Assembly (NCBI GenBank): GCA_964412525.1
Contig: CAYPOX010000005.1
Location: forward strand, 1 to 50,611
Length of the DNA stretch: 50,611 nt
Reading direction: 5' to 3'
DNA from: an uncultured Caulobacterales bacterium
GTDB taxonomy: Bacteria; Pseudomonadota; Alphaproteobacteria; Caulobacterales; CAYPOX01
The translations under genes were made by a program, and so were the position numbers. The notes under the pieces are model-generated. The model did no database searches. It was not told the DNA's origin and saw only the letters and a list, made by a program, of their open reading frames with translations. Numbering within the stretch: position 1 is the first letter of the stretch; every line of letters begins with the position of its first letter. Shown here piece after piece: positions 1-50,611 of the stretch.

Positions 1-124
1 CGCCCTTTAAATCTGATCGATTGGACTTGAGAATTCCGCGCATAATTTCATCAAAAAGCGGCGCAATATTCTTCCACAATTCTTGTATGTCTTTTTCACC
101 TTTGGCGTCTCTGGAAATATCCAT
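1..124 (-). CDS. possible 5' part of a hypothetical protein running off the left edge
   Basis: ATG at 124-122 opens MDISRDAKGEKDIQELWKNIAPLFDEIMRGILKSNRSDLKG with no stop before the edge; AT-rich; no clear RBS. Confidence 0.35.
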   Translation of the reverse strand, partial: MDISRDAKGEKDIQELWKNIAPLFDEIMRGILKSNRSDLKG

Positions 125-511
125 GGTTGTTCACACAAATGAAGATACAGCCGATACTAAACTCAATCACCAAGCGTAGCCGAGACAGGAGCGTGTCGAA
201 ATCGTTTTTGGGTTCGAGATCGTGCAGGCGACCATATGCCTCGGCGCATCGCCGCTGACCTCTGCTCGGTGAGTGTGGATAAAATGTCATTCAAAATAAT
301 CATATGAGAGGAACAAACGAACTCACCGCAAAAGATGGTGAGCCAAGTTTTTTGTTTACTTTTGTCTTGGCGCCTTTGGCTGGGGATCGTGCGTGGCGCA
401 AATCGTGAATATTGGAATTGTGCTGAAAGCGGCGCGCCCTTGTCGGCTTGAATTGTCTCCAAATCGGATTCAGCCCACAATAGCGTTCATTTCGCGAGGA
501 GGGACGACGTC

Positions 512-2242
512 ATGAGCATTCCCAATCTGATCGGCGACGTGGAGTTCCTCATCGACGACGCCGTCATCGACGGCACCGGTTTTTTGGTCGGCCCCAACGA
601 TCTTCTGACCAATGCGCATGTGGTTTTGAACGACGACGCGACGCCGCTCGGTCAAACCTTCGACGTGCGTTTCGACAACGGCCGGGGCACGACCGCAACG
701 ATTGCGGGGTGGATTGAAGGCGACGCCGACGCTCTGGGCCAAGGCGTCGTGTTGCTGGGAGCCGACCAATATGACATCGCCCTTCTGACGTTGGCCGACC
801 CCCTTGGCGACGAGTTCGGCTTTTTTGAGTTGTCCGCCGACGCCATCGATCGGCGCACCGATCTGACGATCTCCGGGTTTCCCGCGGTCACCCGAGACGG
901 CGACACTCTCTTCATCGAAACGGTCGCCGACGTGGCCTATGACGCCGGCTTCCAACACATCCAATTCACCTCCCAGACGGCGGAAAGCGGCAGCAGCGGG
1001 AGCCCGTTGTTTTTTGAGGAGGACGGCGTTTTTACGGCGGTCGGCATCTACGCATCCGGAGGCGGACCGACGGAGAACTACGCCGGTTTGTTCAATCCGG
1101 ACACGCTCGACATCATCAATGGGTGGATCGCAGGCAATGACGCCGGCGAACCGCCCGCGACATCCGGCACGCCGATCCCGGACCGCGACCGAGTCGAGTC
1201 GACGACATTGTCCGAGGTCACATTGACGGTCGGTCGTGACGTCACGTCAGCGGTGGATTTCGACGGAGACGAGGACTGGTACGCCGTGACCCTTGAGGCC
1301 GGCGTCGCCTATGAGATCACCCTGCGCGGGCTGCCCAGCGGAGACGGTTCGCTGCAAGATCCGCTCTTGGCGGTGTTCGATGCGACGGGCGCACTGGTCG
1401 CCGCAAATGATGACGAAGGCCTGACCCTCAACAGCGCGCTCACCTTCACGCCGTCAACCACGGGGACCTTTTATGTGTCTGCGGGCGCGTTCTCGCCGAG
1501 CCAAGGAACCTACACGTTGAGCGTTTCCACGGGCGCCGCCCTCGCCGCCAATCCCACTGCGCTCGACGTGGCGGCCTTTGACGCCTCCTACTATCTGGGC
1601 AATGGCGGCAACGCCGATCTCCAGGCGGCCGGCGTCGCCACCCGGTCTGACGGGTTTTCGCATTGGTTCACGACTGGGTTCCAGGAAGCGCGCGTCTTCG
1701 CACCGCTCGTCAGCGAAAACGGCGTGTTCGACGACAGTTTCTATTTGGCGCAAGATCCCGCCATCCAATTCGAGATCGACCAGAACCCCGCGATCCTCAC
1801 GCCGCTGGATCACTATTTGCTGATCGGCTCCGCACAAGACGCCGTCAACGGGTCCGGCGGATTGCAACGCAATCCCAATGCGTTTTTCGATCCCGCAGCC
1901 TATCGGGCGGCCAACCCGGACGTCGCCGCGGCCGAGGATTTCTTCGGCAACGCCGTCGATCCTTTCGTCCATTATCTCCAATTCGGCGAACAAGAAATTA
2001 TTGACGGCCTGCGGCTTCTCGACGGACTGATCGGATGGGATCCAGGCTTCTACGCGGCGACCAATCCCGACGTCGCCGGTTTCGTGGACGCGGGGCCGGG
2101 CGCAAATTTGGGATTGGTCACCTATTTCCAGCACTTCGTCACGAAAGGCGCGGAAGAAGGCCGTGCGCCGACACCTTCCGGCGTGAGCGTGGTGACGCTC
2201 GACGAGCTGTCGATGGCGAGCCCCTTCGACGCGCTGATTTAA
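512..2242 (+). CDS. trypsin-like (V8-type) serine protease with PPC domain and C-terminal FDxxxY..NPDV/H-repeats
   Basis: Triad motifs GTGFLVG..LLTNAHVV, YDIALLTL and SGSSGSPL; PPC-like DEDWYAVTLEAG..ANDD..GTYTLSV; four C-terminal repeats; GGAGG RBS upstream. Confidence 0.85.
   Translation: MSIPNLIGDVEFLIDDAVIDGTGFLVGPNDLLTNAHVVLNDDATPLGQTFDVRFDNGRGTTATIAGWIEGDADALGQGVVLLGADQYDIALLTLADPLGDEFGFFELSADAIDRRTDLTISGFPAVTRDGDTLFIETVADVAYDAGFQHIQFTSQTAESGSSGSPLFFEEDGVFTAVGIYASGGGPTENYAGLFNPDTLDIINGWIAGNDAGEPPATSGTPIPDRDRVESTTLSEVTLTVGRDVTSAVDFDGDEDWYAVTLEAGVAYEITLRGLPSGDGSLQDPLLAVFDATGALVAANDDEGLTLNSALTFTPSTTGTFYVSAGAFSPSQGTYTLSVSTGAALAANPTALDVAAFDASYYLGNGGNADLQAAGVATRSDGFSHWFTTGFQEARVFAPLVSENGVFDDSFYLAQDPAIQFEIDQNPAILTPLDHYLLIGSAQDAVNGSGGLQRNPNAFFDPAAYRAANPDVAAAEDFFGNAVDPFVHYLQFGEQEIIDGLRLLDGLIGWDPGFYAATNPDVAGFVDAGPGANLGLVTYFQHFVTKGAEEGRAPTPSGVSVVTLDELSMASPFDALI
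1577..2170 (+). repeat. four tandem protein repeats (F/W)DxxxYxxxNPD(V/L)...H(Y/F/W)xxxGxxE
   Basis: FDASYYLGNGGNADL..HWFTTGFQE; FDDSFYLAQDPAI..HYLLIG; FDPAAYRAANPDV..HYLQFGEQE; WDPGFYAATNPDV..HFVTKGAEEGR. Confidence 0.8.
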
Positions 2243-2338
2243 GTCGGCCTGCGGCGAGGGTCCAAGCGCAGCTTGTGCGCGTCAATTATACTCAATTTGA
2301 GATTTGCTTAACGAAAGATCAACTTATCTAGCGTCTAA

Positions 2339-2356
2339 ATGTCATAAAAGTTTCAA
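2339..2356 (+). promoter_or_regulatory. candidate Pho box
   Basis: ATGTCAT-AAAA-GTTTCAA resembles CTGTCAT-N4-CTGTCAT, 27 nt upstream of a PstS-like gene. Confidence 0.55.
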
Positions 2357-2383
2357 TGATTCTTCGTCTCAAACTCAGCCCCC

Positions 2384-3136
2384 ATGGAGGTGCGATTGAA
2401 GAACTTCCTGTTGGCCGCGGGCGTCGCGTTTCTCGGATCCACCGCCGCCGCCGACGAACCGATCCGCATCGCCGGATCCGCCACCGTCGCGCAAACCTTG
2501 GTGGCCCCGCGGCTTTCGGTGATCGAGGCGATCGTCGGAGGCCCCATTGCGCTCGCCGCGACGAACTCGCGCGACGGCCTCCAGGCCTTGGTCGACGGCG
2601 ACGCCGACTTGGCCGTCATCTCCGCATCTTGGACCGCCGTCGCCGCGCGGGACGAGCAGTTGCGGAGCGCGTTGCGCGCCGTCTCGGCGGAACAGCACCT
2701 GATTGGCGCGTCTGAAGCGCGCATCGTGGTCAACCCTCGCCTGACCGCCCACACATTGGATCAAGAGCGCATCGCGTCCATCTTTCGCGGCGAGATCACA
2801 TCTTGGGCGGAAATCGGCGGCCCGGACGTGCCGATTTTGGTGCTCGCACCGCCGGCTGGAGAAGGGGCGCGCGTCACGCTTGAGCGCCACCTCTTGGACG
2901 GCGCCTCCATGACGGACAATGTGAGAGTGTTGGCCCGATCCAAAGACGTCGCGCGCGCGGTCGAGGCGCGCATCAACGCGATCGGCATCGTCGACGCGGC
3001 CGATCTGTCCGTCGGACAAGGCGCGCGTCCCCTCACGACGCAGGCAGGCCTGGGGCAACCGGTTTTTCTTGTGGTGACCGGAGAAGCGAAACCAGCGGTG
3101 CGCCGATTGTTGGCGCGCAGCAATGAGGTCTTTTAG
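2384..3136 (+). CDS. PstS-like substrate-binding protein (PBP domain)
   Basis: Signal peptide; IRIAGSATV, NSRDGLQALVDGDADLAVIS, IFRGEITSWAEIGGPD motifs typical of the phosphate-binding PBP family. Confidence 0.75.
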   Translation: MEVRLKNFLLAAGVAFLGSTAAADEPIRIAGSATVAQTLVAPRLSVIEAIVGGPIALAATNSRDGLQALVDGDADLAVISASWTAVAARDEQLRSALRAVSAEQHLIGASEARIVVNPRLTAHTLDQERIASIFRGEITSWAEIGGPDVPILVLAPPAGEGARVTLERHLLDGASMTDNVRVLARSKDVARAVEARINAIGIVDAADLSVGQGARPLTTQAGLGQPVFLVVTGEAKPAVRRLLARSNEVF

Positions 3137-3163
3137 CAAGGACGCAGCAGAGTCCGCCGCGCA

Positions 3164-3685
3164 TCATCCGGGCGCGGAGACATTTTCGCCGACGGCGGCC
3201 GCCTGAGGCTCCATCGGACACGCATCGTAGTTCGGCGCACGCGTCCATGTCCTCGTGCTGCCTAAAACAGAGACGCCCACATAGCCGCGGACTTTAAGAG
3301 ACTGGCCGCCATCCGCCACCGTCAGCTTTGCGGCGTACACCTCGCCGCTGCGCGGATCATAAATCTCGCCGGAACGCCACCGGCCGACGCCGTCGCGTTC
3401 AAAACCGCCGAGTAGAACGCGGCACTTGCAGATCGGTTCTGTGCGCATCGCTTCATCGGGATTCATCGCATCCCGCGCCGGCATGCCGTCATCGTCATAA
3501 GGCCGATCGAGCGAGACGACTCGACCGCAAATCGTGTCGCCGCATTGCTCGATCTCGATGACTTGGCCGCTCTCCGTCCGCCAATCGCCGATCACGGGGT
3601 CGTCCAAGCGGGCGGTCGCGTCGTTCGTCGCCGGCGACCACGCGCTCAAGGGGATCACGATCACTAAGAAGGCCGCCCGCAACAT
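3164..3685 (-). CDS. DUF2147 domain-containing secreted protein
   Basis: IGDWRTESG..IEIEQCGDTICGRVV..GEIYDPRSGEVY..LKVRGYVGVSVLGSTRTWTR; start moved to ATG 3685 (GGAG upstream, signal peptide follows). Confidence 0.85.
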   Translation of the reverse strand: MLRAAFLVIVIPLSAWSPATNDATARLDDPVIGDWRTESGQVIEIEQCGDTICGRVVSLDRPYDDDGMPARDAMNPDEAMRTEPICKCRVLLGGFERDGVGRWRSGEIYDPRSGEVYAAKLTVADGGQSLKVRGYVGVSVLGSTRTWTRAPNYDACPMEPQAAAVGENVSAPG

Positions 3686-4002
3686 CTCCGCTCCGACGCA
3701 ACTCGTTCCCGGAGGCTTCTCGTCCAACAGCTGTCCGCCGCGCCTCCTGGTCTGCAAGATGGACGCAAGCCGGTCTTGCTTCAACGGCAGGCCGTCGCCG
3801 CATCGGGTTCTTCGCGCGACCGGCACGTGGTTGAAACGTTCGAGTTGATCCGCGCCGTCCCCAGGCACGCGGCCTCCCCGCCGATCCACGTCCCACGCAT
3901 GACCTTGGAAAGATCGACATGGAACCGACGCAAAAGCGTTGCGATCGCGTCATGCAAATCGCGTATCCGCCGGTGCGTCTTGATGGGATGGGGGGCGACA
4001 TC

Positions 4003-6411
4003 ATGGTCAACACGGCTCAATTTGGCGTGCGCGCGGCGGTTCTTGCGGGTGCATCCGCAATGTCTTTGAACGCACATGCGCAGGAGAGTGCGGATTCGCG
4101 CGCGCTTACGATCGAAGATGAGATCATCGTCATCGGCGATGTTCCGGTGCGCAACCGTACGCTCGAGGTGAACCCGGAACTCAGCTACGACGTGCAGTTC
4201 TTCCAACGCTTCGAGCCGCTGTCCGTCGGTGATGCGCTGAAGCGCGTGCCGGGGGTCGCCTTCACCGCCGATGTCGGCGAGTTTGACGATCCGCAGTTGC
4301 GCGGTCTCGGCAACGGCTTCACGCAAATCCTGATCAATGGCGAGCCCGTGGCGGCGGCCGGCGGCGAATCCGGCACGCAACGCACGGTCTTTGTGGACCG
4401 GATCCCCGCGGAGCTGGTGGAGAAAATCGAGATCATCCGCAGCCCCAGCGCCGACATCGACTCCCAGGGCGTCGGCGGCACGATCAACATCGTGCTGAAA
4501 GAAGGCGAGAGCCTTCCGGCGGGCGGCTTCGTGCGCGGCGGCGGCGCCTATTTTCTGCCCAATGTCGACGGTGGCGACGGAGAATTTCGCGGCCTCGGCG
4601 GCGCCGGTTATTCCGGCAAAGCGATGGGCGGCAAGCTGACCTATACGGGCGTGTTCAACGTCCAAAGCCGCTACAACGCCAAGTTTCTGGTGCAAGAGGA
4701 ATTTTCGGCGGATCGCGGCGACGTGGAGACGGCGCGCGGCCTGCTCGCCTTTGACGGCGAGAATTCCGTGATCGGCGACGGCGAAGTCCGTCAGGTGCAG
4801 AACGACATCCGGCGCAATCTCGACATCTCCTTCAATGGCGATATCGGCTACCGCTTCGACGGAGGTCACCAGATCCAAGTGCGCGGCTTCTACATCCGCA
4901 CCGATCGCGAGGAGCGTGAAGACACGCTCGAATTCGAGGACGCGCCGGACAATCTCGTCGAAGTGGCCGCGCAGGACACCGAGTTCGACCAAGACAGCTA
5001 TGGCGGACAGGTGCGTTACGAGCATCGCCTGACCAGCAACATCGACATCATCGCCCGGGCCGGCGTGTCCTTCTTCGACAACACGCAAACCCAGCTCGAC
5101 CTGGTCGGCGATCCGGGCGATTTCGAAGCGATTGCGCCCACGGAACAGGAGTTCCGTGATGGTTTGAGCGTCGCGGATTTGCCCCTGGAGCGCGACGAAA
5201 CCGAATTGCTGGAGACCGAAGATTTGGACGCCTTTTACGCGCTGGAATCCGAAGCGCGTTTGAACGGCGTCGCCGACGCGCTCGGCTTCGAATCCTTCAG
5301 CCTGAAAGGCGGTTTCCAGGGCCGCATCCGCGATCGGGACAATCGCTTCGTCATCGCCGGCTTCGACGACGGCGTGCAGGAAGACTTTGAACCGGGCGAC
5401 ACGGGCGGCGAGTTTGAAATCCGCGAAACCCGCTTTGACGGATTCTTGCTCTCGGAGATGAACGTCAATCCGGCATTGTCGGTCGAACTCGGCGTGCGGA
5501 TCGAATACACCGACACGAGCCTTGACGGCTTTGCGGACGGCGAACCGCAAAGCACCGACCAAACCAACACCCAAGTGAACCCGTCCGCCCACTTGCGCTA
5601 TGCGGCGACAAATTGGGCGACGCTTCGCGCGAGCTACGCCCGGACGGTGCGCCGACCGGAATTCAACCAACGCATTCCGTTTCTGTTGTCGGAAACGCCG
5701 GATGACGAGGACCAAACGCTCGGCAATCCGGATTTGGATTTTGAAACCTCAAACGGCGTCGATGCGGGCGTGGAGTTCAATCTGCCCGGCAACGGCATTA
5801 TGGGATTCAACGCCTTCTACCGTAGCGTGAACGATCTCATTCAGCTGTCCGCGTTTCGCGACAATGAACTCGGCGGAAATGATTTTACGTTCCGAAATGT
5901 CGGCGACGCTGACATTTATGGTTTCGAATTCGATCTTTCAACATCGCTCCAAGGACTCGGCGCGCTGCTCAACACACGTTTTCTCGACAACACGGGCATC
6001 TTCGCCAACTATACTTACTTAGACTCAGAGCGCCGCGACGAATTCTCCGGCCGAGACGTCGAGATCAACGACCAACCGACCTTTGTGGCCAATGTCGGCT
6101 TGACTCAATCGATTCCGAGCTACGGCGTCGCCTTCGGCTTCAGCTATCAGCGTCAGGGCGAAGCGTTCTCCTACCAGCTCGATGAAATCCAGCGCACGAC
6201 CTATACGGCCAATTTGGAGGCGTTCGTCGAGAAGCGTTTCGGAGAGAATTTCGCGTTGCGCCTCACCGGCAACAACATCCTGGATGCGGAGAGCTTCCAA
6301 GAGGAGGAGAATTTCGACGGCTTGGTCAGCGAGGGCGAGTTGGACGGCTTTGAGATCGAGCGCGAAGAAGCCCAACAGCGCATCCTTCTCGTTCTGCGCG
6401 CGGCGTTCTAA
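4003..6411 (+). CDS. TonB-dependent receptor (phytase-associated)
   Basis: Signal peptide ending AHA-Q, TonB box EIIVIG, plug (DALKRVPGV..LRGLG..ILING..IEIIRSPSA), GNPDL, C-terminal Phe; ATG 4003 chosen (frame open from 3919). Confidence 0.9.
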   Translation: MVNTAQFGVRAAVLAGASAMSLNAHAQESADSRALTIEDEIIVIGDVPVRNRTLEVNPELSYDVQFFQRFEPLSVGDALKRVPGVAFTADVGEFDDPQLRGLGNGFTQILINGEPVAAAGGESGTQRTVFVDRIPAELVEKIEIIRSPSADIDSQGVGGTINIVLKEGESLPAGGFVRGGGAYFLPNVDGGDGEFRGLGGAGYSGKAMGGKLTYTGVFNVQSRYNAKFLVQEEFSADRGDVETARGLLAFDGENSVIGDGEVRQVQNDIRRNLDISFNGDIGYRFDGGHQIQVRGFYIRTDREEREDTLEFEDAPDNLVEVAAQDTEFDQDSYGGQVRYEHRLTSNIDIIARAGVSFFDNTQTQLDLVGDPGDFEAIAPTEQEFRDGLSVADLPLERDETELLETEDLDAFYALESEARLNGVADALGFESFSLKGGFQGRIRDRDNRFVIAGFDDGVQEDFEPGDTGGEFEIRETRFDGFLLSEMNVNPALSVELGVRIEYTDTSLDGFADGEPQSTDQTNTQVNPSAHLRYAATNWATLRASYARTVRRPEFNQRIPFLLSETPDDEDQTLGNPDLDFETSNGVDAGVEFNLPGNGIMGFNAFYRSVNDLIQLSAFRDNELGGNDFTFRNVGDADIYGFEFDLSTSLQGLGALLNTRFLDNTGIFANYTYLDSERRDEFSGRDVEINDQPTFVANVGLTQSIPSYGVAFGFSYQRQGEAFSYQLDEIQRTTYTANLEAFVEKRFGENFALRLTGNNILDAESFQEEENFDGLVSEGELDGFEIEREEAQQRILLVLRAAF

Positions 6412-6420
6412 GGTCCGATC

Positions 6421-7509
6421 ATGCTTCGCTCCGCCCCCGCCCCCGCCCCCGCCTTCAGCGCCGCGATCGCGCTCGCAGCCGCCGGCTGCGCCGCCGCTCC
6501 GCCTCCGCCGCCCGACTTCGCGGTCCCCGTGCTTGCCGTCACGGAGACGCAGGCGGTGGAAAGCCGTGACGACGCCGCCGACGACCCGGCTATCTGGCGC
6601 AATTCGGACGAACCTACCTCCAGCGTGGTCTTCGGCACGGACAAGCAAGCGGGCCTTTACGCCTATGATCTCGAGGGACGGATCATCGATTTCGTCCCCG
6701 TCGGTCGCGTCAACAACGCTGATCTTCGGTCGGGATGGCCCGGCGGGGACGGCCCTTTCGTGCTGATCGCCGCGACCGAACGCTCGCGAAAAGTCCTCGC
6801 CTTTCTGACCTTCGACCCGGAGACCCGCACGCTGACGCATCTGGCGGACCAGGAGCAGCCTTTGGACGTTTTGGATCCCTATGGCGTGTGCATGGGCAAG
6901 ATCGACGGTCCGGACGGCGTGGAGTTCCACGTCGTCGCCAACAGCAAGGACGGCGCATTCCGACAATTCGTCCTGGAGCCCACCGCCCAAGGCGGCGTTC
7001 GCGCCCGGGAGAACCGTCGATTCGCGTTCGACTCCATCGTCGAAGGCTGCGCGGTGGACGATCGCACAGGCGAGGTGTTCATCGGTGAGGAGATGGTCGG
7101 GGTCTGGCGGATGGACATCGCGCCCGGCACGAACGACACGCGAACGCCGTTCGCGATGATCGCCGATCATCCCCAATTGGCGGCGGATGTGGAGGGGATC
7201 GCCCTGGCGGCGGCGTCGCGGGGTGGCGGAACGGTCATCGTTTCCAGCCAAGGCAATTCGACCTTCGCCGCCTTCGACATGGACACCGGCCGTTATCTGG
7301 CGAGCTTTCAGATCCGCGCCGCCGCTGACGGATCGGTGGACGCCGTTTCCGGAACGGACGGAATCGACCTGATCCTCGGCGACTTTGGACCGCGTTATCC
7401 AGGCGGCCTGTTTGTTTCTCAGGACGACGTCAATGACGGGGCGGACACCCAAAACTTCAAGTTCACGCCCTGGGCGGCGATACGCGACGCCATCGGCCTC
7501 CAGCCCTAG
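6421..7509 (+). CDS. phy: beta-propeller phytase (3-phytase), predicted lipoprotein
   Basis: DAADDPAIW, GTDK..GLYAYDL, NNADLR, EGCAVDD, ADVEGIAL, SSQGNSTF, TDGID, QNFK motifs; lipobox LAAAGC. Confidence 0.92.
   Translation: MLRSAPAPAPAFSAAIALAAAGCAAAPPPPPDFAVPVLAVTETQAVESRDDAADDPAIWRNSDEPTSSVVFGTDKQAGLYAYDLEGRIIDFVPVGRVNNADLRSGWPGGDGPFVLIAATERSRKVLAFLTFDPETRTLTHLADQEQPLDVLDPYGVCMGKIDGPDGVEFHVVANSKDGAFRQFVLEPTAQGGVRARENRRFAFDSIVEGCAVDDRTGEVFIGEEMVGVWRMDIAPGTNDTRTPFAMIADHPQLAADVEGIALAAASRGGGTVIVSSQGNSTFAAFDMDTGRYLASFQIRAAADGSVDAVSGTDGIDLILGDFGPRYPGGLFVSQDDVNDGADTQNFKFTPWAAIRDAIGLQP
6433..6453 (+). repeat. in-frame hexamer repeat (GCCCCC)x3.5 encoding APAPAPA
   Basis: Read directly from the phytase signal-peptide n-region. 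Confidence 0.8.
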
Positions 7510-7556
7510 CATCCTGCAGGCTCTTTCCCGTTGGAGCTTGGAATTCCATAGTCGAA

Positions 7557-8639
7557 ATGCGAGTTCGATCCGAGTCGCCGCCGCTCTGGCCGGCGCATGG
7601 GATCGGGGGGATTTTGGCGCCGTCGCGACGATCTTTGGTGCGAAGTCTGGCGCATACGCCGACCGCGCTGTTTCCGATCGCCTTAGGTTGCGCGGGGCTG
7701 GGATCCGCGATGCGCACGGTCGCCGCGCAGGAGGCATGGCCTTTCCTTGACGGCGCGGGAATCGGCTTGTTGGCGTTGGGCGGCGCGGTTTTCGCGCTCG
7801 ACGTGATCCTTTACGCGGCAAAGATGGTCTATGCGCGGGACGCGTTTCGCGCGGATGACGGCGATGCGACCGACGCCAATCTTTTGGCCTCCGCCTTTAT
7901 GGCCGCCATGGTTTTGTGCGCGGAAAGCTACGACGCCGCGCCAGTCTGTCGCTGGCTGTGGATCGCGGCGGCGGCGGGGCACGCGGCGCTTCTCGCGCGC
8001 TTCGTCGGACGTTGGATGACCCAGGCTTTCGATCCTCTGGATCTGAACCCCACATGGTTTCTTCCCGCCGCCGGTCTCATGACGGTCGCCATGACCGATC
8101 GCGAATTTTGGCCTGCAAGCTTGACGTGGATCTGCTACGCCGCCGGCTTCGGTCTGTGGTTGGCGCTGATGCCGCAAGTCATGCGCCGCCTGGTGTTCGA
8201 GCCGCCGCTTCCGGCGCGCTTGCGGCCCACCACCATTCTCTTGGCGGCCCCGCCGGGTCTGGCGGCCCATGGTCTTTTCACGCTTGCGCCCGAGGCCCCT
8301 GCCTATGTGGCGGGCGCGTTCGCCTATTTCGGCGCGTTTCTCTTAGCCGCGCTGTTCGCGAGACCGCGCTTTCTCGCCCATGCAGGACCGACCCTGACGT
8401 GGTGGGCGACCACGTTTCCCACCGCCACCATCGCCTCGGCCCTCTCCGCGCTCGCCGCCCGGACGGGCGCCCTCGTCGATCGGCTTCTGGCGCTCGGCGT
8501 CCTCGTGCTTGCGGTCGCGTTCGCCTTTGCGGCCGCAGGGGCGACGATGCGTTTGACGTGGAGAACGCTGCTGGGCCGGAAAGTGGACGCCGACGCCGAA
8601 CTGGCGGCGATGCGGGGCGAGGCGTCCGGACCCCCGTGA
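7557..8639 (+). CDS. TDT/SLAC1 family (TehA-like) anion transporter
   Basis: About 10 hydrophobic segments; LFPIALGCAGLG, LNPTWFLPAAG, LPARLRPT..LAAPP, WWATTFP; start uncertain. Confidence 0.8.
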   Translation: MRVRSESPPLWPAHGIGGILAPSRRSLVRSLAHTPTALFPIALGCAGLGSAMRTVAAQEAWPFLDGAGIGLLALGGAVFALDVILYAAKMVYARDAFRADDGDATDANLLASAFMAAMVLCAESYDAAPVCRWLWIAAAAGHAALLARFVGRWMTQAFDPLDLNPTWFLPAAGLMTVAMTDREFWPASLTWICYAAGFGLWLALMPQVMRRLVFEPPLPARLRPTTILLAAPPGLAAHGLFTLAPEAPAYVAGAFAYFGAFLLAALFARPRFLAHAGPTLTWWATTFPTATIASALSALAARTGALVDRLLALGVLVLAVAFAFAAAGATMRLTWRTLLGRKVDADAELAAMRGEASGPP

Positions 8640-8676
8640 GCATCGCCGCCCGGTGCAAGGCCGGGCGGCGCGCAGA

Positions 8677-9198
8677 TCAGGCGGCGTCGCGCTTCGGCAA
8701 ACGCCAGTTCGGACGCACGAAATGGCAGGTGTAGCCGTTCGGACGGTGCACCAGATAGTCCTGGTGTTCCGGCTCCGCCTCCCAAAACGGTCCAGCGGGG
8801 GCGACCTCCGTCACCACCTTGCCCGGCCAAAGGCCGGAGGCCTCCACGTCGGCGATCGTGTCTTCAGCGACCGCCTTCTGCGCCTCGCTTCCATAGAAGA
8901 TCGCCGACCGGTATTGCGAACCGCGGTCATTGCCCTGTCGATCCTTCGTGGTCGGATCATGGATCTGGAAGAAGAACTCCAAGATCCGGCGATAATCCGT
9001 CTGGGTCGGATCAAACACGATTTCCACCGCCTCCGCATGACCGGTTCGGCCGGTCTTCACCTGGGTGTAGGTGGCGTTGGGCGTGGCGCCGCCGGAGTAA
9101 CCGACGCGGGTGGAGATCACGCCGCGTTGATTGCGGATCAAGTCCTGGACGCCCCAAAAGCAGCCGCCCGCCAAGATCGCCGTTTCCGTATTCGTCAT
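8677..9198 (-). CDS. msrA: peptide-methionine (S)-S-oxide reductase
   Basis: [42 protein letters not shown]; ATG overlaps the msrB stop. Confidence 0.97.
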
Positions 9199-9650
9199 GC
9201 CGTCACTCCTTCGAAAAGATGCGCATAATCGACATAACCCTCCGCCTCCAGCCGATCGACGGGGATGAAACGGAGCGCCGCGGAATTGATGCAATAGCGC
9301 ATGCCGGTTTGATCCGCAGGGCCGTCCGGGAACACGTGGCCCAGATGGCTGTCGCCATGCTTGGAGCGCACCTCGACGCGAACCATGCCGTGACTCGTGT
9401 CCCTATGCTCGACGACGTTTTGCGGATCCACCGGGCGGACGAAACTCGGCCAGCCGCTGTGGCTGTCGAACTTGTCGGTGGAGGCGAAAAGCGGTTCCCC
9501 GGACACCACATCGACATAAAGGCCAGGCGCCTTGTTGTCCCAAAACGCGTTGCGGAACGGCGGCTCCGTGCCGTCCTCTTGCGTGACGCGATATTGCTCC
9601 GGCGTCAGCGCGGCGACCGCGGTCTCGGATTTCGCATAAGTCTTTGTCAT
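9195..9650 (-). CDS. msrB: peptide-methionine (R)-S-oxide reductase
   Basis: [36 protein letters not shown]; GAGGAGG RBS. Confidence 0.97.
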
Positions 9651-9818
9651 CGTGACCTCCTCACCGGTTTCTCGGATCCTGTGCGATCCGCATCACCGTC
9701 GAGATCGGATGTAAGGTCGCAGCGCGGAGAAAAAACCAGCCGTCCGCCTATCGGTTCGATAGGTCGCCGGCCATCGGCGGATGTCCAACGCCGCGCGCTA
9801 TGCATTCCCGGCCCAAGA

Positions 9819-9835
9819 TATGCAAAATTTGCATA
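9819..9835. promoter_or_regulatory. perfect inverted repeat TATGCAAA-A-TTTGCATA in the msrB / TonB receptor divergent region
   Basis: 8-bp arms, 1-nt spacer, AT-rich in a GC-rich context; cognate regulator unknown. Confidence 0.5.
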
Positions 9836-9839
9836 GCTT

Positions 9840-9857
9840 TTGTCATGTGGGCGCCAT
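9840..9857 (+). promoter_or_regulatory. weak candidate Pho box
   Basis: TTGTCAT-GTGG-GCGCCAT, 11-bp periodic CAT, upstream of a TonB receptor. Confidence 0.3.
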
Positions 9858-9903
9858 GCAGCGCGGGTAGATGATCCTTTCTTCATATGGGGCGGGGGTC
9901 AGT

Positions 9904-12351
9904 ATGAACGGGTTGCGGACGGGCGCGGCGGCGTCGGTGTTGGTTTTGGCGTGGACGGCGGGCGCGGCCGCTCAGGAACAATTGGACGACGGCCGGGTGG
10001 TGGTCGAGACGATCACCGTCACCACGCAAAAACGCGAACAATCGATCCAAGACGTTCCGATCAACGTCACGGCCTATGACGGCGATTTTCTCGACGACAT
10101 CGGCGTCGAAGAGTTCGAACAGCTCGGCGACTTTGTTCCCGGCTTCGAAGTGCAAGAGCAAAGCCCGAACAATCCGGGCTTCGTCATCCGCGGCATCACC
10201 TCGGACTCCGGCGACGCGACCATTGAACCGCGCGTGTCGATCTTTCTCGACGGCGTGTCCGCCAGCCGATCGCGGGGCTCCATCGTCAATTTGTTCGACG
10301 TGGAACGCGTCGAAGTTGTGAAAGGTCCCCAATCGACGCTGTTCGGGCGCGCCGCCTTGATCGGGGCCGTCAGCGTGGTGACCAATAAGGCTCAAGGGGA
10401 ATGGGCGGCGGAACTGCAAGGCGAAGTCTCGAACCTCAGCGGACATCGCGCGGAAGGCTTCGTCAACATTCCGATCGTGGGCGATCGCTTGGCGATCCGC
10501 GGCTCTTTCTACGTTCAGGAGCGCGACGGCTTCATCGACAATCGTTCGGTCGGCGAACGTGATCTGAACGGCGTGGACGTCGAGGCTTACCGCGTCTCGC
10601 TCCATGCGGAACCGCATGACCGCCTGTCGATCGACATCATCGGGAACTATCAAGTCGACACCCCGCCTGGCACCTCGTTCAAATCCGGAAGCTTGCCGCC
10701 TCCGGGCGGGACGACCGATCCGAACAGCTTCGCCACGCTTCAGACCTTCGACGATCCGAACGGCTTCGTGTTCGAAGGCGACGCCAATCTTGGTCTGGAC
10801 CGTGAATTGTGGAGCGTGACCTTCCTTGGAGAGTTGGAGATCAACGAGGCCTTCACCTTAAATTCGGTGATCGGCTATCGCGAATTCGATTCCTTGGAGA
10901 TCTTCGATCCGGACGGCTCGTCCTTGGAGGCGCTGTTGTTCGCCGAGGACGCGACCGGCGAGCAGTACAGCCAAGAACTTCGTCTCAGCTATGACAAAGG
11001 CGGCTTTTTCTCCGGCTTTATCGGCGGCAACTTCTTTTACGAAGACAACACCCAAAGGGTGCCGTCCTTGCTCGACGAACGGGCGATCCAGGCCTTCCTG
11101 CCGCTGATCGCGCCGGCGGCTTTCGGCACGCTTCCACAGCAATTGGCGTTCGGCCAAACGCCGCCAAGCGCGGACAGCTTGATCGGGCAAAATCTGCTGG
11201 CGATTCCGGCGGTTCTTGAACAACTCATTTTGGGCGGAGCCCTGCCGCCAACGGCGAACCCGGCGGATCCCGCGGTCTTCGCGGCGCTTCTTCCGTTCCT
11301 GCCGACGCTGAAGCCGGTGCATGCGGAAGAATTCACCAATGACGCGGAAACGACCTCCCAGAGCGTGTTCGCCGACATCACCCTGCGCCCGCTCGACCGA
11401 TTGGAGTTGATCGCCGGGGCGCGATGGGTGCGTGACGACAAGACATCGGGCCTCACGCAGACGCTTCAGAACGGCCCGAGCGCGCTGACGGGCGCAGGAT
11501 TGTTGATCCCGGGCACGGCGGGGCGGATTTCCGTCAGCGACGAGTTCGACGGCTTCGCATGGCGCTTCGCAGCCCGCTACGAGTTGAACGACGATCTCGA
11601 TCTTTACTTCAACTATGGCCGCGGACGGCGTCCGGAAGTCTTGGCGGCGAACAATGGCGGCGTGGTCACTGGCTTTGTCCCCGCCGGCTTTGACTTCATC
11701 GACGCGGAGACCGTCGACAGCTTTGAAGGCGGTCTGAAATCAACCTGGCTGCAAGGACGGCTGCGCATTGAAGGCTCGGCGTTCTATTACGATTACGACA
11801 ACTTCCAGACGGACCTCCAGGATCCGGACACAGGCAACATCCAAGTGGTGAACGCCGGCGGCGCATCCTCCTATGGCGTGGAGACGCTGATTACGGCCCA
11901 GCCGATCGACAAACTCCGTCTGTTCGCGACCTATGGTTACAATCGTTCGCGGTTTGACGACGAAGACTCCGACGGCAATCCGCAACGCTTCGCGGACAAC
12001 CAGTTCCGCCTGTCGCCGGATCACGCTCTGTCGCTGGGCGCCCTGTTCCGTCAGGAATTCGCGCGCAAGTGCTTCGCGTTGGAGTTCTTGCCGACCTATG
12101 TCTGGCAATCGGAAGTGTTCTTCGAAGACACCAACGATCCCCGCTTCCGCGAAAGCTCCTATGGCGTGTTGGATTTCCGCCTTCGTTTGATGGATTTGCA
12201 AGATCGTTTCGAATTGGAGCTTTTCGTCGACAACGCTCTCGATCGCGAATTCATCATCGACGCGGGCAACACCGGCCAGTTTTTCGGTACGCCGACCTTC
12301 ATCGCCGGCCCGCCGCGCTTCTTCGGCGCGTCGGTGACGGTGCGTTACTAA
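9904..12351 (+). CDS. TonB-dependent receptor
   Basis: Signal peptide, TonB box ETITVT, QKREQSIQDVPI, VERVEVVKGPQSTLFGR, aromatic C-terminus (VRY). Confidence 0.93.
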   Translation: MNGLRTGAAASVLVLAWTAGAAAQEQLDDGRVVVETITVTTQKREQSIQDVPINVTAYDGDFLDDIGVEEFEQLGDFVPGFEVQEQSPNNPGFVIRGITSDSGDATIEPRVSIFLDGVSASRSRGSIVNLFDVERVEVVKGPQSTLFGRAALIGAVSVVTNKAQGEWAAELQGEVSNLSGHRAEGFVNIPIVGDRLAIRGSFYVQERDGFIDNRSVGERDLNGVDVEAYRVSLHAEPHDRLSIDIIGNYQVDTPPGTSFKSGSLPPPGGTTDPNSFATLQTFDDPNGFVFEGDANLGLDRELWSVTFLGELEINEAFTLNSVIGYREFDSLEIFDPDGSSLEALLFAEDATGEQYSQELRLSYDKGGFFSGFIGGNFFYEDNTQRVPSLLDERAIQAFLPLIAPAAFGTLPQQLAFGQTPPSADSLIGQNLLAIPAVLEQLILGGALPPTANPADPAVFAALLPFLPTLKPVHAEEFTNDAETTSQSVFADITLRPLDRLELIAGARWVRDDKTSGLTQTLQNGPSALTGAGLLIPGTAGRISVSDEFDGFAWRFAARYELNDDLDLYFNYGRGRRPEVLAANNGGVVTGFVPAGFDFIDAETVDSFEGGLKSTWLQGRLRIEGSAFYYDYDNFQTDLQDPDTGNIQVVNAGGASSYGVETLITAQPIDKLRLFATYGYNRSRFDDEDSDGNPQRFADNQFRLSPDHALSLGALFRQEFARKCFALEFLPTYVWQSEVFFEDTNDPRFRESSYGVLDFRLRLMDLQDRFELELFVDNALDREFIIDAGNTGQFFGTPTFIAGPPRFFGASVTVRY

Positions 12352-12357
12352 GGCGAA

Positions 12358-12390
12358 GCGCGGGGCGGCGGCGCAAGCCGACCGCCTGCG
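12358..12390. terminator. GC-rich hairpin with GCAA tetraloop between convergent genes
   Basis: GGCGG-CGGC-GCAA-GCCG-A-CCGCC stem; no strong U-tract. Confidence 0.4.
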
Positions 12391-12391
12391 T

Positions 12392-15300
12392 TCAAATGAA
12401 GTCGGCGGCCGTGACGAACGCCGGATTGAGCGGAGCGCCCGCGCCGTCAACGACATAAAGGACGATCGCCGTATCAGTCCCGACGTCGAAGCCGCCGCTG
12501 GCGTCGACGTCGATCGCCAGGTAATAGGCAGCGTCGTTGGGCGGGCCGCCAACAACGTTGCCGATGTCGTCATCATAATAGACCTCGACGTCGACACCGC
12601 CTTCAAAGGTCGCAATGCCAACGAAATCCGGCACGCCGGCCATCGCGCTGATATTGAGGATTGGGTTCGCGCCGAACGTCTCGGCCACAAACAAGAACTC
12701 CAAACTATCGTCCACGGCCGTGAAGTCCATAATAACATCGGCCGCGGCGGCGAGAGAGTCCGTGTTCGTTTCGAAAGAAAACGTATCTGCGCCCGCGCCG
12801 CCGGTCAGCGTGTCTGAAGACGCAACATCCGACCCTGGCTTCAGGATGTCGTCGCCGCCGCCGCCGTCCAAAGTGTCGGCGCCGTCTCGTCCCTCGACGG
12901 TGTTGTTCGTAGCGATCGCGCCGCCGACGAACTGGTCGTCGCCGGAGCCGAAAATGACGTTCTCAAAAGAAATCACAACGCCGCCGCTCGGCCCGCCTTC
13001 AAGGTCGGCGCTGGTGAGCGACGCCAAGCTAAAGTCATAAATGTCGTTTGACGTCGAGGCGGACAGATCAAGCAGATCCTGAAGGCTTGCTCCGCCTTGA
13101 AGCCCGTTTTCGGCGACCCCGTCCGCGACGAGGATCAACGTGTCCGGCCCGCCGGGCCCGGTGTCCACCGTATCGGATCCGGCCCCATCGGTGATCACGT
13201 TGGCGTTGGCGTCGCCGGTGATCGTATCGACAAAGGCCGAGCCGATGACATTTTCGAAACCCTGTATCGCCTTGCCCGCGCCGTTACCGAGGCCGCCGTC
13301 CTTACCGCCGATCCCGAGAACCACCCCCGCGAAGCCTTGCTGCGAGAGATCCACGTCGATATCGCTGGTGGCATTGGACAGATCGAGCGTGTCCGTTCCC
13401 GCGCCGCCAAAGAGTTGCGTGTCCGTCACGGCGTCCACCGATAGGACCACCGTGTCGTCGCCGCCGTCGGCGTCGATCGTGTCCGCCCCGCCGCCATCGG
13501 TGATGACATTGTCGCTGGCGTCGCCGGTCAAAGTGTCGGCTAAAAGCGAGCCGATGACATTCTCGAAATTGAAGAAATTGGCCGTTTCACCGGCGATCGT
13601 GTTGGAAGCCATGGACAAATCGAACGTCGCGCCCACGCTGAGTGTGCTCAGATCCACCGTGTCCACATCGCCGAGCGCGTCGAAAGTCCCGCCGTCAAAG
13701 GTCGCGTTCGCAATCTCTGCATTGACATCGAAGGTGTCGGCCCCCGCCGTCCCCATAAACAAGGGCCCGGAGGCGAATGTGATGTCGCTGAACTCCGGTT
13801 GAGCTGCGCGAAAAATGACGACCAAGTCGGCCCCATCGACCTGACCAGGCGTGCCGCCCACCGGATCGTCGACGAACAATCTGAAATCCCCGCCGCCCAG
13901 ATCATCGCGGATGACGATGAAGCCGTCGCCGCCTGTGTCGGTCACCGCATCTGTCAGCACCAATTGGGCAAGCCCGCTTGGGTCCGTGTCGAAGGCGCCG
14001 TCGCTCACCGTCAGATTGGTGATGTCGGCCAAATCGATAATGTCGAAGCCGAGCGCGCCCGGCTCGAAGTTGAAGACCTCGTCTGGCGCGAAGAAGGTCG
14101 AATCCGAAAAGGCGAGATAGTCGAAGACCACGGCCGTGCCGGCTTGACCTGTCAGCATATCGGCGCCGCCGCCGCCTTGCAGGGCGGACGTGAACCCCGT
14201 GGCGGCCGTCAGCATATTGGCGCTGGGGCCGCCGAGCGCGAATTCGAATCCCGGCGTGGAGAGGCCCGCCGAATTGGTTCCCGCGGCGAGATCGATGTCG
14301 AAATCGCCGGATAGGGTGTCCGTCCCGCCCGGCCCGCCATTGACGACTTCGAAATTGACCAAGGTGTTGGTGTCGGAGCGGGTCACCCCGGCGTCCACGA
14401 TGGCGTAGGCTCCGCTCGCAAGGTCGAAGCTGACAATGTCGACGCCTGCGGCCAGGAGGGACGTATCCACCGTGTCCGTCCCGCCCTTGGCGTCGAAGGT
14501 CTCGCCCGTGTCCGCCGAGCTGTTGCCTTGCACCTTCAACGTGTCGTTGCCCGCGCCCGCGCCAAACAGCGTCGAACCGCCGTCGTCCAAATCCGTTTGG
14601 ATGACGCTGACGCCGATCGTCACGCCGTCATAGGCGGCGCTTCCATCTAAACCCAGACCGGTTCCCGTGAATTCGATCACGAGGTCGTTCGCGTCGAGAT
14701 TGTCGTCGCCGTTCGCATCCAGGAACAGGCGGGAATCGCCGCCGGACTCTTCAATCACCACGACGTCGCCAGCGAAAAAGCCCGGGGTCGCAGCGTTCGT
14801 GAACAGGCCAGGCGTATCCACCCGTGCGGAACCGGTGAACGGACCGAAGGCGGAAACGTCGATTTTGTCGCCGTCGCCAAGGGTGAAATCCGTGATGTCG
14901 TCGATATCGCCCAGCGCGCTCTCCGACGCCAAGTCATATGTGAATGTGTCCGCGCCGTTTTCGCCGGTCAGGGCGTCGCTCCCACCGCCGCCTTCGAGGA
15001 CGTTGGCGTTCGCGTCGCCTGTCAGCGTGTCGTTGCCCGCACCGCCGATGACGCCTCCGAACGAATTGACGCTGGCGTCGATGAAGAGATCGCGGAACGT
15101 GCCCGTCACCGTCAGGAGATCCCCCGTCGTCAATGAGAGATTGACCGTGACGACGTCCCCCGAGGGTGCGGTGCTGTAATCGAGCGTGTCCGCGGCGTCC
15201 GTGCCCGTCACCGCCTCGAAGTCAACGAAAGCATCACTGCCGCCGCTTGTACTATTCGCGATGAAGGTGCTGCTCGACACCACGTTGATGGTTACGTTGC

Positions 15301-18300
15301 CGAGACCGGCATTACTCACATCGCCCGTGTCCGTGCCACCAGCACCATCAAAGAAGTCGTTGGCACCATCGGCGATCAAAGTAATCGTATCATTACCGGC
15401 CGTGCCGGTGAGAATGTCCGCAGCCACCGTATCGGCGAAAGGCGTCGGCGCCGTCTGCTCCTCAAACGCGCCGAGGTCGACGCCGGCGCCGAAGATACGG
15501 GGCTGGCCCGCGCCGCGCGCGTCGAATGCCAAGTCGCCGATCTGCGTCAGCGTGTCGGTCGTGCCGCCATTGTCGTCGAGGTCGACCTCGAAAAACGCCT
15601 CGTCGAGAAAGACCGCGAGCGTCTTGTCGCCCGCATCTTGCGCGTCGCCGCCATTGGCGATGGCGATGGATTTCAGCGTGACGGCCTCGCCCGGCAGGCC
15701 CGCGGCCGCCACGCCGGAATTGTCGGCCAATTCGCCCGTGCTCGCGACGAGACCGTTATTGACGAGATTGTCGAAGATCAGCGCCGCCGTCGGTTGTTCG
15801 GAAAGACTCGGCAGCGCGAGGCCGGTTTGCGTGGTGACGTTGTCGCCCGCGAAGGAAATCGGCCCCGCGGGATCGATGTCGTCGAACGCGGAGGTCGCGA
15901 CATTGGTGGCGATGATCGAGTTTCCGATCGTCGTCGCTGCGGCGCCGGTGGGCACATAAATCCCGCCGCCCGTGGCGAAGGTTCCGCTTACGCTGTTGCC
16001 GCTGATCGTGACGTTGATCAGCTCGGCTGTCCCTTCTTGGTACAATCCGCCGCCATCGGCGTTCAGGCCCGTCGCGGCGTTGCCGGTGATCGTGGTGTTG
16101 ACGGCGTAAAGCGCGCCTTCGTTCGAGATCCCCCCGCCATCCGCATTGTCGTCATTGGTGGCGTTGCCGTCGATCAGCGAGGACACGATCCGCATCGTCG
16201 CGCCGGTTTGGTTGCGCAGGCCGCCGCCATCCGCACCGTTCAACGCGGTCGCATTGTTGACGATTTCGACTTCCGCCAGTCCCAGCACGCCGGCGTTGTT
16301 GACGCCGCCGCCCTTAGAGTAGCTGCCGAGCGTGTCGTTGCCCTCGACCCGCGTGCGGAAAAGGACCGCCGTCGCGCCGGCTTCATTGAAAAGGCCGCCG
16401 CCGCCGGAACCGAACGCGCCCGTCGTGGCGTTGTCCGAAAGCTCGCTGGCGTAGGTCGACAAATCGCCCTGATTGAAGATTCCGCCGCCCAACGCATTGT
16501 CGCCGCCCGTGGCGTTGCCGGCGATCACGCTGTACAGCAAGTCGACCTGCGTCCCCGCGCCGATCGCGAGGCCGCCGCCGCTGTCGTTGTTGGCCTGAGT
16601 GCCCCCGCCGGTTATGGCGAGGCCGCTCAGCGTCACCACCGGCGCGCCGTTGACGGCCAGCACGCGGACATTGTCCCCCGGATTGCCGTTCGCCGCCGCA
16701 TCCGTGAATTGCGCCTCGCTCAACAGCGTTCCGCCGTCTTCGGCGAGCTTCGTGTCGTCGCCGTTCACGTCTCCGGAAAGGATCACGTCAGGGATGTCGT
16801 CGCCGTCCGTATCCCCGTCGATGCTCAGGTTTTGGGTGATGTCGAGCTGCGTTCCTTGGGTGAGGCGGATCACCGTGCCGGGTCCGCCGCCCGGAAAGAC
16901 CCCATTGTCGAAGGTGATGACTTGCGCGTCCGCATTGTCGTTCGCCCAGGCGATCGCCTCGCGTAGCGACAAGCCGCCGCCGTCGGCGGCATCCGCCGCG
17001 AATGTCGTTTGGTCTTTGATTTCGTCGGCGATAGTGTCGACCACGATGGAAAACGGCACGCCGGCTCCCGCCTCAAACGCGCCGACGTCGACGCCGGCCC
17101 CGTCGTCGCGTGGAAAGCCAGCGCCGCGGGCGTCGACGGTCAGATCCGCGACCGTGTTGAAAATGTCGAGCGTATCGCCGTCATTGTTGAAATCGACGCC
17201 GAGGATCGTTTCGTTCAAGGGCGCTGGAAACGCGACCGCGCCGGAAGCTTGGTTGACGCCGACATCGCCCGCATCAATGGCCACGGTCTCCAAGGCGCCG
17301 CCATTGTTCGCCAACTCGCCGCCGGTCGTTCCCGACGTCGCAAACAGTTCCGTGTTTGAGAAGATATTGTTGAGGTTGGCTTCAAAAATCTCCGTCCCGG
17401 CGCCGATCCCAGCCTGATCGAAGACGTTTTTGCCTGCAAAGGTCGCGACACCTCCAAAGACCGCCGGGCCGGCCCCGCCGGCCGTATTGCCCGCGACGAT
17501 GGAGTTCGCGATCTCAAAGACGTTGCCGGACGCATTGATCCCGCCACCCGAATTGGTTGCGGCGTCGTTGCCTGTGATCGTGCTGTTGATGATGTAGACA
17601 GATTCGGTCCCGCCCGGATCGTCATAGACCCAAATGCCGCCGCCATCGATATTGGCGTAATTGCCGGCGAAGGTGGAGTTCACCACCGTGTGCGTGCCGA
17701 TGCTGAAGGTGATGGCGCCGCCCCGACCCACGGTGCTGTTCTCCTCGAACAGGGAGTTGACGATCGTCGTCGTGCCGCGCAGTTCCGCGACGCCGCCGTT
17801 GAAACTTGATGTGTTGTCGGCGAAGCGGCTGTTGGCGATCGTGATGACGTCGGTGTTGCGGCTCCCTAGCGCGCTGCCAAGAGCGCCATTGTTGTTGGTC
17901 AGTTCGCTGTTGGTCAGGCGCAAGGTTGACGCGGCGTCGGTGTTGATCGCCGAAATCCCAGATATGGTGTTCGTAATTGAAGCCGACTCGATCGCCACGT
18001 CGGCGCCGCCAGTGACGCGGATTGCGCCGCCGCCGCCATCCGATTGGTTGTTGCTAAACGTCGCGCCGGAAATCGCGGCGGACCCATTCGCGACATAGAT
18101 CGCGCCGCCTTGGCCGCCGAGAGCCGTCGCCTTATTCGAATCGAACAGGCCGCCTGTGATGGCGAGCGCGCCGGTCGAGGTGAACGCGATCGCCCCGCCT
18201 TCGCCGGTCGAACCCGTATAGTGATTGGTGAAATCGGTGTTCGTCAGCGTGACGGCCGCCGCATCTTCGGCGAAAATTCCGCCTCCCGGCCCTCCCTTGG

Positions 18301-21300
18301 CGTCATTGTTGTCGAAGGTTGAGTTCACGGCCACAATTGTGGCGTTGTCGCGCGCATGAATCGCGCCGCCCTTAGACGCTGAGTAGCCGTTTGAGATTTG
18401 GCTGTCGTTCAGCGTCAATGCGGACGAATCTTTGAGATAAATCGCGCCGCCATCAATGCCTGCGGTTGCGCCTGTGATTGTCGTGTCGTTCAGGATGATG
18501 ACGGACGCGCCCTGCGCATCGATCAACCCGCCGCGATTGGCGTTGCTGGTGGTGAAGGACGTGTTCGCGATGTTGAAGGTCGCGTTCTTGCTGTAGATGG
18601 CGCCGCCGCTCAACGCCGACGTGTCCAGCACCGCGAGATAGGACACGTTCACCGTATAGGCGCCGTTCACGTCGAACACTTGGTGCGCGCCCGCGCCGTC
18701 GATGGTGACATTGTCGTTCACCAAATCGCCGTCGGAATCGCCGTCGATCGTCACGTCGTCAGTGACGCCTGGGAGGTCGGAGGCGAGGGTGATCGTCGCC
18801 CCGCCGCCGAACACGGCGTTGTCGAAGGTGATGGTGTTCAAGCCCGGCGCAACGTTGGCGTCGAGGATGGCTTGGCGCAGGCTGCCGGCGCCGGCGTCAT
18901 TGGTGTTGGTGACCACCAAGACTGAGGCCACGTCGGTCAAACCGAAATCCGTGGCGTCGAGACCAACCGGCGCGGTGAATTTGATGACGTCGTCGGCGCC
19001 GGCCTCGTAATCGCCGCTGTTGTTGAAATCAAAGAAGACGAGGGCGTCGCCGCCGGAGGTCTCGATCACCACGCCGCCGGTCACGTCGCCGCCCGGCGAG
19101 GCTGAGAAGAAGCCCGGATCGTTCAGCGCCGTGTTGGTGAAGGCGCCGACCGGCACTTCGTCGGCCAATGAACCGAGAAGGGATAGCGCTGTAACGTCGA
19201 TCGTGTCGCCGGCGCCGTCGTCGAAATCGGTGACGTTGTCGATGGACCCGTTAAGCGAATCGGCGTGGGCGAATTTGAAGACGTCCGCACCGCCTGCGCC
19301 CGTCAGCGTATCGGCGCCGGTCCCGCCGATCAGCGTGTCGGCGCCGCCGCCGCCGTTCAGGGTGTCGATTCCGGCAAGGCCGCTCAACGTGTTGGGATTG
19401 AGATCGCCGGTGAGCGAATTGGCGCCGGCCCCGCCGGTGAGATCGTCCACCGCGTTGAACGACACGCTCGCGCCGAAGATCGAACCCGAACCACCGGCGA
19501 GCGTAATGTTATCGTCCGCCTGAATAGCGGCCTGATCGCCCGGTTCGAAGTTGATCAGGGTGAAGTTTTGGAACGTATCCGGCCCGCTGCCGTCAGAACT
19601 GGAAAGCGTGAATTGCGTCGGTGAGGCGAAAAACGCCGTACGCAACACGCCGCCCGGCGAGTTTGTGGCCGCGTCTAAGCTGTCGCCGGAGTCGACCCCG
19701 TCAAAGGTCTCGGCGAACAGGTCAAATTGCGCCGTGATCGTGCTGACCTGGCCCGGAATGTCGCTCAAAGCGCCGTCATCGCCGGCCGTGTCCGCGAAAG
19801 GCGGCGGGGCCGCCGTCTGCTCCTCAAACCCGCCGAGGTCGATTTGCCCGTCGAAGATGCGGGGGAAACCGGCGCCCCGCACATCGAACAGCAAGTCATT
19901 CACCGTGGCGAACACCGTCGTCGTGGCGCCGTCATTGTCCAAATCGACGCCCAGCGCGTTCTCATCCAGGGCGACGGGAACGGCGCCGTCGCCTGCATTT
20001 TGCGCCAATCCGCCATTCAGAATCGCGACCGTGTCGATGAACGGAATGATGAAACCGCCATTGGGCGCCAGCGCGCCGCCGGTCACGCCGTTCGGATAGG
20101 TCTTGGTGGCGTCGTCGAAGATGGAGGCCGGCGACGCGCCAAAGGTCACGTTCGGCGTCGGCGGGCCCCCTTGCTCAACCAAATTGTCCCCAAGCCAAGT
20201 CACATTCGCCGCGCCGTCAAAGACGTCGGCGAACATGGCCGCGTCGTTCCCGGCGACGATCGAATTGCCCACATCCACGGTGAACACGCCGAGGGTGTCG
20301 ACGAAAACCCCGCCGCCGTCCGAAACCGCTTTGTTGCCGGTGACGGTGCTGTTGATCAGGTCAGCGTTGCCGTCCGTCCAAAACCCCCCGCCCGCGACGG
20401 CCGCCGCGCTTCCCACCAATTGCGCGTTGACGAGGGTCGCCTGGCCGCCGCTATTGTAGAGGCCGCCGCCGGAGAGCGTGGTCGCCGTGTTGTCGTAGAG
20501 GATCGTGTTGACGGCGGTCAGAAGCGCGGATCCGCCAGAATTGCCGATCCCGCCGCCGCTTACGCCCGCGGTGTTTCCTTGGAACTCCGATTGGGAGATC
20601 GTCAGAACGCCTTCATTCAACACGCCGCCGCCATAGGAAGCGGCGTCATTGGTGGCGAAGACGGAGTCCACGAGGCGAAGCGTTCCCAAGCCCGCATTGA
20701 ATGCGCCGCCGCCGTCGGTTCCCGCCGTGTTCAATAGGAATGTCGAGGCTCCGGTGACGGTCGTGTCGCCGCTATTGTAGACGCCGCCGCCCTTGCCGGT
20801 CGTCGCGTCGTTTGACGAAATCGTGACGCCGGCCACATCCAAGGTTCCGGAAACGCTGTTGAAGATCCCGCCGCCGTCCTGGGTGGCGACATTGTTTTGG
20901 ATTGCGCCGCCCGTGATCGTCGCGACGTCGTCCAAATAGACGCCGCCGCCATACTTCGCTTGGTTGCCGTCCAAGGTGACTTTGGTGAGATTGATGGGCT
21001 GCAGGCTGTGAACCGCCCCCCCACTGGCGACGGCGTCGTTGGTCTTAAAGGTCGTGTTCTGGATGTCGGCGACGGCTGTGTTGGCGTTGGTGATCGCGCC
21101 GCCACTCACGGATGCGCTGTTGTTCTGGAAGTACGAATTGGTGACGACCAACTTGTTTTGAAAGCTGTAAACCGCGCCTGCGGTTGTGGCGCTGTTGTTC
21201 AGGAAATCACTGTTGTCGATCGTGAGGTCGCCGGAATTGAGGATCGCGCCACCCCCGAGACCCGCGGCCGTGTTGGCGTCAAAGGTGCTGTTCGTGATGA

Positions 21301-24127
21301 CGCCATTGCTAAAGTAATGGCTCAGCGCCCCGCCCCGATCGGCGGACTGGTTGGCGATGAAGTCGGTCGCGTCGATGGTGAGGACGCCGCCGGAATTGAG
21401 AACGCCCCCGCCTTCGAGGCCAGCGTCATTGCCCTCAATCAGGCTGCGTTCGATGGTCAAATTCGGTCCCAACGCCGCGACGCCGCCGCCGCCGCTCGCG
21501 GCGCGGTTCCCCGCAAGGATCGAATCCGAAATCGTGGCGTCGGATCCGCTTGCGGCGCGTGCGTAGATCCCTGCGCCGCGTTGATCCTCAACCAGGGGAC
21601 CGTCGGCGTAACCGCCCGTGATCACCAAGGATCGAATGTCCAATTCGACCGATCCCATCGTGCCGATCACCCGGCTGTTGTCCGCCGTGTTCGTGTTGCC
21701 GACCGCGTCCGTGACCGTGAATCCGGACACCGTGGTCGTCAGATCATCGCCCAGGGCGTCGCCGGTGATCACGATGTCCGCAACGTCGTCGCCGTCCACG
21801 TCGCCATCCACGATCACCTTGCCCGTGACCGTCAACTCGCCTTGTTTCAAGACGATCGTCGAACCGTTCAGGCTGGAATCGAAATCGATCCGTTGCCGCC
21901 CGGACGCCGCGTTCGTCAGTTCGATCGCTTCCCGCAGGGAGAGGCCGTCGCCATCGGCGATCTCCGCGTCGAGATCGCCCGTGACGGTCGCGTCGTCGCC
22001 GTCATCTTTGATGGTCGTGACCGTGAAGGTCGCGACCGGCGGTTCGAACAGATCGAGCGCGACGGTCCATCCTTGCGTCCAATTGCTAAGATAGGGCGTG
22101 ACGGGATCAAACGGCGCGACCGAGTTCACCGCGCCGATGAAGCCGGCGTCGACGAAAAATGGATCGACCAAACTGAAATCGGTCGGTGTGACCGCCTGTT
22201 CGTTTGGGCCGTTGATGAAGGCGGCGCCGATCGCTGAATTCTGCTGGAGGCTGGTCGGGCCCACGACGCTGTTGATTTGCGCCGCAAAGATGACGTCTTC
22301 GTCGATTCCGTCGGCGTCCGTATCGGTGGGATCCCCATTGGTGGCGGAGTCGATCAAGGTCGAGGGCAGGGTGATTTGGCCCGCGCTTTCCTGAGTCGCC
22401 GTCTCAGGATCATTGATGTCCAGACCCGACGACGCCCAATTGGTGATCACCGTGTTGCCGATGTCGCCGGCGGTCCCCGCTCTCAAGAGAACGCCGCGGT
22501 CTCCTACGCTTTGATCGCCGGCGCCGATCAACGTCAGATTGGACAGAGTCGGCTCGGATCGCGGCAGCGTGTCCGGCGTGCCATTCAGATTGTCCGCTTC
22601 AATGCCGTTGTCGGATTTGGCTTGACCTGGATTCTGAACCACCAGGCCGAATTGCAGATCGCCGCGCCAACCGTCCGTCCAATCAATGGAATCATCGTTC
22701 GCCCCGGTGACGACGACATAACGCGCATCGACCGTGCCGCCGATAAACTCAATCGCGTCATCATTGGTGTTGTGGACTTGGATGAATTCGAGCGTTGTCC
22801 CGTCGCCCACGCCCTGAAGCGACAACCCGTTCAGTTCATCCAAGCCTTGGGTTTCGCCCGAATAGAGGACGCGAAAGAAGCGCAGGAGACCGCTTGAATC
22901 CGCATCGTCAGTCCCGCCGAATAAGCCGGTGCCGCCTTCGCCGAACGCCTCGTCGCCGCCGGGTGTGCTCGGATCGTTGATGGTCGCGCGACCGTTGAGA
23001 TAAATGCCGCCCCAACGCGCGGTCGTCGCCAGCGGGTCGACCGGCCCGCTCAACTCGTCGATCGTGGTGAAGGTGATCGGCGCGTCTTGGCGTCCGTCCG
23101 CGATGACTTGCGAACCGCGCGTGATGACGAGGGACGACCCCGGCTCCGCATAAACCGTCGTCCCGGCCAGTATGGTCAGGACAGCAGGGTCGGCGGTCGG
23201 CAGCGGATTGGCGGGGTCGGGGCCCGCATCCACGCCGATGACGACCTGCCCGCGCAAAATGTAGGTGATCGACGGATCGAGGGTGAGATCGTCCGTATAG
23301 ACGCCCTCCAGAATGACCGCCTGATTGCTTGGCGTCACCGTGACGCCCGGAAAATCCAGATCATCGAACATGATCGTGGCGCCGCCAAAGAAATTCAGCA
23401 CGACGTCGGCCGCGGACAAATCGCCGTCGCCATCCGCGTCCAAGAAGAGACGCGCGTCCTCAGCGTCGCGCTCCACCACGACGCCCACGCCTGACGTCGC
23501 GAAACTGAAGAACCCCGCAACGGGAAGGTCCGCCGGCGAAGGGGCGGTCAGTTCCGTGACCGTCTGGTCATCCAACTCGAAAAGGGATCCGAAGCCCTCG
23601 AACACGATGACGTCCAAGCCGTCTTCGAAACCCGTGATTTCATCGGCGAATCCGAGCAGGGCGTCGCCGGGCGCGAAGATGAATCGGTCCGGCCCGAGGC
23701 CGCCGCTCAAAAAGTCGCGCCCGATCCCGCCGCGCAGATCATCGGCGCCGAAGCCGCCATAGAGGACGTCGTCACCGTCCCCGCCTTCCAGAACGTCGTC
23801 CCCGGAGCCGCCCAGCAAAATGTCCACGCCGGGGCCGCCCAAAATGTTGAGGTCGTCTCCAGGCCCGCCCGAAAGGAGATCGTCGCCCGCCTGGCCGAAC
23901 AGACCGTCATCGTCGCCGGCGCCGGAGGCGATCACGTCATTTCCAGCGCCGCCGTCGAGATTGGTGTCCGAAGCGGCGAACGCCACGATCAGATCGTCGC
24001 CGCCCAGGCCCGTGGCGGACAGAATGGCCGCATCGAAGGCGAGAATGTCGGAGGACGCCGTGCCGATGAGCGACGCCGAGTCGCCTTGGTCCTCCACCGT
24101 CACGCCGAGTGAACTGAAATTTCGCAT
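12392..24127 (-). CDS. giant RTX / parallel beta-helix surface protein (3911 aa), probable type I secretion substrate or adhesin
   Basis: GGxGxDxL nonapeptides, many GG(A/G)(I/V) and FxxN Pmp-like motifs, (L)SLR(E/Q)AI motifs, D(A/V)RGAG(F/Q)PR..D(L/V)G(A/G)FE motifs; no signal peptide; ends ADFI; GGGGAG RBS. Confidence 0.9.
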   Translation of the reverse strand: MRNFSSLGVTVEDQGDSASLIGTASSDILAFDAAILSATGLGGDDLIVAFAASDTNLDGGAGNDVIASGAGDDDGLFGQAGDDLLSGGPGDDLNILGGPGVDILLGGSGDDVLEGGDGDDVLYGGFGADDLRGGIGRDFLSGGLGPDRFIFAPGDALLGFADEITGFEDGLDVIVFEGFGSLFELDDQTVTELTAPSPADLPVAGFFSFATSGVGVVVERDAEDARLFLDADGDGDLSAADVVLNFFGGATIMFDDLDFPGVTVTPSNQAVILEGVYTDDLTLDPSITYILRGQVVIGVDAGPDPANPLPTADPAVLTILAGTTVYAEPGSSLVITRGSQVIADGRQDAPITFTTIDELSGPVDPLATTARWGGIYLNGRATINDPSTPGGDEAFGEGGTGLFGGTDDADSSGLLRFFRVLYSGETQGLDELNGLSLQGVGDGTTLEFIQVHNTNDDAIEFIGGTVDARYVVVTGANDDSIDWTDGWRGDLQFGLVVQNPGQAKSDNGIEADNLNGTPDTLPRSEPTLSNLTLIGAGDQSVGDRGVLLRAGTAGDIGNTVITNWASSGLDINDPETATQESAGQITLPSTLIDSATNGDPTDTDADGIDEDVIFAAQINSVVGPTSLQQNSAIGAAFINGPNEQAVTPTDFSLVDPFFVDAGFIGAVNSVAPFDPVTPYLSNWTQGWTVALDLFEPPVATFTVTTIKDDGDDATVTGDLDAEIADGDGLSLREAIELTNAASGRQRIDFDSSLNGSTIVLKQGELTVTGKVIVDGDVDGDDVADIVITGDALGDDLTTTVSGFTVTDAVGNTNTADNSRVIGTMGSVELDIRSLVITGGYADGPLVEDQRGAGIYARAASGSDATISDSILAGNRAASGGGGVAALGPNLTIERSLIEGNDAGLEGGGVLNSGGVLTIDATDFIANQSADRGGALSHYFSNGVITNSTFDANTAAGLGGGAILNSGDLTIDNSDFLNNSATTAGAVYSFQNKLVVTNSYFQNNSASVSGGAITNANTAVADIQNTTFKTNDAVASGGAVHSLQPINLTKVTLDGNQAKYGGGVYLDDVATITGGAIQNNVATQDGGGIFNSVSGTLDVAGVTISSNDATTGKGGGVYNSGDTTVTGASTFLLNTAGTDGGGAFNAGLGTLRLVDSVFATNDAASYGGGVLNEGVLTISQSEFQGNTAGVSGGGIGNSGGSALLTAVNTILYDNTATTLSGGGLYNSGGQATLVNAQLVGSAAAVAGGGFWTDGNADLINSTVTGNKAVSDGGGVFVDTLGVFTVDVGNSIVAGNDAAMFADVFDGAANVTWLGDNLVEQGGPPTPNVTFGASPASIFDDATKTYPNGVTGGALAPNGGFIIPFIDTVAILNGGLAQNAGDGAVPVALDENALGVDLDNDGATTTVFATVNDLLFDVRGAGFPRIFDGQIDLGGFEEQTAAPPPFADTAGDDGALSDIPGQVSTITAQFDLFAETFDGVDSGDSLDAATNSPGGVLRTAFFASPTQFTLSSSDGSGPDTFQNFTLINFEPGDQAAIQADDNITLAGGSGSIFGASVSFNAVDDLTGGAGANSLTGDLNPNTLSGLAGIDTLNGGGGADTLIGGTGADTLTGAGGADVFKFAHADSLNGSIDNVTDFDDGAGDTIDVTALSLLGSLADEVPVGAFTNTALNDPGFFSASPGGDVTGGVVIETSGGDALVFFDFNNSGDYEAGADDVIKFTAPVGLDATDFGLTDVASVLVVTNTNDAGAGSLRQAILDANVAPGLNTITFDNAVFGGGATITLASDLPGVTDDVTIDGDSDGDLVNDNVTIDGAGAHQVFDVNGAYTVNVSYLAVLDTSALSGGAIYSKNATFNIANTSFTTSNANRGGLIDAQGASVIILNDTTITGATAGIDGGAIYLKDSSALTLNDSQISNGYSASKGGAIHARDNATIVAVNSTFDNNDAKGGPGGGIFAEDAAAVTLTNTDFTNHYTGSTGEGGAIAFTSTGALAITGGLFDSNKATALGGQGGAIYVANGSAAISGATFSNNQSDGGGGAIRVTGGADVAIESASITNTISGISAINTDAASTLRLTNSELTNNNGALGSALGSRNTDVITIANSRFADNTSSFNGGVAELRGTTTIVNSLFEENSTVGRGGAITFSIGTHTVVNSTFAGNYANIDGGGIWVYDDPGGTESVYIINSTITGNDAATNSGGGINASGNVFEIANSIVAGNTAGGAGPAVFGGVATFAGKNVFDQAGIGAGTEIFEANLNNIFSNTELFATSGTTGGELANNGGALETVAIDAGDVGVNQASGAVAFPAPLNETILGVDFNNDGDTLDIFNTVADLTVDARGAGFPRDDGAGVDVGAFEAGAGVPFSIVVDTIADEIKDQTTFAADAADGGGLSLREAIAWANDNADAQVITFDNGVFPGGGPGTVIRLTQGTQLDITQNLSIDGDTDGDDIPDVILSGDVNGDDTKLAEDGGTLLSEAQFTDAAANGNPGDNVRVLAVNGAPVVTLSGLAITGGGTQANNDSGGGLAIGAGTQVDLLYSVIAGNATGGDNALGGGIFNQGDLSTYASELSDNATTGAFGSGGGGLFNEAGATAVLFRTRVEGNDTLGSYSKGGGVNNAGVLGLAEVEIVNNATALNGADGGGLRNQTGATMRIVSSLIDGNATNDDNADGGGISNEGALYAVNTTITGNAATGLNADGGGLYQEGTAELINVTISGNSVSGTFATGGGIYVPTGAAATTIGNSIIATNVATSAFDDIDPAGPISFAGDNVTTQTGLALPSLSEQPTAALIFDNLVNNGLVASTGELADNSGVAAAGLPGEAVTLKSIAIANGGDAQDAGDKTLAVFLDEAFFEVDLDDNGGTTDTLTQIGDLAFDARGAGQPRIFGAGVDLGAFEEQTAPTPFADTVAADILTGTAGNDTITLIADGANDFFDGAGGTDTGDVSNAGLGNVTINVVSSSTFIANSTSGGSDAFVDFEAVTGTDAADTLDYSTAPSGDVVTVNLSLTTGDLLTVTGTFRDLFIDASVNSFGGVIGGAGNDTLTGDANANVLEGGGGSDALTGENGADTFTYDLASESALGDIDDITDFTLGDGDKIDVSAFGPFTGSARVDTPGLFTNAATPGFFAGDVVVIEESGGDSRLFLDANGDDNLDANDLVIEFTGTGLGLDGSAAYDGVTIGVSVIQTDLDDGGSTLFGAGAGNDTLKVQGNSSADTGETFDAKGGTDTVDTSLLAAGVDIVSFDLASGAYAIVDAGVTRSDTNTLVNFEVVNGGPGGTDTLSGDFDIDLAAGTNSAGLSTPGFEFALGGPSANMLTAATGFTSALQGGGGADMLTGQAGTAVVFDYLAFSDSTFFAPDEVFNFEPGALGFDIIDLADITNLTVSDGAFDTDPSGLAQLVLTDAVTDTGGDGFIVIRDDLGGGDFRLFVDDPVGGTPGQVDGADLVVIFRAAQPEFSDITFASGPLFMGTAGADTFDVNAEIANATFDGGTFDALGDVDTVDLSTLSVGATFDLSMASNTIAGETANFFNFENVIGSLLADTLTGDASDNVITDGGGADTIDADGGDDTVVLSVDAVTDTQLFGGAGTDTLDLSNATSDIDVDLSQQGFAGVVLGIGGKDGGLGNGAGKAIQGFENVIGSAFVDTITGDANANVITDGAGSDTVDTGPGGPDTLILVADGVAENGLQGGASLQDLLDLSASTSNDIYDFSLASLTSADLEGGPSGGVVISFENVIFGSGDDQFVGGAIATNNTVEGRDGADTLDGGGGDDILKPGSDVASSDTLTGGAGADTFSFETNTDSLAAAADVIMDFTAVDDSLEFLFVAETFGANPILNISAMAGVPDFVGIATFEGGVDVEVYYDDDIGNVVGGPPNDAAYYLAIDVDASGGFDVGTDTAIVLYVVDGAGAPLNPAFVTAADFI

Positions 24128-24200
24128 GGTGCCGTCTCCCCCACGGGACTATCGTGGGAGGCCGCCGTGCATGGCAACTGGCCCGTCGGCGAAAATCGAA

Positions 24201-25313
24201 CTAGGCGGCGGCCGTGTGGGGCGCGCGCACGCCTCGGGCTTCCAAAATCGGGAGCACTTCATCGCGAAAATAGGGAAATTCGCCCGCGTAATCGACCATC
24301 GCCAAAGTCGTGCCGCCGAAGCCCGCCTCCTGGAGCGCGCAAATCCCGTCCGCGACCTTCTCTGGCGGGCCCACAAGCGGAAAGCCGCCATGTCCCGCCG
24401 CCATTCGGTCTTTGATCAGTTTCAAAAGATCATGCGGAAACGATTGGGCGTGCGCGAATTGCAAATCGACCAGATTGTCCACCGCCGCCCAGTCGGCTTC
24501 CTTCTGCGCATAGTGGTCGAGCCAATCGTCGGCCTCCTTCTGGGTCGGACGACAGACCACGGTCGCGAAGGTGAGCACGTCCACCTTTCGCCCTGCCGCC
24601 GCCGCCTTGTCGTGGATCTCCGCCACTTCGCCCTTGGAGCGTTCGAGATCGATCGCCGGGGTGAACAGGAAATTGACGTTCCGGACCGCGAAGTCTCGGC
24701 CTTGGCCGGATCCCGCCGCATTGACCAATGGCGGCATGCCATGGACGGGCTTGGGCGAGCCGACCGCCCCTTTCATCTGAAAGTATTGGCCGTCCCAATC
24801 GAACGCTTCATCCGCCGTCCAAAGCTTTTTGACGACGTCGAACCACTCCTGTGCGTAGCCGTAACGCGTTTCGTGATCGTCCGGCAGGCCGATCCCCATC
24901 GCGTCGTATTCGGGCTTGTTCCATCCGGCGACGATGTTCAGTCCCGCCCGTCCGGCGCCGATCTGATCGATGGTCGCGATCTGCTTGGCCACCACCATGG
25001 GATGATTGAAGGCCGTGTGCATGGTGGCGATGACCGAAATCCGCTCCGTCACCGACAACAGGCCCGCCGCCCAGGCCATGGTCTCCAGCACGTCGCCGTG
25101 AAAGTCCGTGTCGCCGCCATAGCCGATCCATCGAGCGATCGGCAGCATGAAGTCGATCCCAGCTTGATCCGCGAGCTGCGCCAGGCGCTTGTTGTTCTCC
25201 CAGGAATTGACCCATCGCTCAGGAACCTTCGTCACCGCCATGCCCGAGGAGCAATTGGCCGCGAAGAAGCCCAGTTTGAACTGCCTTGCGTCGAACATCG
25301 GGTTTGGTTTCAT
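24201..25313 (-). CDS. luciferase-like (LLM) flavin-dependent monooxygenase, RutA/SfnG-like subgroup
   Basis: LGFFAANCSSG, LPIARWIGYGG, HPMVVAKQIATIDQI, GLNIVAGWNKPEY, NAAGSGQGRDFA; start set at ATG 25313. Confidence 0.9.
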   Translation of the reverse strand: MKPNPMFDARQFKLGFFAANCSSGMAVTKVPERWVNSWENNKRLAQLADQAGIDFMLPIARWIGYGGDTDFHGDVLETMAWAAGLLSVTERISVIATMHTAFNHPMVVAKQIATIDQIGAGRAGLNIVAGWNKPEYDAMGIGLPDDHETRYGYAQEWFDVVKKLWTADEAFDWDGQYFQMKGAVGSPKPVHGMPPLVNAAGSGQGRDFAVRNVNFLFTPAIDLERSKGEVAEIHDKAAAAGRKVDVLTFATVVCRPTQKEADDWLDHYAQKEADWAAVDNLVDLQFAHAQSFPHDLLKLIKDRMAAGHGGFPLVGPPEKVADGICALQEAGFGGTTLAMVDYAGEFPYFRDEVLPILEARGVRAPHTAAA

Positions 25314-25323
25314 GACGGCCCCC

Positions 25324-26421
25324 TCACCCGCCACGCGGCGCGCCGATCGCCACGGGCCGCACCGGAGAACCGGAACCGCCTTCGATGCGCAGGGGCAGCA
25401 CCATCATGCAGGACAGCCAAACCTGGTCGCGCGCCAGGTCGTCGAGCTTGCCGTTCTGGATCTGCAGCACGCCCGATTGGGTGAGATTGTGGTGATGCAC
25501 GGCGAAAGGCAGCGCCTTCGGCGTGCCGTCCGGCGCGCCGGCCTCGCCGCGGAGAAATCCGTCGCGCACGGGATCGGTGAACGGGTTGTCGAGCGAAACC
25601 AAGACAACGGCTTTGTCGCCGACATATTGGACCGCGTCATAAGAAAGACCTGGCCCCATTTGATAATAGGGCGTGTCGTCGGCGGGATCGCGCCAATTCT
25701 CCGACCAGCCCGTGTGAATCAGAAGCGCATCGCCAGGGAGAACGCCGCGCCAGCCCAGGCCCTGCGCCGCGATCATGGCCTCGATATCCGTCGCCGTGAC
25801 AAGCTCCCCCGGCTCCAAGGCCCGGCCCCTGAGACGCTTGGCGTCCAACAAAAGGCCCGAGGTGACGATCGGCGGCACGCGGTCGATGCCCAATTTCGCG
25901 AGCGGCGCGTCGTCGGACGGCTTCACCTCCGATTGACGAAAGCCGCCGTAATACTCGGCCGCGTCGGCCGGGAAGGGCGGCGTTCCGTCCCAAGCCTCCG
26001 GCAGAAAGGCGAAATGGCCCAGCGCGTCCATCTGCGTGCCCTGGGCCGCGGGCTCTCCCTCCAGCGTCTCGCCGTTAAAGGCGTGGGCGGCCCCTGGCAG
26101 ACCCACGGTCGGCTTGAAACGATATGTCAGAGGCGCGCCGAACGGGGATCCGGGCATCGTGTTGGATCGGATGTGGGACAGCTCGTAAGCCTTCGCGCCA
26201 GGTTCGTTGAGGTGGTGCGCGCACCGCGCCCAGGTGCCCGGCCCCTGGGTGTTGGCCATGCCGCGTTCGTCGCCGGGTCCCCAGGGCGGTGTCGGCGTGG
26301 CGTCGGCGGCTTGAGCCGTCACGGTCTGCAAATCCGCAGGAGCGTTCGACGCGCATCCAGCGGCCAAGGCGAAGGCAAGCGCCGCCGCGCCCTTGGTGCA
26401 AACCGATCCCTCGACTTTCAT
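25324..26421 (-). CDS. cyclase-family (kynurenine formamidase / isatin hydrolase superfamily) amidohydrolase, predicted lipoprotein
   Basis: Lipobox LAAGC; WGPGDERGMAN; QGTQMDALGH variant of HxGTHxDAPxH; GDALLIHTGW; GGSGSPVRPVAI. Confidence 0.85.
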   Translation of the reverse strand: MKVEGSVCTKGAAALAFALAAGCASNAPADLQTVTAQAADATPTPPWGPGDERGMANTQGPGTWARCAHHLNEPGAKAYELSHIRSNTMPGSPFGAPLTYRFKPTVGLPGAAHAFNGETLEGEPAAQGTQMDALGHFAFLPEAWDGTPPFPADAAEYYGGFRQSEVKPSDDAPLAKLGIDRVPPIVTSGLLLDAKRLRGRALEPGELVTATDIEAMIAAQGLGWRGVLPGDALLIHTGWSENWRDPADDTPYYQMGPGLSYDAVQYVGDKAVVLVSLDNPFTDPVRDGFLRGEAGAPDGTPKALPFAVHHHNLTQSGVLQIQNGKLDDLARDQVWLSCMMVLPLRIEGGSGSPVRPVAIGAPRGG

Positions 26422-26509
26422 GGCGCCGCCCCCCTGGCTTCCGTCGGTCTGGTTGACCGATTTGTCCGCTCAAAGACTGCCGCAGGGTTCCGAGCCCCTC
26501 AAGAAAAAA

Positions 26510-26523
26510 CTTTAAGCTTGAAA
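26510..26523. promoter_or_regulatory. operator copy 1 (TTTTA-N4-TAAAA family)
   Basis: CTTTA-AGCT-TGAAA between the divergent cyclase/LLM and permease genes. Confidence 0.65.
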
Positions 26524-26552
26524 TAGATTCGCGCCGTGGCGAGCGTGTCTCT

Positions 26553-27863
26553 ATGACCGATCTTTCGACCGACCCGGCGACGCCCGCCGTCGCACGTCCC
26601 CGACGCCTCTGGAAAGCGCTGGGTCCTGGCATTCTGTTCGCGGGCGCAGCCGTCGGCGTGTCGCATTTGGTGCAGTCGACCCGGGCCGGAGCCGAATTCG
26701 GGTTGGCGCTCATCGGGTTCGTGATCATCGCCAATTTGATGAAGTACCCCGCGTTCCGCATCGGCAACCAATACGCCGCGGCCACCGGCCATAATCTGTT
26801 GATCGCCTATAAGAAGCAGGGGCGGCTCGCGTTGGGGCTGTTCGTGGCGGTGACGCTCGCCACGATGTTCGTCGGCGCGGCGGCGGTCTCGATCACCGTG
26901 TCCGCCCTCGCGGTGGCCACCTTCAACCCGCCCTTTGGCGTGCTCACGGCGACCTTGATCCAATGGAGCGCGATCATCGCGCTGCTCTATTTCGGGCGTT
27001 TCAAAGCTCTGGACACGATCGTGAAAGCGCTTTTGAGCTTTCTGACCGTCAGCACGGTGATCGCCACGATCCTCGTCTTTCCGATGCTGGAGGTGTCCGG
27101 CTTCGGCGACTTTTGGCCGGCGCATTTTGATCGGGCGACCCTCCTTTTCATCGCCGCCTTGGTGGGATGGATGCCGGCGCCGCTGGACACCTCGGTCTGG
27201 CAGTCTCTTTGGAGCCAGGCGAAAACCGGATCCGACGGTGTGGCGGCCACGATGGAGGAGACCGCCTTCGATTATAATGTGGGCTTTGTGGGCACGGCCG
27301 TCCTCGCCTGTTGCTTTGTGGTGATGGGCGCCGGCGTGATGCACGGGACCGGCGAGAGCTTCGCTGGCGGCGCGGCCGGCTTCGCCGCCCAAGTCATCAG
27401 CCTCTATGAGCGCGCATTGGGGCCGACGGTCGCCACATTGGTGGGCATGGCGGCGATGGCGGTCGTATTCTCCACGGCTTTGACGGCGATCGACGCCTGG
27501 CCGCGCACCCTCGCCGGGATCGCGCTGGTGATCCAACGCGGCGAAGACGCGGAGCGAGACCACACCATCAGTCACGCGATCGGTCATCCCTACTATTGGA
27601 TCGGCATGGCGGTGTTACTGGCCGGCGCCTTCGGCATCCTCGCCTTCATGATGGGCGATTTCAGCGCCCTCGTGGACGTCGCGACGACCATCTCCTTTCT
27701 TTCAGCGCCGATTTTCGCGTGGATGAATCACCGCGCCATGTTCGGCGAGGGCTTGGGGGATCACGGCCTGGGCGGCGGCTTGAAGCTGTGGAGCTTGCTG
27801 GGCGTGATCGGATTAGGGTCGTTCGCTCTGTTCTTCCTCGTCGCCCGGTTCGCGCTGGGTTGA
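26553..27863 (+). CDS. Nramp-like (APC superfamily) permease
   Basis: GPGILFAGAAVGVSHLVQSTRAGA and GWMPAP motifs; about 11 hydrophobic segments. Confidence 0.8.
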   Translation: MTDLSTDPATPAVARPRRLWKALGPGILFAGAAVGVSHLVQSTRAGAEFGLALIGFVIIANLMKYPAFRIGNQYAAATGHNLLIAYKKQGRLALGLFVAVTLATMFVGAAAVSITVSALAVATFNPPFGVLTATLIQWSAIIALLYFGRFKALDTIVKALLSFLTVSTVIATILVFPMLEVSGFGDFWPAHFDRATLLFIAALVGWMPAPLDTSVWQSLWSQAKTGSDGVAATMEETAFDYNVGFVGTAVLACCFVVMGAGVMHGTGESFAGGAAGFAAQVISLYERALGPTVATLVGMAAMAVVFSTALTAIDAWPRTLAGIALVIQRGEDAERDHTISHAIGHPYYWIGMAVLLAGAFGILAFMMGDFSALVDVATTISFLSAPIFAWMNHRAMFGEGLGDHGLGGGLKLWSLLGVIGLGSFALFFLVARFALG

Positions 27864-27923
27864 TCTCGCCGCCACGCCCGCGCTCGCATTGGCTGCGACG
27901 CATGCCTGCCCAGCCTTACAGGC

Positions 27924-29474
27924 TCAAATCGCCTTGAGAACTTCGTCCGCCGTCCGTGCCGCCAACGCATAGGCGGTGAATGTAGGGTTCGCCGCGCCCG
28001 CGGTCGGAAAAAGCCCCGGGCCGGCGATGATCAGATTTTCGTGGTCGTGCGTACGGCCAAAGGAGTCGCAGACGGAGGCGGCCGGATCGTCGCCCATGAT
28101 CGTCCCGCCCATCATATGGGCGTGGCCGACGGGTCCGAACCAAACCTCCTCGGCCCCGGCGGCCTGCATCACCCGTTCGCCCTCCTGACGCGCCAACTCC
28201 CGAAGCGCGAGGGTGTTCTCGTCAAACCGGTGCGTGATCTTCGCCGTACGCGCCCCGTCCGGCCCCTCCACGTCAGAGAGCTCGATGCGGCTTTCCCGAC
28301 GCGGCAACTCCTCCGCCATGTTCAACATATTGGCGAGGTGGTGGACCGCGCGGTCCATGAAGGCGTGGAGCGCCGGCCCAAACAGGTCTGCCCGGCTTGT
28401 TGCGACCCCGGCCAAGTCGTTCGGCTTGATGGCCGGCGCGATCAGCCATTGGTGGCTGCCGAACGGTCCTCCGTCGCCGCGGTCCTTGGGATAGCCCGCA
28501 TGGCTCATCAAATGGGCGCCGGAGACGCCGAAGAAATTGTCCGTGCGGTCGGGGAACATGCCGAAGGTCGGCGTAAGCGCATGGGCCATGAAATAGGCGC
28601 CGAGGAGCCCGCTGCGATTGGCGAGGCCGTTCGGATGATCAGCGTCCGCGGAGTTGAGCAGAATGACCGGGTTATGAACGACCGACGCCGCCAGAATCAC
28701 CGTGTCGGCGCGCAAGGTGCGGATCCGGCCCTCCGAATCCCCATAGCGCAGGGATGTGATCCGTCCCCTCTCGGCGACCAGTTTGGAGACATAGGCGCGC
28801 GTGCGAAACTCCGCGCCGGCCGCTTTTGCGCGCGGAATGTCCTCCACCAACGGATTCCAAAGCGCGTTGATCGGGCAGCCGGCGTCGCACCACCCGTCAT
28901 AGATGCAGGGCGCGCGGCCCTTATAGGGCTCGGTCAAGATCGCCATCGGCGCCGGAAACGTCGGAATGCCGAGCGCATCAAAGCCGCGCTTCAGGACAGT
29001 CGCCTGAGTCAGCGGCGGCACCGGCCGTAACGGATAGGGATCTCCGGGCGGACGCAAGGTTTCGATCGTCGCGTCGCCGCTGACGCCAACCTCCGCTTGG
29101 ATGCGGTCATAGAACGGGCGAAGATCCCCATAATCGATCGGCCAATCCAATCCGCGCCCATAAGTCGACCGGACCTTGAAGTCCGACTCCCTTAAGCGCG
29201 GCCAGGTCCCATAATGGTGCAAGGCCGCGCCGCCCAACCCCCATCCCCCATTGAAGCCGTAGCCATAGGGCCGGTCGCCGGCCGCAATCACCGGCGGACC
29301 GCCCCATCGCAAGCGGCGAGACCAGATCTGGCTGGAGACCAGATCTTCCATCTCCCAAGCGGGACCAGCCTCGAGAACCGTGACGGCTTTTCCGGCCTCG
29401 GCGAATCGGCGAGCCAGATACGCGCCGGTCGCGCCCGCGCCCACGATCGCGACCTCGGTCTCCTTCCTCACCAT
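27924..29474 (-). CDS. GMC family FAD oxidoreductase, large subunit
   Basis: IVGAGATG, LGGAALHH, CIYDGWCDAGCP Fe-S-type motif, HMMGGTIMG, ANPTFT. Confidence 0.92.
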   Translation of the reverse strand: MVRKETEVAIVGAGATGAYLARRFAEAGKAVTVLEAGPAWEMEDLVSSQIWSRRLRWGGPPVIAAGDRPYGYGFNGGWGLGGAALHHYGTWPRLRESDFKVRSTYGRGLDWPIDYGDLRPFYDRIQAEVGVSGDATIETLRPPGDPYPLRPVPPLTQATVLKRGFDALGIPTFPAPMAILTEPYKGRAPCIYDGWCDAGCPINALWNPLVEDIPRAKAAGAEFRTRAYVSKLVAERGRITSLRYGDSEGRIRTLRADTVILAASVVHNPVILLNSADADHPNGLANRSGLLGAYFMAHALTPTFGMFPDRTDNFFGVSGAHLMSHAGYPKDRGDGGPFGSHQWLIAPAIKPNDLAGVATSRADLFGPALHAFMDRAVHHLANMLNMAEELPRRESRIELSDVEGPDGARTAKITHRFDENTLALRELARQEGERVMQAAGAEEVWFGPVGHAHMMGGTIMGDDPAASVCDSFGRTHDHENLIIAGPGLFPTAGAANPTFTAYALAARTADEVLKAI

Positions 29475-30049
29475 GGTTTGGGCGGATCGATATGATGCAT
29501 GCGTTCGACCTGGAGCCGGTCAAAGCCTTCCGGAGATCCGTAATAGACGTCGACCGCGTCGCTGCGCGCGACAAAGTAGAACAACGGCGCCGGCGGACCG
29601 GCCCAACCCTCCGGCTGCGCCGCGGCGATGGCGCCGATCAGGGAGGCCGCGTCGGCGTCCGACGTCTCGGTGAAGGGCCGTCCGAAACGCATGGCCGCGA
29701 GCTGGTCCAAACCTGCAGCCCCATCACGGTAAAACGACGCCGCGTCGCCCGGCCAATCCATGTAACGGAGTATGGAAAGATTGGCCTCGCGGGGGCCGGC
29801 CGAGACCGCGTCAATGAAATGGGTGAAGCCGGCCGCCGTGGCCCCGGGAACCAGGACGTCGCCCAGACGATCCAGAACCCGGACCGTGTCCGGAGCCAGC
29901 ACGCGAAAGGCCGCGCCCGCCGCGCGGGCCTCTTCCGGCGTCAAGCGCTCCGCGCAACCGCCGACGAGATAGACGAAGAGCGCGCCCGCGCCCCCGACGA
30001 TCTGCCGTCGATGGGGCGCGCAGCTTTTCGCGGCCATGGATCGGCTCAA
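29468..30049 (-). CDS. gluconate 2-dehydrogenase subunit 3-like small subunit with Tat signal
   Basis: RRQIV twin-arginine, hydrophobic stretch ending LVGGC, LVPGATAAGFTHFID, YYGSPEGF; TTG start overlaps the receptor stop (alternative ATG 30037). Confidence 0.85.
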   Translation of the reverse strand: MSRSMAAKSCAPHRRQIVGGAGALFVYLVGGCAERLTPEEARAAGAAFRVLAPDTVRVLDRLGDVLVPGATAAGFTHFIDAVSAGPREANLSILRYMDWPGDAASFYRDGAAGLDQLAAMRFGRPFTETSDADAASLIGAIAAAQPEGWAGPPAPLFYFVARSDAVDVYYGSPEGFDRLQVERMHHIDPPKPW

Positions 30050-32598
30050 TATTGGAACCGAAGCTGGAGTTGATAGGTCCGCGGCGGCTGGAAGGAGATT
30101 TCGTTGCTGCCGCTGTTGGTGGCCAAGTCAAAACCCTGCACGCCGATGCGCTCATCCGCGATGTTGTTGACCGCAAACGCAACCTGGTAGCGGTTGCCGT
30201 CGCTGGCCCACCCCAGGCGGGCGTTCACAAGCACGTAAGAATCGAACAGATCCGCATCGAAGTTACGAAGATTGTAGAAGTATTCGTCGGAATAGGAGAT
30301 GACGCCGAGCGCAGAGGCGTAACCGCCGAACATGGGCCACTCATAGCGAATGAGACCGTTCGCCTGAAACTCCGGCGCGTAGACCGGATCGACGTCGCTG
30401 ACCGGTGCGCCATCTCCGATCCGTAGAGGCACGTCTTCGACGGTGGCGTCGAAATAGGCGAAGCCCGCCGCAAGATCGAGGCCTTCAATCGGCGTCGCCT
30501 GGATCTCCCATTCGGTTCCGATCGTGTTCGCGTCGGCGTTGACGACGAAGCCCGCCACGCCGGTGAAAAGGAACGCCTGATAGTCCGTGTAGTCGTAGTA
30601 GAAGATGTTGCCGTTGAGGCGCATCTTCCCGTTGAACCAGTCCGACTTGAAGCCGCCTTCAAAAGATAGGAGGGCCTCGCGGTCATAGGGGATGAATTCC
30701 GCGACATTCGCCACGGGGGCGCCGCCGGCGAGTTGGGCGTTGTAGCTCGGCGCTTTCACGCCGCGATTGACGCCCGCATAGAAGAGAAGGTTGTCCGTCG
30801 GCGTGTAGTCCAATTGCACCTTACCCGACCAAAGCGTGTCGTTACGCTCGTCGGTGAAGTCCTGCGGCACGCCGTTCTCGTCAAAGATCGGGCCGATCTG
30901 GAACGGGGTCCCAACGCCGAACTGACGCGAGTCGACGGTGTTGTAGATGTTTTGTGCGAACACATAATCCTTGTTCTCGAACACGACCCGCACGCCGCCG
31001 ATCAAAGTGAGATTGGAGAGCACGGACTGTTCGATTTGCCCGAACAAGGAAAACGAATTGGTTTTCAATGTGGCGTCCGATTGCAAGTCGAACGGAGCGC
31101 CGGGCACCACCGAGCCGACCGGAAATTTCAGTCCGTTCGCCGACGTGGTGTCAATGTTCAAATAGAAGAGGCCGGCCGTCCAATTTCGCGTTGGACCGTC
31201 GCCGGCGATCCGCAATTCCTGGGTGATGCTGCGCGAGTCCACGCCCGCAAAGTTCGCGGACACGTTGGCGGGCCCGGCGTCGACATCGATGAAAAGCTCT
31301 TTGAAGTAGTCTTTGTAGTCGCCGATATAGAAGATGGTCAGGTTGTCAGACAGCTCATAGGTGGCGCGCGCCGAGCCGCCGAGCGTGCGAACCCGACCGA
31401 TGTCGTCAAAAGCGAAGTCGCTCGAGAAGGTGAAGTCTTCACCGTCCGGATCGCGATAACCGAAGAAATCGCCGCCTGGCGCCGCTCGGCCGATCGGCCC
31501 GTCGGCCGGCGTTCCGAACACGCCGTCATTGTCGGCGTCCCCGCCGAGATCAATCCCTGCCGGACCAATGGACGTGCGGCTTTCATTCGGCGCCACGTCG
31601 ATGACGTTGATGAGCTCAAGATTTCCTTCGAACTGGGTCGAGGTGAGAATGCCTTCCGGATTCTCCTCAAACACGCCGATCGTCGGTTTGGCTTGATAGG
31701 GACCAACGCTGAGCTCCGATCGCGCGCCGTTGAAGGCGAAGCCGAACTCCAATCGATCCGTCGCTTTGTAGGCGATCTGAAAACGACCGGCGATGGTGTC
31801 GTCGTCGCCCAAATCCGCCCCGGCGTCCGGTCCCGGCGCATCGCCGAACGGCGCTTGGATAAGGCCGGCGTCCGCGAGCCCAAAGGTGGCGCCGCCAATG
31901 GCGCCCTCCGGATATCGGTTTTGCAGAAGCGGCTCTTGATAATCGTAGAGAACCGAGGCCCGGAACGCCAAGTTTTCAGAGATCGGACCGCCGATCGCGG
32001 CTTCGGTGCGGATCTGATAGGCGTCGGCTTCGGTCGCGAACCGGCTCGCTTGGATGTCGACATAGCCTTCATAGCCGTCGAAGCTGGGTTTGTTGGTGAT
32101 GTATTGGACCGCGCCGCCGGTGGCGTTACGGCCGAACAGCGTGCCCTGCGGACCCTTCAGATTTTCGACGCGGTCAATGTCGAACACGCCGAAGGTTTGG
32201 GCCTGGGCCACGGCCACATAGGTGTCGTCCACATACACCGCGATCGGAGCTTCCACGATGTCGTTGAAATCGTTTTGCGCGACGCCGCGGATGGTGAACT
32301 GGGTGTTTTGGCCGGCCAAGTTGCCCGAAATGTGGACGCCTGGCGTGAAGGAGGCCACATCGAAGCTGGTTTCGACGCCCAACTGGTCAAGCTGGGTCCC
32401 GGTGAAGGTCTGGATCGCGATCCCGACATCCTGTTCGCTCTGTTCACGCCGCTGCGCCGTGACCTGGATTTCCTCGATCACGCTGGTCTGAGCGAAAGCG
32501 GGCGTCGACGCGGCGAACCCCGTGACCAACGCCGCCAAAGATGCGCCGCCGCAGAGAACCGCGCGCGGCGGCCTCCGAATGCATTTCACGTGCAACAT
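30046..32598 (-). CDS. TonB-dependent receptor
   Basis: Signal peptide AFA-Q, EEIQVTAQRREQSEQDV, DIDRVENLKGPQGTLFGRNATGGAV, C-terminal FQY. Confidence 0.93.
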   Translation of the reverse strand: MLHVKCIRRPPRAVLCGGASLAALVTGFAASTPAFAQTSVIEEIQVTAQRREQSEQDVGIAIQTFTGTQLDQLGVETSFDVASFTPGVHISGNLAGQNTQFTIRGVAQNDFNDIVEAPIAVYVDDTYVAVAQAQTFGVFDIDRVENLKGPQGTLFGRNATGGAVQYITNKPSFDGYEGYVDIQASRFATEADAYQIRTEAAIGGPISENLAFRASVLYDYQEPLLQNRYPEGAIGGATFGLADAGLIQAPFGDAPGPDAGADLGDDDTIAGRFQIAYKATDRLEFGFAFNGARSELSVGPYQAKPTIGVFEENPEGILTSTQFEGNLELINVIDVAPNESRTSIGPAGIDLGGDADNDGVFGTPADGPIGRAAPGGDFFGYRDPDGEDFTFSSDFAFDDIGRVRTLGGSARATYELSDNLTIFYIGDYKDYFKELFIDVDAGPANVSANFAGVDSRSITQELRIAGDGPTRNWTAGLFYLNIDTTSANGLKFPVGSVVPGAPFDLQSDATLKTNSFSLFGQIEQSVLSNLTLIGGVRVVFENKDYVFAQNIYNTVDSRQFGVGTPFQIGPIFDENGVPQDFTDERNDTLWSGKVQLDYTPTDNLLFYAGVNRGVKAPSYNAQLAGGAPVANVAEFIPYDREALLSFEGGFKSDWFNGKMRLNGNIFYYDYTDYQAFLFTGVAGFVVNADANTIGTEWEIQATPIEGLDLAAGFAYFDATVEDVPLRIGDGAPVSDVDPVYAPEFQANGLIRYEWPMFGGYASALGVISYSDEYFYNLRNFDADLFDSYVLVNARLGWASDGNRYQVAFAVNNIADERIGVQGFDLATNSGSNEISFQPPRTYQLQLRFQY

Positions 32599-32635
32599 GC
32601 CCCCGTCTCCCCTCGTTTCGGCCCCACCGAAAAAA

Positions 32636-32649
32636 TTTTAGGCTTAAAA
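32636..32649. promoter_or_regulatory. operator copy 2
   Basis: TTTTA-GGCT-TAAAA with perfect arms, abutting the -10 of the receptor promoter. Confidence 0.75.
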
Positions 32650-32678
32650 GATTAGGATTCGAATTTTCCCGATGTCAA
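32649..32678 (-). promoter_or_regulatory. sigma70-type promoter of the TonB receptor-GMC operon
   Basis: Minus strand TTGACA-N18-TAATCT. Confidence 0.65.
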
Positions 32679-33220
32679 TTCGAACTGGGCTTCGAGTCGG
32701 GCGTCGGCGGCGACTGGTGATCAGGCTCAAACGCTTCGTGACCCAGATTGTCGCCCACGCGACGCAGCAAGGCGTTGAGGGTCTCCACGTCCTGTCCGGA
32801 CAACCCCCGGACGGCGACCAAAAACAGCGACGACGCAGCGGCTTGGACGCGTTCTAAGCGTTGCCGACCACGCGGGGTCAAACAGACTTCCGTGACGCGC
32901 GCATCGCTTTCCCGACGGCGACAAACCACGTTCCCTTCCGCCTGCATGCGCTGGACGACGCGCGTGATCGTCGAGAGCTTCATCACGGCCAGCTCCGCGA
33001 TTTCGCTGACGCTGGCCGGATCGCGCTCATTGAGGATCATCAGTGCGCGCCAGGTGGGTCGGTCGACGCCCACTTGGGCGAGGGCGTTCAGCAACGTTGC
33101 GTTGTACCGTTCCGCCGCGCGGTTCATCAGGAAAAACGGATAGTCGTTCAGACGAAACCTTGGCTCATCCGGGGTCGCACGCCGAATGGCGTCGCTGATC
33201 TCGTCATCTCCTGAGGTCAT
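32675..33220 (-). CDS. MarR family regulator, IacR/IadR-like
   Basis: FRLNDYPFFLM..WRALMILNE..SVSEIAELAVMKLSTITRVVQRM..DARVTEV; resembles my recollection of the indole-3-acetate regulator IacR. Confidence 0.85.
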   Translation of the reverse strand: MTSGDDEISDAIRRATPDEPRFRLNDYPFFLMNRAAERYNATLLNALAQVGVDRPTWRALMILNERDPASVSEIAELAVMKLSTITRVVQRMQAEGNVVCRRRESDARVTEVCLTPRGRQRLERVQAAASSLFLVAVRGLSGQDVETLNALLRRVGDNLGHEAFEPDHQSPPTPDSKPSSN

Positions 33221-33241
33221 CCCTCATCCGGATAGTTGCAT

Positions 33242-33253
33242 AATCACGTGATT
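33242..33253. promoter_or_regulatory. perfect palindrome AATCACGTGATT between marR and iorA
   Basis: 12-bp palindrome preceded by TAGTTGCA in an 88-bp divergent gap. Confidence 0.45.
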
Positions 33254-33308
33254 TCAGTAGCGTTCCATGAAATTTCCGGCACGTAAATCCGAGAAATGGG
33301 GGCGCGGC

Positions 33309-35435
33309 ATGGCCGAACGTTCGTTCGCCAAGGAGGTGCAAAAGCTGCGGGCGGGAGCCGGCGCGACCTTTGAAGGCGAGGGCATTTTGGCGGTCGCCAA
33401 AGCGCTCTTGCAGTCCGGCGTTTCTTATGTCGGCGGTTATCAGGGCTCCCCGATCTCCCATTTGATGGACGTGTTTTCGGACGCCAATCCGATCCTGACG
33501 GAATTGGGCGTCCACTTTGAAGCGAGCGCCTCCGAGGCGACGGCGGCCGCGATGTTGGCGGCGTCGGTGAACTATCCCCTGCGCGGCGCGGTCACATGGA
33601 AGTCCACGGTCGGCACGAATGTGGCGTCGGATGCGCTCGCAAATGTGGCGTCCGGCGGCGTTACAGGCGGCGCACTCGTCATCGTCGGCGAGGATTACGG
33701 CGAAGGCTCCTCGATCATGCAGGAGCGAAGCCACGCCTTCGCGATGAAGTCGCAGATGTGGCTTCTCGATCCGCGCCCCAATCTGACCAGCATTGTGGAG
33801 TCGGTGGAGACCGGGTTCGAGCTTTCCGAGGCGTCAAGCACGCCGGTCATGCTCGAACTCCGCATCCGCGCCTGCCACATGACCGGACGTTTCGAAGCCA
33901 AAGACAATGTCCGCCCCGCCTTCGGCTTGAAGGACGCGCTGGACGGACCGGTTCGGGACACCAACCGGATCGTTTTGCCGCCGGCGAATTTCCTGCACGA
34001 GGCGGAGAAGATCGAACGTCGCTGGCCGGCTGCGATCGATTTCATTCGATCTCGCAAGCTCAATGAGCTTTTCGGTCCCAAAGACGGCGAGGTGGGCCTG
34101 ATCATCCAAGGCGGCCTCTACAACACCGTCATGCGTGCGCTTGAACTGCTCGGTTTCGCAGACGCTTTCGGCGAGTCGCGCATTCCCGTCTTATGCCTGA
34201 ACGTGACCTACCCATTGGTCGAAGATGAGATCGTGACGTTCTGCCAAGGCAAGAAGGCCGTGTTGATGGTCGAAGAAGGCCAACCGGAATTCATCGAACA
34301 GGCGGTCAACACGAACTTGCGCCGCGCAGACGTGCAAACCCCCGTCGATGGAAAAAACCGTCTGCCCCGCGCCGGAGAATATACGGGGGACGTGTTGCGC
34401 AACGGCTTGCGCGCGTTTTTCGACGCGCACGAGGTGGCGTCGCCATTGAGCGTCGCCGCTCCCGAACCGATCGCCGATCTGAAATCGGTGGTTCCTCCAA
34501 GACCTGCCGGTTTTTGCACGGGCTGTCCGGAGCGCCCGATCTTCACGGCTATGAAACTGGTCGAGCGGGAGCTTGGGCCCAGCCATGTCTCCTGCGACAT
34601 TGGTTGCCATCTTTTCTCGATTCTGCCGCCTTTCGAAATCGGCAACACCACGATGGGCTACGGACTCGGGGCCGCCGGCGCCTCCGCGTTCAAGTCCGAG
34701 GGCGGGAAGCGCGCGATCGCCGTCATGGGCGACGGCGGTTTTTGGCACAACGGCCTCACCAGCGGCGTCGGAAACGCCGTTTTCAATGAGAGCGACAATG
34801 TCCTTCTCATCGTGGACAACGGCTATTCGGCGGCCACCGGCGGGCAGGACATTCTCTCTTCGCGCAAGCCCAATCCCGTGCGCTCGACGCGCCATCGGAT
34901 CGAAAAGGCCGCGCGCGGCGTGGGCGTGAAGTGGCTCCGGACGGTCAAAACCTATGATCTGAAGCGCATGACCAAAGCGCTCAAAGACGCGCTCACCACC
35001 GCGCAAAAGGGGCCGAAGGTCATCGTCGCCTATTCGGAATGCATGTTGAATCGGCAGCGCCGGGAGAAGCCGCTGCTCAAACAGGCGATCAAAGAGGGCA
35101 AACGCGTGGTGCAAGAGCGCTACGGCGTCGATGACGACACCTGCACGGGCGACCACTCATGCATCCGGCTTTCCGGCTGCCCGTCGCTGAGCATCAAAGA
35201 CAATCCGGACCCGCTCCGCGACGAACCGATCGCCCATGTCGAGCAGTCCTGCGTGGGCTGCGGCCATTGCGGGGAGGTGGCCCACGCCGCGGTTCTCTGC
35301 CCGTCCTTTTATCGCGCGCAGATCGTCCATAACCCCACCCAAGTGGATCGACGCCTCGACCGTTTCCGCGCCACGATCATCGGCGCGCTGCAAGCACGCG
35401 CCGACCGCGCCCGCGCGCGCCGGGCGGCGGTCTGA
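33309..35435 (+). CDS. iorA: indolepyruvate:ferredoxin oxidoreductase-family alpha subunit
   Basis: GYQGSP, FCTGCPERP, CDIGCH, TPP motif GDGGFWH..DN, C-terminal ferredoxin Cys motifs; start MAERSF. Confidence 0.92.
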   Translation: MAERSFAKEVQKLRAGAGATFEGEGILAVAKALLQSGVSYVGGYQGSPISHLMDVFSDANPILTELGVHFEASASEATAAAMLAASVNYPLRGAVTWKSTVGTNVASDALANVASGGVTGGALVIVGEDYGEGSSIMQERSHAFAMKSQMWLLDPRPNLTSIVESVETGFELSEASSTPVMLELRIRACHMTGRFEAKDNVRPAFGLKDALDGPVRDTNRIVLPPANFLHEAEKIERRWPAAIDFIRSRKLNELFGPKDGEVGLIIQGGLYNTVMRALELLGFADAFGESRIPVLCLNVTYPLVEDEIVTFCQGKKAVLMVEEGQPEFIEQAVNTNLRRADVQTPVDGKNRLPRAGEYTGDVLRNGLRAFFDAHEVASPLSVAAPEPIADLKSVVPPRPAGFCTGCPERPIFTAMKLVERELGPSHVSCDIGCHLFSILPPFEIGNTTMGYGLGAAGASAFKSEGGKRAIAVMGDGGFWHNGLTSGVGNAVFNESDNVLLIVDNGYSAATGGQDILSSRKPNPVRSTRHRIEKAARGVGVKWLRTVKTYDLKRMTKALKDALTTAQKGPKVIVAYSECMLNRQRREKPLLKQAIKEGKRVVQERYGVDDDTCTGDHSCIRLSGCPSLSIKDNPDPLRDEPIAHVEQSCVGCGHCGEVAHAAVLCPSFYRAQIVHNPTQVDRRLDRFRATIIGALQARADRARARRAAV

Positions 35436-35437
35436 TC

Positions 35438-36928
35438 ATGGCGGCGGAGGGACGCGTCTCCATCGCCGTGATGGCGTTGGGCGGCCAGGGCGGCGGCGTC
35501 CTCACCGAATGGATCGTCGAAACCCTTTCCCATGCCGGTTACCGCGTGCAGTCGACGTCGGTGCCGGGGGTCGCGCAACGCACGGGGGCCACGATCTATT
35601 ACGTGGAGGCGACCCCGGAGCAGGCGGCGCGGGGCCGCGATCCCGTGCTCGCTCTGATGCCGGTTCCCGGCGACGTCGACGTGGTCATCGCCGCCGAATG
35701 GATGGAGGCCGGCCGCGCCATGGTGCGCGGCTTCGTGACGCCGGACCGCACGACATTGATCGCCTCCACGAGCCGCATGTACGCCATTAGCGAAAAGGGC
35801 GCGATGAGCGATGGCCGCGCCGACGCGGACGCGGTGCGCAAGGCTGCCGAGAAATCCGCCAAGCGGCTCATCGCATTCAACCTGCAAGCGTCGGCGGACG
35901 CCGTCGGCGGCGTGATCAGTGCGCCGCTTTTCGGCGCGCTCGCGGGCTCCGGCGCACTTCCGATCGATCGCGCGGCGTTTGAAGAGACGATCCGGCGAGG
36001 CGGCGTCGCCGTTGAGGCCAATTTGGCCGGATTCGCCGCCGGGTTCGACGGAGCCGTTTCACCACCCGACGATTCGCGCAACCGCACGGCCCAGAACGCG
36101 GAGCCGTCGTCGACGCCCCTTGGGCGCCGCATCACGGAACGGTTCCCGGCGCCGGTCGCCGAGATCGCGATGGAGGGTGCGCGGCGCTGCGCCGATTATC
36201 TGGACCGGCGCTACGCGGAAAACTATGTCACGTGGCTCGAAGGGGTGTTCGCTTCGGACCGGTCGGCGGAGAACGCCGTTACTCTCGAAACGGCCAAACG
36301 TCTTGCGCTTTGGATGTGTTATGAAGACGCCATTCGCGTGGCGGATCTCAAAACGCGGAGCGGACGTTTTGCACGCGTGCGCGACGAGGCGCGCGTCAAG
36401 GCGGACCAAATCGTGTACATTTCGGAATTCATGCATCCGCGCGTCCAGGAGATTTGCGACATCCTGCCGGCGCCTCTCGGCCGCTTCATCCTCAAATCCC
36501 ACTGGGCTTCGCGCATCCTGAGCTTCTTTTTCGGACATGGCCGGCGCGTCGCGACCAGCAAGCTGCGCGGCTTCCTCCAACTCTACGCTTTGAGCCAACT
36601 GCGTCCATTGCGCCGGACGAGCATGCGTTTCCACGATGAACAAGCGCGGATCGGCGCTTGGCTCGACGCGATCAAGGCCACGTCGCAGGATCCGGCGCTC
36701 GCCAAGGAGATCGCCGCCTGCCAACGACTGGTCAAAGGTTATGGAGACACCTTTGAGCGCGGCTTGCGGAACTATCAGGCGGTCATGAACGCCCTGCCCC
36801 AAATCAAGGCGCACGAAACGCCGGCCGGAGCCTTGGCGGATCTTCGCCGCGCGGCCCTCAAGGACGAACACGGAGACGCGCTCCAATCGGCGCTTGATGC
36901 GATGGCGTTGCGCAAAGAGGCGGCCTAG
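35438..36928 (+). CDS. iorB: indolepyruvate oxidoreductase-family beta subunit (long form)
   Basis: ALGGQGGGVL, VPGVAQRTGATIYY, LALWMCYED.IRVADLK, LVKGYGDT. Confidence 0.9.
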   Translation: MAAEGRVSIAVMALGGQGGGVLTEWIVETLSHAGYRVQSTSVPGVAQRTGATIYYVEATPEQAARGRDPVLALMPVPGDVDVVIAAEWMEAGRAMVRGFVTPDRTTLIASTSRMYAISEKGAMSDGRADADAVRKAAEKSAKRLIAFNLQASADAVGGVISAPLFGALAGSGALPIDRAAFEETIRRGGVAVEANLAGFAAGFDGAVSPPDDSRNRTAQNAEPSSTPLGRRITERFPAPVAEIAMEGARRCADYLDRRYAENYVTWLEGVFASDRSAENAVTLETAKRLALWMCYEDAIRVADLKTRSGRFARVRDEARVKADQIVYISEFMHPRVQEICDILPAPLGRFILKSHWASRILSFFFGHGRRVATSKLRGFLQLYALSQLRPLRRTSMRFHDEQARIGAWLDAIKATSQDPALAKEIAACQRLVKGYGDTFERGLRNYQAVMNALPQIKAHETPAGALADLRRAALKDEHGDALQSALDAMALRKEAA

Positions 36929-36930
36929 CG

Positions 36931-38136
36931 ATGCGCGACGCGTACATTGTTGATGGCGTCCGCACGCCGATCGGACGCTATGCCGGGGCGCTATCGAGCG
37001 TCCGGACCGATGACCTGGCCGCCCATATCTTGCGGGCGCTGCTTGACCGGCATTCCAATCTCGACACGAATGCACTCAGCGAGGTCGCGCTTGGCTGCGC
37101 CAACCAGGCCGGGGAAGACAACCGAAACGTCGCGCGCATGGCGTCCCTGATCGCTGGCGTCCCTGAGACCGTGCCGGGCCTCACGATCAATCGTCTATGC
37201 GCTTCCGGATTGGATGCGGTCATCCATGGGGCGCGCGCCTTGCGTTGCGGCGAGGCGGATCTTGTTTTGGCCGGCGGCGTGGAGAGCATGTCGCGCGCGC
37301 CTTTTGTGCTGTCCAAGGCGCCGCAGCCTTTCTCGCGCGAGGTTAGCATCGCCGACACCACGATCGGTTGGCGTTTCGTCAATGCGAAAATTGAAGAGCA
37401 GTATGGCGTGGAATCGATGGGCGAGACGGCGGAGAACGTGGCGGAGGCCCACGCGATCACGCGCGTCGACCAGGACGCTTTCGCGCTGCGTTCTCAAATG
37501 CGCGTGGCGAAAACGCTGGCGGCCGGGCTCTATGGCGATGAAATCGCGCCGACTCCAGTTCCTCAGCGCCGCGGCGACCCGATCCTTGTCGATCGCGATG
37601 AGCATCCCCGTGCGGATGCGACAGCCGAAAGCTTGGCGCATTTGAAGCCAGCCTTCCGGCGCGGCGGAACGGTCACCGCCGGCAACGCCTCAGGCGTGAA
37701 TGACGGGGCCGCCGCGCTCTTGCTCGCAAGCGAGCCGAGCGCCGCACGTCACAGTCTCGAACCCCGCACGCGGATCGTGGCCGCCGCGACCGCGGGCGTG
37801 GCTCCGCGCGTCATGGGACTCGGTCCGATCCCCGCGACCGATATCGCGCTGCAGCGGGCCGATCTCAACATGGATCAGATCGACGTCATTGAGTTGAACG
37901 AAGCGTTTGCGGCTCAGGTGCTCGCCTGTACGCGCGCCTGGGGCCTCGCTGACGATGATCCGCGCGTGAACGCCGACGGCGGCGCGATCGCGCTCGGGCA
38001 CCCTTTGGGCATGACCGGCGCGCGATTGGTGATCGCCGCCACGCGCCGCCTCCATGCGGAAAACGGGCGCTACGGCTTGGCGACACTGTGCGTCGGGGTC
38101 GGTCAGGGCGTGGCGGTCATCCTGGAGCGGGTCTAA
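36931..38136 (+). CDS. 3-oxoadipyl-CoA-type thiolase (PcaF/PaaJ family)
   Basis: [43 protein letters not shown]. Confidence 0.92.
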
Positions 38137-38528
38137 GTCCGGGCCAACAAGCGCGCGCGATAAGACGTCGAGAACCAAGCGCCGTTGAACTTTTCAAGGA
38201 CATAGAAGCACCGAACGCGCCATCCTGAGAACGACGTGAATTCGATGTCGACTTCCGCCCGCACGCCTTCGACGACGACATTGTAAACGTGCACGTGATC
38301 GTGCTTCGCGAAGCCTGCCGTTGACGGCTTCATCCATTGCAGCAGTTCGATATGACCTTTCTTGGAGACCGTGATCTGAATCTCACCCATATCGATGTAA
38401 TTCACGCTGTGGTCCGCCATGCGGTCGATGCCGGCGTAGCGTTCGCCGCGACCGAACCGATCAAGGATATCGCGAAGCACCGCCACCGCTTCGGCTTCAA
38501 TTGCTGCTTGGCTTTGAGCCATGTCCAT
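38133..38528 (-). CDS. small hypothetical protein, possibly NTF2/lumazine-binding-like fold
   Basis: N-terminal helix, then strands ending RAEVDIEFTSFSGWRVRCFYVLEKFNGAWF; start at 38528 or 38522. Confidence 0.55.
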   Translation of the reverse strand: MDMAQSQAAIEAEAVAVLRDILDRFGRGERYAGIDRMADHSVNYIDMGEIQITVSKKGHIELLQWMKPSTAGFAKHDHVHVYNVVVEGVRAEVDIEFTSFSGWRVRCFYVLEKFNGAWFSTSYRARLLART

Positions 38529-38828
38529 ATCGCGCCACCGTCCGGACTGTGCCCACAACGCGTTCGATTTCGCGATCCGACGCGACGTGCCGACACGCCA
38601 AGGGCGTTTGAACCTATCATGTCCAATCCAGCGCCGTTTGCAAAGCCTCGAACGCTTTACAAACATTTTTAAAGGCTTTGAGGGCGACGAAGTGATTCAA
38701 TCAATCACGCATAGTGTGCGCTGGAGCGTGTTGAGCGCCACTCAACTTTTTTAAGCACAAGACGAAAAATCGCCCGCATATAGAGACCTTCGAACAAGGC
38801 CGGGGCCGAGATCACTGGTCCGCAGCTG

Positions 38829-39266
38829 TCATGGCGCCTTGGCGTCAAGCTCCGTCAAATATGGGCCCATGCGCGCGCGTGTGTCGTTCGGCCAGGGCGT
38901 CGGTTTGTGCCGAACTTTATCGATGTGAACGAGAACCAGGTCGGCGACGAAGCGCGTGGCGCCTTCGCCCACAGCTTCAAGACGCAGCCCGACCGACGCC
39001 CCACCGATCCGCGTCACGGCGAGGCTCACGTCCAGATCGTCGTACAAACGGCTCGGCGCTTGGAAATCGACCTCGATATGGGCGAGCGGCACGCCGCGCC
39101 CCTCCTCCAGGATCAACCGGCGCCAGTTTTGATCCAGCGCTTCCGCGAACCAGGCCTCCACCGTTTCGTTGATGATCTCGAAATAGCGCGGGTAGAAAAC
39201 GATCCCGGCTGGATCGCAGTCCGCGAAGAGAATGCGCCGCGCCCGTCGGAAAACGCGCCCGTTCAC
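38829..39266 (-). CDS. acyl-CoA thioesterase (4-hydroxybenzoyl-CoA thioesterase family)
   Basis: [19 protein letters not shown] hot-dog motif; GTG start overlapping the upstream stop. Confidence 0.92.
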
Positions 39267-40432
39267 GCGCCAAGCGCGGCGCGCGCGATCACCAGTTTCT
39301 GCACTTCAGAAGCGCCTTCATAGATGCGCAAGGCCCGAATCTCGCGATAAAGCGCCTCCACGGCGAAACCGCGTCGAACCCCGTCTCCGCCATGGAGCTG
39401 CACCGCCGCGTCAATGACGCGCTGCGCGGCCTCGGTCGCGTAGAGCTTGGCCATCGCCGCCTCGCGCGTGATCCGCGCTTGGCCCCGATCCTTCGCCCAG
39501 GCGGCGCGATAGATCAGGAGCGCGGAGGCGTCCACGTCGAGCGCCATATCCGCCAACTGGCTCTGCGCGACCGGAAGGTCCGCCAGAGTTCCACCGAAGA
39601 GGTGGCGCGACTTGGCCCGGCCAAGCGCCTCGTCCAAGGCCCGTCGCGCGAAGCCCAACGCGGCTGCGCCCACCGTCGGCCGAAAGATGTCGAGGGTGGC
39701 CATCGCGCATTTGAAGCCGCCGCCGGCGGTCCCCAATAAGTTTTCGATCGGAACGCGCACGTCGGTGAAGCGCAGCGTCGCAAGCGGATGGGGCGCCATC
39801 ACGTCGATCCGCTCCGCCACCTCCAGACCTGGCGAATTCGCATCAACGACGATTGCGCTGACGCCTTTCGCGCCAGGCGCTTCTCCGGTGCGCGCGAACA
39901 GGGTGTAGAACGACGCGATGCCGCCGTTCGAGATGTAGGTTTTGGCGCCGTTGATCACGAACTCGTCGCCCTCGCGCCGGGCCTCGGTCGTCATATTGGC
40001 GACGTCCGAGCCGGACTCGGGCTCCGTCAACGCGAATGCCGCCACTTTGGCGCCCGAACGAACCGCCGGCAGATAAACCGCCTTAATCTCGTCCGAGCCG
40101 AATTGGCTGATTGCGCCGGAGCCGAGGCCCTGCATGGCGAACACGAAATCGGCGAGGCCGTGGCGACGACCCAAATTTTCGCGGATCAGGCACAGCGAGC
40201 GGACATCAAGGCGCTCAAAGGCGCCGCCATAGGCGGCTGGCGTCACATATTCGAGCCACCCATCAGTGGCGAGCCGATCCAGAATGACGCCGCACGCCCC
40301 ATCGACGCCTTCGGCCTCCTCCAACTCGTGGACGTCGGCCAATTTACGCTCCGCCCATTCATCGATCGCGCGAGCCAGATCCCGATGGCGATCTTCAAAG
40401 AAAGGCCAGTCTAAAAACGACTCGTCAACCAT
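39263..40432 (-). CDS. acyl-CoA dehydrogenase (abm-cluster type)
   Basis: [42 protein letters not shown]. Confidence 0.93.
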
Positions 40433-40435
40433 GGC

Positions 40436-41248
40436 TCAATCTCCTTGAAAGATGGGCTTTTCTTTCGCCACGAAGGCGCGATAGGCGCGCTCGAAATCCT
40501 TGGTCTGCATGCAAATCGCCTGGGCCTGCGCTTCCGCCTCGATCGCGGCTTCCAGGCTCATCGCCCACTCCATGTGGAGGGCGTTCTTGGTCATGCCGTT
40601 GGCGAATGCGGGTCCGCGGGCGATCGCTTCGGCGAGGGCGTGCGCCTCGTCCAAAAGCGCGTCGGCCGCGATCAGGCGATTGTAGAATCCCCAGCGTTCG
40701 CCTTCCTCGGCGCTCATGAAGCGCCCGGTGTAAAGAAGCTCCGACGCGCGCCCTTGACCGATGATGCGGGGCAGGACGGCGCACGCGCCCATATCGCAAC
40801 CCGCGAGACCGACACGATTGAACAGGAACGCGGTCTTCGCGGCGGGCGTCGCGAGCCTCAAATCGGACGCCATCGCCATGATCGCACCCGCCCCGGCGCA
40901 TATTCCATCCACCGCCGCCACGATCGGTTGCGGACAGGCGCGCATCGCTTTCACGAGATCGCCGGTCATGCGCGTGAAGTCGACCAGCTCCGGCATGTCC
41001 ATCGCCACCAGGGGACCGATGATCTCATGCACGTCTCCGCCGGACGAGAAATCGCCGCCGGCTCCGGACACGACCAGGGCCTTGACCTCTTTCCGGTAGA
41101 CCAGCGCGCGGAACCAGTCCCGCAACTCGGCGTAGGACTCGAAGGTCAGCGGGTTCTTTTTCTCCGGACGGTTCAGGGTAATCCGTCCGACGCCGTCCGC
41201 GAAGGACCAGTTGAAATGCTCGGGGCGAAACGTGCGCGCGTCGGTCAT
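40436..41248 (-). CDS. enoyl-CoA hydratase family protein (abm-cluster type)
   Basis: [42 protein letters not shown]. Confidence 0.93.
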
Positions 41249-41745
41249 GCGGCTTCCCGCTCGGCCTTATCCATGGCGTCGACCTCGTCCCGCACGACGC
41301 CTAGGGCGTCGGCCAACCGCGCCAGACCCGATTGGCTCAGGCTCGAAAAAACGTCGGTGATCCACTCTTCATGGGCCATCGCCATTTCGTCGAAGACCGC
41401 GCGCCCGGATTCGGTGAGACGCACGCGCACGCTGCGGCGGTCCTTCGGGTCCACTTCGCGTGTCAGATGGCCGTCTTCGGCGAGCCGGTTCACCAGGCCG
41501 GTGACGTTGCCGTTCGACACCAAGAGCCGCCGTGACAGCGCGCTCATGGTCATCGGTTCGTCGGATCGGCTCAGCGCCGCCAACACGTCGAAACGCGGCA
41601 AGGTCGTGCCGAACTGCTCTTGCAGCTGCGTTTGCAATCGCTTCTCGATCAGCGTCGTGCAAGCCAGCATTTTCAGCCAGGTCTTGAGACTATCCTTGCC
41701 GCGTCCCCTTTGAAGTTCGATCGCACGCTCGAACGTTCCGCTCAT
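41245..41745 (-). CDS. MarR family regulator of the abm-type operon
   Basis: [41 protein letters not shown]; ATG overlaps the SDR stop. Confidence 0.92.
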
Positions 41746-42500
41746 GTCACCTCTCCGCCTGCGACGGCGATCGCTTGGCCGGTCACGCCCCGCGCCTGAT
41801 CGCCGCATAACCACAACACCGTATCGGCGACTTCTTCGGGCGCGATCAAGCGGCCCTGGGGATTGTGGCGGGTGAACTCTTCGAGAGCGGCGTCGCGGTC
41901 GCGCCCGGTCATGGCGGTGACGGCGTCGAGCGCATCAGCCACGAGGTCGGTGTCGGTGAAGCCCGGACACACCGCATTGAAGGTGATCCCGCCCGCCGCC
42001 CGCTCGGCCGCGAGCGCGCGCATCAAACCGATCGCGCCATGCTTCGCGGCGCAATAGGCCGCGCAATAGGCGTAACCTTTGAGGCCGGCGGTCGAAGCAA
42101 CCGTGATGACGCGCCCATAGGCTTGGGGATGCATACGCCGCAGCGCTTCGCGCGCGCACAAAAATGGCCCGGTCAGATTCACCGCCGTCATTCTGTCAAA
42201 GAGATCGATGTCCGTTTTGGCGAACGGCGCGGTCTCGGCTGCGCCGGCGTTGTTCACCAGGATCGCGATCGGAGCGCGTTCATGCGCCGCCTCGAAGGCC
42301 TCTATCACGCTCGCCTCGTCGGTGACGTCGCAGGCGATGGCGGAACCGTCGCGTAGGCTGGCCGCCACCGCCTGAAGCGGCTCAAGGCGACGCCCCATCA
42401 CCGTCACGCAGGCGCCGGCCCGGTCGAGAGCACGGGCGGTTGCGGCCCCGATGCCGGAACCGCCGCCGGTCACAACGGCATGACGTCCCGCCAGATTCAC
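41742..42500 (-). CDS. SDR oxidoreductase (3-hydroxyacyl-CoA dehydrogenase-like, abm-cluster type)
   Basis: [29 protein letters not shown]. Confidence 0.93.
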
Positions 42501-44797
42501 GCGCGCATCGCCTCCGCTTCGGCTGCGGCGCGCGCCATATTGCGCTTCAGCTGGCTGAATCCATTGAGATAGGGCGGCGGCACGGCGACGCCGTCATACT
42601 GCATTTGCGCCGCCGCGCGGATTGACCAAGACGGATCGACCAAATGCGGCCGCGCAAGCGCGACCAAATCCGCGCGACCCGCCGCCAAGATCGAATTGGC
42701 GTGATCCACTTCATAAATGTTGCCCACGGCCATGGTGGCGCATCCAAGCGAATTGCGGATCTGGTCGGAGAAGGGCGTTTGGAACATTCGCCCATAGACC
42801 GGCTTGGCGTCCCTTGTGGTCTGTCCCGCCGACACGTCGATCAAATCCGCCCCGGCCGACTTGAAGGCGCGCGCGATCTCCGTCGCCTCCTCCGGCGTCA
42901 CTCCAGCGTCGCCGACCCAATCGGTCGCGGAAATGCGCACGGACATCGGTTTCTCATCCGGCCAAACATCGCGCATCGCATGGAACACCTCGAGCGGATA
43001 GCGCAGCCGGTTTTCGAGCGACCCGCCATATTCGTCCGTGCGCGTGTTCTGCACCGGCGTCAGAAAGGCGGACAGGAGATAGCCATGGGCGCAGTGCAGC
43101 TCGACCATGTCGAAACCTGCCTGTTGGGCCATGTCCGTCGCGCGCACGAACTGGTCGCGCACCTCATCCATGTCCGCTCGGGTCATCGGGCGGGGCGTCT
43201 TGTTCTCAGGCGACCACGCCACGTCGGACGGAGCGATCAGATCCCAGCCGCCGCTCTCCAGCGGTTCGTCCATGCCCTCCCAACCGATCTTGGTGGCGCC
43301 CTTGGCGCCGGCATGGCCCAATTGAAGACAGATCTTCGCATTCGATCTCGCATGGACGAAATCGACGACCCGCCGCCAGGCGTCGACATGGTCCGGCGCA
43401 TACATGCCCGTACAGCCAGGGGTGATGCGCGCGGTCGGCGACACGCAGGTCATCTCCGTAAAGACCAGGCCCGCCCCGCCCATGGCCCGAGAACCGTAGT
43501 GGACCAGGTGAAAATCGTCGGGGGTCCCGTCGGTCGCGCTGTAGGTCGCCATCGGCGACACGACCACGCGATTCTCCAGCGTCATGGCGCGCAGATGGAA
43601 CGGCGTGAACATGGGCGGCGTCGGCGTATTGGCGGCGCGGCCGGTCGCTTCCTCCGCGTACCAATTCTCCACCTCGCGAAGCCAACCTGCATCGCGCAGC
43701 CGCAAGTTTTCATGGCTGATCCGTTGGCTGCGCGTGAGGAGCGAGTAGGCGAACTGCATCGGCGCGAATTGGAGATAGCGCTCGACATTCTCGAACCACT
43801 CGGTCGAGTTTCGCGCGGCGTTCTGAATCTTCAGGACTTCGACGCTGCGCTCGTCCTCATAGCTTTGCAAACGGTCGTCCAAGGGCAGGTCGGCGGCCGC
43901 CAGATGCTCGGAAAGGGAGATCGCATCCTCAAGCGCGAGCTTGGTGCCCGAGCCGATCGAGAAGTGCGCCGTATGAGCGGCGTCGCCGAGCAGGACGACA
44001 TTGCCGCGCCGCCAACGGTCGCAAAGGATGCGCGGAAAGTTCAGCCACGCTGATGACCGCAAATGGCGGGCGTTCGAAATCAACTCATGCCCGCCCAAAT
44101 GATCGGCGAAGATGCGCTCCAGGGTCCGGCAGGATTCGTCCTGGGTCATGTCGCCGAAGCCCCACTTCTCCCAGGTCTCCGGCGAACACTCGCAGATGAA
44201 GGTCGCGGTGTCGGCGTCGAATTTATAGGCGTGCGCCCAGATCCAACCGTGTTCCGTCTCTTCGAAGATGAAGGTGAATGCGTCGAACTTCTGTTGGGTG
44301 CCTAGCCATACGAACTTGTTCCGGCGCACGTCTCGGTCGACGCCGAAATCCTCTTCGTGGAGCGACCGGATCTTGCTGTTCACTCCGTCGGAGGCGACGA
44401 CGAGATCGTAGCCCTCAAACTGGTCCAAATTCGGCTCCAACTCGACCTCGAAACGCAGATCGACGTCGAGCTCCCGCGCCCGGTCCTGCAAAATGTTCAA
44501 CAGGCGTTTCCGGCCGATGCCGCAAAAACCGTGTCCGGACGAGCGAACCCGCGCACCGTTCACGACCACTTCCACATCGTCCCAATGGGCGAACTCTTCG
44601 AGAATGGCCCGCGCGCTTTTCGGGTCTTTGTCCTCCAGATGATCCATCGTTTGGTCGGAGAACACGACGCCCCACCCAAAGGTGTCGCCGGGGCGATTGC
44701 GTTCGAACACCGTCACCTCATGGGACGGGTCCTGAAGCTTCATGAGATTGGCGAAATAGAGCCCGGCGGGTCCCCCGCCCACGCATGCGATCCTCAT
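42497..44797 (-). CDS. abmA: bifunctional 2-aminobenzoyl-CoA monooxygenase/reductase (salicylyl-CoA 5-hydroxylase family)
   Basis: N-terminal FAD monooxygenase ([36 protein letters not shown]) fused to an OYE domain ([25 protein letters not shown]); AGGAGG RBS. Confidence 0.93.
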
Positions 44798-44816
44798 GTC
44801 TGCCTCCTATCCTCGA

Positions 44817-44838
44817 ATTATTTTAAGTATAAAATAAT
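44817..44838. promoter_or_regulatory. operator copy 3 (strongest)
   Basis: ATTATTTTA-AGTA-TAAAATAAT, perfect 9-bp arms, 20 nt upstream of the abmA start, overlapping -10-like hexamers. Confidence 0.85.
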
Positions 44839-44867
44839 GACCCCGTCCATGGAGGCCCGCCGCCGCG

Positions 44868-46892
44868 TCACTGCGACGCGCGTTCGTTGAGCCAAGGGGG
44901 CGGCGTCCACCAACGCGGCCCGAAACGATCGGCATAGGCGGCGACGGCGCGTTTGGTCTCCGCCCATCCCCGCGCCTCGGCCTGAAACATCGGGCCGCCC
45001 TTGGCGCGGGGGAAGCCATAGCCATGGACCAAAACGACATCGACATCTTCGGGCGATCGGGCGACGCCGTCCTGGAGGACGCCCGCCGCCTCGACCGTCA
45101 TGGCCAACAGACATCGTTCCACGATCTCGTCGTCGTCGAGCAGCCGCGGCGGCGCGTTTTGGCGGTCGGCTTCCGCAGCGATGATGTCGAGCGCCGCCTC
45201 ATGGCGGGACGCGGCCGCACCCTCATGGCGATAGAAACCGGCGCCGACTTTCCGGCCCAGCATGCCCGCGGCGACCAAGGCGTCGTGCACGTGAAAAGCG
45301 CGCGGTTCAAAATCGGCTTCATCGCGCGCCTCCCGCATCGCGTGGCCGATGTCGAGCCCCGCGAGGTCCAGGGCTTGGAAAGGTCCCATGGGCAGGCCAA
45401 AGGCGCGCATCGCCGCGTCGATCGGCTCCGGATCGCGGGTTTCTAAAAGCATGAGTCCGGCCTCGCGCTGATAGCCTTGCCAGATTCGGTTCCCAATAAA
45501 GCCCCAGCCGACTCCGCTGATCACCGGGATCTTTCTCAGCGCTTTCGCGAAGGCGAGGCCCGTGGCCAGCGTGTCCGGATGGGTCGCGGCGCCGTCAACC
45601 ACCTCCACCAACCGCATGACGTGCGCCGGATTGAAAAAATGCAGTCCGATCACATCTTGCGGACGCCCCGAGGCCGCGGCGATCGCATCCACGTCGAGAT
45701 AGGACGTGTTCGTGGCGAGCACGGCGTCGTCTTTGATGATGCGGCTCAATTCCTCAAACAGAAGGCGCTTGGCGTCCATACGCTCGACGATCGCCTCGAC
45801 CACGAGATCGGCGTTTGATGCGGCGCGAAGGTCCGATGCGGCGGAGAGTCGTTGCAGGGCGTCCGCCGCCGTCCCGGAGAGGCGGCCCTTCGCCGCGTCC
45901 CGCTGCAGGATGCTCTCGATCGCATCGCGCGCCGCGGTCCGCGCGCCTTGATCCACATCGCACAGCACCACCTGTCGACCGGCGCGCAGCGCGGCGGCGG
46001 CGATGCCGCGCCCCATGGCTCCGGCCCCCACGACGGCGACCACATTGACCCCGCGCGCCGCGCCTTTGCGATCCTCAGTCGGCTTCCCAGAGGCGCGTTC
46101 TGCGAAAAACATCCGGCGCAGCGCGCGCGCTTCCGGCGAAGCCTTCAAATCGAGGAAGCGCCGCCGCTCCTCTTTCAAACCGGCCTCAAGACCGTGCGCC
46201 ACGCCGTAATCGACCGCATCGACCGCGGCGGAACGCGCGGGCTCCAGCGGATAGCGGGCGGCGATCTCCGTCTTCAGCGAGGCGAGATCCTCACGGTTCA
46301 AGCAGACTTCAGGGCGTGCGGCGGGCGGCGTCATCGCGAGCGCGCAGGCGGCGTCCAGCAATTCCTCTTGGCGAACCACCGCGTCGATCACGCCGAGGCG
46401 CGCGCCGGCGCCGGCGTCGACAGTTTCGGCGTGGGCGATCATACGGGCGGCCTGGGCCGCGCCGATCATGCGCGGCAAGCGCTGCGTCCCTCCGGCCCCT
46501 GGGATCAGTCCGAGCGTGGTCTCCGGAAGCCCGATCACGCAACCGATCGCCGCCGCACGCGATCGGCAGGCCAGCGCCACCTCCAACCCGCCGCCGAGCA
46601 CGGCGCCATGCATCGCCGCAACCACAGGAATCGGGAAATCGGCGATCCGCGCGCAAAGATCCGTAAGGATTGGATCTTCCGGCGGCTTGTCGAATTCGCG
46701 AATGTCCGCACCCGAAAAGAACGTCTTGCCGCGACAGGCGAGCACGACGCCGCGAGCCGTAGCGTCCGCCTCAATAGCGTCCAGCGCCTCAGCCACGCCG
46801 CGCCGGACGTCGATTGACAAAGCGTTGACCGGCGGGTGGTCGATCCAGATGATCCGAACCGTGTCACGGTTTTCAATGGTGATCGTGGTCAA
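44868..46892 (-). CDS. bifunctional enoyl-CoA hydratase / 3-hydroxyacyl-CoA dehydrogenase (FadB/PimF-like)
   Basis: [48 protein letters not shown]; probable TTG start after GGAGGA (alternative ATG 46910). Confidence 0.92.
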
Positions 46893-46938
46893 GTGAGGTC
46901 CTCCGCCCATGCGTCGGGATAACGCTTGCCCAAAAATG

Positions 46939-46952
46939 TTTGAAGCCTAAAA
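46939..46952. promoter_or_regulatory. operator copy 4
   Basis: TTTGA-AGCC-TAAAA(TAAT) within TTGCCC-N16-TAAAAT, between the divergent fadB-like and gcdH genes. Confidence 0.7.
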
Positions 46953-46984
46953 TAATTTTTCGAGTCCGAGCGAGGAGTCTGACG

Positions 46985-48172
46985 ATGACGACGGCGAAAA
47001 GCTTCGATTGGCGTGATCCCCTGCACCTGTTGGACATGCTGACGGAAGAGGAGCGCCTCACGATGGAGGCGGCGCGCGGTTTTTGCGAGGAACGGCTCAT
47101 GCCCGGCGTGGTGCGGGCGAACCGAGAAGAGAGCTTCGACCCCGCGATGATGCGGGAATTCGGAGATATGGGTTTTCTCGGCGCAACGATCCCGGACGCC
47201 TATGGCGGGGCCGGCGCCAGCCATGTCGCCTATGGTTTGATCGCGCGCGAATTCGAACGTGTCGATTCCGGCTATCGCTCGGCGGTCTCGGTGCAATCCT
47301 CGCTCGTCATGCACCCGATTTTTGCGTTCGGAACCGAAGAGCAGAAGAAAAAGTACCTTCCCAAACTCGCGACCGGCGAGTTCATCGGCTGCTTCGGCCT
47401 GACGGAAGCCGATGGCGGCTCCGACCCCGGCGCCATGCGTACGACGGCGCGGAAGACCGCGGGCGGCTACCGATTGAACGGCTCCAAAATGTGGATCACC
47501 AATTCGCCGCTGGCGCATTTGGCGGTGGTTTGGGCGAAGGCGGACGACGCCGGCGACGCCATTCGCGGCTTCATCGTGGAGCGTGACGCGAATGGCTTTT
47601 CGACGCCGAAGATCGAGGGGAAGCTGTCCCTGCGCGCCAGCGTCACGGGCGAGATCGTGTTGGACGACGTGTTTGTCCCGGATGAAGCCCTGTTGCCGGA
47701 AGTCAAAGGTTTGCGCGGCCCCTTCTCATGCTTGAACAAGGCTCGCTACGGGATTTCGTGGGGCGGGATGGGCTCGGCGGAGTTCTGCTGGATGGCCGCG
47801 CGGGATTACGCGATGGAGCGGACGACGTTCGGCAAGCCGATCGCAAGCACCCAACTCGTCCAGAAAAAACTCGCCGACATGCAAACGGAGATCACGCTGG
47901 GCCTGATCGGGGCTCACCGCCTGGGCCAGCTGCTTGACGAAGGCGCGTTCGTGCCGGAGGCGATTTCGCTCCTGAAGCGCAACAATTGCGGAAAAGCGCT
48001 GGAGATTGCGCGCATCGCCCGCGATGTTTTGGGCGGAAACGGCATTTCCGAGGATTATCACGTCTTGCGCCACGCGATGAATCTAGAGACCGTCAACACC
48101 TATGAAGGCACGCACGACATTCACGCATTGATTTTAGGACGTGCGCAGACCGGGTTGAACGCGTTCGGTTGA
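46985..48172 (+). CDS. gcdH: glutaryl-CoA dehydrogenase
   Basis: [69 protein letters not shown]; GAGGAG RBS. Confidence 0.95.
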
Positions 48173-48214
48173 CGGCGGTCGCGTCCGCCCCGCCTTCGCG
48201 GAAAGGGACGGTCG

Positions 48215-48619
48215 ATGGAGTTTTTGCAGCCGCCGGGTTGGCCGCGTCCGAAGGGCTACGCCAACGGCGTCGCCGCGCAGGGGCGCATGGTGTTTGTGGC
48301 CGGCCAAGTCGGCTGGGACACGGACGGGCGATTTCCGGAAGGTTTCGCCGCTCAGTTTCGTCAGACGCTGGAGAACACCTTGGCGGTGTTGCGCGAAGGC
48401 GGCGCGGCGCCTGAGCATGTGGCGCGCATGACCTGGTATGTGACGGACAGGGAGGCTTATCTGGCCGCCGCGCGCGACGTCGGCGCGATTTATCGCGACC
48501 TTATGGGACGGCATTTTCCCGCCATGGCCGTCATACAAGTGACTGCGCTGATGGAGCCGGAGGCGATGGTGGAAATTGAAACCACGGCCGTTGTTCCAGA
48601 GGACGGGCCTGCCTCCTAA
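48215..48619 (+). CDS. RidA/YjgF family enamine/imine deaminase (abm-cluster type)
   Basis: LQPPGWPRPKGYANG, FVAGQVGW, MGRHFPAM, VEIETTAVVP. Confidence 0.92.
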   Translation: MEFLQPPGWPRPKGYANGVAAQGRMVFVAGQVGWDTDGRFPEGFAAQFRQTLENTLAVLREGGAAPEHVARMTWYVTDREAYLAAARDVGAIYRDLMGRHFPAMAVIQVTALMEPEAMVEIETTAVVPEDGPAS

Positions 48620-48687
48620 CAATAAGGAAACGTTTACGAAATCGCCCCAAGGTTGTGCCATAATATGGCCGATCAGGAGGGGTCGTC

Positions 48688-49017
48688 ATGCATGTGGTTA
48701 AGTCGTTGATCGTTGCGGTTTCCGCCCTTTCAGGCGCGACTTGGGCCGACCTGCCGTGTCAGCCGCCATCCGAACCGAATGTGCGCCTCAATGTCGAGAC
48801 GGCCACGCCGCAAGACTTCAAATCCATGTATTTGGCGGTGAAGGCGTATCAGCGCGACGCCGCCACTTATCGCGAGTGTTTGGACGTCAACGTTCCCGCC
48901 AAACAGACCCGCAACCGATTGTTCAACGAATCCGTAGACGCCGAGCAGGCCTTGGCCGAGGCGTTCAACGCGTCGTTCGTGGCGTTCAAACAAAAAATGC
49001 AGGAGCGTTCGCGCTAG
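48688..49017 (+). CDS. small secreted hypothetical protein
   Basis: AGGAGG RBS, signal peptide ending ATWA, two Cys, helical body. Confidence 0.7.
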   Translation: MHVVKSLIVAVSALSGATWADLPCQPPSEPNVRLNVETATPQDFKSMYLAVKAYQRDAATYRECLDVNVPAKQTRNRLFNESVDAEQALAEAFNASFVAFKQKMQERSR

Positions 49018-49081
49018 GAGCCCGATCGGCGTTTGGCGCATCCGTCAGCTTCAGGCGTCGCCGACGGTCATTCATATGGGG

Positions 49082-49110
49082 ATGACAAATCTGCGACGCC
49101 GGCTTATATC
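49082..49110 (+). promoter_or_regulatory. sigma70-type promoter of rimP-nusA
   Basis: ATGACA-N17-TATATC. Confidence 0.5.
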
Positions 49111-49138
49111 CACCGTACATCGCTAATCCGAGAGGATG

Positions 49139-49162
49139 GCGGCCCTCCGGGGCCGCTTTTTT
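49139..49162 (+). terminator. rimP leader terminator/attenuator hairpin
   Basis: GCGGCCC-TCCG-GGGCCGC-TTTTTT, 14 nt upstream of the rimP ATG. Confidence 0.8.
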
Positions 49163-49176
49163 GTTTGGGAGACCGG

Positions 49177-49695
49177 ATGCTCGCCGCGACCGCTTTGGAG
49201 CGCCGCATCGCCGCCATGATCGAACCCGCCGTCCAGGGCATGGGCTTTGATTTGGTGCGCGTGAAGACGATCGGGTCCGGCAAGACGATGACGCTTCAAA
49301 TCATGGCGGAGCGTCCCGACGGCACGATGGAGGTGGAGGATTGCGCGGAGCTTTCACGCGCGCTTTCCGCCTTGCTCGACGTCGAGGATCCAATCCCGAA
49401 CGAGTACACGCTGGAGATCTCTTCGCCTGGCCTGGACCGCCCGCTGACCCGCGAACAGGATTTTGACGCCTTTGCTGGGCGCCCGGCGTTTCTTGAGACA
49501 ATTGCGCTGATCGACGGCCGCAAACGTTTCAAAGGCGTGTTGAAGGGGCGCGACGAAGCCGGCGACGTTCTGATTGAGGGCGCGGATTTCGGCTTGAAAG
49601 CCTTGCCTTTGACCGAACTCGCCGGCGCCAAGTTGATGATCGATGAGGACGTCTTGCGCGCGGATTTGCGGGCGGCGAAAGGCGAGGCGTCGTGA
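49177..49695 (+). CDS. rimP: ribosome maturation factor RimP
   Basis: LQIMAERPDG..DCAELSRALSALLDVEDPI..YTLEISSPGLDRPL..GRKRFKG. Confidence 0.97.
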   Translation: MLAATALERRIAAMIEPAVQGMGFDLVRVKTIGSGKTMTLQIMAERPDGTMEVEDCAELSRALSALLDVEDPIPNEYTLEISSPGLDRPLTREQDFDAFAGRPAFLETIALIDGRKRFKGVLKGRDEAGDVLIEGADFGLKALPLTELAGAKLMIDEDVLRADLRAAKGEAS

Positions 49696-49757
49696 TCCGC
49701 GCCGGCTTGACCAACCGAGGCGCCGAAGCGCCTGCGACGAAAAGAGGGAAATGAACG

Positions 49758-50611
49758 ATGGCCATCAGCGCCAATCGCCTGGAACTGATCCAAATCGCCG
49801 ACGCGGTCGCGCGCGAAAAGAACATCGAGCGCGAGATCGTGATCGGAGCTATGGAGGAAGCCATGGCCCGGGCCGCCCGGCAACGCTATGGGCAGGAACA
49901 CGACATCCACGTTCTGATCGACCCGAAAACGGGCGAGAGCCATACCGAGCGGCGCATCCATGTGGTGGCGACGCTTGAGGACATTGAAGACGAGGTCACG
50001 CAGATCACGCTTGAGGAGGCGCGGGACCGCGGCTTTGAGGGCGAGGCGGGCGGCTACATCGCGGAAGCGTTGCCGCCGATCGAATTCGGGCGGGTCTCGG
50101 CGCAGACGGCCAAACAGGTCATCATGCAGCGCGTGCGCGAGGCTGAGCGCGACCGCCAGTTTGAAGAGTACAAAGACCGGATCGGCGAGATCATTCATGG
50201 CCTCGTGAAACGGGTCGAGTATGGCAACGTCATCGTGGACATCGGCCGGGGCGAGGGCGTGATCCGCCGCGACCAGAGCATCCCCCGCGAGGCGTTCCGT
50301 CCGGGCGACCGGGTGCGCGCCTATGTGATGGACGTCCGGCGTGAACAGCGCGGCCCGCAAATTTTTCTGTCGCGCGCCCACCCGCTCTTTATGGAGCGCC
50401 TGTTCGCCCAGGAAGTGCCGGAGGTCTATGAAGGCGCGGTCGAGATTAAAGCGGTCGCTCGGGATCCTGGAAGCCGCGCGAAGATCGGCGTCATGAGCCA
50501 TGATCCCTCGATCGATCCGGTCGGCGCCTGCGTCGGCATGCGCGGCTCCCGCGTGCAAGCCGTGGTGAATGAGCTTCAAGGCGAGAAGATCGACATCATC
50601 CAGTGGTCTCC
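49758..50611 (+). CDS. nusA: transcription termination factor NusA (3' truncated by window)
   Basis: My translation: MAISANRLELIQIADAVAREKNI..FGRVSAQTAKQVI..ARDPGSRAK..DPVGACVGMRGSRVQAVVNELQGEKIDII. Confidence 0.97.
   Translation, partial: MAISANRLELIQIADAVAREKNIEREIVIGAMEEAMARAARQRYGQEHDIHVLIDPKTGESHTERRIHVVATLEDIEDEVTQITLEEARDRGFEGEAGGYIAEALPPIEFGRVSAQTAKQVIMQRVREAERDRQFEEYKDRIGEIIHGLVKRVEYGNVIVDIGRGEGVIRRDQSIPREAFRPGDRVRAYVMDVRREQRGPQIFLSRAHPLFMERLFAQEVPEVYEGAVEIKAVARDPGSRAKIGVMSHDPSIDPVGACVGMRGSRVQAVVNELQGEKIDIIQWS

Follow-up and report, generated by a model that had tools for sequence, protein, structure and literature searches.

A candidate aerobic CoA-dependent pathway for isatin-type N-heterocycles in an uncultured Caulobacterales bacterium

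Which substrate could be degraded by a gene island that combines the split 2-oxoacid oxidoreductase IorAB and an AbmA-type flavoenzyme with an outer-membrane receptor and exported proteins, and that lacks genes for a Rieske oxygenase, a kynureninase and a CoA ligase? The island occupies positions 24201-48619 of the window, i.e. the whole analysed stretch of 50,611 nucleotides from an uncultured Caulobacterales bacterium. Sequence comparisons suggest, with a confidence slightly above even, that its products form an aerobic, CoA-dependent route for the breakdown of an isatin-type N-heterocycle. The core logic, where ring opening would be followed by the formation of 2-aminobenzoyl-CoA by IorAB and by beta-oxidation, is well supported by comparative data, and the substrate and the upstream steps are hypothetical.

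All 20 genes were located within 24201-48619 by Pfam and NCBIfam calls, and the gene content was as claimed in the sequence-only reading. An extra ORF beyond the described set (38133-38666, 177 aa) had no family and no homologue was found for it. IorA/IadA, the TPP-binding alpha subunit (33267-35435, plus strand; Pfam/NCBIfam), was 67% identical to Variovorax IadA, and its score was under the IOR_alpha equivalog cut-off. The beta subunit IorB/IadB (35438-36928, plus strand) carries a DUF6537 extension and scored 643.6 bits with NF006179 vs a cut-off of 348. The third gene of the iorAB operon encodes a PcaF/PaaJ-type 3-oxoacyl-CoA thiolase (36931-38136, plus strand; NF006551, 641.9 vs 605; TIGR02430, 634 vs 597). 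The MarR protein of the IacR/IadR auxin-sensing group, encoded divergently from iorA (32675-33220, minus strand), had been called IacR-like, and its best solved relative was indeed P. putida IacR (7KUA, 1.2e-26); the match with Variovorax MarR_73 (7KFO) was 2e-12.

The AbmA/SdgC-type bifunctional flavoenzyme of 766 aa (42497-44797, minus strand; NF006101, 1296.3 bits vs 1078) consists of an N-terminal FAD monooxygenase domain (PF01494) and a C-terminal OYE reductase domain (PF00724). The distal part of the abm-type operon (38829-42500, minus strand) encodes an SDR, a second MarR, an enoyl-CoA hydratase (ECH; NF006107, 487.7 vs a cut-off of 330), an acyl-CoA dehydrogenase (ACAD) and a 4HBT thioesterase. 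A FadB-like enoyl-CoA hydratase/3-hydroxyacyl-CoA dehydrogenase (44868-46910, minus strand; Pfam/NCBIfam), the glutaryl-CoA dehydrogenase GcdH (46940-48172, plus strand; E 3e-171 to solved glutaryl-CoA dehydrogenases) and a RidA-family enamine/imine deaminase (48215-48619, plus strand; TIGR00004, 53 bits, below the cut-off) complete the island. The match of GcdH to the solved enzymes begins at query residue 18, and its true start is probably the ATG at 46985, not 46940.

The claimed lack of a Rieske oxygenase, kynureninase and CoA ligase in the island was borne out by signature scans of the window and by genome profile searches. The whole window contained no AMP-binding-signature ORF of at least 380 aa and no Rieske-signature ORF of at least 300 aa. 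In the genome, with a completeness of 98.7% as the basis for genome-wide absences, no kynureninase was found and no member of the benzoate-CoA-ligase family scored above the cut-off (best 182 vs 375 bits).

The neighbourhood of IorA was studied in 80 loci, of which 50 had flanks of 9 kb or more in both directions from IorA (full-flank loci). IadI, the profile of which matched solved isatin hydrolases with 8e-134 to 4e-111, was detected in 42 full-flank loci, AbmA in 20 (18 of them also with IadI) and the Rieske protein IadD in 15; among all 80 loci, IadI and AbmA were found in 51 and 25, respectively. The co-directional operon iadI-iorA-iorB-abmA-SDR-ECH-ACAD-4HBT-RidA was present in L023, L041 and L068, and single operons with iadI, iorAB, abmA, beta-oxidation genes and RidA span three phyla. 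The SDR/MarR/ECH/ACAD/4HBT set also follows AbmA in L002, L023, L041, L056, L066 and L068. A combination of IAA-type iad genes with IorAB and abm genes was seen in L033. RidA homologues were determined in half of the full-flank AbmA loci (10/20), and 19 of the 25 loci with both IorA and AbmA had no AMP-ligase-signature ORF within 10 kb. The occurrence of IadI and AbmA near IorA, in part in single operons, supports the conversion of isatinate to 2-aminobenzoyl-CoA by IorAB. The ligase-free sequence proposed earlier, cyclase-family ring opening and then IorAB supplying 2-aminobenzoyl-CoA to AbmA, thus gained strong comparative support from neighbourhoods and phyletic patterns.

The cyclase-family lipoprotein (25324-26421, minus strand; PF04199, 64.8 bits) is the sole PF04199 member of its genome. 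The alignment with isatin hydrolase was limited to the C-terminal 147 columns (86% probability), and of the metal motif HxGTHxD two His are missing, which counts against the proposed pathway; the motif AQGTQxDAxGH was invariant in the orthologue comparison, and the clade is marked by QGTQxDxxGH. The AF2 model (pLDDT 92.9) had the uncharacterised 5ibz as the top Foldseek match, followed by isatin hydrolases. By these comparisons, the protein belongs to an uncharacterised, divergent exported clade and is not an isatin hydrolase orthologue. An export signal was predicted in 8/8 clade orthologues read. IorA was present in 6/6 clade-bearing genomes compared with 62/400 in the class sample (p = 1.1e-5), and AbmA in four of the five tested. 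The isatin-hydrolase profile had no match in 7/8 clade-bearing genomes, the positive control G310 giving 1.6e-130. This distribution indicates that the clade replaces the canonical isatin hydrolase, and the cyclase is proposed to be a periplasmic hydrolase generating the IorAB substrate. The iad cluster L161, with cyclase and permease and without IadI, also speaks for this. Clade genes had IorAB or an ALS-like TPP 2-oxoacid enzyme in their vicinity and are also adjoined by importers (TRAP transporters in 7 loci, SSF symporter in 4). On the opposing side, the short flanks of about 20 of the 32 metagenome clade loci contained no module genes.

Divergently from the cyclase gene, an Nramp-like inner-membrane permease is encoded (26553-27863, plus strand; PF01566, 30 bits, at the cut-off), and the same divergent pair was found in G310 and L161. 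The Nramp metal motifs are DPGN and MPH; the permease reads GPGI and MPA at these positions and is proposed to import the periplasmic product. The gene of the TonB-dependent receptor (30046-32598, minus strand; plug and barrel domains) heads an operon with the Gluconate_2-dh3 small subunit (29468-30049, minus strand; PF13618, 44.5 bits) and the catalytic subunit of a GMC-family FAD dehydrogenase (27924-29474, minus strand; Pfam). The lipobox LAAGC of the cyclase and the twin-arginine motif HRRQIV of the small subunit confirmed the export assignments made earlier. No export signal was read in the GMC and LLM proteins, and the small subunit is presumed to be the export partner of the GMC subunit. 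The nearest solved GMC relatives were the FAD-glucose dehydrogenase alpha subunit and the fructose dehydrogenase large subunit (E 4e-53); the island contained no cytochrome c partner for the enzyme.

The FMNH2-dependent luciferase-like monooxygenase (LLM; 24201-25334, minus strand; PF00296, 197.5 bits), the gene of which overlaps the co-directional cyclase gene by 11 nt, was below all NCBIfam equivalog cut-offs, with SfnG (7e-40) and RutA (3e-38) as the nearest solved relatives. No flavin reductase was detected within the island; one was found on contig C22. Close LLM orthologues were restricted to G310 (77%), L022 (68%) and L021 (58%), with none in 400 class genomes, and no GMC orthologues were found in 5/5 other clade-bearing genomes. 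Both steps are therefore dispensable for the core, and LLM, and GMC with the receptor, are accessory. In each of G310, L079, L152 and L162, a receptor orthologue (50-54%) has GMC and the small subunit as neighbours; the set with the cyclase recurs in G310, L152 and L162, and in L079 GMC and the receptor adjoin iadI-iorAB. Co-occurrence in other genomes had been named as a check of the earlier proposal; all modules were found together in G310, and subsets in L079, L004, L022, L152, L161 and L162, in line with the proposal.

One palindrome had been reported at four promoters, and TTTTAAGCTTAAAA was found with at most 2 mismatches at four sites, each inside a promoter region: between the divergent cyclase and permease genes (26510-26523, 2 mismatches), 38 bp upstream of the receptor gene (32636-32649, 1 mismatch), 24 bp upstream of abmA (44821-44834, 2 mismatches) and in the divergent fadB/gcdH region (46939-46952, 2 mismatches). 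With at most 3 mismatches, 5 matches were obtained vs 0.14 expected, a number reached by 0/100 shuffles. The fifth match, at 38749 and with 3 mismatches, shares its position with a T-run that resembles a terminator and was left out of the count. The operator also occurs in promoter regions of L022, L031, L065 and L079. In the 46 bp between marR and iorA, a palindrome of another sequence was found, the perfect AATCACGTGATT (33242-33253).

In the pathway that we infer from these genes, an isatin-type compound, or a precursor one or two steps away (dioxindole, oxindole, indoxyl, indole), would enter via the TonB receptor. The GMC dehydrogenase, exported via Tat, could then oxidise an alcohol to a ketone in the periplasm, turning either dioxindole into isatin or 2-aminomandelate into isatinate. 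The clade lipoprotein would open the lactam outside the cytoplasm to the anionic 2-oxoacid isatinate (2-aminophenylglyoxylate), for which the divergently encoded permease would serve as importer. Oxidative decarboxylation by IorAB (IadAB) would give 2-aminobenzoyl-CoA, AbmA would hydroxylate and reduce the ring, and ECH, SDR, ACAD and RidA may account for ring opening and deamination. The PcaF-type thiolase would lead to glutaryl-CoA, the breakdown being completed by GcdH and FadB. One MarR-type operator would link the periplasmic operons with the abm, fadB and gcdH operons, and the second operator, with the IacR-like MarR, would control iorAB-thl. The order LLM, GMC, cyclase was not supported, since two inner-membrane crossings would be required: LLM has no export signal, and such signals are present in the cyclase and in the small subunit of the GMC enzyme. 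LLM may hydroxylate a membrane-permeant precursor in the cytoplasm; its place in the order is left unset. 2-Oxoacid:ferredoxin-type enzymes are often oxygen-sensitive and AbmA needs O2, which counts against the proposed pathway.

The amino-aromatic reading would be wrong if IorAB and the AbmA-type enzyme served other aromatics, such as (2-hydroxy)phenylglyoxylate converted to benzoyl- or salicylyl-CoA, or indolepyruvate/phenylpyruvate converted to arylacetyl-CoA. The NCBIfam name of NF006101, 'salicylyl-CoA 5-hydroxylase/oxidoreductase', counts in this direction, as do the low IOR_alpha score and the 8/50 full-flank loci missing isatin hydrolase. However, the isatin hydrolase orthologues by IorAB in the other 42, the RidA deaminase in 10/20 AbmA loci and the measurement of isatinate as an intermediate in iad strains make this unlikely. 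An iad/iac-type locus for the degradation of auxin (IAA), where LLM and GMC replace IadCDE and IadJ and MarR senses IAA, would explain the MarR-IorA-IorB markers and the IAA-binding IacR and IadR proteins as nearest solved MarR relatives. In addition, true iad clusters can contain the cyclase clade (L161, with IadF-G-H-J-D-E, cyclase and permease, without IadI) or abm genes (L033, where IAA-type iad genes are joined with IorAB). Such a locus is nevertheless judged quite unlikely: IadC, D, E, F, G and H are all without a homologue in the window, the SDR is only a 33% match to IadJ, and no IadD orthologue was found in the genome. The removal of the acetate side chain in iad also requires the IadF ligase, whereas the window lacks an AMP-ligase-signature ORF and the eight AMP-binding genes of the genome all lie outside the window's contig C5.

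Two unrelated modules side by side, with receptor, GMC, cyclase and LLM serving another periplasmic substrate, e.g. a sugar or glycoside (indican, GMC being a glycoside dehydrogenase), next to an independent IorAB-abm module, would agree with the sugar dehydrogenases as nearest GMC relatives, with the lack of GMC and LLM orthologues in most cyclase-clade genomes and with the many metagenome clade loci without pathway genes nearby. In contrast, the shared operator upstream of the receptor, cyclase/permease, abmA and fadB/gcdH operons, the presence of all modules in rearranged order in G310 from another family, GMC and the small subunit beside IorAB in L079, L004 and L162, the limitation of the clade to IorA-bearing genomes and the absence of sugar-catabolic genes from the island render this arrangement quite unlikely as well.

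Of the earlier pathway interpretation, the central step stood, and the cyclase orthology, the step order and the novelty of the centre did not. In the literature, MarR-IorA-IorB marks the iad loci for auxin degradation, and therefore the centre of the island does not represent a new set of enzymes. In Variovorax, anthranilate was still formed by iadC-K2 when iadAB was missing, so that IadAB is not required for this product, and no published report of IorAB activity on isatinate was found. If the proposed pathway is true, it would assign a role to IadA and IadB, long-unassigned markers of bacterial auxin-degradation loci.

The gene content that the sequence-only reading had listed for the island (24201-48619, 20 genes) was confirmed by Pfam and NCBIfam searches of the window, while the interpretation attached to it was supported only in part. 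Judged by start/stop overlaps, the operons are receptor, small subunit and GMC-type FAD dehydrogenase (32598 down to 27924, minus strand); cyclase and luciferase-like monooxygenase, LLM (26421 down to 24201, minus strand); iorA, iorB and thiolase; abmA, SDR, marR, ECH, ACAD and 4HBT; and gcdH with ridA. The permease, another marR and fadB stand alone. The GC content of the island was not distinct from that of the rest of the window, and promoter and terminator scans gave no result above shuffled sequence. Four promoters (26510, 32636, 44821 and 46939) carry the palindrome TTTTAAGCTTAAAA with at most 2 mismatches. At up to 3 mismatches, 5 matches were detected in the 50.6-kb window compared with 0.14 expected, and none of them was outside the island; the fifth site overlies a terminator-like T-run. 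The same palindrome at up to 2 mismatches was found in the IorAB/AbmA loci L020, L022, L031, L065 and L079 of unrelated taxa, the copies of L022, L031, L065 and L079 being located in promoter regions. This recurrence suggests a predicted, conserved MarR operator for the pathway family. The marR/iorA gap contains a separate perfect palindrome, AATCACGTGATT, which was ruled out as a shared operator: it is unique to the iorA promoter, and a search that allowed 2 mismatches gave 3 matches vs 1.79 expected.

The thiolase and 4HBT genes are 692 bp apart (38133-38828), and the gap holds a terminator-like hairpin at 38730. The ORF at 38133-38666 (177 aa) matched no family, even when trimmed to an inner start, and had no homologue among the fetched loci. 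Directly 5' of the island lies a 3911-aa ORF (12392-24127, minus strand). It combines RTX calcium-binding nonapeptide repeats with a serralysin C-terminal-like domain and is probably a giant protein that is secreted or of the adhesin type. The region 3919-12351, with a TonB receptor, a beta-propeller phytase (PF02333), a SLAC1-like anion channel and then a second TonB receptor, looks like a phytate/phosphate acquisition cluster.

The auxin-degradation (iad) loci of Variovorax, Achromobacter and Bradyrhizobium are recognised in the literature by a MarR gene with IorA and IorB after it (PMC9613470, PMC12852158), and iadA (iorA) and iadB (iorB) have been termed exclusive markers of this locus type (PMC9613470). 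IorA and IorB of the window were 67% and 51% identical, respectively, to IadA and IadB of the Variovorax fucosicus iad locus (L053; tblastn). With TIGR03336, IorA scored 294 bits, below the cut-off of 651; IorB was above the cut-off of the subfamily model NF006179 and below the IOR_beta equivalogs. The nearest solved relative of the window MarR was P. putida IacR (7KUA, 1.2e-26), Variovorax MarR_73 being farther. Selenocysteine in IorA was considered and rejected, the in-frame TGA of many IorA matches being the natural C-terminal stop. In iad strains, dioxindole is converted through isatin and isatinic acid to anthranilate (PMC9613470), and in Variovorax nine genes, iadC-K2, are enough to reach anthranilate in the absence of iadAB (PMC12633357). 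The accessible text of PMC9613470, PMC12633357 and PMC12852158 gives no function for IadA or IadB; as far as that text extends, neither version of the preprint PMC12633357 mentions these proteins, and IadI is described there as a broad amidase. Loci similar to that of the window may already be presented in S5 Fig of PMC11630574, with its 'fragmentary iad clusters' of Sphingomonas and Sphingopyxis, and in the supplementary tables of PMC9613470. No paper tying isatinate, IorAB/IadAB and 2-aminobenzoyl-CoA together was found in a literature search that lay outside most subscription journals.

The surroundings of IorA were determined in 80 loci, one genome per species, with IorA 64-75% identical to the window's; these represent the best-scoring set and not a random sample. 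The loci were scored by tblastn with the window proteins and the Iad proteins of L053, an IadI call requiring at least 45% identity. An IadI homologue was located near IorA in 42 of the 50 loci flanked by 9 kb or more on each side (51/80 of all loci), and directly upstream and co-directional in 16/50 (21/80). AbmA, the two-domain flavoenzyme, was found near IorA in 20/50 loci, 18 of them with IadI (25/80), and the Rieske protein IadD in 15/50 (20/80). Because a profile of eleven of the census IadI proteins matched the solved isatin hydrolases with 8e-134 to 4e-111, these proteins were regarded as isatin hydrolase orthologues. The co-directional order iadI-iorA-iorB-abmA-SDR-ECH-ACAD-4HBT-RidA was present in three MAGs, one of Gemmatimonadaceae (L023) and two of Acidobacteriota (L041, L068). 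Isolates also combine iadI, iorAB and abmA, for example at L001, L005 and L015. An ORF with an AMP-ligase signature was absent within 10 kb in 19 of the 25 loci with both IorA and AbmA, as determined by a regular expression that can miss ligases. In the simplest reading of these neighbourhoods, IorAB would convert isatinate, the product of the hydrolase, to 2-aminobenzoyl-CoA. The key step of the sequence-only reading, the formation of 2-aminobenzoyl-CoA by IorAB, thereby gained comparative support from the IadI and AbmA neighbours of IorA, from which we infer its chemistry. In a Parvibaculaceae MAG (L033:1964-21004), the abm-type genes, IorAB and IadF-G-H-I-J-D-E occur in a single stretch; here the upper pathway for IAA is naturally fused with the 2-aminobenzoyl-CoA lower pathway.

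AbmA of the window (42497-44797, minus strand) contains PF01494 and PF00724 and reached 1296.3 bits with NF006101 (cut-off 1078). GcdH matched the solved glutaryl-CoA dehydrogenases with 3e-171. No ORF with an AMP-binding signature was detected in the window, and the eight AMP-binding genes of the genome, which is 98.7% complete, are all on other contigs; the best genome score with the benzoate-CoA-ligase family (TIGR02262) was 182 bits vs the cut-off of 375. A kynureninase was not found in this genome, nor was a Rieske-signature ORF of at least 300 aa in the window. In the IadD search, Rieske-domain matches of the genome were obtained only at 34%, and an IadD orthologue was absent. The statement that the system is devoid of a Rieske oxygenase, a kynureninase and a CoA ligase was thus correct for the island, and it extends to the genome as regards kynureninase, a ligase above the cut-off and an IadD orthologue.

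The cyclase (25324-26421, minus strand) is the sole PF04199 gene of the genome (64.8 bits, cut-off 23.1). Its assignment as an isatin hydrolase orthologue was contradicted by phmmer, tblastn, the IadI/isatin-hydrolase profile and the metal-binding motif. The tblastn search with IadI gave no match in the window, and phmmer of the cyclase against the PDB retrieved no isatin hydrolase at E <= 0.01, only the uncharacterised 5ibz. In hhalign with the IadI profile, a probability of 86% was obtained for the C-terminal half only (147 columns). For structural comparison, an AlphaFold model based on a 40-sequence alignment (pLDDT 92.9) was used, and an 8-sequence fold (pLDDT 53) was set aside. Foldseek ranked 5ibz highest (9e-22), followed by isatin hydrolases (~1e-13), cyclase-phosphotriesterase and kynurenine formamidases; the TM values with isatin hydrolases were 0.49-0.51 when query-normalised and 0.64-0.70 when target-normalised. 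The motif HxGTHxDxPxH is not kept: the window cyclase has AQGTQMDALGH in place of the HTGTHFDAPxH of isatin hydrolases and IadI. Q127, Q130, D132 and H136 were invariant in the alignment of 8 genome orthologues, and the two motif His were kept by a few distant relatives only. Given the altered metal motif, the clade may carry out a different chemistry. The export signal of the window cyclase is a lipobox, and all 8 genome orthologues start with a signal peptide. At E <= 1e-3 the family comprised 1794 representative clusters, and at E <= 1e-30 it comprised 122.

Close orthologues of the cyclase are rare: among 400 other genomes of the order, only G310 had one (66%), and in the class they were detected in 6 out of 400 genomes sampled. 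An IorA orthologue was present in 6/6 clade genomes compared with 62/400 overall, a count that includes the unpublished genome G639 (Fisher p = 1.1e-5); each of the six clade genomes is from a different family, but tests of this kind are still inflated by relatedness. AbmA was found in 4 of the 5 clade genomes tested, the exception being 86% complete. The isatin-hydrolase profile at E <= 1e-10 had no match in the window's genome or in G640, G496, G572, G581, G705 and G718, and was positive in G310 (1.6e-130). An isatin hydrolase was accordingly present in 1 of 8 clade genomes vs 42 of 50 IorA loci (p = 1.5e-4). The pattern indicates that the clade may replace the cytoplasmic isatin hydrolase in these genomes.

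From the best 80 of 441 metagenomic relatives, 32 clade loci of at least 6 kb were obtained. In L162, iorBA is followed by SSF-cyclase-receptor-small subunit-GMC, and L152 has cyclase-receptor-small subunit-GMC. IorAB adjoins the cyclase in L178 and L194. The iad cluster FadB-IadF-G-H-J-D-E-GcdH of L161 is accompanied by a divergent permease/cyclase pair and lacks IadI. In about 20 of the 32 loci, the module genes were absent from the flanks, which are short. Inner-membrane carboxylate importers are neighbours of the cyclase: among the matches listed, TRAP DctPQM genes adjoin it in 7 loci, one of them that of G640 with the order iorA-iorB-TRAP-marR-cyclase, and an SSF symporter in 4. An Nramp-like permease is the neighbour in 3 cases, the window, G310 and L161. 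In L163, L169, L188 and L190, the usual place of IorAB is occupied by an ALS-like TPP enzyme. Taken together, the phyletic distribution, the importers and the TPP-enzyme neighbours indicate that the clade would make an anionic 2-oxoacid in the periplasm, which would be imported and passed to a TPP enzyme.

The ALS-like TPP enzyme, TRAP DctPQM and a cyclase-clade orthologue form a recurrent cluster in the same four loci, and this cluster may represent another route for the same 2-oxoacid, independent of IorAB. Assignment of the ALS-like enzyme as a benzoylformate-type decarboxylase was not adopted, as no NCBIfam cut-off was reached.

In the periplasmic module, a twin-arginine motif marks the small Gluconate_2-dh3 subunit; the GMC (27924-29474, minus strand) and LLM (24201-25334, minus strand) proteins have no signal. 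The nearest solved structures were the catalytic subunits of FAD-glucose and fructose dehydrogenases for GMC (4e-53), and SfnG and RutA for LLM. The genome has a single flavin reductase, which is encoded on a contig other than that of the window. The modules were found together also elsewhere, as the sequence-only reading implied: G310, from another family of the same order, holds every module within 35 kb in a changed order (cyclase, permease, GMC, small subunit, LLM at 77%, receptor, AbmA, GcdH, RidA, 4HBT, ACAD, ECH, MarR, SDR, thiolase, FadB, IorAB, MarR and IadI). Next to LLM, G310 has additional genes for an FMO-like monooxygenase and an SDR, as well as for a ferredoxin-like protein and a flavin reductase. 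The interval between GMC and LLM of this locus (L087:1131-10258) holds, besides an FMO-like monooxygenase, an SDR and a flavin reductase, a second TonB receptor and a 4Fe-4S protein; this set hints at indole-type oxygenation steps absent from the window. GMC and the small subunit adjoin IorAB in L079, with the receptor and IadI, and in L004; LLM adjoins IorAB in L021 and is the first gene of the abmA operon in L022. GMC orthologues were found in 0 of 5 other clade genomes by a search having no positive control of its own, and LLM had no orthologue above 48% in 400 genomes of the class, only relatives at 44-48%. Therefore, GMC and LLM were treated as optional upstream steps.

The gene identities, signals, operator, and neighbourhood and phyletic patterns were observed directly, and from them we infer all the chemistry of the following scheme. 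An isatin-type compound or a near precursor would be taken up by the receptor, with alcohol oxidation by the periplasmic GMC enzyme and hydrolysis of the lactam to isatinate by the exported cyclase-clade protein. Isatinate would be imported by the permease and converted to 2-aminobenzoyl-CoA by IorAB. AbmA, the beta-oxidation-type enzymes and RidA would open the ring and remove the amino group, the PcaF-type thiolase would yield glutaryl-CoA, and GcdH and FadB would complete the breakdown. The order LLM, GMC, cyclase of the sequence-only reading requires a path from the cytoplasm to the periplasm and back, which is feasible only through the ability of small neutral molecules of this kind to pass membranes; the LLM step was left unplaced.

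In a wider sense, we propose tentatively, at slightly less than an even chance, a widespread, so far unrecognised aerobic route that leads from isatin via isatinate and 2-aminobenzoyl-CoA to the AbmA reaction. In it, an oxygen-tolerant isatinate:acceptor oxidoreductase (CoA-acylating) would be provided by the split IorAB/IadAB, which would bypass free anthranilate and any CoA ligase and account for the iad markers; the exported, hitherto uncharacterised 5ibz-like QGTQxDxxGH clade would be a periplasmic isatin hydrolase that has taken the place of the cytoplasmic Mn enzyme in certain lineages, with ring opening coupled to carboxylate import. If so, IadA/IadB, known from plant-microbiome work as 'exclusive markers' of iad loci, would be assigned a reaction, and the catabolism of auxin, indole and isatin would be joined to the CoA-dependent 2-aminobenzoyl-CoA route, whose entry was previously thought to be ligase-dependent. 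A function would also be defined for a large exported cyclase-family clade, together with a periplasm-first layout for a small N-heterocycle, in which receptor, dehydrogenase and hydrolase act outside and the acid is then imported. Since isatin and indoles act as signals in soil, plants and animals, microbiome engineering would profit from knowledge of the organisms that remove them and of the way in which they do so.

Compared with known systems, this is CoA-dependent aromatic catabolism of a known type that overlaps the iad family; the wider claims are the IadAB reaction and the function of the exported clade. Like the iad locus, the window has a divergent MarR followed by IorA/IorB, predicted MarR operator control and, as proposed, isatin/isatinate chemistry. 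In contrast, tblastn with the L053 queries detected no IadCDE Rieske oxygenase, IadF ligase, IadG, IadH or IadI, and the sole match of IadJ was an SDR at 33% identity; the upper steps of the window are represented instead by the receptor, the periplasmic GMC dehydrogenase, the exported cyclase-clade protein and LLM. For iad, anthranilate has been reported as the end product, whereas an abm-type operon follows in the window. With isatin hydrolase of Labrenzia aggregata and Ralstonia solanacearum (4J0N, 4M8D, 5NMP, 5NNA; PMC6117287), the cyclase shares PF04199 and the proposed position upstream of IorAB, and this enzyme is its nearest characterised fold (Foldseek E about 1e-13). The cyclase differs in having QGTQxDxxGH instead of HxGTHxDxPxH, in being about 100 residues longer and in its export as a lipoprotein or Sec substrate. 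As in FAD-GDH/fructose dehydrogenase (6A2U, 7W2J), a homologous catalytic subunit is accompanied by a small Tat-signal PF13618 subunit; the window operon has no cytochrome c subunit gene, starts with a TonB receptor and lies in an aromatic context, not in sugar catabolism. A Cys-x6-Cys-x3-Cys stretch is a further common feature; in those complexes, a 3Fe-4S site is located at this position.

Azoarcus evansii has an aerobic 2-aminobenzoyl-CoA (abm) pathway with the two-domain enzyme AbmA and a dedicated ligase, AbmG. The window is similar in its two-domain AbmA-type monooxygenase/reductase and in the single operon of beta-oxidation-type genes and MarR. It differs in that an AbmG-type 2-aminobenzoate-CoA ligase is absent from the island, with none above the cut-off in the genome, and the CoA ester is proposed to originate from a 2-oxoacid oxidoreductase. 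Enzymes of the IorAB family are frequently oxygen-labile, and the phenylglyoxylate:acceptor oxidoreductase (CoA-benzoylating) of Azoarcus evansii is an anaerobic enzyme of five subunits from a different subunit family. The proposed reaction type, arylglyoxylate + CoA -> aroyl-CoA + CO2, would be the same, whereas IorAB of the window has two subunits with a DUF6537 extension and is encoded beside an O2-dependent monooxygenase gene.

Follow-up and report, generated by a model that had tools for sequence, protein, structure and literature searches.

MarR-family repressors with palindromic operators are textbook regulators, and those that control the CoA-dependent catabolism of aromatic acids include CouR of Rhodococcus jostii and Rhodopseudomonas palustris, FerC/FerR and HcaR. 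The abm clusters of Azoarcus evansii serve aerobic 2-aminobenzoate metabolism; we know of no operator for them, and a literature search returned none. A further point of comparison is given by IacR and IadR (MarR_73), described in PMC9613470 as MarR repressors whose binding site separates the regulator gene from the catabolic genes and whose release is brought about by a ligand derived from indole; loci with two MarRs are also described there.

We analyzed a 50,611-nucleotide stretch of DNA (hereafter, the window) from an uncultured Caulobacterales bacterium, in which two MarR genes, marR1 and marR2, lie among genes of an aminobenzoyl-CoA type pathway. As in the CouR, FerC/FerR and HcaR systems, a MarR gene (marR2) is found in or beside a catabolic operon with aryl-CoA thioester intermediates and a putative palindromic operator is found at the promoter, and by analogy with these systems relief by a pathway intermediate would be expected. 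MarR2 is, however, only distantly similar to CouR (E ~8e-5 for 5cyv and 3fm5, which we take to be CouR structures), the operator sequence is not that of these systems, and the regulon predicted here takes in a periplasmic-type GMC dehydrogenase pair as well as a TonB-dependent receptor. The locus resembles the A. evansii abm clusters in encoding an AbmA-type bifunctional monooxygenase/reductase followed by beta-oxidation-like enzymes, but differs from them in having an IorAB-type 2-oxoacid oxidoreductase in place of an aryl-CoA ligase gene; a scan of 33 window proteins turned up no AMP-binding ligase domain of the kind expected of an anthranilate-CoA ligase. Relative to the IacR and IadR loci of PMC9613470, the genes are of abm/IorAB type rather than iac or iad, and the homologue of those regulators is MarR1, whereas the 14-bp motif described below follows MarR2.

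We propose that a 14-bp palindrome recurring in the window is the operator of MarR2 and that it ties four promoter regions into one co-regulated pathway, a reading that we consider likely on the strength of sequence comparisons. MarR2 (41245–41745, minus strand) shows the features of its family, namely a winged helix-turn-helix MarR domain (PF12802, 55.9 bits against a cut-off of 27; PF01047, 42.1 bits against 24.6) and a palindromic site of the ~14–20 bp class at the promoter of its own operon. It matches 67 solved MarR-family chains, the best being 3boq (E 1.4e-21), an uncharacterised structural-genomics protein; it passes no specific NCBIfam model and has no close paralogue in the genome. 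The abm operon (38829–44797, minus strand; Pfam) consists of abmA, an SDR gene, marR2 and genes for an enoyl-CoA hydratase (ECH), acyl-CoA dehydrogenase 1 (ACAD1) and a 4HBT thioesterase, an order that recurs in genomes G012 and G007 and in many named loci. AbmA combines PF01494 and PF00724 in a single 766-aa protein, as expected of a bifunctional FAD monooxygenase/OYE-type reductase of ~770 aa, and scores 1296 bits on NF006101 (cut-off 1078), a model named for salicylyl-CoA 5-hydroxylase. Because the enzyme also passes this model, we can only infer its substrate, 2-aminobenzoyl-CoA or salicylyl-CoA.

The site before this operon, S3 (44817–44838), is a 22-bp palindrome with 9-bp arms, ATTATTTTAAGTATAAAATAAT, whose 14-bp core, TTTTAAGTATAAAA (44821–44834), ranks among the best copies of the motif; it lies 23 nt upstream of the abmA ATG (44797, minus strand), and the orthologous position is occupied in 35 other loci. 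Site S4, TTTGAAGCCTAAAA (46939–46952), lies in a 74-bp divergent region, 28 nt upstream of the ATG (46910, minus strand) of a FadB-like enoyl-CoA hydratase/3-hydroxyacyl-CoA dehydrogenase gene (44868–46910, minus strand; Pfam, NCBIfam) and 32 nt upstream of that of the ACAD2–RidA unit (46985–48619, plus strand; ACAD2 46985–48172, RidA 48215–48619; Pfam), the start of ACAD2 having been reassigned from the TTG at 46940 to the ATG at 46985. Site S2, TTTTAGGCTTAAAA (32636–32649), is 37 nt upstream of the ATG (32598, minus strand) of the TonB-dependent receptor gene, which heads a unit (27924–32598, minus strand; Pfam) continuing with genes for a gluconate-2-dehydrogenase-subunit-3-like (Glcn2DH3) protein and a GMC oxidoreductase. 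Site S1, CTTTAAGCTTGAAA (26510–26523), stands in the divergent region between an Nramp-like permease gene (26553–27863, plus strand; PF01566, 30.0 bits against a cut-off of 29.8), 29 nt upstream of its ATG (26553), and a unit encoding a cyclase-family protein (25324–26421) and a luciferase-like monooxygenase, LLM (24201–25334; unit 24201–26421, minus strand; Pfam), 88 nt upstream of the cyclase ATG (26421, minus strand). The cyclase has a single weak match among solved structures, the uncharacterised 5ibz (E 7.5e-12), which bears neither way on isatin hydrolase or kynurenine formamidase.

These four palindromes had been reported in an earlier note on this DNA, made from the sequence alone; their positions and spacers (AGCT, AGCC, AGTA and AGCC, read in one orientation) were confirmed, and all four are intergenic when checked against open reading frames and Pfam matches. 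Its statement that three of them overlap −10-like hexamers holds by eye, since S2 (minus strand), S3 (minus strand) and S4 (plus strand) end in TAAAAT toward the downstream gene, but a consensus promoter scan of the four sites gave a full −35/−10 match at only two, TGGACG-18-TAAAAT over S3 and TTGCCC-16-TAAAAT over S4, and none at S1 and S2. All four are single copies, unlike the mostly tandem orthologous sites, and inspection of the remaining promoter regions of the window found no motif. In a strain comparison, a contig from run X5 spanning 26380–32720 differs at 79 letters, with 3 gaps, in 6341 bases; S1 has no change among the differences listed, which run as far as 30349, the nearest being G>A at 26526, 3 nt outside, where the ~1.2% divergence predicts only 0.2 changes per 14-bp site.

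The view that such AT-rich words are rare in this GC-rich DNA was borne out: the strict word TTTTA-N4-TAAAA occurs twice in the 2,816,387-bp assembly, both times inside the window. The relaxed word TTTNA-N4-TNAAA occurs 20 times, and the four occurrences on the window's contig are three of the sites and one at 5740, within a coding region. In the window the pattern YTTNANNNNTNAAA gives 9 matches counted by strand, at 5 places; the mean over 100 dinucleotide shuffles was 0.88 (sd 1.03), and none of them reached 9. We also ranked the sites with an independent matrix trained on 30 distinct sites, all from other genomes, although the choice of these training sites had relied on a matrix built from the window's own copies, and only the dyad count given below is fully unbiased. 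By this matrix S2 (25.5), S3 (25.4), S1 (23.8) and S4 (21.2) take genome ranks 1, 2, 4 and 7. The earlier claim that the best copy precedes the regulator's own operon does not quite hold, since S2 scores much the same as S3. Ten words in the assembly score at least 18; besides the four sites, five lie in coding regions (C4:31407, C100:8909, C92:6438, C4:3702 and C9:1595) and were discounted as chance, as was C21:6183, which sits in an island of 47–49% GC.

A loose pattern, TTTNANNNNTNAAA, searched over five genomes, gave too much background where GC content was lower (100 and 45 places). A tighter pattern was found at 3–8 places in each genome against 2–7 with a reversed-pattern control, showing no genome-wide enrichment; only its placement at abm loci, not its genome-wide frequency, makes the tighter pattern stand out. 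Of the 56 matches scoring at least 17 in 1.06 Mb of AbmA loci, 46 precede abmA and the remaining 10 are intergenic within those clusters.

Assessment was possible for 71 of the 80 AbmA loci, a match being defined as a score of at least 14 within 250 nt 5' of abmA. In a first count the motif was found at abmA in 29 of 38 MarR2-positive loci and in 3 of 21 without MarR2 in view. For all three exceptions, a MarR2 orthologue was found elsewhere in the operon or genome (E 3e-34 or better), while two motif-negative controls had no MarR2 orthologue genome-wide. After correction, the motif precedes abmA in 32 of 41 loci or genomes with a MarR2 orthologue and in none of 18 without one, counts that ignore kinship and overstate independence, as the loci are interrelated and some are near-duplicates (L166/L167 and L154/L165). 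Seven of the nine MarR2-positive loci without a match have sub-threshold words of like shape upstream of abmA; the other two, L047 and L076, have no motif-like word there. Among genomes of the same order, G012 and G007, whose operon reads abmA–SDR–MarR2–ECH–ACAD1, have the motif ~28 nt before abmA, and G004 and G034, whose operon has no MarR2, do not. The arrangement with MarR2 inside the operon behind the site was seen, judging by record titles, in at least five alphaproteobacterial orders and in two gammaproteobacterial loci. This co-occurrence, together with the matrix scan of the genome and of orthologous promoters, supports the suggestion in the earlier note that the palindromes are repressor sites, probably for the abm MarR.

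The family consensus is TTTCAAGCTTGAAA, with an A...T pair immediately flanking it. A count of dyads of exact 4-mers in the 41 MarR2-positive upstream regions, which used no matrix derived from the window, returned as its commonest entries registers of the palindrome or of its tandem junction: ATTT-N8-AAAT (14 MarR2-positive regions against none of the 18 MarR2-negative ones), TTTA-N4-TAAA (12 against 1), TTTC-N6-GAAA and TTCA-N4-TGAA (10 against 0 each) and GAAA-TTTC (8 against 0). Tandem copies, 14–15 bp apart, occur in 18 of 35 loci, and symmetry is kept while the distance from motif to abmA ATG ranges from 5 to 109 nt.

Beyond abmA, the motif precedes genes related to those of the window in other lineages. 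It was found before ACAD2-like genes (L025, L051), before FadB/3HCDH/ECH genes (L037, L052, L079, L089) and ~30 nt before the ATG of an LLM orthologue with 64% identity (L052); further genes behind it encode a tryptophan 2,3-dioxygenase, an alpha/beta-hydrolase, an aminotransferase, RidA and an SDR. Metagenome contigs carrying the cyclase gave 18 matches scoring at least 17 in 550 kb, of which 16 lie between called or matched genes, one (L154:7580) inside an ACAD coding region and one (L183:7649) past the last callable gene. In these contigs the receptor, Glcn2DH3-like and GMC genes remain together and adjoin the cyclase. Where IorA is divergent from a transporter–cyclase operon, a site occupies the divergent region in 9 of 12 contigs (10 matches), and the operon on its far side from IorAB reads transporter–cyclase–receptor–Glcn2DH3–GMC; Nramp-like permease orthologues are divergent from the cyclase in four contigs, and in three of these a site lies between the pair. 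The earlier proposal that the cyclase/LLM, permease and receptor/GMC genes belong with the aminobenzoyl-CoA pathway gains support from these placements, which suggest common control.

From these features we infer that MarR2 binds as a dimer and represses, which compound acts as its effector, and what the individual sites do. A MarR2 dimer would sit on each palindrome, with half-sites TTTYA and TRAAA whose centres are 9 bp apart, and would block RNA polymerase at four promoter regions, because each site is 23–37 nt away from a start codon and a −10-like TAAAAT is part of three. Six transcription units would be served: cyclase–LLM, the permease, receptor–Glcn2DH3–GMC, abmA–SDR–marR2–ECH–ACAD1–4HBT, the FadB-like gene and ACAD2–RidA. 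MarR2 would also repress itself, because its gene sits in the operon behind S3. Judging by which genes the regulon contains, its release would be caused by a pathway intermediate, with 2-aminobenzoyl-CoA as the likeliest candidate and anthranilate as the alternative.

It is unlikely, in our view, that only S3, and perhaps S4, works as a MarR2 operator, with S1 and S2 as fortuitous AT-rich words or weak decoys and the cyclase/LLM, permease and receptor/GMC genes outside the regulon. Such a restriction would agree with the empty promoter scan at S1 and S2 and with G012 and G007, which have the motif at abmA and at no other site, leaving S1, S2 and S4 without a footprint in close relatives. For S1 and S2 the reason is that no orthologue of the cyclase (E 1e-40 or better) occurs among 300 other genomes of the order; the genomes compared include no other member of the window's family, and S1 and S2 are comparable only with distant metagenome contigs. 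Against it, S2 is letter for letter the word that stands 28 nt 5' of abmA in G012, and S2 and S1 both rank above S4 by the independent matrix. With ten words scoring at least 18 in 2.8 Mb, two more in promoters within 20 kb of S3 are unlikely to be there by chance; we estimate from the matrix scan a chance of ~3e-5 that 3 of the 9 other words fall within the 20.4-kb span. The occurrence of the motif before LLM, permease/cyclase and transporter–cyclase–receptor–GMC units of other lineages also argues for the wider regulon.

We regard it as decidedly improbable that another transcription factor, encoded elsewhere in the same genomes, binds the motif while MarR2 recognises something else. Co-occurrence is correlation, related genomes have many genes in common, and among the metagenome contigs with sites MarR2 is visible, within the part examined, in just one (L175). 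Even so, marR2 is the sole regulator gene to travel in the operon downstream of the site, each of the three seeming exceptions was settled in favour of MarR2, and the dyad count found no other palindrome enriched in MarR2-positive upstream regions. A palindrome of 14–16 bp, moreover, suits a MarR dimer.

The window's second regulator, MarR1 (32675–33220, minus strand), has as its best solved relatives 7kua (E 1.2e-26), 7l19 and 7kfo (E 2.1e-12), the last presumably Variovorax MarR_73. We assume that these three are the structures of auxin-binding MarRs in PMC9613470, a paper that has this group regulating the catabolism of indole derivatives. Since S2 sits 25 nt past the MarR1 stop codon, the motif might be thought the operator of MarR1, which we hold to be very improbable. 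By tblastn, MarR1 was found in only 2 of 80 AbmA loci (L051 and L079; partial, 36–37% identity) and 2 of 80 cyclase contigs (L144 and L180; 34%), neither of the latter with a motif match of at least 15, and it was not found near any abmA-locus motif site counted for the MarR2 association. A different perfect palindrome, AATCACGTGATT (33242–33253), lies in the 46-bp region that MarR1 shares with iorA and is unique in the genome; neither it nor GTGATT-N5-AATCAC was found in 1.6 Mb of related loci. With the IacR-like MarR1 missing from nearly all motif loci and its own palindrome different, the 14-bp motif does not look like an operator of an IacR/IadR-type auxin MarR, and MarR1, although part of the locus, is probably not its binder. 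The locus thus seems to hold two MarR circuits, the iorAB–thiolase unit here having the MarR1 palindrome and lacking the 14-bp motif.

Least credible of all is the absence of a dedicated factor, which would make the words either promoter elements rich in AT (−10 or UP-like) or chance matches in intergenic DNA that is AT-richer than coding DNA here. Three of them do end in TAAAAT, but symmetry persists at such variable distances from abmA, tandem copies keep a 14–15 bp spacing, and the motif is missing both before abmA in the 18 loci that lack MarR2 and from the window's other promoter regions.

Returning to MarR2 as the probable binder, a full-text literature search found no paper on this regulator–operator pair, which appears to be undescribed. 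Being conserved across several orders of Alphaproteobacteria and in a few gammaproteobacteria, it offers a rule by which the regulon could be located in hundreds of genomes. Used as a label, the motif would join a set of genes so far without an assigned role to tryptophan/kynurenine genes and the aminobenzoyl-CoA pathway: the cyclase-family hydrolase, the luciferase-like monooxygenase, the Nramp-like permease, the TonB-dependent receptor with its GMC pair and, in other lineages, IorAB. A vague gene cluster thereby becomes a testable pathway hypothesis, and one catabolic island would combine an auxin-MarR-like with an abm-type regulator.

We raise tentatively, as a possibility that we rate well below even, that the motif marks an undescribed aerobic way of entering the 2-aminobenzoyl-CoA pathway without a CoA ligase. 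A compound derived from indole or tryptophan would enter through the TonB-dependent receptor, be oxidised by the GMC/Glcn2DH3 pair and be imported by the Nramp-like or an SSF transporter. The cyclase-family hydrolase would then open it, yielding a 2-oxoacid (isatinate, for example) that the IorAB-type 2-oxoacid oxidoreductase would turn directly into 2-aminobenzoyl-CoA. MarR2 would sense the thioester and switch on uptake, peripheral and central steps together, while the IacR-like MarR1 would separately gate IorAB. A module found in the metagenome contigs, IorBA / transporter–cyclase–receptor–Glcn2DH3–GMC / AbmA with the motif in the divergent promoter, is compatible with such a route.

The four 14-bp palindromes that the earlier note had described upstream of gene units are confirmed, the re-read sequences agreeing exactly at all four positions, and the genes around them were mapped from an open reading frame listing and Pfam. 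S1 (CTTTAAGCTTGAAA, 26510–26523) separates the genes for a cyclase-family protein (25324–26421, minus strand) and LLM (24201–25334, minus) from that for an Nramp-like permease (26553–27863, plus). S2 (TTTTAGGCTTAAAA, 32636–32649) lies between a TonB-dependent receptor gene (30046–32598, minus), next to minus-strand genes for a gluconate-2-dehydrogenase-subunit-3-like protein (29468–30049) and a GMC oxidoreductase (27924–29474), and MarR1 (32675–33220, minus). Plus-strand IorA, IorB and thiolase genes (33267–38136) and a minus-strand gene for a 177-aa protein of no known family (38133–38666) are followed on the map by the minus-strand abm operon, in the map order 4HBT, ACAD1, ECH, MarR2 (41245–41745), SDR and AbmA (42497–44797). 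S3 (TTTTAAGTATAAAA, 44821–44834), on the abmA side, sits inside a 22-bp palindrome with 9-bp arms (44817–44838), and S4 (TTTGAAGCCTAAAA, 46939–46952) lies between a FadB-like gene (44868–46910, minus) and ACAD2 (46985–48172, plus, ATG at 46985), with RidA beyond it (48215–48619, plus). Because each site has at least one start codon 23–37 nt away, the four sites serve six transcription units, which bears out the count in the earlier note.

The motif is rare in the assembly (2,816,387 bp in 243 contigs, 64% GC, with the window as contig C5). TTTTA-N4-TAAAA occurs twice assembly-wide, both times within the window, and TTTNA-N4-TNAAA 20 times, four of them on the window's contig. The word YTTNANNNNTNAAA has nine strand matches in the window compared with a shuffle mean of 0.88 (sd 1.03), and none of 100 shuffles reached nine. 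Since a matrix derived from S1–S4 trivially ranks its own four sites first, we built a second, independent matrix only from the sites of other genomes. When the whole assembly was scanned with it, S2 ranked first (25.5), S3 second (25.4), S1 fourth (23.8) and S4 seventh (21.2). Only ten words scored at least 18; five of the other six are in coding sequence, and one is in an island on contig C21 of the same assembly (G000, about 5500–6500). That island is low in GC (47–49% vs 64% for the genome) and contains several weak motif-like words (5971, 6183), which probably arose by chance from the base composition of foreign DNA.

Conservation of the motif upstream of abmA followed the presence of MarR2. 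Of 40 other genomes of the order, 11 contain an AbmA orthologue. Two of these (G012 and G007) have the operon order abmA-SDR-MarR2-ECH-ACAD1...4HBT-RidA and carry TTTTAGGCTTAAAA and TTTTAAACTTAAAG, respectively, about 28 nt before abmA; TTTNANNNNTNAAA occurs in only three places in the G012 genome, the abmA upstream site among them. No such word precedes abmA in G004 and G034, where the operon lacks MarR2. An AbmA alignment extended the comparison to 80 loci from named genome records, with titles indicating Sphingomonadales, Hyphomicrobiales/Rhizobiales, Rhodobacterales, Caulobacterales/Maricaulis, Bradyrhizobium, a few Gammaproteobacteria, Eremiobacterota and others. We kept the 71 loci that included the N-terminus of AbmA plus 200 nt or more of upstream sequence, dropping nine, and called a motif at a score of at least 14 on the window-derived matrix within 250 nt. 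The motif preceded abmA in 29 of the 38 loci where a MarR2 orthologue was visible, and in 3 of the 21 that showed none and reached at least 3.5 kb past abmA; another 12 MarR2-negative loci, four of them with the motif (L069, L085, L093, L097), were left out of the count because their downstream sequence was too short. A MarR2 orthologue (E 3e-34 or better, 40–47% identity) turned up for each of the three apparent exceptions (L071, L077, L091), within the operon in L071 and about 1.5 kb past the fetched locus edge in L077, and whole-genome searches of two motif-negative controls (L029, L023) found none. The corrected table is therefore 32 of 41 MarR2-positive against 0 of 18 MarR2-negative loci, counts that are not independent events because the compared genomes are related to each other. 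By record title, cultured strains carrying this operon, MarR and motif include Mesorhizobium microcysteis MaA-C15 (L054), Breoghania sp. JC706 (L070), Palleronia marisminoris CECT 7066 (L072), Pseudooceanicola sp. LIPI14-2-Ac024 (L077) and Aquibium sp. A9E412 (L082). Seven of the nine MarR2-positive misses have best words of the same shape below threshold (9.9–13.1), and in two (L047, L076) not even a sub-threshold motif-shaped word was found before abmA.

A matrix-free count of all exact 4-mer inverted dyads with spacers of 0–8, comparing the upstream regions of the 41 MarR2-positive loci with those of the 18 MarR2-negative ones, returned ATTT-N8-AAAT (14 vs 0), TTTA-N4-TAAA (12 vs 1), TTTC-N6-GAAA and TTCA-N4-TGAA (each 10 vs 0), and TCAA-N2-TTGA and GAAA-TTTC (each 8 vs 0). 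All of these top dyads are registers of a single palindrome, A-TTTCAAGCTTGAAA-T, or the junction of tandem copies. Two abutting palindromes, with the second site 14 or 15 bp off, are present in 18 of the 35 loci that have a strong site before abmA (e.g., L022 6913–6940, L054, L055, L061, L067, L072, L077), and sites lie 5 to 109 nt from the annotated ATG across the 35. S1–S4 are all single copies. A GAAAA-type run precedes many sites, including S1, S2 and S4, and resembles the end of a further, third half-site.

The genes that accompany the motif in other lineages match part of the window's set. The 80 AbmA loci (1.06 Mb) contain 56 words scoring at least 17 on the independent matrix, 46 of them upstream of abmA and the other ten all intergenic within the abm clusters. 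Counting genes that follow an extra site, or that face away from abmA on the other side of the abmA site, we found ACAD2-like dehydrogenases (L025, L051), a FadB-like gene adjoining a divergent MarR2 (L037), a 3-hydroxyacyl-CoA dehydrogenase and an LLM orthologue, the latter preceded by a site at about 30 nt from its ATG (both L052), enoyl-CoA hydratases (L079, L089), SDRs (L097, L099), alpha/beta-hydrolases (L054, L059, L061, L082 and L084 by Pfam; L055 by position only), aminotransferases (L022, L074), RidA (L025) and, in a Maricaulis MAG, tryptophan 2,3-dioxygenase (L057). This content agrees with S4 (FadB-like and ACAD2) and with half of S1 (the LLM unit), and it connects the regulon with the degradation of tryptophan and kynurenine.

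Among 300 other genomes of the order, none has an orthologue of the cyclase; relatives 57–67% identical were found on 80 metagenome contigs. Many of these (L126, L130, L167, L175, L181 and others) have IorB-IorA on one strand and, on the opposite strand, a sodium:solute symporter (PF00474), the cyclase, a TonB-dependent receptor, a Glcn2DH3-like protein and a GMC oxidoreductase, and in some an AbmA homologue adjoins the module. Gene neighbourhood alone thus ties the cyclase and receptor genes to IorAB and AbmA, and the module looks like a catabolic island for some substrate, feeding an aryl-CoA pathway. The cyclase contigs (550 kb; near-duplicates L166/L167 and L154/L165) hold 18 words of at least 17 on the independent matrix, 16 of them between called or matched genes; the exceptions lie within an ACAD coding region (L154:7580) and past the last callable gene (L183:7649). 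Genes were placed on ten mapped contigs and, for L150, L152, L166 and L194, from tblastn coordinates. The divergent region between IorA and the transporter accounts for ten words in 9 of 12 contigs with a divergent IorA (L181 has two, one identical to S3 in every letter), the Nramp-like/cyclase divergent region for three among the four contigs so arranged, and regions upstream of acyl-CoA dehydrogenases for three. One contig (L175) has a MarR2 homologue beside IorB. In the window the module is broken into separate units with one site per unit, the outcome that selection for co-regulation would be expected to give. Genes for the alpha and beta subunits of a Rieske ring-hydroxylating dioxygenase adjoin the ACAD/cyclase/Nramp-like group in L137 (6803–8775) and L154 (8312–10140), and a strong site (25.0 in L137) lies between them and the ACAD gene.

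MarR2 is the sole regulator that travels with the site, and MarR1-like genes are missing from nearly all motif-carrying loci, a pattern that favors the abm-operon MarR as the probable binder, as the earlier note had proposed. MarR2 has no close paralogue in the window's genome, passed no specific NCBIfam model and has as its best solved relative the uncharacterised 3boq (E 1.4e-21). MarR1 is of a different kind, its best solved relatives being 7kua (E 1.2e-26), 7l19 and 7kfo, the last presumably Variovorax MarR_73. The three are taken to be the auxin-binding MarRs of PMC9613470. The 46-bp region shared by MarR1 and iorA has no TTT motif; it contains a perfect 12-bp palindrome, AATCACGTGATT (33242–33253), unique in the 2.8-Mb assembly and a candidate operator for MarR1, the regulator that resembles auxin MarRs. 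Its half-sites recur in swapped order as GTGATT-N5-AATCAC (38692–38708; two in the assembly) upstream of the 177-aa gene, and neither palindrome was found in 1.6 Mb of related loci. Six intergenic regions between 26 and 47 kb bear promoters; the TTT palindrome is present in four of them and the AATCAC type in the other two, so that two MarR circuits seem to run the locus.

We propose that MarR2 dimers would occupy the TTT palindromes. Three of the four sites supply a TAAAAT pointing to the downstream gene, in line with the -10-like hexamers noted earlier at three sites; in a consensus scan, full promoter-like matches overlap only S3 and S4. Bound MarR2 would thus repress by covering the -10 region or the transcription start. 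Through S3 the marR2 gene would control its own expression, and repression would be lifted by a pathway intermediate, with the uptake and peripheral genes so induced closing a positive loop. Other MarRs of CoA-dependent aromatic pathways offer the analogy for an aryl-CoA effector, by which 2-aminobenzoyl-CoA is the favored candidate. Comparative genomics supports the earlier interpretation that the sites are repressor sites and that the cyclase/LLM, permease and receptor/GMC units probably belong to one regulon; the least certain points are what S1 and S2 do in this organism and which compound acts as the effector. Searches of openly searchable full-text papers found no description of the operator or regulon; the kind of system is textbook, and this regulator-operator member appears new.

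AbmA scores above the cut-off of the NCBIfam model titled salicylyl-CoA 5-hydroxylase (1296 vs 1078 bits), so its substrate may be either an amino or a salicylyl compound; among the regulon genes, those for RidA, tryptophan dioxygenase and aminotransferase favor the amino compound. The 24201–48619 region has no aryl-CoA ligase gene, yet encodes an AbmA-type enzyme acting on a CoA thioester, which the IorAB-type 2-oxoacid oxidoreductase may supply directly. Adjoining the LLM gene is one 3911-aa open reading frame (12392–24127, minus), and upstream of the locus (3919–12351) are two more TonB-dependent receptor genes, a phytase gene and a SLAC1-type anion channel gene; a motif-like word at 5740 falls within the coding region of the first of these receptors.
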